Shown one piece after another: positions 1 through 64,000 of a stretch of DNA of 64,000 bases. Source of the stretch: Isurus oxyrinchus (taxonomy: Eukaryota). The stretch's first letter is position 1. Each line of letters starts with the position of its first letter. Made by a program: the position numbers and the translations under genes. The DNA lies in NCBI GenBank assembly GCA_026770705.1, contig JANJGN010000036.1, positions 1,426,001-1,490,000 on the forward strand, given 5' to 3'. The notes beneath the pieces are model-generated. The model saw only the letters and a program-made list of their open reading frames with translations, had not been told where the DNA came from and did not search any database.

Positions 1-1189
1 GTTACACGCAAAGAATTAATTCACATTTTATTCTTGGAATTTAGAAGCCGGTGTGCGTTGTTCAAAGTTTTCAAGATAATACTGGAAACTGATAGGGCAG
101 ATAGAGAGACACAATTTCTACTGCTGGGAGAATGTAGAGCTAGGGAGACAGCCTGAAATCTAACATTTGTCACAAATCTTTACAAGGGTGAAAATAAGAA
201 ACCTTTCAAAACACAAAGAATGGTAGATGTTTGGAACTGGCTTCGCCAAAGAACCCTTCGCAACTTGTAATTTCTTCCAGTTCCACAATCCTCCCATATG
301 AGTGCCCTTCTAATTCTGTCTTCTTGACGATCCCCAATTTTAATAACCTCTTGCAGGAAAAGAGAGGAAGTGTTGAGTTACGGAGATAAGGCAAGGGAGT
401 GGGACAGGCAAAATGCACTTTCAGAGAGACAGTGTTGACCCGATGGTCCGAATGGTCCCCTGCTGCACTGAAATTACTCTGTGATTCTGCGATCATCTTT
501 GGCCGTGCCATAGGCTGCCCAAACCCTAACTAGGGAATTCGTTGGCTCAAAATTATTACCTCATTACCTGTCTCTCTTTCCTCTTTGAAGATACTCTCTG
601 AAATCGATCGCTTTGACGAAGCCGATAACTGAACTTAAAGTATCGGTCTTAATTTTTGCTCCATAAGGCTCTAGTGAAACACCTTATGACATTTTATTAC
701 GTCACTAAAGATGCTACCTGTGAGCATCTGTACATATCCAGTGCACTAAATGTAAAGGGAAAGTTTCACTCACATCTATTGCTGTACACCGTGTGTATCT
801 CAGTGCCAACTCTGAAACATGTAGAGAACAATCTCATCCTTTACTTGTGAGTCTCTATCTCCGTATCTCTCTCTCTAAAATACTTTCTTTATTATCTTAA
901 CAACAACAACTATACATAAAAACTGCTCCATTGCCGGTTAAGTGCTTTGGGATACCCTAATGTCATGCAAAATGCTTTATACATGCCCATCACTAAGATG
1001 CTCTGAAGACGTTCTCATTCAGTCTGTGACTCGAGTCAACTATAGATCAGGCCTCTCCATTTAAGACATTGTTCGACCATCTCTCTTTTTAACACTTACA
1101 GGAGCTTTCATCCGTCTTACATCGGTTTTGCTCAAATTCTTTAACCGATATTAATTAGTTGTTACTATATCATTCCTTAGGTATAGAGA

Positions 1190-1720
1190 AAAACACTTAT
1201 TTGAAACATACGAGTTCCTGGACATTATAAGTAGAATATAAAAGCAAGGAAGTTACAAAGAATCTTTTAAGAACGCTGCCTCCGCCTCAGCTGTGTGCAA
1301 TTCAGGGCACCACGCCTTAGGAAAAATGTGAAGGCATCAGATAATTTCCAGAAAAGGTTGATAAGAATTGCGCTGGGGCCTTCAGTTCCATGGATGTGTT
1401 GGAGAAGCGGGCGATGTTCTCCTTGGAGAAGAGAAGCTTGAGAGATTTGATAGAGGTGCTCAGAATCATGGGAGATGAGGATTTTTCTTTCACCCAGATA
1501 ATTGTGGGGTCCTGGAACACACTGCCTGAAACGATAGTAGAGGCAGTAATCCTCCAATCATTTAAAAGGTATCTGAACACCTTAGGTGCCAGAAGCAGCA
1601 GAGCCACGGACTAAATAATGCCAAGTGGGACTGCGTTAGGTGGCTCGATTTTCGGCCGACGCAGGCAGGATGTGTCAAGTGGCCTCTTCCTGTGATGTAA
1701 AATTTTTATGATCCTAAACA
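1190..1720 (+). mobile_element. Degenerate CR1 LINE 3' fragment
   Basis: Degenerate EYKSKEV / FSLEKRSLRDLIEV / WNTLPETIVEA motifs. Confidence 0.75.
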
Positions 1721-2183
1721 TGATGGACCAGAGAAACAACTTCAATTGGCAGAGGTGGAGGAAGGGGGATGGAGAAGCAGAACACACCGCTTCCGTGTGT
1801 GCATTTGCATATGTGTCACTGTGTGATTCACTGTTTGTCTCGCTGTGTGTCTGACTGTATACTTGTGTGTGAGTCTATGTGTCGCCATGTGTGTGTGTGT
1901 GCGCGCGCGTCGCTCTGCATGTTCTTGGCGCAACTGCCGCTGTCAATATTAACTTTCAAACGGAATTTAGGTAGATACATAAAGAGAATTAAAAAAAAAA
2001 AACAGCGACAGAAAATATAAAATATTAGTTCTGGAATTGATTTGGCATTGGGCGTGAAAAGCCTAAAGTCATGTCAGAATCAGCAGGGGTGGTCTTTTGT
2101 CTCAGGGTGAATGCATGAATTCAAAAGTGCCAAATCCTCTTTTCCGCGAACATATTCTCTACCTTTTGATTAAAGTAATACAA

Positions 2184-2202
2184 GCCCGCCCTCTGCTGGC
2201 AG
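2184..2202 (-). promoter_or_regulatory. CTCF-like motif (CCAGCAGAGGGCGG)
   Basis: Close to the vertebrate CTCF core consensus. Related copies occur in the macrosatellite units. Confidence 0.45.
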
Positions 2203-2437
2203 ACAGCATCCTCTGCACAGGCAGAGGGGAAATCATCAGGCGTTCACCAAGGGGGACGAGATTATCAATATTAAATGGGAGGAACATCAACGCAGCCGCA
2301 AATTCAGCGTGGAGCTAGAGTTGTCAATGTTTAACAGGACGCAGAGAAAAACCTGTAAAGGCTTCGAAAATTTTTTGAGAGATTATCTGACCTGCATTTT
2401 ACTAATTATTAATGTTAATTTTTAATATATTTCCCAG

Positions 2438-2515
2438 TCTGGGGGAGGATCTCTCTTTGCCTCCCTGGAGTTTGCTGCATTGGAAAGTAGATCAAAAAAG
2501 GTGGGTGGCAGATGA
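2438..2515 (+). CDS. Terminal exon of an upstream class-2 gene (SGGGSLFASLEFAALESRSKKVGGR*); the rest lies upstream or outside the window
   Basis: Acceptor atatttcccag. Exon and 3' flank align with 13708-13850. AATAAA at 2733-2738. Confidence 0.7.
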   Translation, partial: SGGGSLFASLEFAALESRSKKVGGR

Positions 2516-3449
2516 GAATCCGGGATGAATTCTCTCTATTAAATTGTGGAGGAGACAGAAATTGCCAAAGAATCTGCCGCACTTGCGCTCCAATTTCCAA
2601 ATTTCAGCATCAAGTTTAAGGCCAAACATCCAACTTTCCGCTCTCAACTCATTTTAACCGGACAAATCCTGATGCATTTTCCAAGCAGGAGATATAGAAG
2701 TGGGCAATGTTACACTGAACTCAAAACCGATAAATAAAACCTGGCAAACGCGTGTGCAAAACTTCAAATGATTTTGAAGACTTAGTCAGGCGGGAGACAT
2801 GAGGGTTTGTAAGGGGGTGAAAGAGTTGAAGAAAAGTATATGTTTTCCATAACATATACTTAATTAATGAAAATTTATAAATGCATTGCAGCAACTCGCG
2901 AAGGCCCCTTCAGCAGCACATTCCAAATCCGCAACCTCTACCACCTCAATGGAAAGGGGCAGAAGAAGGCACCACAATCTGCAAGTTGCAAAATAGCCAG
3001 ACATGGATTTATTTCCTCCTTCAAGGCTGGGTCAGAATCCTGGGACTCCTTATCTAATGGATTTGTGGAGCATCTTCGCCATTGAGACTGCAGTGCTTCA
3101 AGGACAGGGCTAAACACCACCTTCTCACGGGAAATTAGGTATGGGAATCAAATTCTTGTCTTGCCAGCGATGTTCAAATCCTATGAATAAATTATGAAAA
3201 CAGTAACACATTTTAACATAGGCTGTATCAGGAATGAATGAATCATTCGACTGGTATACACTCTCACAATTGTCTTCCTTACTTATCTTCAATAAAGAGC
3301 AGGAAATTGAAAGGAAATTTCCCAGAATTCACCATCAATCAAACTCAACATCACTCCTCCAAATTGATTTTCGGAACATCAAAGTATTAAAGGTTATCAC
3401 ACATTTAAAATGATATATCATGTGCCACAGCTTTCTGTCCGGCTATGAA

Positions 3450-3870
3450 ATTATTCAGTTGGCAACTCCCTTATCTCTGAATAAGGAGTTTGTGGGTTCA
3501 TGACCCACTTCAGATACTAATGGTCCCAGTACCAATACTGAGAAAGGGCTTCACTTTCGGAGGAGGAGTTTCTCAGGCGTGATTTTAAATCGTGTGTCTG
3601 TCAGCCATCTCTGATGGATGAAAAACGCCCAACAGCCACCATTTGAGGCTGGGGTGAAGTACTCACCTGTGTTCTGGGACAAATATTTACCTCTTAGTCA
3701 ATTCTGTCCATTATCACGCTGATGGTTGTGGGAGAAGCTTTGCGCAAATTGGCTTCTGCGTTTCCCACATTGCAAAAGAGATGACATTTCAAAAGAGAAC
3801 TTCGTTGACTGTCAATCGCTAGCGGATGCCCTGAGGTTGTGGAAGCTGCTATAGAAATGCACGTCTACCT
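3450..3870 (+). mobile_element. DeuSINE-like SINE (related copy at ~12770-13180)
   Basis: tRNA-like head (..gtgggttca..cccact..), central ctgtcagcc.tctc..g domain, and tail gctatagaaatgca. Family assignment is by recognition only. Confidence 0.55.
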
Positions 3871-3936
3871 TTATTATTAAAACTAGAGTTCTGATGCTAA
3901 ATAAGGGACCGAGCGGCCGGGCCATTTGAATGTGAT

Positions 3937-4402
3937 TCAAAAGTGTAAACTTATATTCCAGAGAATGATTTTAGAGAGAGATGGGGAGAGGGCGAATTTT
4001 GCATAAAACACAAACTTGTGGGGCCCGGATAACGAGGAAGATGAAGAATGTTGAAAGATTGGATACGAGAGCATTGGATGAAGTTTGCAAACGTTAGCAG
4101 AGTTGCAAAGGGACGCTTATTCTTTCAAGTGGAGAAGAATAATTCCAAGATAATTTAACGTTTTTTTCAGCAGGGATCCTTTCACACAGACTGGGGCTGC
4201 TGCTGTTTCCCCTCCTGTACACACGGGGCCGCTCTGCCGCCCTTCATGACGTTCTATACTCTCTGGTCCTCCCTCAGTCACCTCTTACCTTCCTGCTGAG
4301 CCCGGCCGATGTTCTGGGCATGACGTCTTCTCCGTTTATTCTTTAATGATCAAATCGTCAAAGGAATGAGAACCTCTGCCGATTATCTTCAGATTGAGAT
4401 AT
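3937..4402 (-). pseudogene. Probable class-1-related remnant: degenerate TM exon 4289-4402 and terminal exon 3937-4014 (FVFYAKFAL..)
   Basis: ..EVLIPLTI*SLKNKRRRRHAQNIGRAQQEG|GTAAG. Terminal exon VFYAKFAL resembles TFYARLAL of the intact gene, with acceptor ccacaag versus ccacag. Confidence 0.45.
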
Positions 4403-4519
4403 CTGCTTTCTCTCCGTACTGAAATGTGTCTGGGCCACTGCATAAATGGATCATAAATACACGTGTTTGCGCTGCAAACCAATATGGAGAAACAGGCTCC
4501 CTGATACTTGAAGGAAATA

Positions 4520-4928
4520 TGATCATTGTTTCCTATATATGTGCAAGAGTTAGCAATTCACACATACGGGATAACGTACCTGTACAAGTGAGGGATATAG
4601 AGAGGATCTTGGGTCGTTTTTACCTGCAAGAGTTAGCAATTCACACATACAGGATAATGTACCAGTACAAGTAAGGTTTATAGAGAGGATGATTGTGTCG
4701 TATACACCTGCAACAATTAGCAATTCACACATACAGGATAATGTAACTGCACAAGTTAGGGAAATAGAAAGGATCACTTTGTCCTTTTTAGCCGTAAGAG
4801 TTAGCAATTCACACAAGCATGATATTGTATCTGTACAAGTGAGGGATATAGAGAGGATCATTGTGTCGTATATACCTACAAGAGTTAGCAATTCACACAT
4901 ACAGGGTACTGAACCTATACAAGTGAGG
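4520..4928. repeat. 84-bp minisatellite, ~5 copies
   Basis: tagcaattcacac recurs at 4551, 4634, 4718, 4802, 4886. Confidence 0.92.
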
Positions 4929-5649
4929 AAGGCTGCGGATGATGACTGTGTGTGCATGCGTTTGAGACAGACGGGGAGAGATATTTCGACAGGTACAGTA
5001 GAGGGACATTGAACAATGTGAAGATGCCTGTGGAGTGTGCGATTTATTTTAATATAATCTGTGTTAATCAGCTATTATCTTACATTTGCACATGTCATCA
5101 CGTGCCTGAGCCGTCACCACACATCATGTTTAGAGTATTGCATAGCAACCGAAATCCCCGGCAAATCATTGTTTGGGGGAGGGGGGATTGCTTCCGACAT
5201 CACCCCTGGACGCCTGCCTTAATTTAAAGTTAATGACCCCTTGATCTGGACTCCACCCTCTCACCACCACCCCCGGTCTCTGGCCCCGCCACATACAGAC
5301 ACCCCACCCGCGGTAGTTAATAATATTTCTCTCACCACTCAAATTAATTTAACCAATCCCGCTTTTGGTTGAGAGTCTCCGATGCTTTACATTGAAAGTT
5401 AAATAAGTGACCGCGACAACAGTGGATCCCTTTGGAAAGCAGATAGTACGGATTGGAGTTCTCCATACTTTGCCGACTTCCCATTGACGTCGATTTGGAT
5501 ACAGCCAAATACCTTCCTGGAGAAAGAGTCTGCCGACGGCATTACTCCCTCAGATTAAACTTTTGTTTATTTTGTTAGGGGGCAGCGAGTTTCCAGATAG
5601 AGCAATAACAGAGATTGGGGCGCAGATGAAGATGATCAATATAGACTCT

Positions 5650-6600
5650 TAATACCCTCTGTTACCGGGAGAAATATTCCTTGCAAACTCAAACAATGTG
5701 CAGACAAAATATCAAACAACATTACTGGCTGTAAATCCAAGCAGGCGAGGTAAACGTATTAAAACATATAAGATTCTGACAGGGTTTCGCAGGGTGGATG
5801 CTGAGAGGATGTTTGAACTCGTTGGGGAATGTCGAGATAGGGTCACAGTTTCACAATAAGCGATCCCCCATTTATGATGGAGATACGGGGGAATTCCTTC
5901 TCTAGGTTTGTCGTTAGTTTATTGGAGTTCGCTTCCATAGAGAACACTGGAGGCTGGGCCATTACATATATTCAAGGCTAAACTGGGCGGATTTCGATTT
6001 AACAAGGGAGCCTATGGTTATGAACAGGAAGTGCACTTGAGGCCACAATCAGATTAGCCAAGAACTTTTTGAATGGCAGTGCAGGATCGAGAGCCTACTC
6101 GTGCTCCAATTTGTTCTGATCGTTTCATCTTCGGTCACTTGAAACACATGTTGTGATGGTAATTGTTCATTTGTCTCAGAATCAATCTGAATAGAACGTG
6201 CAAAATATTAAAGCATCCATACCATGCGAATGGGTGTTTGGATTGAACTGATTTGGACTCAGTGTTAAATGCCGCGAAATTGTTAGTGATTATTTTTTTA
6301 AAAATAGTTCAGTTAGTCTCTTTTCTTTGTGGGAGATATTCACTCTGTTTTCGGGGTCAAGCCAATTAATATTTTAAAACGACGCACACTAAACAAGTGC
6401 TTATCAAAACATTTCTGTTCAACCTCAATACTCACCAGCTCAACCGCTTTACTGAATCCAAATCCGAATAAGGGTGAAGAGTAGAACCCGGATACTGGTG
6501 ACAGTTATGGCAAAGGAACAAAATGCACCATCCCAACCGAGACAAATTATTTAGAAACTGCTGCTTGATAAACCATTCTTTTATGGGACTCCCTCTTGTG
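5650..6600 (-). pseudogene. Inverted class-2 remnant: TM exon 6436-6532 and cytoplasmic exon remnants (~6320-6345, ~5650-5690)
   Basis: Reverse complement gcagcagtttct..GATGGTGCATT..GTTCTACTCTT..AAAGCGG..|GTGAGT aligns with TM exons 11273-11365 and 44029-44130. 'tcccacaaagaaaa' matches 'tcccacaatgaaaa'. Intron sequence also aligns. Confidence 0.7.
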
Positions 6601-8224
6601 ACACTTCAGCCAGTTATAAAGTCAAAGCAGCAAATGCGAGCTGCAAATTCTCTGCAAGACTCCATAGTAACCCATGTCGATGAATCTTCAGGAGAATGCT
6701 GAGGGACGGAAGCTGGGAGTGAAGCGCGAGATGCATTCATTTTCATGTGATGAACTTGATGCAATGAATTATTCGCAGAATGAGTTCTCAAGTCAGCAGA
6801 CAGTGTTGTTACTCAGTGAGTGTCTGAACTGTTCTTCAGAAATGGTTGACCTTGAATAAGAAGGAAGTGAGTCAGTGAACATTCCAGCAGAGAGCGGGGC
6901 TGGGCAGCAAAGAGACTCATTGGCAGTGACCGCGGCTGTTTACTGCAGGGCTCAGAAAGACGCCTCGCTCACAGCCCATTCAGGGGCTTTGCAAAACATA
7001 TCGGTTGGCGTGATTCGCTGGCCAAGATTATGACCGATCTTCGCTTGAGATGGAATATTATACTCATTCCAGAAGCTGTCGTTGCTTTTCGTGTTTTTAC
7101 AGTCGAGGCGCTTCATGTACAGAACCGCCTGCATTTGACGCAATCTTAAACCGCAGACAGAAGAGCTTTTGCCATCCTGGGTATATTCAGTTGAATAGAG
7201 AACAGGCTGGTTTACATTCACCTTATTTACAGTGTCCTTATCGACCTGACACTGGGTCACTCTTTACGTGCGATCACCGATATTTGATAAAAAAGAAACT
7301 GGTCCCCAATATTATGCACAAATGATGCATTCCCCTCTTCAGAGCTTTAGGAGATTGTAGTTTGTTCCATCTATACACAGGCAGCACTGCAACCAATCGC
7401 CAATACTGCCACTGCCTAGAAAGACAGGGGAAGAGGGGGAAAATGAGCACCACCAACTCCAATTACCGCCTCCCCACCCGCCCCCCCCCCCCCCCACCGC
7501 CCCCCCCCCCCCCCCCCCCATCCCCAAGACAAACACTATCCTGGTTTGGAGTTTTATCCCCGTTCCTTCACTGTATCGGGGTCAGAGTCCTGGAACTCAT
7601 TCCCTGAGTACTCTTGGCGTATCTGTACCAGAGGGACTGCTGCTCTTCAAGCAAGCGACTTACCACCTCCTCAAGGGGCAATTGGGGATGGGCAATAAAC
7701 GCCCATGAACGGATGCAAATAAATTAACGGACTATTGCTTTCAGCAAAAGTCAAAGGGAAGTATGTGTATATATCGGAGCATCATAAACCTTTCACCCAC
7801 TGTCCCTCAGTTTCACTGCTCTAGAAAATTTTCTCATTGCAAATTCGCGGAGACTCTCGCTGCTCGGCTAGCGCTGATTCCCGGCTGACAATTATTTTCC
7901 ATCATATCCTAACGCGGCTGTTTAGAAAGAGGAGCAACATTCCGCTAGGAATGAGGAAGATCGGAAATCTTTTTCCCGAGGTTACTAGCAGATTTTCAGG
8001 CTGGGAATATACCCAGTATGTATTGGGGGTTTGTAATTGCGGCCTCATTTTGGCGCTTTCTTCAAAATCATGTCCACTCTTATTGCCGCTGGTTCTGTGA
8101 GTCGGTTCTACCCGAGTTATTTGCTGTGAAGCCGCTCTTTCAGCAGCAGAAAGCGGGAGTGTCCTGCCGGTTCAGGATCTAAATCTAAACGCGGAAAATA
8201 GAGGCCTCAGGTTCTCAAATAGTA

Positions 8225-8428
8225 ATAGAAAATGTTGGAAAATTCAGCTGGTCTGGCAGCAACTCTAAAAACAGAAAATGCTGGAGAAACTTACCTGGTC
8301 TGACACAGATACTGACGTAACATTTCGAGTCCGTATGACCCTTCTTCCAAATCTTCCCACTGAGTTTTTCCAGCATTTTCTCCTTTTATTACAGATTTCC
8401 AGCATCCGCAGTATTTTGCTTTTATCTT
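8225..8428 (-). mobile_element. PLE terminal-repeat derivative (degenerate hammerhead core)
   Basis: tttcgagtccgtatgacccttc core with gctggaaaaactc / gagtttttccagc-type arms, as in the other copies. Confidence 0.6.
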
Positions 8429-9178
8429 GCCCTCAGGTACTGGTCTGTCTCCTACGCGGTTCAAACGGTTGGTAATTCGCTTTGTGAATATTTTTATTCG
8501 AAGCTCCATTTTGTGCAGTTGCCTGAGACCTTAATTCGAAAAATTGCAAATCAGCAGCTGGACTAGGAACATAAGTCAGAACAATAACGGTATGATCTTT
8601 TCTAGAACCTTGTACCGGCCACACTTGGACTAACTGTGCACATTTCTGGACTGCATTTTATAAATCGAATATTGAACTGGAGACGGTGCAAAGAAAATTG
8701 ACAAGGCTGATACCAGAGCTGAGGGGTTAAACTAACAGGAACGATTGAATGGGTTAGGTCTTTTTTCACCAAACACAAGGCAGAGGAGCGACCTGACAGA
8801 CCTAAAACTGGCTCACCGCCACCTTCCCAAAGTCAAATCGGGATGACTAAATTTCAATGAAACATTACGTGTAATATTTACGATTATTATTCTGCCACTC
8901 CATCTGAGGGCCAACCCAGTAAATGTCTTCATAAACATGCTGCCACTTGACCACTGTGACGCACAGACGATGACCACAGTGAGTCAAACGCACGTGACCT
9001 TTACCAGGTCACCGGAGCCAAAATGGTGTCATACTTTCCATAACATAGCTCGTCATAGTTTGCACCGCATCTGAAAGGGAAGCAACTCACAGGGACTGAG
9101 CTCAGGTCAGTCTGCGGCGTCTCGACCTGTAGTAACAAACTGGTGAGAGCGAAAACAAGGAGAACTCATGGCGTCAAG

Positions 9179-12100
9179 ATGTCCAAGGAATCGTTATCTC
9201 TGATATTCATTTTCCAAATGCTGCCGCTGTTTGTTGAGCAATGGGCGGCTTAGAATTTTAAAACGAAATCAGCCAGAATCTGTGTTTCGCAAAGTAAAAA
9301 TGTGACCTAGTGAGCAGTGGCATGGATTTGACCTGATCATATGAGTTTATCCACTCTTTTCTCCGAGAAAGCGAAGGAATGAAATTGGTGAGTTAATCTG
9401 ACCACGAATAATTAAAGGCATTGATGTGACTGTTGTGAAATAACAGGCGAAGTCTTTCAAAGCGGCTGCTTTCAATCTCTCAATATCGAGCCGTACTGTA
9501 ACAATACTCTCGCTACTTACAGAATCCGACGCTCTGTGTCTCAGAGCCCTTTCATAATGACAGCTGAATTCGGAGAGACGGTGGGATTAATCTGTCACGA
9601 CATTAAAGAAGTGGAGTTGGTGTCTAGATATTTCTGGTACAAACAACATGTGGGGGAAGCCCCGATACTAATCGACAGCCAGTCTTGTCAGCGAGTCGAT
9701 TGTAAGTTTATTTCCAAAAAAGGCAAAGGCGAAAATCTGTTAACTTTGGAAATTCGCAATGTCCATGTGAATGACTCCGGCTCCTACTACTTTTAGGGGT
9801 AGCAATGCATCGCTCCAGAACCGAATAACACTACTGGTTGGAGGTAAGAGAGCAAGTGAAATCAATTCAGATCATGCACAGCATTATCATTTGGAGCAAG
9901 TTTATCGTCACTGTGTACCAAACTCTGCCCAGACAGTTCCACCAACAAGAGGCTGTGCGGGTGTTTGTCACGCCAGTGATCTGCATTTGAGGGAAACCGT
10001 CCGCTTAGTGTCTTTGGACAGTAGTGTTTCTTCCAAGCAGATTGCAATTTCTTTAGTATTTCCAGCCTGGTCACCGAGGGACCGAGAGATCCCGGTACAA
10101 TGGAGGCGGACGGGACCTACAGCATCAGGAGTCACGTCATGGTGTCGAGGGAAACCTGGAAAACTGGCAGTGTCTGCACCTGTATTGTTCAACTAGGGTC
10201 TCCAAACAAATATTTGACAAAAAGCGTGTCGTTCCCCAATGCAGCAGAGGCAGGGAGAGGTGAGTTGGTGATCTGTCCGATGAACGTTTTAATTCAACTT
10301 TAGAGTCAATTTGAGAAATTAAGTAGCTTTTTAGAATTTGCAGGCTGTAAAATAATCTATATATATATATATATATAAAATACCAAGTTATAATAAGCTT
10401 GGGTTACCTTAACCTCAGATGTTGGCTTGTTCTTCTGAACAATTTATGGGCTTGTCTTATATTTTTCCATCACATAGTAGAATCCTAGAACGATAGATGT
10501 AGAAAGAGGGAATGCGGCCCATCGTAACTGTGCTATCTCTTTTTAAGAGTTTTCCAACTGGTTCCACCCTTTCACTACAACACTACCATATTTTCCTCTA
10601 CAAATTAGAATGTGATTTTCCTTCTCAAATTTATTGTTGAATCTACTTCAGCCGCCCATTTCAGGCAATATATCTTGGAATGAAATTGATGTCAGTTCCA
10701 CACTGGATGCACTTTACAAGCAGGAAACAGCCAAGAGTGCATTGGGGAGGGTGTACATGAGATTTACCAGAATGGGATCAGGGATGAGGGACTTCAGTTA
10801 ATGTGCAGAGACTGTAGAAACTGACATTGTTGTCTTCAGATAAGAGGAGATGAAGGGGGTAGATTTAAACCAGCCGGTCAAAATCATGAGAGGTTACAAT
10901 AGACTAAATAAGAAGAAACTGGTACTGCTAGCAGATGGATCGCTAACCAGAAGGACACAGAATGAAGATTTTAAAATAAGCGATTTGTTGTGATCTGGAA
11001 GGCGCTGCCTGAAAAGGTGATAGAAGCAGATTTAAAAGGAACTTTCAAAAGGGAAATTAGATAAATGATGATGGAGAGATATGTTCATGGATATTGGACG
11101 AAGAGCAGGGAGAATAAGACTAATTACATGCCTCTTTCAAAGGGCCTACACTGGAACGACCGCAAGAATGGAATGCTTCTCGGCCTCCTTTTGGATCACG
11201 TTTCCCATCAGAGAATCCCAGAAGAAGAATCATTTCACCGAGCAGCAGTTTCGAAGTATTTTGTCCCTGTAGGATGGTGCAATTCGGCCCTTATTGTTAG
11301 CATAATTGTCCTGGTGATGCTCTTGGTCGTTATTTCCATCAGGATTAGTAAAAGTGGCAGATCAGATGAGGGTTAATATTCATCAGGGATGTTTTTTTTT
11401 TCTCTATCTGATTCGCTTCTCGCAGTTTTAAATTGCTAATTTACTTTCTGCTTCCAGGATAACGCGACAAGAGATCCCACAATGAAAATTGAGTAACTGA
11501 ACCATTTGAAATGTTCACATCGAACAGCATCTCTATATTTATGACTGGGTCTAACCCAGTTCAACCCCAACAATGATTCCAATGGTATATGCTAACGTTT
11601 TTCATGAGCTTTTAAGATTAATACGAACAATTTTCTTCTCAGCTAATTTTGGTGCCCACGCCAGGATTCACAATACATAACACGTGTTTGAAATTTTTGT
11701 TCGCATTCAGGTTTAACCTGGGAGAGAGAAGACAAAGACAGCGACAGAATGAGGAACAAACGGGTAAGTCCCAGTGACATGTTGGCACTGGTTAAATCTC
11801 AGTGGGTGGAATAGGAAAAAAGCGTAAGAGCATTTACCGCCATCAAATTGTTCCACAATCACAGGGCTTTCTCTGGGTCCCATGGCAAATGTCATTTTCT
11901 GATTACTAAGGGTGGAAATAATACATCAGTTGGGCAATAGTCGCCAGGCACTTTTGGTAGACAATGCTTGTCTATCCATTGGCGAATTTAACTTCACTGA
12001 AGTGTTGAGGAAACTTCCGTGTATTGGGCGGACCTCCTGTGGATTGGGGGCCTGTTGACATTTTGGGGTCCTTTTGTGCATTGGCAGAACATTAGCGAAT

Positions 12101-13788
12101 GGTGAATTTGTAAGAATTGTGGAATAGCCAAACAGGTTTAACATTTCAATTTATAACTTAACCTTTAATAACACAGATGGCCATCGTCAAATAGAGGCAA
12201 AGCGAGAATATCGGGATGCAAGACAGGTAAGGTTTTTGAAATTGCTGCAAGAATATGCAAAAGGTCGTTTTTTTTGGGGGGGATAAGAATCAAGGCTTCC
12301 CAAGTTGATATTTCATGCGCTTGTCAGAGAGCAGGCCACAGTCTGGAGAACCTGATTAAAAACAAAAATCCCACTCGCCCTTACAAATGGAACCTGAAAA
12401 TATTCCCCAGCTCCTCTCCCCATCTGAAAATAGAAAGGAGAGGTCAAACTTCCACGTAGAATGTCTCCGTCACACTTAACGGTGGAGTTCCAGCAGTTCA
12501 TATTTTAGATTTCTGCTATTTTCGTTTATGTTTCCATTGAGTCGTACCCCGCTCGCTCAATTCCCATCCTTTCTTTCCTTCAACTCAACCGAATTCGTAC
12601 ATACATTAGCCAATGGAATTACTGGGAAGATTTGACCAAACCCCGGGGCGTTTTATAGATAAATCAAAATGTGCTTCTGTTGTAAGCGGGCTAAGAAGGA
12701 TCAGTTTGCGCAGAAAGTCTGTGCGTATGTGTGTTTGTCTGTGTGTGTGTGCGCGCGTGTGTACAGAGACTTCAGCACATAGTCTAGGCTGAACATCCAG
12801 AGCCAACGTTGCACTGTCTGAGGTGCGGTTTTCGCATGAAACGTTAAACCGAGGCCCTGTCAGCCCTCTCAGGTCGGGATAAAAGGTGATTCCGTTATTA
12901 TGTCAAACGGAACAGTGGTGGGATGTTGGAGGAAGCGGTGTGCGAGGGTTGGGGGTCGGGGACGGGTTCTCTCTGCTTTCCGGTTTCATATTTTATCTCT
13001 GAACCAGCACCTCAAAAATAAATGATCTAGCTCATTAATTCATTGCTGTTTATGGAGCCTTCAGGTACGTAAGTACTCTACCGCGTTGCTTTGAAAACAA
13101 AGGCTTCACGTTAAAAGAGTGGATGTGAAGATTATTAGGTTTCTGCAGTTCATCAGAGGCGCTACATAAGCACAAGTCCTTTGATTGCATTTGGGTCATT
13201 CTTCTGAATGTGATGAATTCTGTGGGCTCTACTTAATCGTGTAGATGGCACATGATGAAACATAGTAATCGGATTGGCCAATTAACAACAAAGTAATCCA
13301 AATGAAATTCATAGACTGGTTATTCAAACTGTTTATTCCCAGTTGCTTTGCACATGCTGTTGCTCGGTTGCAAAACATCAATTCAGGCAATTCTTTCAGA
13401 TTCAAATGAGCGGAAAAATTCCTCAATTTGATATAGAGGGCATGTGAAACCCATTCAATAGCAACTTTCAAGAAGGAATTATAAACATAATGAAAAGAGA
13501 AAATAATGTCAGCGGTAAGGGGCTGACAGGGGTACAGTTGGCCGAACTACGTATGTCTTTCAAAGAGCTGGGACAGACGCAATTGTCTCAAAAAGCCTCC
13601 TTCTGTGCTGTATCATTCTATAATTCCATGCAACGTAGTTGCGAGGGTGGATAATGTTACTTATCCTTTAACTACTTTTCACTGTTAATGTTTGATATCT
13701 CTCCCAGAATCAAGGCGGACCTCTCTACGCCTCCCCGGACTTGACAGCATTGGATAACAGATCAAAAAAGAAGGCAGGTCGTAGATGA
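9179..13788 (+). pseudogene. Class-2 V-C1-TM receptor pseudogene. Leader 9179-9233, V 9523-9843, C1 9933-10259, TM 11273-11365, cyt ~11458-11488 and 11711-11763, last exon 13708-13788
   Basis: Collinear paralog of 41405-44548. V ORF 9536..9796 (LIC..FWYKQ..DSGSYYF*). C1 DGTYSIRSHVMVSRETWKTGSVCTC. TM GWCNSALIVSIIVLVMLLVVISI. Last exon NQGGPLYASPDLTALDNRSKKKAGRR*. Disabled by frameshifts, lost Cys residues and GT>TT/AT donors. Confidence 0.85.
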
Positions 13789-15486
13789 GGATCGGGCCGT
13801 TTTCTCTCTGATGAATTATGGAGGAGACAGGATTTGCCAAAGAAACAACAGACTTCTGGAAATAAACATGGAGCCAAGGTGACTCCCATCAAAAAATTAA
13901 AATTTCCCCGTGCACTGGCCAGAACTTACAAAGACTAGCTCATTTTGCTAAATGTAGAAGTTGTTTTGAGTATTATTAAGGATATCCTGCCGATATCATT
14001 TAATTCAAGTTTGAAAGAAACATTGAGCAAAGACTAAGGACTTTCGTTAGTTTCTCCGGAATTATTCTGCTGATTATCTTAGTCCGGTTAGTGACAGGAT
14101 GTTAATTTCTTTATAAATGTCTGTATGTAAATCAAATAAATTATTTTTAGATTACAACAATGCACCAGAGGTTTGTATTGATTAATAAATAATTATAATT
14201 AAATGTCATTTGGTTCAAACTACAATTTCTGTTAAACTGACAGTATCAGGCCTTGATTGAGATGCTGTTAGATATGGGTCTCTTTGTCTGAGATGTGATG
14301 TGCTTTCTCATTTACTGAATTATAATACAGCGGGAGAGGAACACGGGCAGTGATTCAGGGAACTTGTGATGTTTCCATTTCATTTTTACACAGCGACGTT
14401 TTGTTTATGTTGAACCTTTAAACCTATATGTCAGAGATTTACTGTGAGCTTAGTGCGTTTTTGAGCGAGATTTGCTGTGGAAGGTGGATTGTAGATCTGG
14501 CCCTCTTTCCCTCAGAAAGCTGTTGAAACTTGTATCCATTGCATTTTGTTGCAAAAGTGTATTAAGAAATCTGGAAACAAGGTGAAAGGGTGCAGTTTTG
14601 AACGTGAAGATCAATGTTGTTTTTATATATTTTGGGGACATGGTGGTGTTCCATGAAGAATTATGTGTGTGTCTGTATGTGTGTGTGTCCATGGCTAATT
14701 AAGCTCGGGAATGTCAGTAAAGACGGATAGCCTGTGGGAACTTAGAGGTGAAAGATAAAGGAGCTGGATGCATGCATTTGTAATTAGAGGCTATGGTGAA
14801 GTTATTATAAGTAAATACATTGTTTTTTGTTAAAGGGGAATGAGGTATTAAGAAGAGATTGTCTTTTCAGAAGCTAATATTTCATAAAGAAATAAAAGGG
14901 AGGTAATTAAATTGTATTTGACGTGGATGTGGAAGCAATAGGGAGGCACGAAGGATTTTTTACTTCGGAAAACCTGAGTTAAAGGGGATGCTTAACACAG
15001 TGGAGCACTGGATGAAAGTGGAAAATTGATAATTAACGGACATGCTTAGTTGAGATAAGATTGCTGTCTGTGTGTGTGTGTGTGTGTGGGGGGGGTGGTG
15101 GGGATGCCCTTAGAGCAGCTCTGTGCCGAGAAAAATATGGAATTTGAAGCAGCCGTCCGATTTCAACACAGAGAAGTATTTGCTTTCAAGAGGGAGTCTG
15201 TTTCTGTACTTCTTTCGGATTTCCCCAGCAGTCTAGATGAGAGTGAGACATCGTGTGGTATAGAGTACTAAAGTAGGTTTTCCCTTGGGTAATTATTACT
15301 GGAGTTTTACAGTTAGATTTCCAAAAGGGACCTGCTTCCAAATGAATTAATTGTGAATTCTGAAAAGCAAAGTTTATTTCGGAAGGATTCCTTGTCAGAC
15401 TGCTTCAACTGAAAAATTTTATCTTGTGCGATTAAGATTTTTTCCTCTTGTTCATAAACCTTTCAGTATAAGAATCGTAAAACTTA

Positions 15487-15530
<44 letters not shown>

Positions 15531-17519
15531 TATTCTTATGACTCGTGAGACAAGTTGCCCTCTGGGATTTCACTTGCTCAGTGAATTACACTCTTTAAGG
15601 TTGTAAAATGCACTTTAAAAAGCAATGGTCACAAACCTTATTTTTCAATGTTAATGTTTATAATATTGCGTGTATAAAGCAAAGATATTAGGTCACCTCC
15701 CTGAAGCACCCTTTGAATTCCACTTACAAATTTAACAATGTATTTTAGTGTGACGACGAAATTCCATTATTGACGTACACAGTTCAGCGCAAAGGGCTTT
15801 CAGTCACTGCTCATGTATTCTGCTTTACAAAATTCAAATTTATTTTCAAAACAGAAGCAGGCCATTTAGCCCCTCTGCTCATTCCTGGTATTTCTGCTCC
15901 ACATGATCCTCCTCCCACACCCTCTACACCCCAGCAACATATCTTCATATTGATTATGTATTTATCCACCTACCTCTTAAGTGCATCTTAGCTATTTAAG
16001 TCGGCCAATTGCTTTGGTTGCCATTTATGCCTTCTTTCCTTTCTTCTGGTAGAATTCCTGAATTCGTTTTTGGAATTATTAGTGAATATCAAATGTTGAT
16101 CTCCTTTAATATAGCTCTGCCTGCAAATGGAAAAGTTGACTCTCTGCCTCAACATTAGAAAGTAACCCTTCAATCTTTTGTTTTGTGGAGAAAAGAGGCC
16201 CAGACTGTTCAATCTTGCCTAATATCATAAACTATCAGTTATGGTATCATTATTGGAGAATTGTTGCCACTTTTGAACCGCACATATCTGGTCAATAAAG
16301 ATATCCTGTAACCTGCCATTGCACATTCACTGAGCATACCTGCACTAAGGATCAAACAGCCTGATTCCCAAATACAATCTTGGGTGTCAAAACATGTTTA
16401 ATGGATTCCTAAACTGTACTCTGATGCGCTCATTCCTGCTAAAGCGCGACACAAAGACACACAATGAACTTAGAAACAACATGGCAAGAAAGTAAAACTA
16501 TATTGTAACTGAACAGAAAGCTAAGATTCCCGAAAGCCAAGTTAAATTTGAAACGTAGTCTAATCTGTCAGACTTGTTTACTCTTCAGTTGGTGACGAAT
16601 CTTCGGGATGTATTGCTCATTATTATTAATAAACGTGAATTCAGCCGGGAACAGAATTTGAGATGGCTGTCTCTTGGAAGTCCTCACACCTCCAGGCTTT
16701 CCTCTAATAAGTCCACAACAGAGGAAAATTTCCAATGCCCATCAGTGGCCGGAAGCATAACTTTAGCTCTCAATATCTTTTGCAATCACACTGTGGGATC
16801 CGCAATAAACGCCAACCGAGCAACAAGAGACAGTAAAGCAAAAGGCAAACAATTATCGTGAGCTACACCATTATCAGCAGGCCATTCAGTTCTTTGAGCA
16901 TGTTCTGCCTTTCAAAAGGATCTTTCCATCCATAGTTACAGACTTGTCATGTACTCGTGCTCTGGAATGTGTCAGTTCATGTTCCTGATAGAAACCGGTT
17001 TTTAATTGGTCTTGAAATGGCCACATTTCACATTCAAACGGCCGAAGGTGCCAACAACTCAATGATACATGGAGGCATTGAGAGCGCCGTTGAGCTCCAA
17101 CATCTCCCTGTAAGCGTTTCCTGTCAGCCAATCCCTGGGATTCCTTCTCCCGACCACAAGAGACATCCTAGAAAGAGAAACCCGTGGCAAACGATCTCCC
17201 GGAAAGCGGGAGCTGCAGGCGGTAGGGAGCAAACATTTAAAAATGACCTTATATTTCGGAAGAAATCCAGCAACCCGAGCCTTCTGACTCTTGCACAAGG
17301 TTCAAATAGGTACAACACCACCTATAGAGCGCAGCTCGGAATGGGCAATCAACGTCTATCTTTTCACTGTAACCAACATAACCAAGCATGATTAAAAAAC
17401 ATTTGAAAATGATTAGATAAGGGAAGGAGATTTTCAAATTTGAAGATAAATTGATGGATAGCTAGAGAGCGACAGTCACATGGACAGTGTGTGAGAGAAT
17501 GAAAGTGAGAGGGAGACGG

Positions 17520-18050
17520 ATGAATGTATAGATAGATAGTTAGATAGATAGATAGATACATAGATACATAGATGCATAGATGGATATATCGATAGATGTA
17601 TCGTTAGTTAGATGGATGGATAGCTAGATAGATAGGTAGATGGATGCATAGATAGAGAGATGCCTAAATAGATAAATGTCTAGAAAGATAGATGGATCTC
17701 TGGATAGATACATAGATGTTTAGATAGATAGATAGGTAGACAGGTAGATAGATAGTTAGATTGATAGATAGATGTCTAGATAGATGCATAGATAGATGAC
17801 TAGGTAGATAGATAGAGAGATAGATAGATGGGTATGTTGATGGATAATTGGATAGATGGATGGATAGATGAATCACAAGATTGATAGATAGATGGATGGA
17901 TAGATGGGTCACAAGATTGATAGATAGATGGATAGATGGATGGTCACAAGATTGATAGATAGATGGATAGGTAGTTGCATGGATAGATGGATGGATAAGT
18001 GGATGGATAGATGGATGGATAGATAGATGGATGTCTGGATAGAGAGATAG
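17520..18050. repeat. (GATA)n/(GGAT)n compound microsatellite; paralogous tract at ~27800-28275
   Basis: Directly visible tetranucleotide arrays. Confidence 0.95.
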
Positions 18051-18489
18051 AATGAAAGAAAGATATAATGGATGCGAGCGCGAATTACATAGATATATTT
18101 ATAATATACAAATGCATCAATACTTACTGGAACCCCAGGCAGGTTCTGTTCGCTGTATAAATGTTAACTGTCCACTCGGACACTTCTAGAAGGAACGACC
18201 TCTTTTAAATGCGTTAAGCATGACTACACTTTCGCAAATTGGCACTGGCTGTCCTTAACGGACCCGTCTATATATGAGTTCTCACCATATTAATTTACAA
18301 TAAATTTTTCTCATCGTTTGGCCGCCATGCGTCAAAGTATAATTATCTTATAGCCATCCAGCGAATTCCTTTATTATTTCATGGGTGAAACCTTATGTGG
18401 AGACCGTTTTTCAGGAAGGATATAGATTGCGGTTTTTGCGAGGCTAGTGATATTCTTTGGGCTGTATATTCACTTCAAATAAATCTTTC

Positions 18490-19200
18490 AATCGGGTAGC
18501 AGAGCAGAGGGTGCCCATGTACAGGCACAAAAGTCATTGAAAGTAGTGAGAGGAGATAAAAAAATTATTTTAAAAAAGGCCCAGCAATGTAAAGTACAAA
18601 AGCGACATTCACCCTATATCAAAACCTAGCTTGATCACACTTAGGGTCCTGTGAACATTTCTGGTCTCCATATCATAAAGAGATTATAGAGATACAGGGA
18701 AAGGCACAAAGAAGAAAAATTTTACTGGAAGGATAACAAAACTGAAAGGTGATAACAGTCAGGGATGTATGAACAGGTTAACTTCTTTTTTGAGAAAAGA
18801 GTAGACTTTGAAGTGACCTGGTGAATGTTTTTAAGACTGTGAAAGAGATTTTTGGGCAGGCATAGAGAAGGAATTAGCGTTTCTTTTGAGAAACCAATAC
18901 AAAAAGCCATCAATTTTAGGTAGTCGATAATGAATCCAATCGAGAATTCAGGTGAAACATTTTAACCAGAGTCCGGGGATATTGTGGAGCTCGTTCCCAT
19001 AGGGAGTGCTTTAGGTGAATTACAGAGAAGGAATAAAGGGTGATGCTGTATAAACACATGAGGGAGAACGGAACAGAAGGATATGTTGATAGAGGTCAGG
19101 TGAGGAGGGGTGGTGGGAAGTGCTTTTGGAGCAGAAACACCAGCATCGAGCCAAATGATAGAATACAATATTTCGGTGCTGGTAGTTCTATGGAATAGAG
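18490..19200 (+). mobile_element. Degenerate CR1 LINE 3' fragment (paralogous copy at ~29020-29730)
   Basis: Same CR1 3'-end motifs (gagaaaag..gtgacctg..tttaag) seen in the other CR1 copies. Confidence 0.6.
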
Positions 19201-21479
19201 ATAATGAAATAGAGGAATCGAGAAAGTGTAAACGAAAATTGGGATTTATGTAATCATGTCAAAATAGCTTACCTCTCTCCATACCCTTAATTCCAAAATA
19301 CACAGATGGAATTAAAAAATCAGAAAGCTAAACACTGAAATGATGAGATGCATGAGAGCGTATTAAGCAGTGAGAAAATGATACGTGGACAAATAGAAAT
19401 GTAGAGATTTATAATACAAAGAAATATTGCTAAGAAATAGGCCATACATTAAATACACAAGGCAACTGTTTTCAGCTAACTCTCTGAGATGGGAGACTTT
19501 CATTTGGAAGATATACACTGGAGATGATTAGATCGACGCATGTACAGAGAGCGCCGCTGCTCCAAGTTACTTCCAGAGAATTATACAATTCCTGATGCCG
19601 TAGGTTCCGTTCGGGTCGATTGTTGTGGGCTCGCTCTGTCCCTAGGGCTCCCTCCCGGAAATATTCCAGTGGACCGCAAAGGACTCGGGGCGCACACTCT
19701 TCGCCAAACACTCCAAACTAACGATTTACATCGAGAGAATTTCAGCTGGAGGCGGAGTTAAAAGTTCGAATATTGGAGAACTTGATGGGATCGAGCGGTT
19801 TGTTTTGATCGCTTTTGGATATTGATTATTTAATGTGTAAAGTAATCTTAATTTGTATCTGTGAAGAGCAATTTTGAGCCATTTCCAAACGTAAAGATCA
19901 TTCCCCTGAGCTTCTTAGCTGCAGAGTAAAACATGCCCGAATCACTGGCCTGGGCATCCACAATATTCAGAGAACAGAGAGTAGATTCTCGTAAAATTCT
20001 CCAGATTATCAATCGGTTTGAGAGTTGTATTCTGCCACAGTGTAAACTAGTCGCAGATGCGACCGGTGGTTATTTCTTTCCAGTCCACCGCCCCCTCCCC
20101 AACAGCACCAACCAGGCCGTGTCACAATGAATCCTGTTTTACTCCCAAGTGAGAGTCTCTGAACAGCCGGAGTCTGGGACAAAACTGCCTGAGATAAAAT
20201 AACTGAGAGGTGTCACACCAACACGCTGGGTTCTGCTATGGCAGGCAGAGAGAGAAAATATTTGTTATGAGGAAACGGCCAGAACAGTGAAATATATAAT
20301 AGATCATTCACTGGTTATTTTACGCTAATGGGGTCAAATGTTGAGGAATAAATTTGAAACAATAACATGACCACGACGGAAAGAGAGGCGCATCAAAGAC
20401 GAAGGAGTGCGGTCTCTGTTGTCACCTGGGAAAATTGGAAGCTGTGACTGCGCACAGCAAGACACACAATTTACAACGTGATTATGAGCCAGGTGGTAAC
20501 TATAATAATGTTTATGGAGGGTTAATATTGGACACAAGGACACGGGGGAACTCCGGCGCCTGACTGCACCCCACTCCCCCCGCCCCCCCCACCTCCCACC
20601 CAATCCATCCGTTCACCCGCTAATAGTGGCCCTGGGAATCTTTGCATCCCAAAAGTGGCAAACAAGGGGTCTCGGTTTAAGGTATCATCCGATGGATTCG
20701 AGAATGTTGACAAGTGATCGATTCTGATGTGGTTGACATCATTCAGTGCTTAAACATAAAGCTAATATTTTAGAATAAGGTATGGAGATAATTTTCTATT
20801 CGGCTGAACTATCTCACTGGGGTTAAACCATCCTGAATGAGGTGTGAAGAAGGCTCAAAGGTGTAACCAGATGCAGCAACGCAAAGGACATTAAGAAGTT
20901 CTTGGTCTCCGATCCCGGGCCAGTTGCTGTGAGATTTGCATCGGCTCTTCGCTCGGGTGTCTCTGTTCTCAGCTCCGGCCTCGGAAGACGTGGTGAAAAT
21001 ACATATTTGGCGGAAATGATTTGCAACGTTTAAAAATAGCTCACTGGAAAAATCTGCGCGATGTAAATTTTAGCTGAGGGTTTCCTGTTTACAGCTTAGG
21101 AGATCACACACGGGTCTGCCTGCAAAGGGCAACACCCTACGTATCCTGGAAAACATGCGTCACAGGCAGTGCACATTACAGGCTTGGGACAACAGGCAGT
21201 TGAGCTGAAATGAACAACATTATTGCTCATGAAATTCAAGTGGACAGAGGGGAAACGCCCCTAAATAGGAACGTTCTGGTTAATTCACAGAGACAACATT
21301 AATTTATGTGGTTTCAACAAAAAGAAGAACAGGTGCAAAAAAGCTAGAAGATGATGCTAATATTTTAGGGAATCTGTCATCCCGCCTACCTCTCTGTGTC
21401 AGAATTACTCCTGTGGTTTAGCGGAGCTTCGGCCATCTGCCCTGTGGTGTTTCTCGAAAGGTCGACCCTTCTCCGACCC

Positions 21480-21840
21480 CTTCTTCATCGCACCCCATCA
21501 ACGTATCATTCTATTCCTTTCTCACTCTTGATTGCCCAATCAATGAATCCCTCCGATTCACCTCGACCACTCCTTGTCACAACGAGTTGTACATTCTCAC
21601 CACTGTATGAATAAAGAGATTTCTCCAACATTCCTGATTGCATCTACTGGTGATTACCTTATACTGATGGCCCCTATTCTTGTCTCTGCCACAAGTTGGA
21701 ATATTTTCTTTACGTCTACCGTAGGGAGTACATTCATAATTTTAAAGACATCTATCAGGTCACCCGCACAGCCTGCAATTTTCAAGAGGAAAGAGCCCGA
21801 GCCTGTTCAATCTTTCCTGATAATTTTAACCTCGAAACCG
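21480..21840 (-). mobile_element. CR1 LINE 3' fragment, minus strand
   Basis: Reverse complement of CR1 3' motifs (cttttcaagaggaaagagccc, acctcgaccactcc). Confidence 0.6.
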
Positions 21841-22249
21841 GGGAAAACAGTTTCGTGCCCCAATGCAAACCATGTAATCTGGTGTAAATTAAAGAGCATT
21901 TTATGATATCCTGAATCATCCAGGTATCGATAATGGGTGGAAAATCGGTAAATAAGATTCACTTGCAGAATGATCCACGACTAAAATCTTATGCAATCTT
22001 TTGGGCAACACATTTATAGGATTCCTCTATCTGATCTGTCTTGAAGAATAAATAATACCAGTGAACACTGTCAGAGAACGGTAATCTGCTAAAATCTACA
22101 AATCCCTCATTAACGTTTTTGAATCCGTTATCATATATTTCAAACCATTTTACATTTGTCTCTGAAGAACTCGTTAATATTCCTTGTCTCAGAGCAGATT
22201 AATGATGCACTTTAACGTTTCTCAAACTTCGATATGAATTGAATATGAC

Positions 22250-24400
22250 CTCATCTCCTCTGGGGATCTTCCTCCCACAGCTTCCAACCTGATAGTTGGC
22301 CAAACTCGGACGGCCCGCTTCTATCTCCTACCCAAAATCCACAAACAGAACTGCCCCGGTAGACCAATCGTCTCAGCTTGCTCCTGCCCCACGGAACTCA
22401 TTTCTCGTTATCCTGACTCGCTTCTCTCTCCCCTTGTCCAGTCCCTTCCCACCTACATCCGTGATTCCTCTGACACCTTATGTCACATCAACAATTTCCA
22501 GTTCCCTGGCCCAAACCGCTTCCTTTTCACAATGGATGTCCAATCCCTCTACACCTCCATCCCCCGCCAGGATGGTCTGAGGGCCCTTAGCTTCTTCCTC
22601 GAACAGAGGCCCGAACAATGACCATCCACCACTACTTTCTTCCGTCTGGCAGAACTTGTTTCACACTGAACAGTTTCTCCTTCAACTCCTCTCACTTCCT
22701 CCAAATAAAAGGTGTGGCTATGAGTACCCACATGGGCCCCTGCTATGCCTGTCTCTTTATGAGGTATGTGGAACATTCCTTGTTCCAGTCCTACTCCGGC
22801 CCCCTTCCACAACTCTTTGTCTGGTTCATCGATGATTACTTCGGTGCTGCTTCATGATCTCATCGGGACTTGGAAAAATTTATTAATTTTGCTTCCAATC
22901 TCCACCCCTCCAACATTTTCACGTGGTTCCCTTCCTTGACCTCTCTGTCTCAATCTCTGGTGATAGACTATCCACCAATGTCCATTACAAACCCACAGAC
23001 TCCCACAGCTACCTCGACTACAGCTCCTCACACCCCGCTTCCTGTAAGGACTGCATCCCATTCTCTCAGTTCCTTCGCCTCCGTCGCATCTGTTCCAATG
23101 ATGCTACCTTCAAAAAACAGTTCCTCTGACATGTCCTCCTTCTTCCTTAACCGAGGTTTTCCATCCATGGTCGTTGACAGGGCACTCAACCATGTCCAGC
23201 CCATCTCCCGCGCATCCGACCTCACGCCTTCTCCTCCCTCCCAGAAACATTATAGGTTCCCCCTTGTCCTCACTTATCACCCCACCAGCCTCCGCATTCA
23301 AAGCATCATCCTCCGCTATTTCCACCAACTCCAGCATGATGCCACCACCAAACACATCTTCCCTTCACCACCCCCCCCATCGGCATTCCGTAGGGATCGC
23401 TCCCTCCGGGACATCCTGGTCCATTCCTCCATTACCCCCTACTCCTCAACCCCCTCCTATGGTACCGCCCCATGCGCATGCAAAAGATGCAACACCTGCC
23501 GCTTCACTTCCTCTCTCCTCACCGTCCAAGGGCCCAAAAAGTCCTTTCAAGTGAAGCAGCATTTCACTTGCATTTCCCGCAAATTAGTCTACTGCATTCA
23601 TTGCTCTCAATGTGGTCTCCTCTACATTGGAGAGACCAAACGTAAATTGGGTGACCGTTTTGCAGAGCACCTGTGGTCTGTCCGCAAGAATGACCCAAAA
23701 CTCCCTGTCGCTTGCCATTTTAACACTCCACCCTGCTCTCTTGCCCACATGTCTGTCCTTGGCTTGCTGCATTGTTCCAATGAAGCCCAACACAAACTGG
23801 AGGAACACCACCTCATCTACTGACCAGGCACTTTGCAGCCTTCCGGACTGAATATTGAATTCAACAACTTTAGGTCTTGAGCTCCCTCCTCCATCCCCAT
23901 CCGCTTTCTGTTTCCCCCTTCCTTTTGTTCTTTTCCAATAAATTATATAGATTTTTCTTTTCCCACCTATTTCCATTATTTTTAAATATTTTTAAATCTT
24001 TTATACTCTCCCTACCCCCACTAGAGCTATACATTGAGGGCCCCACCATCCATTCTTAATTAGCACACTCGTTTAGATAATATCACCAACTTTAACACCT
24101 TTTGTTCTATTGTTGGTGACATCTTTTGATGATCTGCTTCTATTACTGCTTGTTTGTCCCTACAACCACACCAACCCCATCCACTTGTCTCTCTCTTTCT
24201 CAACGCACCCCCCCCCCCCTCTCCCCCCCGCCCCACACACACACACACACACCTTAAACAGGCTTATATTTCAACTCTTTCTTGGACTCGAACTCAGGTT
24301 GTGTCGGAGGGTCATGAGAACTCGAAATTCAACTCTTTTCTTCTCCGCCGATGCTGCCAGACTTGCTGAGTTTTTCCAGGTAATTCTGTTTTTCTTTTGG
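22250..24400 (+). mobile_element. Penelope-like retroelement (RT + GIY-YIG endonuclease), frameshifted, with terminal hammerhead-type repeat
   Basis: KGVAMSTHMGP..FIDDYFG (RT). VYCIHCSQCGLLYIGETKRKLGDRFAEH (GIY-YIG) in ORF 22870..23823. Terminal module at ~24295-24395 is shared with short dispersed copies. Confidence 0.9.
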
Positions 24401-24891
24401 ATATGAATTGGTTCATTAAGTTCATCAACCAGGTTCTCCGGTGGGAGCAGAGTGAGCGTCTGATGAAGCTTCTCCGTTCCTGCCCTCTACCCTTTTTTAG
24501 ACCTGAGGAGCTGTGGTTTGGAAGCAGCGTGAGCAGAGCCTCCTTGCAGTGACTCGCCAGGTAGATTTGCATGGTAAAATTAGGATGTCAACCTATTCAA
24601 TCAATTCCACCCACTACACGACCCACACCTAAATCACTTGCTCTCGGTGCCTCATCAATTTTCAGCGCTGTTGGGGAGGCAGTTCCAGGATTTTTACCGA
24701 GTTACTGTGAAAGAACGGTGATATATTTCCAAGTGCGTATCGTGAATGGCTTGGAGGGGAACTCCCCGGTCGTGGTGTTCCCATCTGTCTGCTGCCCTTT
24801 ATTATATTGATGGACAGCAACACTTGGATCCACAACACAAACAAAGATAGTCGGAAAAACTCAACAGGCCAGACAGCATCTGTGGAGAAGA

Positions 24892-24932
24892 AGATTCTGA
24901 TGAAGAGTCAGGCGGACTCGAAATGTTAACTC
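24892..24932 (+). ncRNA. Minimal hammerhead ribozyme motif in a fold-back PLE derivative (~24835-24992)
   Basis: CTGATGA (24897-24903), stem II GAGTC/GACTC, GAAA (24920-24923), then TGTT-AACTC. Flanked by long inverted arms (gacagcatctgtggagaag / cttctccacagctgctgtc). Confidence 0.65.
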
Positions 24933-26654
24933 CGTCTGCTTCTCCACAGCTGCTGTCAGACCTGCTGAGTTTGTCCAGCTATTTTTGTTTTTGGCACAGA
25001 TCCACACCAGCTCTTAGTTATTTTGTTTATTAATGGATTGAATAATTAATATAACCGGATATTTCAGCATGCTCTTTAACTGCTGCCTAAACTTAGAATG
25101 AGTCGCCCCATAAATAATGATTGCATGCAGCAAATTAAATCCACCAGCATGTATCCAACTTTTCAAAGCTTATATAAAGACCCTACAGAATTATTGGGAT
25201 CAGACCCTGTAATGACATGATATAAAAATCAACGATTCTGTCTGTCAACCACAGAAGTAAGAAACTGCCAGGTATGGTGAAGAGTAAAATCACAGACTTC
25301 CTTCTGCTCTCCTTCTCTGCGTCACTGGGAGAATTTCCCTTCCTCTGGCCTCTCAGTCCCTTACAACTCGACAGGCAACAAAAACATATCTGGCAGTCAG
25401 AACGTTAAAAAGCAGAATTAAAACAAATTGGAACAATGGGGTTAAAAACATATCAAACAAGTCAAACCAACCCACCGGGGCTCAGTGAAATAACTTGTCT
25501 TCATCATACAAAAGAACAGCACTTTCTCGATTGTCTTTCCAGCTTCATATGTAAATTAGGCAGGAACATTTTTAAAAAAAGAATAGAATGCTGGTTGTTG
25601 CTCGAATTGCAACTGCGGTTTTATCGCAATATTTCAGTTTCACATGGCTGCAACAGATATCCACATATCTATCAAAGGAGAAAGTGACGGTGAATCAAAC
25701 AGAACATTCTCTTGCTGCACCAATCAGGACAGCGCGAATAACATACACAGTGGTGATGTTCAGGAAGCTCATGGGGGATTACTAAAAATGATCTGAAAGA
25801 GTAGGATCTCGGTGATAATGACCAGTAGATCGGCCGTTGCCATGGCCACAAGGTAGCACGTGGTGCAGACGGAGGCCACGCTTTCTGCTGGACAGGGTCA
25901 TAATCGCTACTAAATTAACTGTAAAAAAAAACAAGGGGAAAACACTGCACATTATTGATGAAACATTCTGCGAGAACCAGGCAGTAAACATGGTGGCCTG
26001 GTCAGATGGCTGGGAGTCTCAAAAACATCTTGAAATCTCCTTCAGCCTGCTCATTTCAATGTTTCGCAGAGTAGGGAGAGGGGACAAGTAGCAGGCTGCA
26101 TGCAGGAAGCATTATGGCATATACATTATTTTAATAAGGCTGGCAAATTCTATTGTAACCCAGTTTACGATTTTTCATTGGCCAATTATGATTTCCACAC
26201 CTCAGATTTGCAGGAGTGGAAAAGAGCTGAGGATAGCTATGGACAAATGGCGTGTATTTTCATCACTTATTATTGATCAGCAGGAGCAAAAGTGATTCCA
26301 GCCCCACTCGGGTCCACTAAACGCAGTCAGACATCAACATGAAAATTATCTCAAAGATCTCTGCACAATAGGATTCAGTCATGAGTACCTGTTTTCATTA
26401 CCAGGCATTGTACACACCCCCTGGATCCAAGATTGGACCTCATTGCCGATAAAGCCTGTTACGAAGTCCTCCTCACTTTACTGGAGCACCGAACCAGGAA
26501 GTGCCAACCGTGAAGTCGTACTTCATCTAGGATTGTCTATATGGCATTATAAAGTCAGTCTTAACTAACACTGTAGTTCTGCCTGACCATACGTGTGAAC
26601 GTTTATTTGACAATATTGCAGTTGCTTCATTCTGTGTTTCAAGCGTGCTGTAAT

Positions 26655-26865
26655 TGTCCTGGGGTATTCCAGGAGACAGTGTACAGGGAGCTGAATTCTA
26701 TATCTAACCCGTGCGGTACCGAGCATATTGATCTTCTATGGGGCATTGTCCACGGGAATTTATTCTGTAACTAAGCTCTACTGTACCTACTCTCGAGTGC
26801 TTAATGGGGCAGTGCAGACGGGTCATCGCTCTGCATCTAACCCTGTGCGGTACATGTCCTAGAAG
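26655..26865. repeat. Degenerate ~65-bp tandem repeat (ggggacagtgtagagggagct..tatctaaccc.tgc.gtacc type), ~3 copies
   Basis: Recurrent tctaaccc..tgcggtac motifs. Confidence 0.6.
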
Positions 26866-26889
26866 TTTGTCTTTGTTCTGTTAATGATT

Positions 26890-27790
26890 TGCACAATATC
26901 ATTAGGGATAGATGCTGCTTGTGGATGAAGTGGGCCACTTAGCAGGAAGAGCGCTATCGAAACGAAACATCAAGGTAGTAAACACTGGATCACGTTTGTG
27001 GCAAATGGGATAACAGCAGACAACATTTCGGAGGCAGCAGTCAGTGGTCCGTGTATGGATTCGGGGAAAGGGCAGGACGCTGAGTTCCGGGATGAGCAGG
27101 GCATTTCGTAACTTGACCCGTGATGGGAGTGGAAAGGCTGTCCGAAGCAATTCGGGGGCTTTCTGGACTGAAATAGACAGTTTCGCGTTAGTTAGCGTAC
27201 TTATCGCTTAAATATTGACCCAGCGTCAGTGTTGAACATGCAATTTGAGAACAAGGCGAAAACGTGGGATCACTGGACAAGGTAAGATTTGTGGCTGGTA
27301 TATTTGCTGTAACTCGTCACTCGCTTTATTATGTTCCCTGACACGGTGGAATCCATACATTAAAAATCATCAAGGGGGCCAAGGACATGACCCAACCCGA
27401 GAAGATTCTTGGGCCTCCCCTGAGGAAGTGGTTGGAGCACATGTGCACACACCATACACAGGCAGTGTAATTGTAGGGGAATGGCGAGGGATACCTAACA
27501 TTGCCCACAGTTGGCAGTTCCATAGCTAAGGAACCTATTAAAAGACTGAATGAGGAAACACAGAACAGTGTGGCAGCTCCCTCTGCTCGGGCATCGGACT
27601 GGACTGCGAGCAGAATGAAAGCTATATGGCGAAGGGAAGTAGAAATTTTCTTGAAATGGGCATTTGGAAGCACAAAAACTGGCAGCGTTGCAAGTATTGC
27701 TCCTTTAATCCGGGAGCACATAGGCCAGCTTTGCATTTTGTTCCCAAACTTCTGTCGGGTAGCTCTTCGTTTTTTTCTACAATATTAGGA
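26890..27790 (+). mobile_element. Degenerate Gypsy-like gag remnant
   Basis: FVANGITAD (gag N-terminal motif) near 26993. Frameshifted zinc knuckle RCKYC..G/HIGQLC at ~27685-27735. Confidence 0.45.
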
Positions 27791-29937
27791 TGCTTCAGTC
27801 GATAGATGGATAGATTGGCTAGAAAGATAGATACATAAAGAGAGAGAAAGAGAGAGAGGCTAGATAGATCTATAGGCAGACTGACAGCGACATGGATAGA
27901 TCGATAGGTAGATAGATAGATAGATATATAGATGGATAGATAGATATATGGATAGATAGATTGATTGACTTATTATTTGATAGAGCGGTGGATTGATACA
28001 TTGATTGATCGATAGACATATAGAAAGATAGATAGGTAGATAGAGAGATAGATAAATAGGTAGATAGATAGACAGAAAGAGAGCTATATATATATATATA
28101 TAATGGAGAGAGCTAGACAAGATAGATAGATAGGCAGACAGTCAGATAAATAAATAAATACTTGGATGGGACGTCAGATAGGTGGACAGACGGATAGACA
28201 GACAGACAGACACACAAATAGATAGATAATTGGAAGGATAGAGAGATTGAGAAGGGTAAATAGATAGATCGATAAGCACAACGACGCCATGGAGTGAACT
28301 ATAGATGCATAGGCAAATTTATTAAAACAAAATAAGATGATGGAACAATACAACAATGTCCAGCATAGTGTACGACACAGACTGAGGCAATGAAGGCCTC
28401 TATGTTTCTGCTGACTATTTGATAAATTCATTCAAAGCTTTTCTCATTACCCACCTCTCGATCTTACATCAATTCCAAACTTATCCCAAAATCTCACCGG
28501 TATGCAGCACTGCCAACCCTCAACATGAGGGATAGTGATATCCTCTTGTCTGTATCTGTGCATATATCCGTCTTCCTACACCTCTTTCACACTGGACGCA
28601 TTATTATTTCACTTAAAAATATTGATAGACGTTTGAAGGCCTGTTAGAAATCCATACACGTTCTATCTATTGCTTTCTATTGGCCTGTCCATTCCGACAC
28701 TTCTTGAAAATTAAACCTCTATTAAATGTGTTCAGCATGACAATACTTTCACAGATCGGTGCAGGCTGTCCATAATGAACCCATATATTCGGAAATGCTC
28801 ACTAATTCCATTTATAATAATTAATGCTAAGGGTGTGTCCGCCACACATGAAAGACGAAGTAGTTTACAGTAATCTGGCGGATTTCCTTCTTTGACTTGG
28901 ATGAAACGCTATTTGGAGACCATTATGCCAGATAAATTAACTTTTGGGGTTTGGGTTAGGCTTTGTCCGAGGGTGACGGCTACACACACATTGGAATATA
29001 AGAGTTTAAGTAAGATAGAGCAACAGAGGGTTCTGAGGTGCAGACACGAATATCATTGAAATTGGTGCCAGAAGATAATAAGGTCAAAAAGATCACAGGC
29101 CCACAGTCTGCACATCCCTACATAAATAAGCATGTAAAGGAAGGAAGGCCTTTATTAAACGGATTTTAAGACTTAGCCTGACAAAACATAGGGTCCTGTG
29201 AATAATGCTGGTATCAATATCATGCAAGATAATACAGAGAACGGGGGAAAGTGAAAAAAAAGGTTCATTGTACTGATTCAGAAGTGAGAGGTTGTAACAT
29301 CGGGAAAGTTTGAACAGGCTGCATTCTTTTCTAAAGAAAATAAATGACTGAGGTATGACCCAAGAGCTTCAAGATTATTAAAGGATTTTTCAGGCAGGCG
29401 TAGTCAAGCTCTTTGCACTTTTTCGTGAGTCCAGAGCTCGAAGCGATCAGTATCAGGTAATCGCTCTTAAATGCAAGCAGAAATTGAAGAGAAATCTCTT
29501 AACCCAGAGAGCGGGGAGAATGTCGAACTCGCTCCCGCAGGGAATGGTTGCGGTCACTTGCAGGGATGGATTTATGGGTGAAGTTGTATAAGCACATGAG
29601 TGAGAATGGACGAATAGAATATGTTGATGGGGTGAAATGAAGAGCGGGCGGGAAAAGATTCGTGTGGAGCAGCAATACCAGCACCGAGCAAAAGGGCCGA
29701 ATGCACTGTTTCCGTGCTGGAAACTCAATGGAGTAGAGGTGATGAATTAGAGAAATTGGGAGAGAAATTGGTAAACAGAAAATTAGGTTTTAATTTTATC
29801 ATTGACGTTTCAAAATAACATATCTCCCTCCATTGACTTTTACACTAAACACACAGATAGATTTAAAAATTCAGAAAGCAAAACACTGAAGCGATGAGAT
29901 ATATGAGAATGGAGTAAGGGGTCAGAAATTATACAAA

Positions 29938-30194
29938 GGTACATGATCAGAGAATAGAGACTCCATGTGCCGTTAACTTCCCCCGAAAATACACTTGTTA
30001 GATGGTTATATTCTGTCACTGTGTAAACCAGTTGCAGGTGCGCCCGGTTTAGACAAGGGGTCCGCCCCCGCCCCCGCCCCTCCTCCTCCCCAGCACCGTC
30101 ATCTAAGCCGTGCCATAGTGCACCATGTAGCTACTTCCAAGCGAGAGAATCTGAACCGCCGGAGACCGGGACAAAACTGCCTGAGATGCAATAA
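29938..30194 (-). pseudogene. Truncated class-1 V-exon remnant inside a duplicated block (~27800-30820, paralogous to ~17450-21380)
   Basis: AVLSRSPAVQILSLG..LQLVYTVTEY..LYSLI. Flanks align with 18130-19370 and 21040-21380. The 3' part of V, the C1 exon and the leader are deleted. Confidence 0.75.
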
Positions 30195-31699
30195 GTGAGA
30201 GGTACAAAAAACAAGACCCTGGGTTTTTTTATGGCAGGGATAGAGAAAATTATTTCCATGAAGAAGCGGCTACAACGGTGCGGCAGAGGAAACTGCGCAG
30301 AACAACACCCACAAATAAGAATGCGCTTGTGACACAAATTATGCCTTTAATGATGTTGATCGCGGGACAAAAATGGGCCCCAGGGACACAAGGGGGCGGG
30401 GGAACTCTGCTCCCACCCGCGGCCCCCACCACTACCACCCCCCCCCCTCCCCCCCCACCGCCGCATACACATATGCACTCACTGGAAAAAGCAGCGCGTT
30501 GCACGTTTTAGCTGAGGGTTTCCTGTTTACAGTTTAGGAGACCACACGCGGCTCTGCTGCAAAGGGCAACATGCTAAAGATCATGGTAAACACGCGTCAC
30601 AGGCGGAGCGCAGCCCAGACTGGGTCAAACTGAGGTCAAAAGGCAGTGGTTCTAAATTCAACAACTTTGCTCTTTATGATATTAGCCTGAAGGCAGGAAA
30701 AGTCTCCTAAATAGCATTGTTATTTTTAATTAATCGAGAACAGATTAATTTATTCTGGTCTCAACAGGAACACAACAGATTGAAGAAACGTGGAATCAGA
30801 TGCTAATATTTTAGTAACTGTTGGTGTGGCTGTGTGAGTGCGGCGACCCTCTCTGGATCCCGGTTGCGACTGAACAGCCCCATCATTTCGTACTCTTCTG
30901 TTTGATTTTCCTTCTCTTCATGAGTCATAAAACCCATTGGAAATGCAGGTATACAAAGAGGGTTTTAGGCCTGCTGCCTCCTATAAAATATGGAACTAGA
31001 TGCCAGTTCGCACTTTTCAATCCACAAATAGGAAAAATTATGAATGAAAGTGCGAACTAAACGTATAGCGTATTCTTAACAGACCCAAACAAACATGTAA
31101 CTTGCTTAAAATATCTGTTTCCTAACTTCAGCCATCATCCGATTGAATTCCAGATCCAACACAAGAGAGGAACTGAACGGCCTTCTCCTTCTCCAATGTG
31201 CCTGTCGGATTAGCCATTCAGGGTATTAGGAGGACTGATGTCTGATGGTCGATGAAGCACCGAGTGATCAGCTCACAGAATGGTTCGCTGGGTGGGGTCA
31301 ATGGTGAAGCGGTTGCGAACCCTCTGATTTTTATTCCTTTAAGAAACAGTTGTTTTCCTGCATGTTGGGGAGGACAGAACCTTGCCCGATGTATGAACTG
31401 TGCTTAGCAAATAGACGTTTTCCACCTGCATCTTGTAATATTTGTCCCGAAATACTCTCGAAATACCTGTACATAATGTCTCTTTACTTTAGAATTAGCG
31501 ATTAGGGAGTGTTTCGATCTGTTCAGGACAAGTATCACAAGGGGATCTGCAGATCAGAGTTTACTCGCCAAGAAAACTGTCCAGTAATCAGCACACCAAG
31601 GGATTCCAGGGCAACTTTTTAAATATTTACGATATTAAAGTTGTTATGGAAATGTATCACATCATCTCACAGAAACATCATCTCAAACTTACGTTAGCG

Positions 31700-33340
31700 T
31701 TTGACTGATCGCATGGTAAAATCCGGCAAAGTCAGCTTGGTTTCATTTAGGGGAGGTCATGCCTGACAAATCTGTCAGAATTCTTTGAGCAGATATCTAG
31801 TAGGTTAGACAAACGAGAGCCAATGGATGTTATCTTCTTGTCTTCCAGAAGTCCTTTGACAAGGTGCCGCACAGGAAGCTGCTCAGTAAGATAAGAGCCC
31901 ATATGATAAACACAAAAAATGGCGGATGCTGGAAATCCAAAACAGAAACAGAATCAGAAATACCTGGAAAAACTCTGCAGGTCTGGCAGCATCGGCGGAG
32001 AAAAGAACAGTTGAAGTTTCGAGTCTTCTTGACCCTTCAACAGAGCTAAGTAACAATAGGAAAGGAATGAATTATAAGCTGGTGTAAGGCGGAGGGGGGG
32101 CGGGGTGGAGGGGCGGCGGTTTGTTAGGACAAGCAGTCAGTAATATGTGGAGATAGCCAAAAGATCTCACAGACAAAAGAACAAACAGGTGTTGAAGGTG
32201 GTGAGCCCATGGTGTTAGACGCAACGTAGTAGCATGGTTAGAAGATTGGCAGTCTGGCAGGAGGCAGAGAGTGGGGATAAGGGGGTCCTTTTCAGGATGG
32301 CGACCGGTGACTAGTGGATTTCCGCAGGGGTCTCTGTTGGGACCAAACATTTTCACTTTATACACTAATGTTCTAGATGGAGGAACTGAGGGCATCCTGG
32401 CTAAATTTGCAGATGATACAAAGGTAGGTGGAGGGACAGGTAGTATTGAGGAGGCGGGGAGGCTGCAGAAGGATTTGGACAGGTTAGGAGAATGGGCAAA
32501 GAAATGGCAGATGGAATGCAACGTGGGGAAGTGTGAGGTTATGCACTTTGGTAAGATGAATAAAGGCATGGACTATTTTATAAATGGGGAGAGCATTGAA
32601 AAATCTGGAGTGCAAAGGAACTTGGGATTCGTAATCCATGATTCTCTTAAGTAAACCTGCATATTGAGTCGGTAGTTAGGAAGGCAAATGCAATGTTGCT
32701 ATTTATTTAGAGAGGACAAGAATATAAAAGCAGGGATGTGTTGCTTAGGCTGTATAAGGCTCTGGTCAGACCACATTTAGAACATTGTGAGCAATGTTTG
32801 GCCCCGTATCTCAGGAAGGAATTGATGGTCCTGGAGAGGGTCCAGAGGAGGTTCACGAGAATAATCCCAGGAATGAAAGGTTTAACATATGAGGAACGTT
32901 TGAAGACTCTGGGTCTATACTTGATGGAGGTTAGAAGGATGAGGGGGGATCTGATTCAAACTTACAGAATACTGAGAGGCCTGGATAGAGAGGACTTGGG
33001 GAAGATGCTTCCAGTAGTGGGAGAGAATAGGACCCGAGGGCACAGCCTCAGGGTAAAGGGAAGATCTTTTAGAACAGAGATGAGGAGAAACTTCTTCAGC
33101 CAGAGAGTGGTGAATCTATGGAATTCATTGCCACAGAAGGCTGTGGAGGCCAGGTCATTGAGTGTATTTGAGACCGAGGTAGATAGGTTCTTGATTGGTA
33201 AGGGGATCAAAGGTTACAGGGAGAAGGCGGGAGAATGGGGTCGAGAAACCTATCAGCCATGATTGAATGGCCGAGCAGACTGGATGGGCTGATTGGCCTA
33301 ATTTCTGCTCCTATGTCTTATGGACTTATGATCTTATGAT
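31700..33340 (+). mobile_element. CR1-clade LINE, 5'-truncated RT with 3' tail
   Basis: GFPQGSLLGP..FADDTK (ORF 32271..32654). LYKALVRPHLE..RRNFFSQRVVNLWNSLP (ORF 32738..33262). Ends in a (tcttatg)n-like tail. Confidence 0.93.
31903..32202 (-). mobile_element. Truncated PLE terminal fragment nested inside a CR1 LINE
   Basis: Reverse-complement similarity to ~24080-24400. 8-bp duplication gagcccat at 31895-31902 and 32203-32210. Confidence 0.75.
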
Positions 33341-34238
33341 GTGAGGTGAGAATTTTGTTCACGCTTGTGCATTATTAACCTCGCCAGCAAGCCACTTTCA
33401 GTTGCAGCTGATGAGTTGTGCTGTGAGCAGGATAGTGGGAGGTGTGTTACAAGAGCACTAATTCTACTGGTCATGAGGAGACAGCTGGGTTGTGGGACAA
33501 AAGTGCACATTCAAAGAGCTGGCTCCGGGTGAAGGGCCAAATATCCACCTTCTGTGCTTTAAATGTCTGCGAAATAGTGAGTTAAGTCGGTAAACCCACT
33601 CAACTGTATTATCAAAGAGGTGGATGGTTTGTAATTATTCTTCTTTCACAATTAAATGTAATATTGGTCAAACCTGGGTCACAACCAGTGTAGGCTAGGG
33701 GTCCACTAACACTGCTGCTTTCATATCAATGCAGCCTAAATCCCAATGCATTACCTGTCCGTTCTTAACTTCTATACTTTTACATTCGCTCGATAAATGA
33801 CTTTGTAGTTTGGTCTCAGAGATACCCTGGGTGCATCTGGCGTGAATTATCAAAACAACTCGAATCACAGAGCAGTCATTGATTTCCACATCTCTTTTAA
33901 TATGTAGTTAACTCGAGCACAGATAAATTGTAAGAACTAATTGAACAATATATTGTTCACATACTGCATAAAGTTGCATAATTCAATAATAAACGCTAAT
34001 ACCTAATAACAGAATTCTGGAGAGTGTGGCGTGAACTGCAGGCGCTATTTCATAGTTGGAAAAGCGGGCATTAACAGGTTATTCAGTTCCTGCTTTGGTC
34101 GATATCATGAAATTACATCGAAAATGCGCCTGAATTTGCACCTGTTGAAGTTTCAGACTGTCCCAAAAACACAGGACCTTCTACAACACATCATGTTTAG
34201 GAATCAGATTGTAAGCACTCTCCCTCGTTCCTCTCCAA

Positions 34239-34283
34239 TTAGAGTGTGCGATCCTCCTTAAGCGCCAAGCGGGCATAAAATGT
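34239..34283 (-). CDS. Class-1 gene exon 6: TFYARLALKEDRTL* (TxYxxL, ITIM/ITSM-like)
   Basis: Acceptor atttttctccacag, phase 0 matching exon 5, stop TAA at 34241-34239. Confidence 0.7.
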   Translation of the reverse strand, partial: TFYARLALKEDRTL

Positions 34284-37200
34284 CTGTGGAGAAAAATAAT
34301 TACAGAATCTATTAATATAGCAAACAACAACATCGTAGGGAAATGCATATATTTCACCGCATTTCTACATTTCTTTAGTTCTGATGAAGAGTCATAAGGA
34401 CTGCAAACGTTAACTATATTACTCACCGCAGATGCTGTCAGACCTGCTGAGGTTTTTCAGCTATTTTTGTTTATGTTCCAGATTTCCAGCATCTATAATA
34501 TTTTGCTTTATACATCATCATAGGGATAGAAGGACGCCAGCCAGCCCCTCCAATTTATTCAATTAGATCATGGCTGGACTGTATCGTAACTCCCATCTAC
34601 CCACCTTGGTTCCACAACGCTAAATCCCCTAATCCAACAGAAATCTGTCAATCCTAATTGTGTCATTCCCAGTTGAAGCCGCAGGCTCAGCAGCTTTTGA
34701 GGGGAGAGAGTTCCAGGTTTCCACTTGCCTTTGTGTGACTAGTGTTACCTGACATCACCCTTGAACAACCTGGCTCTAATTTTAAACCTGTGTGGGCTGC
34801 ACTCCATCCCAGCCCAGTTTAGCCCAGCCCAGCACACCCCAATCCACCCCAAGTAGCTATCCGCCCCCACACCCAACCCCCAGCCACCCCCCACCCGCCC
34901 CCCCACGCCAACAGCAGAGCAAATAGTTTATCTCCACAGACACGGTCGTATCCTTTTATCATCTTACACCCCTCAATTAGATTAACCCTCAATCTTCCCC
35001 ACGAGAAGGATTGAAGCCTAGTTTCTGCCATCCTACTGTACCCATGATGCAATGTTTTCCTGACACTTACAACAATAATGATGACTTTTAAACCATAGAT
35101 TCAAATACAGTGAAATGCATCTACTTGAGTTGCAACACTTTCATTCTTTTACCTCTTCATTGTGTCGGTGTGCTCTTGAATCTGTCAGTTCCTGATCATT
35201 GTTCATGTTTCCTGGTAGAAAGTGAAATTTGAACTGAGCATGAGTAGTTACATTTCACACTGAACCGGCTGAAAATGTCAATAACTGATTGATAAATGAA
35301 TGTATTGAGAGCGCCGCGGAGTTACAGCGTCTCCCAACAATCATTACCTGTTTGTTGATTCCTACATCTCTTTCTCCCGGCCACAAGTATCAGCCCCAGA
35401 AGGAGAAGCGCCGCTGAAGACAAACTCCCGAAAAGTGGAAAAATGCAGGTGGCGGGTAGTGGAGAATCTGCAAAAAAAAAAAAAATCATTGAAAAGAAAT
35501 CTTGTTAAATTAATTAAACAATTGAATGAAATGACAACCCTGAATTTGTGATTTCACCTGAAAACGGACGTATATTTTTCCATATTTCATTATCCTGAAA
35601 TAAAGCAGTGATCTTATAGAGCAATGCTGATACAGGACAGAAGTGGGAAGAGAAAGGAAGAGGGAGAAGAGATAGACGGAGAAATTGGTAGCAAGAGACA
35701 ACAAAGATCTTACAGAACCCTGTAAAATAGAATAGTGAGAGAGAGAGAAAGAGACGTAGATAGAGCACTGTTTATATGAGACAGAAATAGAGAGAGAGAA
35801 AAATCAAGAGAGAGAGAGAGACGGAGCAACAATATTATGGAGCATTGATTCAAAAGTAGAAGCATAGAGAGGTAAGGAGGGATAAAGAGAGATAAAGGGA
35901 GATTGACAGAGAGAGATACTTAGAGCACTATTTTAATAGCACAGACATTTTAAGCCGGAGAGGGATGAGCAGAGTGTGATCGAGAGAGCAGATCACTTAT
36001 ACAAAACTTTCAACTAGGTTAAAAAAAGAGAGAGATATGTTGAGAGGGGGAGAGAGGTGAGATGGAAAAGGAGGGGAAAGGGCCTGAAGAGAGGGAAATT
36101 AGTGTAGAGAGGGAGAGTGGGAAGATGGGGAGAAAGGGGGAAATTAGTGTGAGAGAGTGCGAAAGGGAGGTATGGGGACAGAGGGAGAGAAGCTGGAGAA
36201 AAGGAAAATTGGGGAGAGAGAAGGAGAGGGGGAGAGGGGGAGAGAGTGACAGAGAAGGAGAGATGGTAGATAGGGGAGAAAGTGAGAGTTGGATAGATTA
36301 AGAGTTGGAGAGAGATGGGGGCGGAGAGAAGCGTGGAGAAGATAGGGAGAGATCGGACATAGGCAGAGAGGCACTGAGGGAGATTGTGAAAGGGGAGGAT
36401 TGGGTGAGATGGGGAGAGAGGGGGAGAGAAAGAGGGAGATAAGGAGAGGGCGAGGCAGTGGAGAGATGGTTGAGAAATGGAGAAATGGGTGGAGAGATGG
36501 ATGGCGAGATAAATAGACGCATACACAGGGATGAAGAGAGCAAATAACGGTTTAACTGCATTGAAAATGACAGCGAGAGAAAAACAGATAAAGGCAAATT
36601 GAGAGAGAGATTGAGAGTAATGGAGACAGAGAGAAAGAGTGACAGAGAAAAGTATGGAGACAAATCGAGAGATAGAAAGATAGATAAATGTCACAGATTT
36701 CTTTTAACGCACCATTTAACAAGGATAAAAATAAACAATATAAACAGCGAGAGAGTGAGATAGATAGAGGGATAAATCTATGTATCACTAGATAAAGACA
36801 GAGCGTGAGACAGGGAGAAATTGACAGACAAACAATTGGAGGGACTGGGAGAGACAGGGAAAGAGAACGATAGTTGTAGAGAGCGTTTCAGGGACAGAGA
36901 GAGTCAGACAAACAATGGAAACAGATATCTTACACTGCAGCAGGACACAAATGGATTGACTGATAGAGAGCGAGAGAGATGGGCAGGCAGATAAACAGAC
37001 AGTGACACAGAAGGGGAAGATACCTTAAAGTTCATTGTTTAACTAAGGCAGAGTGAAATATTGTGACGTTAAGTGGATGGATGAATAGATAATAGTGCAC
37101 ACACATGGTGAGACAGAATGGTGCACATCTTTCAATTTTACACATTGACAAGTCAGCCACTGGCAGGCAACTATGTCAATATGCCAAGCCAAATAAAACA

Positions 37201-38924
37201 ACACCAGAACTAGAAGTAGGAGATAATTCGGCCCCTCAAAGTAACCCGCCATTCAATAAGACCATGGCTAATGGTGTAGATCAACTTTACATTCCCGCAC
37301 TGTCCACGTCCCTTATTCCCTTAATGTACAAAAATCTATCTCAGTGACTGAGGACCCATAGTTCTGGCTTAGACAGAAGAGATAGAGTTGAAATGTCATA
37401 AAGCAAAACTCTGAAAGATTGAGAGATCTGTGACAGGTCATTGATAAAATTTTGATCCATGAACACACATGCAAAGATGGACAATTCTAAGTTACAAAAT
37501 TGCAAAGCCTGCCAACAGCATTAAATAGATATTTAAACTGTCACTGTTAAAAGATACCTCTCTGAGATGAGACATTTGCACTGAGAAGATTTTCACTGGA
37601 GTTGATTTGAATGGCGCAAGTACAGAGAGCGCCGCTGCTCCAAGTTTCCGCCGAGAGGCTGGTATAACTCTTGATAGTGTATGTCCCGTCCGATTCAATT
37701 GTCCCGGAATCGGTCTGTCCCTCGGTATCCCCCGAGAAAACATTCCAGCGGACGGGAAAGGAATCGGGAGACAAGCCTCTGATGAAACACAACAACGGGA
37801 CCCTTTCCAGCGAAGGGATCTCATCCTCCGGCGGGGTGAGGAGGAATATGGTCGGGGAGCCCTCTAAATTTGGTAAATGAAACAGAAGTGCCATTAACAA
37901 CTGAGACCAGAGACAGATGGTTGCTGTAGAAATGCCCAACGCGATGGAATAATGATGAAATTTACCTGTAACCACTAACTGGGAGCCATTTCCGAATATA
38001 AAAGTCTGGTTCCCGGAATTGCGGATTGCACAGTAATACATTCCAGAGTCATTTCTCCGGGTATCCGCAATGATCAGTGAATATTTACCCGCTTTTTCAG
38101 AAATCCCGCTGGAAAACCTCCCCTCTGCTGGGATGTCCTTATGCGCTGTGTAAACCAGCTTGCTGTCGCTTCGCTCCTGCTGTCTGTACCAGAAGATGAA
38201 CCGAAATTTATAGCTCTCCGTGTAGCAGCTCAGTTTAGCGCGACTCCCCGCAGGAAGTGTCTGAACCGGCGGAGACTGGGACAAGACGGGGTGAGACACA
38301 ATAACTGAGCAAGGGAGAAAAAATAAGCGTCACTTCAACTTACGATGCAGCCCGTCACCCCGCAACCTCAACCCCACTAGCCTGAAGCCAGCCTCCGGCG
38401 AGGACACCCTGATATGGAGGAGGAAGAATCATTTATTAAAAATCATCTATATCGGAAAATGTCACACCCGCATCGCGCACAATTAAAATCAGGCTGATTA
38501 AGTGAGTATTTGCACTGTTTTCACCCGGTTTTCCAAAGACACAGTATGAGTCCATTCACCAGTAAATGTGTTTTAATCAGTGGGGTACGCACATGGGAGC
38601 TGTATGAAGTTATAATCTTAAAAGATCTTCTTCAAATCTAAAATTCCAAAAAAATTGTTTTCTCTCATCCACTTTTCGCTTCTTCTTATTTTGCGTTGAC
38701 TTTGTGCATTTTATTTTGTTCAAGAGATTATAACTTTCACTAATAATGTACCTGAAACGCTCTCCTTTCCTTAACCATTTTTCCCCTGATTACAGGCCTT
38801 CCTGCCAGTAGAAAGATTTTCTCCTTATTCGCTCTACACCAACCCTCCTCCACTCTATCTGAACATGTTAAGATATCTTACCCTGGAAGAGATGGGACAA
38901 TGCACACACAGAGAGGAAGTTCAT
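34239..38924 (-). CDS. Intact 6-exon non-rearranging antigen-receptor-like gene (class 1): leader-VJ-C1-TM-cyt-YxxL, 303 aa. Exons 38924-38882, 38304-37966, 37863-37558, 35467-35348, 35211-35153, 34283-34239. PRARP/VJC1-like
   Basis: All five introns are GT..AG with compatible phases (1,1,1,1,0). Exon lengths sum to 912 nt = 303 aa + TAA with no internal stop. V: LSC..WYRQ..DSGMYYCAIRNSGNQTFIFGNGSQLVVT. C1: CFIRGLSPDSFPVRW..DGTY..W..CTC. TM: CIFPLFGSLSSAALLLLGLILVAG-RKR. Tail ends EE-TFYARLALKEDRTL*. Confidence 0.88.
34330..34512 (+). mobile_element. PLE terminal-repeat fragment with degenerate hammerhead core, in the last intron of the intact gene
   Basis: TAGTT-CTGATGA(34381)-AGAGTC..GACT-gcAAA-CGTT-AACTA, followed by the family tail gatgctgtcagacctgctgag..tttccagcatc. 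Confidence 0.65.
35153..35211 (-). CDS. Class-1 gene exon 5: cytoplasmic GNMNNDQELTDSRAHRHNEE
   Basis: Acceptor ctttctaccag, donor GAG|GTAAAA. A homologous exon is present in the pseudogene at 16940-16984. Confidence 0.75.
35348..35467 (-). CDS. Class-1 gene exon 4: stalk Cys + transmembrane helix (DSPLPATCIFPLFGSLSSAALLLLGLILVAGRKRCRNQQT)
   Basis: Poly-T acceptor ..ttttgcag, 120 nt, phase 1-1, donor ACAG|GTAATG. Hydrophobic run followed by basic stop-transfer RKR. Confidence 0.85.
35730..37020. repeat. Purine-rich (GA/GGA) low-complexity tract in intron 3 of the intact gene
   Basis: Strong A/G strand asymmetry, which explains the spurious Leu/Ser/Pro ORFs here. Confidence 0.9.
37558..37863 (-). 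CDS. Class-1 gene exon 3: C1-set constant domain
   Basis: Acceptor ccaaatttag|AG, donor AGAG|GTATC. Sequence SPTIFLLTPP..LLCFIRGLSPDSFPVRW..SDGTYTIKS..ETWSSGALCTC matches the C1-set pattern. Confidence 0.9.
37966..38304 (-). CDS. Class-1 gene exon 2: V-set domain with germline-joined J (FGNG motif)
   Basis: Acceptor ttttctcccttgctcag, donor ACAG|GTAAA. Canonical Cys, WYRQ, DSGMYYC and FGNGSQLVVT all lie in one exon (within ORF 37547..38299). Confidence 0.93.
38882..38924 (-). CDS. Class-1 gene exon 1: signal peptide MNFLSVCALSHLFQ
   Basis: ATG at 38924, 43 nt, phase-1 donor CAGG|GTAAG. Splices in frame to V exon VIVSHPVLSQSP. Confidence 0.8.
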
Positions 38925-39097
38925 TGTCCGTGACTTCTGATGGTCAGAATCTGAACCCCGATCCGAAACTCTCTGAGAACTCGCCCTCTGTCTCTCGGTG
39001 TGAAGGGGGTGTGTAATGTGCAGACTGAATAGTGTTCTGTGTTTATTAATAGATACACGAAGGGGGTTGGTAAATGGTGCCGAGGTAGACACCTCTC

Positions 39098-39114
39098 TGT
39101 GGTTTTCCTGTTTA
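39098..39114. promoter_or_regulatory. Composite RUNX/ETS/Forkhead-like motif (TGTGGTT-TTCC-TGTTTA) ~180 bp upstream of the class-1 ATG
   Basis: The core GGTTT(T)CCTGTTTA is conserved upstream of both class-1 pseudogenes (~21078-21093 and ~30516-30531). Confidence 0.5.
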
Positions 39115-41404
39115 GCGCAGGTCAAAGTGCTGTCACGTACTCACCACCTGTTTTCCAAAGTACACCAGTTATGTACTCACATCAGTTAGATAACACTTGT
39201 TCTGCATGTTCTAGAAATATGATCTATATTCAGATACAGTTAATGTTTCACAGTGATGATATCTGATCTGAGAGCTTATATATATTAGGAACGAATGAAC
39301 CGACTGGGGCTCCTGTCTCCAAACGGTGTTGGGGGGGCTGGTGTGGAGAGATTGAGGGGTGACCTGACCGAGGTATTTAAAATTACGAAATGGTTTATTT
39401 AGGCCGACGTAGGTAAGATAGCTCTAATTCTGCAGATTTCAAAAATATTGGTCATCAATCAATCCGACCGGAGAATTCAAGAATTCTCATTGAGGTTTCG
39501 AGGAATGAAAGGTGATCTTATTGAAATATGTACGTTCCTGAGGGGCATAGATAAAAGGGCTACCAGGAGGATGTTTCCTGTTGTCTCCAAAACTTGGGAT
39601 ATAGTTAAAAATAGAGGTCTCCATTTAAAGCAGAAATTACGAGATTTATTTTCACCAAGTGGGTTGTTGGTCTGTGCAATAGTCTTCCCCAGAAAGTAGT
39701 CGCGATTGGGTCTTTGAATTTATTCAAGGCCCCGTGTTAGACAGATTTTTGTTAGGTCAGGGATTGAAGACCTATGGGCGGCAAACAGGAAAGTGTAGTT
39801 GAGACCACAACCAGGTCAGCCATTATTTTATTGAATGGTGAAGCAGGCTCGAAGGGCCCAGTGGCCTCATTCTGCTCCTCTGTTGCTTTCGTCCTCTGTA
39901 ACAAGAGGTCGTTAATATGAGATAAACCGAGTCTGGAATTCAGGGGAAACCGCTCTACGCAGACCGTGGGTAGAACGTGGAACCCGTTTGCACAGGGGTT
40001 GGTCCAGGCTATTTTAGTGTTACAGTTAAGTGGCAAGCTGGATAAACAAACGCGGGGGAAATGAATAAAGGAAATGTTGTTGGGCTGAGATGAAGAGGAG
40101 GTGTGAGGAGGCTCATGCGGAGCACGAGAAATTGGGTCATATTGCCAGTTTCTGTGATGTAAATTCTATCTAACTCTGTAAACTGCAAAATCAAGAGAGC
40201 TTAACAACAACTTCAAAGTAATAACTGTGCAGATAATTTTCCATTGAACTGCTGTAAATGCACTTGGAGGGCAATGCAAAGTGAAACTTGTAATATTATT
40301 TGAAACTCGCTTCAACGGGACCTATCTATCAAATCATTGGTAATTAGAATACAAAATGAACTCAGAGCACTGAAATCATGATAATCCCCAATGGCGCTTT
40401 ATATAATAGAACAAAGCAGTCCGCAAACCTATTCAATGTGACTTAACTGACAGGAAGACAGTCCACGGACATTTTAAGGAACAGAACTGAATTGAAAGAG
40501 ATTCGTTCATTTAGATTCTCAATAAGTACAGTGAATGACCGTGTTTGATGCATTAGAATTCCAATCTATATCTCTGCATAATTTGTGCATGTTGAATAAG
40601 ATAATAGCAATTAAAATTAAAATCAATCCACATACATTTCATCCAATATTCATCCAGTCTCTGTGTTGACCAGAATGTCTCACGATTCTTGTAAACCTGT
40701 TTATAGAATAGATACTATTGATTATTATCACACGACACTCCGAATTCCTGGCGTTTACTTTCCAAACCTGCGACCTCTGCAAACTTGAAGTGCAAGTGCA
40801 GCAGTTACATGGGAACACCACCCACTGCAAATTACTCTCCATGTCAATCATCACCCTGACTTGGAAATATATCACAGGTCCTTCAGTATCACTGATTCAA
40901 AATCCTGGAACTTCCTCACTGAAAGCACGGTTGGTGTACCTACACCACAGGGACTCCAATGGTTCAGGAAGGCAGTTCACCACCATCTTCTCAAGTGACA
41001 ATCGGTGATCGCTAATGCATCCTGGCCTTTCCAGCGACTCTGACATCTCGAGAATGAATCAATCTTTGACAACAATAGTTAGCATCCATCCATCCAAATT
41101 AGTAATCTTTGAGCCCCGCGCCCCCACACTCTGAGCGACATCCCAGTAAAGTTCTTTATAGACCTGTTGCCACTTGCCCGCTGTGACGCACAGACGGTGA
41201 TCACAGTATGAAAAATGCAATTGATATTCACCAGGACACCCACTCAAAATGGCGTCATACTTTCCACAGCAAAGCTCGTCATGGTTTCCACCGCATCTGA
41301 AAGGGGAGCTATTGACTGGAGCTGAGCTCAAGTCAGTCTGAGGCCACTCCACCTGCGGTAACAAACTGGTGAGAGCGAAAACAGGCAGAACACGCCGCGA
41401 CAAG

Positions 41405-44400
41405 ATGTCCAAGGATTATTTATCTCTGATGCTTATTTTCCAAATATTGCGGGTTTATGGTGAGTAAGAGGCGGGTGAGAATTTGAAACTAGACTTAGCC
41501 AGAATCCGTGTTTACTAAGCTGAAAATGTAACCCAGGGACAAGGTGAAGGGGTTTGACCTGATCATGTGAGTTTATTTACTGGTTCCTCTTATAAAGCGA
41601 AGAAAATCAAATTGGAGTATTAATCTGACCAAGAATATTTAAAGACAATGATGTGACTGTTTTAAAATAAGAGTGAAATGTTTCAAAGCGGCTGCTTCTT
41701 ATCTCTCAATCGTGATAATGCAACAACACCCCCTCGAGTTGCAGAATCCGAGACCTCTCTGTCTCAGAACCCCATCATAATGACAGTTGAATTCGGAGAG
41801 ATTGTGGAATTAACTTTTCAGTGCATTTACGAAGTGGAATCGGTGTATTTCTATTTCTGATACAAACAGCGTATGGGTGGAGCCCCGAAAACAATCAAAA
41901 GCCAGTCCTGTCAGGGGGCTGATTGTAAGTTTATTTCCAAAAAATGCAGCATCACAAACGTGTTGATTCTGGAAATTCGCAATGTCCAGATGAATGACTC
42001 GATTTCCTGCTGCTGTGCTCGTAGGGGTAGCTATGTACCTCTACAGAATGCAACAACACTATTAATTTTAGATAAGAGAGCATAAGAATTCAGATATTAC
42101 ACAGCATTAACATTTGGAGCAAATTAATCTCTCTCCAGACAGTTCCTCCAAGAAAAGGCTTTGCGGGTGCTTGCCCCGCCGGGTGAGCTGCAGCTGAGGG
42201 AAACCGTCCCCTTGGTGTGTTTGGTCAGTGGAGTTTCTTACCAGCTGGTTGCTATTTTCTGGAAAATTTCAGGCCTGGTCACCGAGGGACCGAGAGATCC
42301 CGGCGCAAAGGATGCGGACGGGACTTACAGCATCAGAAGTCAAAGTGTCGAGGGAAACCTGGAAAACTTGCGGTTTCTGTACTTGTATTTTTCGACTGGC
42401 GTCTCTAGGGAAATATTAGACAAAGTACGACACGCTCTTCACCAAAGCAGCAGGGACAGGGAGAGGTGAGCTGGTGATCTGTTCAAACAATCAGTACAGG
42501 AATTCACTAGACTCAAAGAATCTGCAGTCTCCAGTCTCCGAATTAAACACCTCAACCAAATAAAAGATAACTATGGATAGAAAAAATATATATTTGTGAG
42601 TGTGTCAGAGTATGTGTGTGTGTACGTGTGTGTTTATATGTTTGCGCGTGCGTTTTTCTGTGTATATAGAATTTATAGGTTATATATATGTATGTCTGTA
42701 TGCATTTATGTCTGTCTACCTCAAAGTAAAAAGCGCGTTCAAAGTTTTTAAAATAAATTAGTGATGTCCTTTGTCCGAGAGGGAGGCTTTGTCTTGTAAA
42801 ATATTTCTCGGCTCGCCTTAAGTTCCTGTGTGACATTTTTGAATCATAGAGTAACACAGCACATAAAGAGGATATTCAATTAATCCCACCTTTTCCCAAT
42901 CATCCTGTAACACGTTCCCGTTCATCATAATCCATTTAATAATCCGATTTCCCTCATGGAAGCTATTCCTTAATCTGCTTTCCCCATCCTTTCAGGCAGT
43001 GGATGAGGAATAGGTTTGAGATTAGTTCAAAATAGGATGAGATAATGAACAAAAGGCTGTGAAGAGATAAGATTGTTTTGAACGACAAACTATCTGAAGG
43101 GGCGTGACTCTCGCTCATTTCCCCGGTCTCCTTCTTCATTTCCTGGAATCTCCCTTATCAATCTCTATTTTCCTGTTAAAATCCAGTTTATTATTAACAT
43201 CAGTTGGTGATATCAGCAGTCGCAATTTTACATTCACCTCGTGTGATGACACGTCAGTGAAATTAGGTTGATAAGGAACTGATCGAGTTTCACACGCATC
43301 AGGCAGATCGCGCACATATATTAATCTCAGAATGTGGCAGAACAACTTGATATGGCCGCGAAAAAATCATAGCGAAACCTGGGCTTCATTAATAGCGCAA
43401 AAAAAACAAGAGAATTTCCTACATTATGAAGATCTGGTCAGACCCCAGCTGGAGTACTGTGCCCAATTCTGGGGGAAATATGTTGGGTTTTCTTTACCCA
43501 AAGAGCTGAAACAGACACGTTTAGTCGAATTAAAAACAAAAAAAACTGCGGATGCTGGAAATTCAAAACAAAAACAGAATAACCTGGAAAAACTCAGCAG
43601 GTCTGGGAGCATCGGCGGAGAAGAAAAGAGTTGACGTTTCGAGTCCTCATGATCCTTCGACAGAACTCAGTTCTTCTCCGCCGATGCTGCCAGACCTGCT
43701 GTGCTTTTCCAGGTAATTCTGTTTACGTTTAGTCGAATTGCCTACTTCTGTGTTGTTTTATTCTATTATTCCACAATTCACTTTCCAGGTAGACATCGGT
43801 ATGATGCTTTAATTATAATTTTGGACCAATCCTGACAGTGTTGTCCGTCAATTGATCTCCATTCGAAAACATTGCTCCATTTATTTTATTCTGTGTGTCC
43901 ACAAGCCGCGGCCTGTCGCACTGGCTATTTGAGACACAGACTATTAACTGGGTCACGTTTCCCATGAGAGAATTCCAGGAAATAATGATTTGACCGAGCA
44001 GCAGTTTCTAATTGTTTTGTCTCTGCAAGATGCTGCATTCCGACCCTTAATGTTAGCAGAATGGCGGCGGCGATCGCAGTTCTACTCTTGATTCTCATTT
44101 TAATTGGGACACATAAAAGCGGCAGATCAGGTCATGATCAATGTTTATCAGGGACATTTTCATAACTGGTTGTCCAATCTGAATCCCTTCTCGCAATTTT
44201 AAATTACTAATTACTGACTCTCATTTCTGGAGAACAAGACATGAGATCCCACAATGAAAAGTGAGTAACTGAATCATTTAGAAAGTTTAACCCGAACAAC
44301 TTGTCTATATTTAAGACTCGGCGTAACCCAGTTCAACCTCAACACTGATTCCAACGATTCCAACTGACATGTCCCATGATCTTTCAAGGTTGATTCTAAG

Positions 44401-44548
44401 ACCGCTCGACAATTTTCCTCTCAAATATTTCCGACAGCTGAACCAGGATTTACAGGACATAACAATTGTTTGATATTTTTGTTCGAATCCAGTTTGAGCT
44501 TGAGAGGAAGAGAGACGGCAAATCGATATGCAGAATGAATGACAAAAG
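41405..44548 (+). pseudogene. Class-2 V-C1-TM receptor pseudogene, head-to-head with the intact class-1 gene. Leader 41405-41459, V 41745-42071, C1 42139-42465, TM ~44029-44130, cyt ~44230-44260 and ~44493-44548
   Basis: Leader MSKDYLSLMLIFQILRVY|GTGAGT. V ESETSLSQNP..QC..F*YKQ (Trp to TGA at 41858-41860) with donor GT>AT at 42072. C1 LVCLVSGVSYQLVAIFW..DGTYSIRS..CTC with frameshifts. TM acceptor damaged. Confidence 0.85.
43532..43724 (-). mobile_element. Young 193-bp non-autonomous PLE-derived fold-back element with hammerhead-like core and 15-bp TSD
   Basis: Perfect direct repeat acgtttagtcgaatt at 43517-43531 and 43725-43739. Inverted arms. Reverse-complement core GAGTT-CTGTCGA-AGGATC..GACTC-GAAA-CGTC-AACTC. 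Confidence 0.8.
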
Positions 44549-44689
44549 GTCAATGGGACTGAAAGTTTTGTGCAGATTAAATGTTAAATTCTAGAAATTC
44601 TGAAGGTCAATAAGTGCATCTCTCTCCATAAAGATATTCTGAAATCATTGGCCAGCCTGCTGGTCCCATAAAAAAGGCCAATGATTGGG

Positions 44690-45440
44690 TATTAATTGAG
44701 ACTGCAGGAAAGTGGAGCTTGGCGTTCTACTGGGCTTTGCTTTGAGGGCCCGGGCATGTCCTGATGTGCATTACAGACCTAGACATAGGTGTACAGGGTA
44801 CAACCTTAGCGTTTGACACAAAACGTGGAAGTTTTCTGACCTGTGAGGAGGAGATTGCTAGACTGCAAGCGGTCACAGACAGATTGGTGGAATGGGCTGA
44901 CAGGTGGAAGACTAAATTAAATGCACAGAAGTGTGAAGTGATCAATTTGTTAGCAAGAATGAGGAGAGACAATAGAAAATAAAAGATACGACTGTAAAAG
45001 TGTTCCAGGAACAGCGTCATCTGCTTGTATATGTATTGAAATCATTGAAGGTGATAGAATAGGTTGACAGATGAGTTTGCAAAGCATGAGGAGACTCAGA
45101 CACTTGTTCGTGTGGACATAGAGTACAAAAGTTTAAAGTTATAATAAAGCTAATTAAAGTTTGAGTTCGGCCTCAGCCGATGGATTGTGTCCCGTTCTGG
45201 TCACCACACTTTGGGAAGGATGTTACGGCTTTAGAGGAGATGCAGACTATATTGTTGAAAATGTTTCCATGGCGGAGGGACTTCAGTTAAAAAGTTAAAT
45301 TGGAGAAACTGGGGCTGTTTTCCTGGGAGAAGAGAAGGCTGAGAGGGGATTTGATGGACTTATTCAACACTAAGAGGGGTCAGGGGACAGTGGATAGGGA
45401 GAAACTGTTGCTATTGGAGAAAGGGTCCCGAATGAGTTTA
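44690..45440 (+). mobile_element. CR1 LINE RT fragment
   Basis: DTKRG..DRLVEWADRWKTKLNAQKCEV; EKLGLFSWEKRRLRGDL. Confidence 0.8.
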
Positions 45441-46984
45441 TTGGTTAATTGTGAGAAGATAGAAAGAATAAATCATTTCTAGGGCTACAGGGAAATTGCA
45501 GGGATGGCAAGCGGGTGGACTATGTGATTTCCTCCTTCAGAGACCGACACAAGAAGCTGAAATAATTGTTTCTGTGATATATCCATTTGATGAGTCTAAC
45601 ATTGACAACATTGTGTCAGGGGTACATTTAGGCATGGCCACTGCGGCGTTGGCGAGGCACGGGTAGTTAGTTTGTGTACATTGTCCATGTCCATCCATTG
45701 TCATGTTGTGGAAGTAATGCAATATTGGGGAAGCATTGGCTTATTTGGGTATTTGTCATTCAATGTGCCTCTGATTGATTTTCGCTTATCTACACAGGAA
45801 TAAAACATCAATTCATTGCTAAACCATTAATACACAGGTGGCCACTGTCAGAAAGGGGCGAAGCGACACATCAGGGTGCAAAAGAGGTGAATTTATTGAG
45901 CTTTCGTAATAGTATACAGTCACTTCATTCTTGGGGCAAGGTGCACAATGCTGGATATTTCACGCAGTTAACAGCGATCATGTCACAATCTAGATCGATT
46001 GAATTTGTATCAACTCCCACTCAGCCCCCAAACTGAAATCAGAACATATCCTCCAGCCTCTCTGCCGATTGATTATTCAAATGATCGGATAATATTCCAT
46101 GCAGAATATCTCCAGCAGTCTCCAATTCGGATTCCCAACAGTTTCTAGTACAGATTTCCAGCTTTCTGCTTTTTAAACAAAAATCTATTTAACTTTGCAA
46201 TCATTTACAGAATTAGAGAACAACACGAGAGGGAAGTGGCCAGTGATGCTGGAAACTTGTGATGGTTCCATTTTACTTTTGCACAGTGTGTTTTGGACTG
46301 ATATTAGTTTTAAACTAACATGTCTATGCCATAGGGTCAGTGCCCTGTTTCGGCAGAACTGTTGACTGTGGAGTTATGTTTCCCAAAGCTCTTTATCACT
46401 GAGGGAATCTCTCGCCTCATATCTGGGCCTGATGTGGACAAATTGATGTTAATCTATTGCCAGAATAACCCAATTATCATTGCATCATAGAAAAACCAGG
46501 ATGGTGGAATGCATTCCAGCTGGGATTTGGTATTATTCCTTCCAGATATTCGCATTTTCCTAATTCTGTGTTTGCACAGTGTTGCAACAAGGCATTCGAG
46601 TGTTTCTGAAAAAGGAGACATTTTTGTCGAAGCTTTTCACCTTGCAATCATCAGGTCAATTCGCATGATAATAACAATTTCTGGGGTGTAAAACATTCCA
46701 CCTGAGAGGAAAATGTTGCTTGATTGGCAAGTGGGCTCTGATTTGTCGAGGCGTTGCCTTGGGGACTGCAAGAGTTAATGTTGACTGAAAGTTAACTGCC
46801 AAGCATTGTTTGAAACATTTACCTGGCAGTTTGGCGATGATTGGTCAATATATTGCCATGAGGAATGGACTAGTGAATGGCTGACACCTATTTTTGTTTA
46901 GCTGAAACAGACATGTTGTATGCACATGTGATTTCTGCCTGCAAAGAATACGGTCACGTGTAATAATATACATAGATTCAAGCA

Positions 46985-47423
46985 CATGTAAATACGTCCC
47001 ACTCTGAGTTCAACTGACTATCTTAAATTGGTTGCCAGCATGATTCTTAGTGCCCTGACGATTATTTAGCAAAGGTGGTCCCATCACAGAACCAGTTTTA
47101 ACGTTGAACACTGTGTTTTGAGCTTTGCAAGAACAGGCTGGTTTTGTACTTTGCTTACCTTGCACATTGTGAAAGGTAGAAGGGACAGGCTGTTTGATAC
47201 AATAGGCCAGGCTTTGGGATATATGGCCTAGATGCCTAGCATCACATTGGCACTGGAATCCATGGCCGACGTTAGTCTTTAGTGTGATAGGCAGAACGTC
47301 TTTTGGGTTTGAAGGCAACTTCCTATTAATGGCGAATACGACTCGTGTTGCTAGTGCATAGCAACAACGTTGAACTGCTAGCTTCACCTGTTGCTGATAT
47401 TTATGAGAAACCCGGCTTGGCAT
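46985..47423 (-). mobile_element. Second Penelope-like family GIY-YIG fragment
   Basis: ORF 47010..47423: KDVLP..NVGHGFQCQCDARHLGHISQSL, a degenerate 'NVVY.F.C.C...YVG.T.Q.L' GIY-YIG pattern. Confidence 0.65.
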
Positions 47424-48689
47424 TTAGCTCCTGGTTAATTTGAACCAATGCATTCGACATTGGAACGCCTCTACCAAACAGAGTCCACTTGCCAAACAAC
47501 CAACACTTCCTTCTCGCACTTTATAAATAGGTGGCTTCCCCAGAAATTACTATATTCTTGTGAATTTCAAGGATGAGTTCAGAAAGAAAAGCTTAAATAA
47601 AAATTCTCCTTTTTTCATCAATACTCGTGTTCCACACCTCTAAACAACTATTAACAAGATATTTCGTTCTAAGCAAAAAGGGTTACACCACACCTGGTTA
47701 GACTGAATTACCGATCAGAGTCACATCATTTTCTATGTTCCCATTCTGATTACTCCAGAAACGGCAGGTACAACAGGATCAGATTTAGCAGCAGCAATGG
47801 CAGTTCCAATCAGACAATTGTTCCAAATCCATCTCCGTGAACGTTTCCAAGAAATCTTTTGGAGATTTAAGTGATCTCCTGCACTCTTCTTAAAGTGCAC
47901 CTAGATTTTGTTATCTGCTTACATAACGCAAACTTATGTTCACAGGGGCTTAGAGGGTTAACTTACGAGTACAGGGTGGATAGGCTAATTTTCCATTATT
48001 CCAGTTTAGAAGAGGAAGGGGTGATCGAACCGAGGTGTTTAGGATTATGAAAGAATTCGATTGGGTGGAGAGCGAGAAGCTATTACTTCTGGTGGAAGTA
48101 GTCAGGGCGTCCAGAACAAAGGGGATAAACCTTCAAATCAGAGCGAGGCCGCTAAGGACTGATTTCAGGAAGCAATTCTTCACACAAAGCTGAGTGGACA
48201 TCTTCAACTCTCTTCTCCAAAAAAAGCAGTTAACGCTGCGGTTAAATCGTTTTATTCAGGTGAGGGGATTAAGGGATCCGGAATGAAAGCTCTTAGGTGG
48301 AGTTCAGGAACAGATTGCACGTGATCTATTAGAATGGTGAAACAGGCTCGAGGGGCTAAATGGCCTCATCGTACTCGAAATTCCTGTTCCCAGTAAGAAT
48401 GAGAAGTAATACTTTGAGGACTGATGTCAGGAGCTCTGTCACACACTGCACGAACAGCATTGAGGATGGTTTTCTGGGTAGAGCGATTTTGGGTTTGGGA
48501 GATTGTGTCTGTGAAACTCCCTGAAATTGTTTAAGAAATAATTGTTGCCCTGATGATTGAGGAGGACAGAACCCTCCCGGGTGGATGAGCTGTGTTTAGC
48601 AGAATGAACTTTTCCATCTGTATCTTGTAACAATTGCTCCCAAATACTCTTTACATTGTGGTTGCAGAATACAAAATATAAAACCCCCA

Positions 48690-48960
48690 CAAGGATCTTG
48701 TATTCCGTTATCAAGTCTCCACTTATCCATCTTTTCTGCAAGGAAAACACTCCCATCTTCTCCAATCTATGTCCGCAGCTGAAGTTCCTCATCCCTGGAA
48801 TCATGCTCGTGAATCTTTTCTGCACACTGCACAGTGGCTTCACACCCTTCCTAAAGTCTGACACCCAGAACAGGGCACAATACTCGAGCTGATGCCTAAC
48901 TCGTGTCTGATACAAATTAAACATAAAACCCCTTGCTCTTGTAATCAATGTCCCTATTAA
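48690..48960 (-). mobile_element. CR1 LINE fragment, minus strand
   Basis: LYQTRVRHQLEYCALFW..VQKRFTSMIPGMR..FSLQKR in ORF 48439..49056. Confidence 0.8.
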
Positions 48961-50289
48961 TAATTGATGTTCCCTGGTTATTGGCCTCTCTTTGTCTCTC
49001 TCTCTCTCTCCCTCTTTCTCTCCTGGAGTCAGTAAAACAAATAGAAAAATAAACATCAGTCAGGCATTTTATCTTTCTTAACACTGGCCATTTTCTTCCT
49101 AATCCCTGCATCATCGCAGCAAGATTTACTCTTGTGCACCAAATATCTGGCAATAAAAACTAATTGCATACGACAATTGATGCTAAGTCATTTGTTAAAC
49201 CTTAAATGTGAGTTTGATAGATTTTTGTTAGTCAGAAGAGAGCAGTCATGATCTCATTGAATGTCAGAACAGGGTTGACGTTTTAAACGGAATCCTCTTC
49301 TTCCCCTTGTGTTAACAGTTGTGAATTTCAAAATTCGCCAGCCTCAGCCAATGGGTTGTAAGCAGTTCAGCTGCTCACATTTGCGAGGAGGTATAGTATA
49401 AGAGAATTAACTCTCAGGGTCATGAGGAGAGTGCTGGGATTGGGCTAATGTGCACAAGCGAAGTCTTGGCACAGACGTGGCCTGCAGCAATATCATTTGG
49501 CAGGGTACTCTCATAATCACACACGCACACAAACACACACACACACAAACACAATCTCTCTCTCTCTCTCTTTCTCAGACACATTCACACGGCAAATTGC
49601 ACACCGACACACAATCACTTGCACACTTACAGTCGCATACACAGACACCCTCACCCACAACCAGATACACAAACAAATACACAGACACACACTGGCACAC
49701 ACATGTATCCACACACGGCTTCATACATACACATTCTCTCACGCAGACAAACACACACAAACAAACACACAGACTTACACACACATTCACACAAACACAC
49801 CTTCACACACACACAGACACAGACACGCACACAGACACACACAGACAGAGCAGACAGAGAGCAGGGAGAGATAATTTCAATCTCACTCTAGTCAACCCAG
49901 GGAAATTCTTAGAAGAATAATAGAAGCAGAGTTGAAACTGTTTGTTCTTTATTGTTAAATGAGACAATGCAAATATATCCCCATCGCTCTGGTTGGGAGT
50001 GTAATTGATGATGTAACTGATGTCTGACCCCAAAACAATTATTAAATGTGACCCAGGAATAGTTTTGCTGTAAACATCTCAGGGTGTAAAGTACCTGGGA
50101 GCACAGTTACTATGAACAAGGTGGTATACAGGGTGGGAATGGAGAGTGAAGCTGCTCTGCAGAGGGAATGGTTCTTGTTGGTGGTGGATTTAGAAGCTGA
50201 ACTTTATATTTCAAGAGGTTCCCAGAGCCTCAAGCAACTGAACTGGGGTCTTTGGGAAGAGACAGTTTCTGCTGCTGTTTCCCTTTCTC

Positions 50290-50520
50290 TCCGCTAGAGG
50301 CCGGTCTCACTCACCTCAGGACCTCCTGCTTAACCCGCTGCTCTTGTCAAAGTGTCCTCCTGCCAATCCCCGGCGCAGCCGCTGCTCTTTGTCCAACTGC
50401 CCGTTGGGGAGGGCGGGGCACCGGCCGCCATGTTGGCGTGATGTCACCGCCGGCTCCATCCCTTTTATTTTAATAATGCGAAAAGAAACAAGCAACGCTT
50501 CATGATGAGCCGGGAACTGG
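50290..50520 (-). promoter_or_regulatory. CpG-rich promoter/first-exon-like element
   Basis: Local CpG density, GC box gggcgggg, YY1-like caacATGGCGGC (ATG 50431), TGACATCA, and strong donor GAG|GTGAGT at 50315/50314. Confidence 0.45.
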
Positions 50521-50689
50521 AATTCTGAAACGGGGGGGAGGTGAGTACTATTATTAATAATAATAAATAAAAATCAGTTGGCGAGTGTGGGGAGCGGTGC
50601 TTTGCATGTGTACTGGGCTCTGCCTCCCAGAGTGCAGCGCGGCACGTGTCAAAGATAGAGGACTTTCCCAGCCGCGGGGGATTGTGGGA

Positions 50690-53600
50690 AAATGTTGCAA
50701 GAACAACTGAGACACTAGATTTTCCGCCTGAACGTGGAGCAAACGTATAGGTTAACACATCATTTTCAATATTAATCTGGTTAACAAGCACCGCACACAA
50801 CAGAGGAGACACTGTTGCAAATTTCCCCAGGTATACGTTCAAAACGCAGAGATATATCAACCTGCAATGCAGCTCTGAATTACCCCAATCACATTTACTG
50901 TTTAAAACACTTGTTGGATAATGTCAGAATTACACACACGCCTTTACTGTTCTAACCCTGTGCTCGAAGCTTTCAGATTTGCTGTGTATATACACGGCTT
51001 TGGGGATAAAAGGGTCAAAGCTTCTTCTCAAATGTTAATCTCTGTCTTGTGATTAAAGTGATGCAAACCCACCCTCTGCAGCAGCTCACTGCCACTACAG
51101 GCGTTGCTCTTTACCACTCTCAGAGAAGTTCAGCTCATGTATGGCTGCATCTGGAAACAGGTTGATGAAGAGTGAATATTGAACAACGTTGTAAGTTTGC
51201 AGCAGGGTGCACAATTTTCTTGAGTGGTCCATTCGCTGTTTTACCACCTGACCCTGTACATGAGCTCTCTCCACAGTCCCCATTGGAGATATTGGCTGGA
51301 GGTGGTAGTTGGGGATTATTATACACGCACATAATCTTTCACACAAACACACACTCACCTGCACACTTGCAGTCGCATACACAGACACCCTCACCCACCA
51401 TCAGATACACAGACACACACTTGTACACACAATCATAAACAGACACATACATTCACGCGTACACTTACACAAACACATAGTCTCACACACACAGAAACAT
51501 ACACACAAACACACCCTCACAGAATTTCACCCACCCCCCACACACACCCTCACGCACACATCGACACAAACGCATCCTCACACCCTCAAACACACACACA
51601 CACAAATACACAGACAGAGAGCAGGGAGGGTTAATGTTAAGGAGGAAGCCGCCATTGCAGCAGCAACAAGAGAGACAGATTTTATGCCTGCAGGTGGAGG
51701 AAGGTATAGTTTAACAAATCATTTTCAATATTAATCAGGTTAACGAGGACCGGACATAACAAAGGGGGCACTGGTGCAAATTTCCCCAGGTACGAAAAAT
51801 TCAAAACGCAGAGATATCATATCAACCTACATTGGAGCTCTGGTTTATGATACTCACTTTCACTGTTCCAAACCCCTGCTGGATAATATCAGAATCACAC
51901 ACACACACACAAACACACCTTTACTGTTCTTTGCCTTAGTAAATGGAAAAGCATCGAAAACACAAACAATATATTGTAGAGAATTTATGTTCACTTTCTA
52001 GGAGCGTTTATTCACCTTGTGTCCGTGCTGGCCCAGAGGTGAAGAGCTCTGCAATCTATTCCCATTTCGCACCTCTTGATCTGCACCCCTGTAGCTTTCG
52101 GTGACACAGAGAGAGACCAGCTGAGTTGCAATCCAAATGCACTACCTCCACTCCTGCCCCTTATTTATCTGCCAGTCACAAACATTAAATAAAACTACAA
52201 CAGAATTGCCAAGGAATGTTTTACTTTCCACATATCAGTGTTGACTCTGGTGATACTAGTAGCCCTTCCCCAAAGCACAGTAAACATACTGAGGCTCAAT
52301 GATATCTCAATTATTTCTGGAAATTGTTAACAATAACAGGTCACAGGGTAGGTAACGTGATTCTGTTCCAAAGCTGACATGTGCAGCTGCTTTATAATAT
52401 CAATCTCACACAGACACACTCAATCACACACACACTTACATAGACGGACACATACACACTTTCACCCACATTCAGAAATGCACATTCATACACACTCACT
52501 CACACACATACACTCGCATAGACAAACCCCCTCACACGCACTCAGCCATATTCATGCACACACACGCAGTCTCGTAGATACACACAGACAAGCACACATG
52601 CACTTGCATACAAATAGACACACAAAAGACGGTCACCCACATGTATAAACACACATACTGTCTCACACAGACGCACACTCACTCACATAGTCTCATAAAA
52701 AAAGACACATTCACATAAACACACCCACACAGACTCTCACCCAACCCCCACCCCACACACAACCTCACACACACATAGACACAAACAGATCCTCACACCC
52801 TCAAACACACACAGAGACAGAGAGCAGGGAGGTTTAATGTTAATGACAGAGCCGCCATTGCAGCAGCAACAACTGAGGCACTGGATTTTACGCGTGCAGG
52901 TGGAGGAAGGTATAGGTTAACAAGTCAATCCAATATTAATCAGCTAAGCAAGGACCGGACACAACAAAGGGGAAACTGGTGCAAATTTCACCGGGTATAA
53001 AAAGTTCAAAACACAGAGATATTATATCAACCTGCAATGGAGCTCGGGTTTACCACACTCACCTTCACTGTTCCAAACCCCTGCTGGACAAGATCAGAAT
53101 CACGCACACACACATTTACTGCTCTAACCCTGTCCTTGAAACTTTCAGATTTGCTGTGTATATACAGGGCTTTGGGGATAAAAGGGGCAAATACTCTTCT
53201 CAAATGTTAATCTCTGTCTTGTGATTAAAGTGACACAAGCCCACCCTCTGCTGGCAGCTCACTGCCACTACAGGCGCTGCTCTTTGCCACTCAGAGACAT
53301 TCAGCTCTTGCTTCTGGAAACAGGTTGATGAAGAATGCTTATTGAGCAACGTTGTAAGGGATTGGATGTTGCATCCGGGTGCACAGTTCCCTCGGGTGGT
53401 CCATTCGCTGCTTTACTTCCTGACCATGTACATGAGCTCTCTCCTCAATCCCCATTAGAGATATTGGCTGGAGGTGGTAGTTGGGGATTATTTCAGTCTG
53501 TAATGTGCACATTCGGTTCAGTTATCAGAGTATAATCGCATTCAGAATGGGAGTAGATAAACCTTCCTGTACTCTGTAACTCCTCTGCAATACATTGTCA

Positions 53601-56600
53601 ATGTTTAAGCCGACACATTGGATTTTGCTAGAGATTTTTATTAATTATTTTTCCAAGATATTTTTCACAATTCCTCACACCGATTCTTTGCCCTAGAAAA
53701 GAAAAGCATTGAAAACACAAACAATATATGGGAGAGAATTTATTTTAACTTCCTTACAGCTTTTATTCACATTGTCTGTGTGCTGGCCCAGAAGTGAAGA
53801 GCTCTGCAATCTATTCCCATTGTGCAGCTCTTGGTCTGCACCCCTGTAGCTTTCAGTGACACAGAGAGAGACCAGCTGAGTTGGAATCCAAATGCAATAC
53901 CTCCACTCTCGCCCCTTATTTATCTGCCAGGCACAAACATCAAATAAAGCTCCAACAGAATTGCCATGGAGAGTTTTACTTTCGTATATCAGTGTTGACT
54001 CTGGTGAAACTAGTAACCCTTCCCCAAAGCACAATAAACACACAGAGTCTGAATGATATCTCAGTTATTTCTGGAAATTGTTAACAGCAACAGGGCACAG
54101 GTTTGGTAACGTCATTCTGTTCCAAAGGTGGCATGTGCTGCTGCTTTATAATATCAATCTCACACAGACAGACTCAATCACACACACATGATTGAGACCG
54201 GACACATACACACTCTCTCCCCCCATTCATAAGGACACATTCACACATATTCACTCTCACACATACACTCGCATACACAGACACCCTCATACGCACTCGG
54301 CCATATTCATGCACACACACTCAGTTTTGCAGAGAAGCACAGACAAGCACTCATGCAGTTGCATACAAAGTGACACACAAAACACAGTCACCCACATGTA
54401 TAAACATATATCTCACACAGACACACACTCACTTACACTCTTACAGTCGCATACACAGACACCCTCACCCACAATTAGATACACAGACACACACTTGCAT
54501 ACACAATCATAAACACACACACATTCCTGCGTACACTCGCACAAACAATTACTAACTCACACACAGGCACATTCACACAAACACACCGTCACAACTCTCA
54601 CTCTCCACACACACACTCCCACACACACACACAGATGGAGAGAAGGGAGGGTTAATGTTACTGAGGGAGCCGCCATTGCAGCACCAACAACTGAGACACT
54701 GGACTTTCCGCCTGTAGGTGGAGGAAGGTACAGGTTGACACATCATTTTCAATAACAATCAGTTTAACAAGCACCGGACACAACAGTAGGGGCACTGATG
54801 CAAATTTCCCCAGGTATAAAAAGTTCAAGATGCAGAGATATTATATCAACCTGTAACGGCGCTGTGGTTTACCTCACTCACGTTCACTGCTGGATAATAT
54901 CAGAATCACACACACACCTTTATGGTTCTAAACCTGTGCTCGAAACTTTCAGATTTGCTCTATATTTACAGGGCTTTAGGGATAAAAGTGTCAAAGCCTC
55001 TTCTCAAATGTTAATTTCTGTCTTGTGATTAAAGTGATAAAGCCCACCCTCTGCTGTCAGCTAACCGCCACTACAGGCGCTGCTCTTTGCCACTCTCAGA
55101 TAAGTTCAGCTCCTGCATGGCTGCATCTGGAAACAGGTTGATGAAGAGTGAATATTTAGCAACGTTGTAAGGGATTGAAGTTTGCAGCAGGGTGCACAGT
55201 TCGCTCGGGTGGTCTATTCGCTGTTTTACCACCTGACCCTGTACATGAGCTCTCTCCTGAATCCCCATTGAAGATATTGGCTGGGGATGGTAATTGAGGA
55301 TTATTTCAGTCTGCAATGTATACATTCGGTTCAGTTATCAGACTGTAATCCCATTCAGAATGGGAGTAGATAAACTTTGCTGCACTCGATAACTCCTCAG
55401 CAATACATTGTCAATGAGTAACCCGAGACATGGGATTTTGCTACAGATTTTTATTAATTATGTTTCCAAGATATTTTTCTCAATTTATCACAAAGATACT
55501 TTGCCCTAGTAAAAGGAAAAGCATTGAAAACACAAACAATATAGAGGCGAGAATTTATTTTAACTTCCTTACAGCCTTTATTCACATTGTCTCCGTGCTG
55601 GGCCAGAAGTGAAGAGCTCTGCAATCTATTACAATTTTGCAGCTCTTGGTCTGCACCCCTGTAGCTTTCGGTGACAGAGAGAGAGACCAGCTGAGTTGGA
55701 ATCCAAATGCAATACCTCCACTCCTGCCCCTTACTTATCTGCCAGCCACAAACATGAAATACAACTACAACAGAATTGCCAAGGAGAGTTTTACTTTCAT
55801 ATATCAGTGCTGACTCTGGTGAAACTAGTAACCCTTCCCCAAAGCACAATAAACATACAGAGGTTGAATGATATCTAAGTTATTTCTTGAAATTGTTAAC
55901 AACAGCAGGGCACAGGGTAGGTAACGTGATTCTGTTCCAAAGGTGACATGTGCAGCTGCTTTATAATATCAATCTCACACAGACACACTCAATCACACAC
56001 ACACTTACATAGCCGGATAAATACACATTTTCACCCACATTCAGAAGTGCACGTTCACGCACACTCACTCACACACATACACTCGCATAGACAAACACCC
56101 TCACCCGCACTCAGCCATATTCATGCACACACACGCAGTTTCAGAGACACACACAGACAAGCACACATGCACTTGCATACAAAGAGACACACAAAAGACA
56201 GTCACACACATGTATAAACACACATAATCTCTCACACAGACACACACTCACTTGCACTCTTACAGTCGCATACACAGACACCCTCACCCACAATCAGATA
56301 CACAGACACACACTTGCACACACAATCATAAACACACAAACACATTCATGCGTGCACACACACAAACACATAGTCTCACACACACAGACACATTCACATA
56401 AACACACCCACACAGACTCTCACCCACCCCCCCACCCCACACACAACCTCATGCACACATAGACACAAACAGATCCTCACACCCTCAGACATACACACAC
56501 AGACAGAGAAGGGGGAGTTTTAACATTAATGACAGAGCCGCCATTGCAGCAGCAACAACTGAGGCACTGGATTTTACGCGTGCAGGTGGAGGAAGGTGTA

Positions 56601-58318
56601 GGTCAACAAGTCATTTTCAATATTAATCAGCTGAACAAGTACCGGACACAACGAAGGGGACACTGGTGCAAATTTCACCAGGTGTAAAAAGTTCAAAACA
56701 CATATTATATCAACCTGCAATGGAGCTCGGGTTTACCACACTCACCTTCACTATTCCAAACGCCTGCTGGACAATATCAGAATCACACACACACACCTTT
56801 ACTGTTCTAATCCTGTCCTTGAAACTTTCAGATTTGCTGTGTATATAAAGTGTTTTGGGGATAAAAGGGTCAAAGCCTCTTCTCAAATGTTAATCTCTGT
56901 CTTGTGATTAAAGTGATACAAGCCCACCCTCTGCTGGCAGCTCACTGCCACTACAGGCGCTGCTGTTTGCCACTCTCAGAGAAGTTGAGCTCCTGCATGG
57001 ATGCTTCTGGAAACAGGTGATGAAGAGTGCTTATTGAACATCGTTGTAAGGGATTGAAGTTTGCAGCAGGGTGCACAGTTTGCTCGGGTGTTCCTTTCGC
57101 TGCTTTACCACCTGACCATGTACATGAGCTTTCTCCACAATCCCCATTGGAGATATTGGCTGGAGATGGTATTTGGGGATTATTTCAGTCTGTAACGTGC
57201 ACATTCGGTTCAGTTAACAAAGTGTAATTTCATTCAGAGTGGGAGTAGATAAACTTTGCTGTACTCTGCAACTTCTCTGCAATACATTGTCAATGTTTAA
57301 CCCGACACATTAGATTTTGCTAGAGATTTTTATTAATTATGTTTCCAAGATATTTTTCTCAATTCCTCACACGGATTCTTTGCCCTAGAAAAGAAAATCA
57401 TTGAAAACACTAACAATATATGGGAGAGAATTTATGTTCACTTCCTTACAGCTTTTATTCACATTTTCTCCGTGCTGGCCCAGAATGGAAGAACTCTGCA
57501 ATCTATGCACATTTTGCAGCTCTTGGTGTGCTCTCTTGTAGGTTATGGTGATAGAGAGAGAGGCCAGCTGAGTTGGAATCCAAATGCAATACCTCCACTC
57601 CTGCCCCTTATTTATCTGCCAGCCACAAACATCAAATAAAGCTCCAACAGAATTGCCATGGAGAGTTTTACTTTCATATATCGGTGTTGACTCTGGTGAA
57701 ACTAGTGACCCTTCCCCAAAGCACAATAAACACATAGAGGCTGAATGATATCTCAGTTATTTCTGGAAATTGTTAACAACAACAGGGCGCAGTGTGTGTA
57801 ACGTGATTCTGTTCCAAAGGTGGCATGTGCAGCTGCTTTATAATATCAATCTCACACAGACAGACTCATTCACACACACACTTGCCTAGACCTGACACAT
57901 ACACACTTTCTCCCACATTCATAAGTACACATTCACACATATTCACTCTCACACATACACTTTCATACACAGACACCCTCACACACACTCGGCCATATTC
58001 ATGCACGCACACTCAGTCTCGGAGACACACACAGACAAGCACACGTGCAGTTGAATACAAGGAGACACACAAAACACAGTCACCCACATGTATAAACATA
58101 CACATACTCTCCCACACAGACACACACTCGCTTGCACACTTACATTCGCATACACAGACACCCTAACCCACAATTAGATACACAGACACACACTTGCATA
58201 CACAATCATAAACACACACACATTCCTGCGTACACTCGCACAAACACATACTAACTCACACACAGACACATTCACACAAACACACCCTCACAACTCTCAA
58301 CCCCCACATGCACACTCC

Positions 58319-58351
<33 letters not shown>

Positions 58352-58705
58352 AGAAGGGAGGGTTAATGTTAATGAGGGAGCCGCCATTGCAGCAGCCACA
58401 ACTGAGACATTGGATTTTCCGCCTGTAGGTGGAGGAAGGTATAGGTTAATACGACATTTTCAATAACAATCAGGTTAACAGGCACTGGACACAACAAAGG
58501 GGGCACTGATGCAAATTTCTCCTGGTATAAAAAGTTCAACATGCAGAGATATTTTATCAACTTGTAATGGCGCACTGGTTTACCCCACTCAACTTCACTG
58601 TTCCATACCCCTGCTGGATGATATCAGAATCACACACACACCTTTACGGTTCTAACCCTGTGCTTGAAACTTTCAGATTTGCTGTGAATGTACAGGGCTT
58701 TGGAG
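50690..58705. repeat. Macrosatellite with ~1.82-1.87-kb unit (two shortened 5' units), A/B alternating, interleaved with CA-rich tracts
   Basis: Marker gccgccattgcagca at ~51648, 52851, 54669, 56537, 58380 (partial at ~50695). Near-identical ORFs recur (e.g. 53693 and 57385; 52379 and 55948). Confidence 0.93.
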
Positions 58706-61489
58706 AAAAAATGGCCACCATCGATAATGACAAAATGACTGATTGATGTAGGTGGAGATCTACAGAGCCTCACAGAGGTGTGTGTAGGGGGTGGGGGGGG
58801 GGGGGGTGGGTGGGTGGGTGGGTGGGGGTTGGGGGTGGTTCGGGGGTGTGGGGGCGTGGTGTGGAGTGAAACAGAAACATACACAAGGGTATATAGAGTG
58901 ACAGAATAAATTAAGTTCAATATTATATTTTTAAAAATGAACAATTGTCTGAATATCAATCATCAAAGGCGGAAGGCAGTTCCAAACCTCTCCGACCCAA
59001 GCGTGTTGAAGTGCCAGATGAAATCACCCCTGATCTTTCTAAATTCCAGAGAACACATTCAGATCTTGTGTAATCTCACTTTGTAATTTACCCCTTCCTG
59101 CTATCATTTGAGTAAAGCTGCCCTGCGCTAAAATGTATGGACCCTCAACTCTCTTTCAATGTCCACTGTTTGTAGATCTGTGTTATTTCAGCAAGCATTC
59201 TATCATATCATCTTAAATCACGAATACATACATTGAATCTTAGAAACACACACACAGATATTTTTTTGCAAAATTATTCTTTATTCATAAAATATTTGAG
59301 AGAAGATTACACAACATTTCAGCAAGTGCAATATATTCAGATTTTCTACTTAAATCATGTAGCACTCTGAGGTGCTTCAATACAATAAAAGAAACATTAC
59401 AGACATTTCAAAATGGTTCTTACTGAAAAGGCAATGATGTTTAACAACATTTGCAGCATTTCCAAAATGTAACATACATTGCTATCTGTGTTGTGTGAGT
59501 CCAGCTGTGAAATATCTGTACATTTTAGTATTGATTTGTTGACAGTCACGTGAAGATAAGGTCAACCTTAGATTTAAAAATCATCCAGTGACTCAGCATC
59601 AATTGCTGCCTGGGGAAGTCACCTCCAAACCAATACCCATCAGTTCCCCTTAACACTTGGACAACTTTGTCCATTCCCTTAAAACCATGGGACTGATTGG
59701 GAGGCAGCATTTGGGGAAGCGAATTCCAAACTTCTATCAACTTTTGTGTTTCGAAATGTTTCAAAATTCGCTCTTAAAAGTGTAAAGCTCTAAAATCCAA
59801 TGTCCCTTTATCTGTGTTCGCAAAGAGCAGGGGAGCGATGCAGATGTTGTGGATAAGGAGGAGGAGTGAGAAATATTATGTGGAATAAACAGACTGAAAT
59901 GGGAAACATCGAGGTATTTTGAACCTTTGAGAGTGGATTAATCAGCAGAAATGAGAGATGTTAGCTCCATGGTGAGTTTGGAGAAATTGGGTTTGACCCC
60001 CTTGAGGGGAGCTTTGCACAATATGTGCAAGATTAGGAGAGATTGTGATGCTCAGGTCACACTTTGATATGAACTTGAAGGATTACCTTCTCCACATCCA
60101 ACACTGAGTGAAGGTACAGCACGGTTTAGGTACAGAGTGAAGCCCAGTTTCTATTGTCTCTGGAATTAAGCCTTGTCACGTACACACCTTGGTCAGGATC
60201 GATACTCACCAGTCTCAGTAACTCAGACGCCACTGTGTCACTTGCCTTATTGCAGTTGGATGCCGTGTTTGGGAGCAGGACAGGTGCACAGGATTAGGAC
60301 GACTGCTCATGTGGAGGATAAACAGCAGGAATCTATCAGAGAATCAGAACAGACCAGGCAGAATCAAACAAGGTAAATCGTGTTGGATTTGTGAGCCTTG
60401 CTTTGTGGAACAGTTTAGTGCTTGGTGAGAATGTTGACCCACTGAAAATTGATATTGGAGGATGGTGTGGCAATAGGAGATAGGGAGGGGCCATTTACAG
60501 AATTTCAACATCCCCTTTTGTGAGGAAGTGTTTCTTCATTTCACTCTTGAAATGGTTTCAGACCATTCTTTAATTTTTAGATTATGATCCTAGTCTTAAG
60601 CTCCTCAACCAGAAAGCATTTCTCTCAATCTTCCTATTAGTTTCCATTATTCTCCTTAAAATTTTTATCAAGTTGCCCCTAATAGCTCAACAATCATAGT
60701 TTGTGTCTGCATAGCTCTCTCTCTGTCATGTACTATTGATACTTTATGAGGAGACAAATCTGTCGTTAGTTTTTCAGTGCTGTGTTCACATAAAATGGCC
60801 ACTGCAAACACACTTAAAATGGCTGACTGACATTTGGGGATATTTTCAAGATTCCCAAAGAGAGAGAGGGGGAAGGGGAGAGACTAAGGGAGTCACAGGC
60901 CGAGCAAGTGTAAAAAAAGAGATAGACTCTGATCGAGAGGGGAGCCAAGAGACAGAGAGTGAAAGAAAGATATTGGTCAGAGCACATGAGAAGAGGAGGA
61001 TTCAATTTAATCACTGAACCCTGTTCTGACACTCAGTGAGATAACTGGTTATCTGTGATCTTACTCTATATCAATTACAATTGGTTTACATTGTCAAATA
61101 TTTGGTGCACAAGAGTAAATCTTGCTCCGATGAAACTTGATTCTGAATAGAAAATGGCCACGATGAAGAAACTTAAAATGGCTGACTGATGTTTGCGAAT
61201 TTTCTTTTTCACAGATTCCCAGAGAGAGAAAAAGAGAGAGAGGGAGAGACAAAGAGAGGTCAATAACCAGGGACCATCAATTAACCAGGATCCTTCAAAA
61301 GGAGAATCAGATAACTCATTGAATGATAATAACATGCAGGATTATGGGGGAAAGAGTGTGGCAGTGAGACTAACTGGATTCCTCTTCAAAACAGCCAGCA
61401 CATCTGGATGAGCCAAATAGCCTCCTCCAGTGCTGGACTATTCTAACACTGTATCTATGACCCTTTTCTGATCACTATTTCTGAATATA

Positions 61490-62200
61490 TTTGTGAGTGT
61501 GACTGTGCATGTGTGAGGGTGTGTTTGTTTATGTGTCTGCGTGTATGAGAGACTATAGCTGTGCGAGCTTGTATGTGTGCATGAGAGCGAGAGAATCTGT
61601 GTGTGAGTGTTTGTGAATGTGTGTCTGTCTGCTTGTATTAGAGAATATTTCTGTAGGAGTTTGTCTGTGCATGTGTGTGAGAGATAGAGAAAACGTGTGT
61701 CAGAGAGATAATATATAGTGGCGTGTGTGCGTGTTTCTATGCATGAGAGAGAAAATATCTGTGTGGGTGTGTTTGTGTGTGAGAGAGAGAATATACCTGT
61801 GTGTGTGTGCCTATTCATGAGAGAGAATTTATCTGTATGGGCGTGTGAGACAGAGAATGTCTGCATATGTGTGTGAGAGGGAGAAAATATCTTTGTGAGT
61901 GTGTGTGTGTGTGCGTGTGTGTGAGGGTGTTTGTGCGTGTGTGAGAGCGAGAGAGACGGAATTGGTGTCTGTACGAGACAGACTAGAGAGAGGGTCAGAG
62001 AGTGACAGAGAGATAGAGTGAGACACAGAGACAGAGAGAGGTTGAGAGGCAGAAAGATGGGGTGAGAGAGAGAGAGAGGAACATAGTGACAGGGAGATGG
62101 GGTTTGAGAAACAGAGAAGGCGAGAGAAACAGAGAGACAGTGAGAGGGTAGTAGGTGTTGGGCATAGACATGGCGTGAGACACAGAATCAGAGAGACGAG
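61490..62200. repeat. GT/GA-rich low-complexity tract
   Basis: Directly visible. A comparable CA-rich tract lies at ~49515-49860. Confidence 0.85.
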
Positions 62201-62254
62201 TCAAGGAAAGGCAAAAGCGACCGAGAGAGAGAGAACTGACGTAATGGAGTAAGA

Positions 62255-62500
62255 ACCATCCTCAATATTTAAAATGGAGGCAGACACCTTCTCCATCTTT
62301 AAAACGGAGGGAGATTCCTTCTCCATCGTTAAAACTGAGGGAGATCCATTTTCCATCTTTAAAATAGAGGGAGACGATATCACTTTTCCATCTTTGCAAT
62401 AGAGGGAGATCCCTTGTCCATTTTTAAAATGGAGGGAGATCCCTTCTCCATTTTTAATATGGAGGGTGATCCCTTCTACATCTTCAAAATGGAGGGAGAT
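62255..62500. repeat. 30-bp minisatellite, ~8 copies, each with the inverted repeat CTCCAT-ctttaaa-ATGGAG
   Basis: aaaa(t/c)(g/t/a)gagg at 62271, 62301, 62331, 62361, then ~62397-62490. Confidence 0.88.
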
Positions 62501-62859
62501 ATCTCTATCTCTGTCACGTTGAAAGTACTAATGTCCCTTTCGAGAGAATACAGCTCTGTCATAAATGTCCCAGTGCTGTGGGCCACAGATAAATTGGCCA
62601 CTGTGAACAAACCTAAACTGGTTAACTGGTATTTGGGGATTTGTCTTACAGAATCTGAGAGAGGCAGAGAGAGGAAAAGAGAAGGCGCAGAACGAGGTAA
62701 TTTTAAAGAGAGAGACACAGAACGAGAGGAGATGAAGAGGCAGACATCCAGATTTTCCAAATCCATTTGACGTGTTAGGCTCTGCCTCCACGGAAGGAAC
62801 GGGAACTGGAGGAAGCCTTTGACCCTTTGACCCTTTATAGCCAAGCCTACTATTCAGCA

Positions 62860-63850
62860 AGTTCTATTCTGATCTCCTAACTCAGCTCCACTTTTCCGCG
62901 CTATTCCCTGATCCATTGATTCCCCTAGTGTCCAAAAGTAGATCGATATCAGTTCCTTGTACGAGTACAAGCAAAGACATTTGTCTTTTTGTCTATATTT
63001 GCAACCAACGTAAATAACGTCACACTTCCCCACATTATCTCCCTTCAGCCACCTTTCTGGCTACTTACTTAAACTGATTATATCTCTTTGCAGCCTCTTT
63101 GTGTCCTCTTCACAGTTTGCATTCCCACAGAGCTTTACATTGTCATCAAACCTAGATATATTAGTTTTGGTCTCTTCATCTATGTCATTTAAAGTGATTG
63201 TAAATAGTTGAGGCGTTCGCACTGTTCCTTTCCATAGTCCACATGACACACCTTCCAGCTTGAAAGTGCCCAGGTATGATTTGAACACAACCCTATATAA
63301 TTGCCATAATACTTCCTTACTTTTACATTCCAACGCCCTTGCAAATGAAGACTGACATAGTATTTGCCAAAATATTGCTGAACTGAATGTTAACTGCCTG
63401 TGATTCGTGCACATGGGCACTCAAAAATGCCTCTGAATGCCAACAATGACTGGCCCCTAAACTTAAAAAAAATTCTGCTTTTCCCTTCTCCCCATTGCAT
63501 GATTAATTGTTACACAGGATGACAAAGGACGTACAACAGAGAAACAAGCGATTCTGCACGACCAGTCCAAACTGGTCTTCATTCTCCAAACCAGCTTCCT
63601 CCATTTTTTCTCGTTTAAATCTAAAAATAACAACCACACTTTTCCCTCCAATAGTTGTCTAATTTCCAGGAAAACACTTCTACTATTCACCCCAACCACT
63701 CCCTCTGGTAGTGACATCCACATTCTCACCACTTTCTGGGTAAAGATGTTTCTCTTGAATTTTCTTTTGCATTTATTAGTTACTGTCTTATATTGATGAC
63801 CTCTAATTATGCTCTTTGTTATGGGAAGAAACATTTTATCTGAAGATAAC
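62860..63850 (-). mobile_element. Mosaic of minus-strand CR1 LINE fragments
   Basis: PQLFTITLNDIDE..ISRFDDNVKL; RGHQYK..RNIFTQKVVRMW. Confidence 0.75.
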
Positions 63851-64000
63851 GCACACAGTTGACGGTGGGTTGAGGGAGTGACACCTTTAAGACATGTGAT
63901 ACCCTGGGCCCGTCTGGAGATCTCTGTTCTCGGTAGACTTGCCCTTATTACCTCGACTCCACTTTCCTGTTTTATCTCCATATGATTTGGTTCCTTGTTC

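What the first reader, a model, noticed from the sequence alone, without database searches (positions are those of the whole stretch)
2438..44548. Two-class receptor cluster in divergent/convergent arrangement: candidate germline heterodimeric proto-antigen-receptor system
Seen: at least 7-8 copies or remnants. Class 2 (+) at 2.4 kb, class-1-like (-) at ~4 kb, class 2 (-) at ~6 kb, class 2 (+) at 9-14 kb, class 1 (-) at 17-21 kb, class 1 (-) at 30 kb, intact class 1 (-) at 34-39 kb, class 2 (+) at 41-44.5 kb. The intact class-1 ATG (38924) and the class-2 ATG (41405) are head-to-head about 2.5 kb apart. Both classes have a Cys immediately before the TM (ATC-IF; GWC-NS; CC-IP), a ~70-100-bp V-C intron and a shared R(S)HNE cytoplasmic motif. 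Inference: the two chains are co-regulated and may form a disulphide-linked heterodimer, like TCR chain pairs, diversified by gene birth-and-death rather than by RAG.
Basis: partly seen in the sequence, partly recalled or inferred. Interest (0 to 1): 0.85.

Follow-up and report, generated by a model that had tools for sequence, protein, structure and literature searches.

The report
Shark non-rearranging V-C1 receptor gene cluster
This stretch of shark DNA holds one working gene and six dead copies or fragments of antibody/T-cell-receptor-shaped surface receptors that need no gene rearrangement. The family is old and has two types, but pairing of the two types into a TCR-like two-chain receptor is not shown.

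Summary
The copies are real, but there are seven, not eight, and only one is intact. The class-1 gene at 34239-38924 (-) has six exons with consensus splice sites and predicts 303 aa: leader, V with a fused J (FGNGSQL), one C1-set domain, a Cys before an uncharged membrane span, and a TFYARL tail. An RNA-type contig shows the predicted C1-to-TM splice. Both class-2 genes (8.9-13.8 kb and 41.1-44.5 kb, +) are old pseudogenes that share a frameshift. The rest are a class-1 pseudogene, a class-1 fragment and two class-2 fragments. The copy claimed at about 4 kb is not supported.

Both classes occur across sharks and rays and share contigs in five shark species. Class 2 also occurs in chimaera and probably lungfish. 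The same architecture occurs in turtles, lizards and salmonids. This is most likely the cartilaginous-fish branch of a known kind of non-rearranging VJ receptor, probably PRARP, though I could not test membership. The scan has already reported this family in at least eight other windows of the same genome piece.

One class-1/class-2 pair is head to head, with ATGs 2,480 bp apart, but its class-2 member is long dead. Complex prediction gave only weak support. Heterodimer odds are about 0.25.

The parts
2429..2515 (+). Class-2 terminal-exon remnant (..GGGSLFASLEFAALESRSKKVGGR*). The motif Tyr is replaced by Phe. No upstream exons lie in the window.
   Evidence: tblastn to class-2 proteins gives 65-73% identity, E 3e-7. 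DNA is 75% identical to 13667-13844.
6181..6616 (-). Class-2 TM/cytoplasmic fragment with stops and a frameshift (AAVSK*FVSVG..AFCSFAITVTSIRVLLFTLIRIWIQ*). No V or C exons are present.
   Evidence: blastn to 11192-11622 gives 64% over 447 bp, E 1e-10, and to 43945-44023 gives 76%. Translation.
8903..13788 (+). Class-2 pseudogene A. Exons: leader ATG 9179; V 9533-9843 (YYC changed to YYF, two stops, a frameshift); 88-bp intron; C1 9932-10234 (1-nt deletion near the start shared with copy B, a second frameshift near 10045, canonical Cys lost); TM 11263-11373 (GWC|NSALIV..); RSHNE exon 11466-11486; further exons 11709-11768 and 12173-12226; tail 13702-13788 (GGPLYASPDL).
   Evidence: Pfam gives V-set and C1-set on the pieces.
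16789..20209 (-). Class-1 pseudogene. V at 20209-19857 has stops, and YYC has become FYS; the FGNGSKL motif is kept. C1 at 19791-19442 has two stops and a frameshift. The TM/cytoplasmic region 17209-16975 is 69% identical to 35438-35201. A possible tail lies at 16902-16789. The a/b subtype is unresolved.
28685..30814 (-). Class-1 fragment, a duplicate of the 18.2-21.4 kb segment. The V remnant lies at 30210-29900. There is no C1 exon.
   Evidence: Self-blastn gives 66-72%. tblastn.
38882..38924 (-). Intact class-1 gene, exon 1: leader MNFLSVCALSHLFQ, 43 nt, GT donor, phase 1.
37966..38304 (-). Intact class-1 gene, exon 2: V domain with germline-fused J (YYCAIRNSGNQTFIFGNGSQLVVT), 339 nt.
   Evidence: Pfam V-set E 3.9e-16. 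PDB best hits are TCR alpha and Ig light-chain V, E down to 6e-18. Splice sites.
37558..37863 (-). Intact class-1 gene, exon 3: C1-set domain, 306 nt. It is preceded by a 102-nt intron that is in frame and stop-free.
   Evidence: Pfam C1-set E 6.5e-8. PDB hits to Ig heavy-chain constant regions, E 6e-21. The fold of the homologue matches IgNAR and IgG constant domains and TCR chains at Z about 13. An X9 contig covers 37558-37788 with no mismatch.
35348..35467 (-). Intact class-1 gene, exon 4: stalk Cys plus uncharged TM (DSPLPATC|IFPLFGSLSSAALLLLGLILVAG RKRCRNQQT), 120 nt.
   Evidence: The loose end of the X9 contig matches 35438-35467 with 2 mismatches in 30. That match is the C1-to-TM splice.
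35153..35211 (-). Intact class-1 gene, exon 5: cytoplasmic exon (GNMNNDQELTDSRAHRHNEE), 59 nt.
34239..34283 (-). Intact class-1 gene, exon 6: tail TFYARLALKEDRTL plus stop, carrying a TxYxxL motif.
38925..41404 (.). 2,480-bp divergent intergenic region between the class-1 ATG and the ATG of class-2 pseudogene B. The 275 bp upstream of the class-2 ATG are conserved with copy A.
41130..44513 (+). Class-2 pseudogene B. Exons: leader ATG 41405 (MSKDYLSLMLIFQILRVY); V 41738-42071 with the invariant Trp codon now a stop at 41858-41860; splice donor GT changed to AT at 42072; 67-bp intron; C1 42139-42419 (1-nt deletion shared with copy A, frameshift near 42335-42343, stop 42417-42419); degenerate TM near 43990-44070 (ARCC|IPTLNV..); RSHNE exon near 44238-44261. 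No tail exon was found.

Best explanation
The window is a decaying segment of a very large shark cluster of germline-encoded, non-rearranging immune-type receptors. Each gene encodes a leader, a V domain with its J already fused, one C1-set domain, a short stalk with a Cys, an uncharged membrane span, and a tail ending in a tyrosine motif. The motif is TxYxxL in class 1 and (P/I/V)xYASL in class 2.

Two ancient chain types evolve here by gene birth and death. In this window only the class-1 gene at 34239-38924 is functional. The other six units are pseudogenes or fragments.

Inferred mechanism: the V domain binds an unknown ligand. The pre-membrane Cys links two chains into a dimer, either a homodimer or a dimer with a class-2 chain encoded elsewhere in the cluster. 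The phosphorylated tail tyrosine recruits SH2-domain phosphatases or adaptors, giving an inhibitory or modulatory signal without CD3-like partners.

Shown: gene anatomy, domain types, the splice, the pseudogene lesions, and the family's distribution. Inferred: ligand binding, dimerisation and the sign of the signal.
For: - Gene anatomy: six exons totalling 912 nt, all with GT/AG sites and compatible phases. The predicted 303 aa equals the length of Heterodontus class-1 proteins.
- Domains: V-set and C1-set above the Pfam cut-offs. PDB relatives are TCR/IgL V domains and Ig heavy-chain constant regions. The fold of the homologue gives Z 12-13.6 to C1 and V domains.
- Transcription: an RNA-type contig is identical over 231 nt of the C1 exon and runs into the TM exon at the predicted junction.
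- Pseudogene lesions are mapped.
- Distribution: homologues with the same architecture, pre-TM Cys and YxxL tail occur across elasmobranchs and in turtles, lizards and salmonids. Class 2 reaches chimaera and lungfish.
- Tree: class 1 97/96*, class 2 plus lungfish 95/91*.
- No charged residue lies in the class-1 TM.
Against: - No ligand, no protein-level data and no cell type are known.
- TxYxxL is not a strict ITIM (position -2 is Thr), so the sign of the signal is a guess.
- The X9 contig differs at 2 of 30 letters in the TM exon. It may come from an allele or a near-identical paralogue rather than this very gene.
- The structural model is only moderately confident: mean pLDDT 56, about 70 in the Ig domains.
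Confidence: 0.65

Rival explanations
1. Class-1 and class-2 chains are co-regulated from shared divergent promoters and form an obligate disulphide-linked heterodimer. This would be a germline-encoded TCR-like two-chain receptor.
For: - Two conserved chain types share contigs in Heterodontus, Cetorhinus, Carcharodon, Mustelus and S. canicula.
- Both keep a Cys just before the TM.
- One head-to-head pair lies here, with ATGs 2,480 bp apart.
- Complex prediction of Heterodontus class-1 and class-2 ectodomains gave ipSAE 0.60 (runs 0.61/0.60/0.59), with the best of 3 controls at 0.00. The runs agree in at least 83% of contacts and the partner's pLDDT is at least 75. The tool's verdict was 'weak support'. 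The mark was reached by 51 of 78 solved complexes and 2 of 108 mismatched pairs. However, scores of 0.60 or under were seen in only 5 of those 78 solved complexes and in all 4 mismatches that passed, of 180.
- Earlier scan notes report head-to-head pairs in other windows; I did not check these.
Against: - Both class-2 genes here are dead and share a frameshift, so they probably died before the duplication that left them 76% identical. The neighbouring class-1 gene nevertheless stayed intact and its type is transcribed.
- Orientation in the window is mixed: one divergent pair, one convergent pair, and lone fragments.
- Class 2 lacks the FGxG bulge (it has LQNG instead).
- Both chains carry their own signalling tails, and the intact class-1 gene's TM has no charged residue.
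- The complex score may reflect memory of solved Fab/TCR structures, and it does not exclude homodimers.
Confidence: 0.25
2. The genes are not primordial. They would descend from a rearranging receptor gene whose V and J were joined in the germline by RAG activity, as is known for some shark Ig genes, and which later acquired a TM and tail.
For: - The V domain is closest by sequence to TCR alpha and Ig light-chain V domains.
- The J motif FGNGSQL is canonical.
- Germline-joined Ig genes are an established shark phenomenon (my own knowledge).
Against: - The same VJ-C1-Cys-TM-YxxL architecture occurs in turtles, lizards and salmonids. Class 2 reaches chimaera and lungfish. Any joining event would therefore have to predate the split of cartilaginous and bony vertebrates.
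- No split V/J relatives of this family turned up in the searches.
Confidence: 0.07
3. Nothing in the window is functional. On this view the 'intact' class-1 gene is a recently dead or never-expressed copy, and the RNA contig comes from a paralogue.
For: - Six of the seven units are dead.
- The contig has 2 mismatches in 30 letters in the TM exon.
- No RNA run on record holds the stretch.
Against: - All six exons are open, with consensus splice sites.
- All canonical residues are kept: both Cys pairs, Trp, YYC, FGNG and the tail Tyr.
- The match with the RNA-type contig over 231 nt is perfect.
Confidence: 0.05

Closest known systems
[quoted passage not shown] 2019, J Immunol 202:1992). It is cited in PMC10751288 and PMC11599192. 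The paper itself is not held.
   Same: - It is a non-rearranging joined-VJ IgSF gene (PMC11599192 lists PRARP among the VJ-domain genes).
- It is reported in bony vertebrates.
- From my memory only: it is a pair of neighbouring genes with an ITIM-type tail, and their products form disulphide-linked homo- or heterodimers.
- The turtle, lizard and salmonid proteins I retrieved share the shark architecture. They are likely PRARP-type.
   Different: - I had no PRARP reference sequence, so homology to a named PRARP is untested.
- The second domain here is clearly C1-set. My recollection is that the paper called it C2.
- Sharks show a multi-megabase expansion with many pseudogenes, not a single pair.
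- The reptile and salmonid clades are not resolved as orthologues of class 1 or class 2.
T-cell receptor and Ig light chains
   Same: - They share the V(J)-C1 ectodomain.
- The V domain is closest to TCR alpha and Ig kappa V.
- There is a membrane-proximal Cys as in TCR chains, and a canonical FGxG motif in class 1.
   Different: - V and J lie in one exon, so no rearrangement is needed.
- The intact class-1 gene's TM has no charged residue.
- The tail is about 40 aa long and carries its own tyrosine motif.
- This is a multigene family rather than a segmental locus.
UrIg / UrIg2 (shark non-rearranging Ig; PMC12227049)
   Same: - Both are shark genes with an unsplit VJ exon followed by C1-type domains, and both form disulphide-linked dimers.
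- UrIg2 appears among the structural matches (Z 12.1, rank 26).
   Different: - UrIg has three C domains and is secreted. UrIg2 has nine C domains.
- This family has a single C1 domain, a TM and a tyrosine-motif tail.
- It is no closer in structure to UrIg2 than to any other Ig or TCR.
SIRP family
   Same: - V domain with a J-like motif, followed by C1-set domains.
- ITIM tails in the inhibitory members.
- One teleost hit is auto-named SIRP beta-2-like.
   Different: - SIRPs have two C1 domains.
- There is no evidence here of activating partners with a charged TM.
NITR (teleost novel immune-type receptors)
   Same: - Germline VJ receptors in birth-and-death clusters, many of them with ITIMs.
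- The class-2 profile weakly hits NITR-like teleost proteins, E 1e-14 to 1e-19.
   Different: The second NITR domain is V/I-type, not C1-set. NITRs are confined to bony fish.

Membership tests
PRARP | Non-rearranging V domain with the J fused in one exon | tested here: met
   YYCAIRNSGNQTFIFGNGSQLVVT lies in the single exon 38304-37966. Class 2 has a degenerate J (LQNGPxLLVG).
PRARP | Sequence homology to a published PRARP-A or PRARP-B protein | not testable with these tools
   The Fu et al. 2019 paper is not held, and no database name says PRARP. Turtle, lizard and salmonid homologues were found, but their identity with PRARP is assumed.
PRARP | Type I membrane protein with a cytoplasmic ITIM-type tyrosine motif (a feature recalled from memory) | tested here: met
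   The intact gene has a TM and TFYARL. Homologues carry TLYARL, TEYAAL and VQYATL. The Thr at position -2 makes the motif ITSM-like rather than a strict ITIM.
PRARP | Two neighbouring gene types, A and B (recalled from memory) | tested here: inconclusive
   Two types are adjacent here and share contigs in five shark species. Correspondence with A and B is unresolved in the tree.
PRARP | Linkage to the MHC (PMC10751288) | not testable with these tools
Rearranging antigen receptors (TCR/Ig) | Separate V and J (and D) segments flanked by recombination signals | tested here: not met
   V and J are contiguous in one open exon.
Rearranging antigen receptors (TCR/Ig) | Charged TM residues and a short tail, with signalling through CD3 or CD79 | tested here: not met
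   The TM IFPLFGSLSSAALLLLGLILVAG has no charged residue, and the tail carries its own Tyr motif.
Rearranging antigen receptors (TCR/Ig) | V-set plus C1-set ectodomain | tested here: met
   Pfam, PDB, fold.
UrIg/UrIg2 | VJ followed by three or more C domains; UrIg is secreted (PMC12227049) | tested here: not met
   Only one C1 exon lies between the V and TM exons. The homologues are about 300 aa long.
SIRP | V-C1-C1 ectodomain | tested here: not met
   There is a single C1 domain.
NITR | Second domain of V/I type; the family is restricted to bony fish | tested here: not met
   The second domain is C1-set: Pfam 33.2 bits against a cut-off of 21, and Z about 13 to Ig constant domains.

The most novel reading that the evidence does not exclude
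Class-1 and class-2 chains pair through their membrane-proximal cysteines into a germline-encoded, TCR-shaped heterodimer. The two chain types would predate the split of cartilaginous and bony vertebrates. Sharks would have expanded them over megabases into a non-rearranging recognition repertoire, a living parallel to what the antigen-receptor ancestor looked like before the RAG transposon arrived.
Probability: 0.2. Interest if true: 0.8.

Novelty: new member of a known kind. Interest (0 to 1): 0.4.

Why it matters
Non-rearranging VJ-C1 membrane receptors bear on how T-cell receptors and antibodies arose. Sharks keep two ancient chain types of such receptors in a very large cluster that no paper in the held library describes; databases label the proteins only automatically, for example 'Ig heavy chain Mem5-like'.

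This window adds three things:
- An exact model of one intact, apparently transcribed class-1 gene.
- Evidence that its head-to-head class-2 neighbour has long been dead, which argues against strict pairwise dependence of neighbouring genes.
- A weak-support complex prediction for class 1 with class 2; earlier scan notes say the pairing had not been shown.

On its own, the window is an ordinary birth-and-death segment of a family the scan has already met several times.

Tried and rejected
- **The look-up of encoding contigs was closed.** I could not fetch the neighbourhoods of the Cetorhinus or Heterodontus genes, count head-to-head pairs or check MHC synteny.
- **The PRARP paper (Fu 2019) is not held.** Three full-text searches plus a combined-term search found only two immunology papers that cite it.
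- **RNA search.** No run on record as RNA holds the stretch. Runs X1, X2 and X5 gave DNA-like contigs at 95-99% identity across intergenic DNA, which says nothing about expression. Only X9 gave a spliced contig.
- **The 'class-1-like' copy at about 4 kb.** It rests on a 7-residue match only, so I rejected it.
- **Subtype of the 20-kb pseudogene.** I tried to assign it to c1a or c1b. The result is ambiguous: summed tblastn bits are highest for two c1a proteins (176 and 169) against 119 for the best c1b protein, but the end of its V domain is closer to c1b.
- **Variability among paralogues.** Among six Heterodontus class-1 paralogues, 44% of V positions vary against 37% of C positions. There are small peaks in CDR-like loops, too weak to claim ligand-driven diversification.
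- **Structure prediction.** With a 7-sequence alignment the confidence was only moderate.
- **UrIg membership.** Considered and rejected on domain count.
- **Exon joining.** Searches used the contiguous ORF 37550-38329, which reads through the intron, single exons, or natural homologues. The 303-aa length is arithmetic on the exon coordinates.


Full report
**What the window is**

The window is vertebrate DNA with about 42% GC, many retroelement fragments and microsatellite-like ORFs. The only long Ig-like ORF, 37550-38329 (-), reads V domain, a short stop-free intron, then C domain. Its nearest database proteins are all from sharks, with Cetorhinus maximus and Carcharodon carcharias at 64-68% identity. 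The genome is therefore a shark's, closest to the lamniform sharks among the species with database proteins.

**Checking the observation**

I mapped the copies in three ways: tblastn with the window's own V and C translations, tblastn with natural homologues, and a self-blastn. They give seven units:
- A class-2 last-exon remnant at 2429-2515 (+).
- A class-2 TM/cytoplasmic fragment at 6181-6616 (-).
- Class-2 pseudogene A at 8903-13788 (+).
- A class-1 pseudogene at about 16789-20209 (-).
- A class-1 fragment at 28685-30814 (-).
- The intact class-1 gene at 34239-38924 (-).
- Class-2 pseudogene B at 41130-44513 (+).

The eighth unit claimed, 'class-1-like (-) at ~4 kb', rests on a 7-residue match (E 0.37) with no DNA homology. 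I do not accept it.

- ATGs at 38924 and 41405 lie head to head.
- A Cys directly precedes each TM (ATC|IF, GWC|NS, CC|IP).
- The V-C introns are 102, 88 and 67 bp long.
- Both classes share an R(S)HNE cytoplasmic exon.

**The intact class-1 gene**

On the minus strand the exons are:

| Exon | Coordinates | Length |
|---|---|---|
| Leader | 38924-38882 | 43 nt |
| V | 38304-37966 | 339 nt |
| C1 | 37863-37558 | 306 nt |
| Stalk and TM | 35467-35348 | 120 nt |
| Cytoplasmic | 35211-35153 | 59 nt |
| Tail, including stop | 34283-34239 | 45 nt |

Every boundary has AG/GT, and the phases (1, 1, 1, 1, 0) are compatible. The sum is 912 nt, or 303 codons plus the stop. That equals the length of the Heterodontus class-1 proteins.

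The domain evidence is as follows:
- The V exon scores as V-set (E 3.9e-16) and the next exon as C1-set (33.2 bits against a cut-off of 21).
- Among solved structures, the V is closest to TCR alpha and Ig light-chain V domains (E down to 6e-18).
- The C is closest to Ig heavy-chain constant regions (E 6e-21).
- I modelled the Cetorhinus homologue. Mean pLDDT was 56, about 70 in the Ig domains. The model matches C1-type constant domains (IgNAR C3, IgG CH2/CH3) and TCR chains at Z about 13, and TCR V at Z about 12. UrIg2 is only one match among many, at Z 12.1.
- V and J are fused in one exon (..YYCAIRNSGNQTFIFGNGSQLVVT).
- The TM has no charged residue, and the tail ends TFYARLALKEDRTL, a TxYxxL motif.

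**Expression**

No run on record as RNA holds the stretch. Three runs of 'organism A' gave contigs at 95-99% identity that also cover intergenic DNA. They are DNA-like and say nothing about expression.

One small run, X9, labelled 'RNA?', gave a 595-nt contig. It is identical to 37558-37788 and stops matching exactly at the predicted C1 donor. Its next 30 letters match the start of the TM exon (35438-35467) with 2 mismatches. That is a spliced C1-to-TM transcript of this gene, an allele, or a near-identical paralogue. X9 gave no contig on the exons of class-2 pseudogene B.

**The class-2 genes are dead, and have been for a long time**

Copy A has these lesions:
- YYC has become YYF, followed by two stops and a frameshift in V.
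- There are two frameshifts in C1, and the canonical Cys is lost.
- Its 3' exons are still open.

Copy B has these lesions:
- The invariant Trp codon is a stop (41858-41860).
- The V donor GT has mutated to AT at 42072.
- There is a frameshift near 42335-42343 and a stop at 42417-42419.
- No tail exon was found.

Both copies share the same 1-nt deletion just after the C1 acceptor. They read ..AAG AG|GCT.. where intact relatives encode NKTA. The two copies are only 76% identical in DNA. The simplest reading is that the gene was already dead when it was duplicated. So the head-to-head neighbour of the intact class-1 gene has been non-functional for a long time.

**The family elsewhere**

*Class 2.* A HMMER scan of 1.84 billion representatives with the class-2 V piece, followed by a class-2 profile search, found intact class-2 proteins in every elasmobranch order sampled. 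These include Stegostoma, Heterodontus, Scyliorhinus, Cetorhinus, Carcharodon, Heptranchias, Mobula, Hypanus and Rhinoraja. The searches also found class 2 in Callorhinchus, plus one lungfish protein.

*Class 1.* The class-1 profile found elasmobranch proteins. At E 1e-45 to 1e-10 it also found turtle, lizard and salmonid proteins of about 300 aa. These have the same layout: FGNG-type J, one C1-like domain, a Cys before the TM, and a TEYAAL or VQYATL tail.

*Tree.* In a maximum-likelihood tree, class 1 is one clade (97/96*). It has two sub-lineages, and the window's gene is sister to a Cetorhinus protein, with up to 75% identity to its Cetorhinus relatives. Class 2 plus lungfish is another clade (95/91*), and class 2 with chimaera has support 93/94. 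The reptile and salmonid clades are not resolved relative to the two classes, and the lungfish branch is long.

*Linkage.* Both classes sit on the same contig in Heterodontus, Cetorhinus, Carcharodon, Mustelus and S. canicula.

**Heterodimer question**

In favour:
- Two conserved types are linked.
- A membrane-proximal Cys is kept in both classes across elasmobranchs, though not in the chimaera class-2 protein.
- One divergent pair lies in this window.
- A complex prediction with Heterodontus ectodomains scored ipSAE 0.60 (runs 0.61/0.60/0.59), against a best control of 0.00. The runs agree in at least 83% of contacts and the partner's pLDDT is at least 75. The tool calls this weak support. 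The mark was reached by 51 of 78 solved complexes and 2 of 108 mismatched pairs. However, scores of 0.60 or under were seen in only 5 of those 78 solved complexes and in all 4 mismatches that passed, of 180.

Against:
- Because Fab and TCR complexes are solved, the complex score may come from likeness to them. It also cannot separate a heterodimer from a homodimer.
- The local class-2 partner is long dead.
- Orientation in the window is mixed.
- Class 2 lacks the FGxG bulge.
- Each chain has its own tyrosine motif, and the intact class-1 gene's TM is uncharged.

I put an obligate heterodimer at about 0.25.

**Comparison with known families**

The architecture excludes several families:
- Rearranging receptors, because the VJ is unsplit, the TM is uncharged and the chain has its own signalling tail.
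- UrIg and UrIg2, which have three to nine C domains and, in the case of UrIg, are secreted (PMC12227049).
- SIRP, which has two C1 domains.
- NITR, whose second domain is V/I-type.

The best candidate is PRARP, named in PMC10751288 and PMC11599192 as a non-rearranging VJ gene linked to the MHC. The original paper is not held and I had no reference sequence. Membership is therefore likely, given the architecture and the presence of bony-vertebrate homologues, but it is untested. Earlier notes of this scan reached the same reading, and they report this family in at least eight other windows of the same genome piece, from 831 kb before my window to 1.74 Mb beyond it. So the scan had already found this family on other DNA of this genome.

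**Verdict**

The window is a mostly decayed birth-and-death segment with one functional class-1 gene. Interest is moderate, mainly for the family as a whole.

Noticed in passing
window 9932-9960 and 42139-42165: Both class-2 pseudogenes carry the same 1-nt deletion just after the C1 acceptor, although they are only 76% identical overall. The gene seems to have been duplicated after it died.
   Followed up: partly
window 37864-37965 (-): The 102-nt V-C1 intron of the intact class-1 gene is in frame and free of stops. V, intron and C1 therefore form one 260-codon ORF. Intron retention would give a 34-residue longer linker rather than a truncated protein.
   Followed up: no
window 41312-41404 and 9083-9178 (+): The stretch upstream of the class-2 ATG translates to a peptide about 50% identical to the N-terminal extension of the Heterodontus model P0017. 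This points to either a conserved 5' UTR or promoter, or an over-extended gene model.
   Followed up: no
P0100 (Cetorhinus) against window 35445-35332 and 34288-34229: The C-terminal part of this NCBI 'class-2' model matches class-1 TM and tail exons read in the wrong frame. It looks like a chimeric gene model that runs from a class-2 gene into a class-1 gene. P0019 (Heterodontus) likewise reads its C1 exon out of frame.
   Followed up: partly
window 22870-23823 (+): A 317-aa ORF has a weak GIY-YIG match (E 0.004, below the Pfam cut-off). It may be a Penelope-like retroelement remnant lying between the class-1 pseudogene and the class-1 fragment.
   Followed up: partly
window 32271-33262 (+): A reverse-transcriptase fragment (RVT_1, E 3e-11) lies just downstream of the intact class-1 gene's last exon.
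   Followed up: partly
window 50702-58717: A tandem array of units of about 1.8 kb, four to five copies at 80-89% identity. Each unit carries a 116-131-aa ORF on the minus strand. The one copy scanned (55457-55849) had no Pfam match.
   Followed up: partly
window 4521-4928; 17528-18051; 62243-62500: Three tandem repeats: an 84-bp repeat with 4.9 copies, a 524-bp (ATAG)n tract inside the class-1 pseudogene, and a 30-bp repeat with 8.4 copies.
   Followed up: no
window 37450-43400 (read laying): Contigs of 'organism A' runs match at 95-99% with many fixed differences, including in intergenic DNA. This suggests a closely related species or a divergent haplotype. The depth spikes at 39.64-40.04 kb and 40.83-41.03 kb mark high-copy repeats in the divergent intergenic region.
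   Followed up: no
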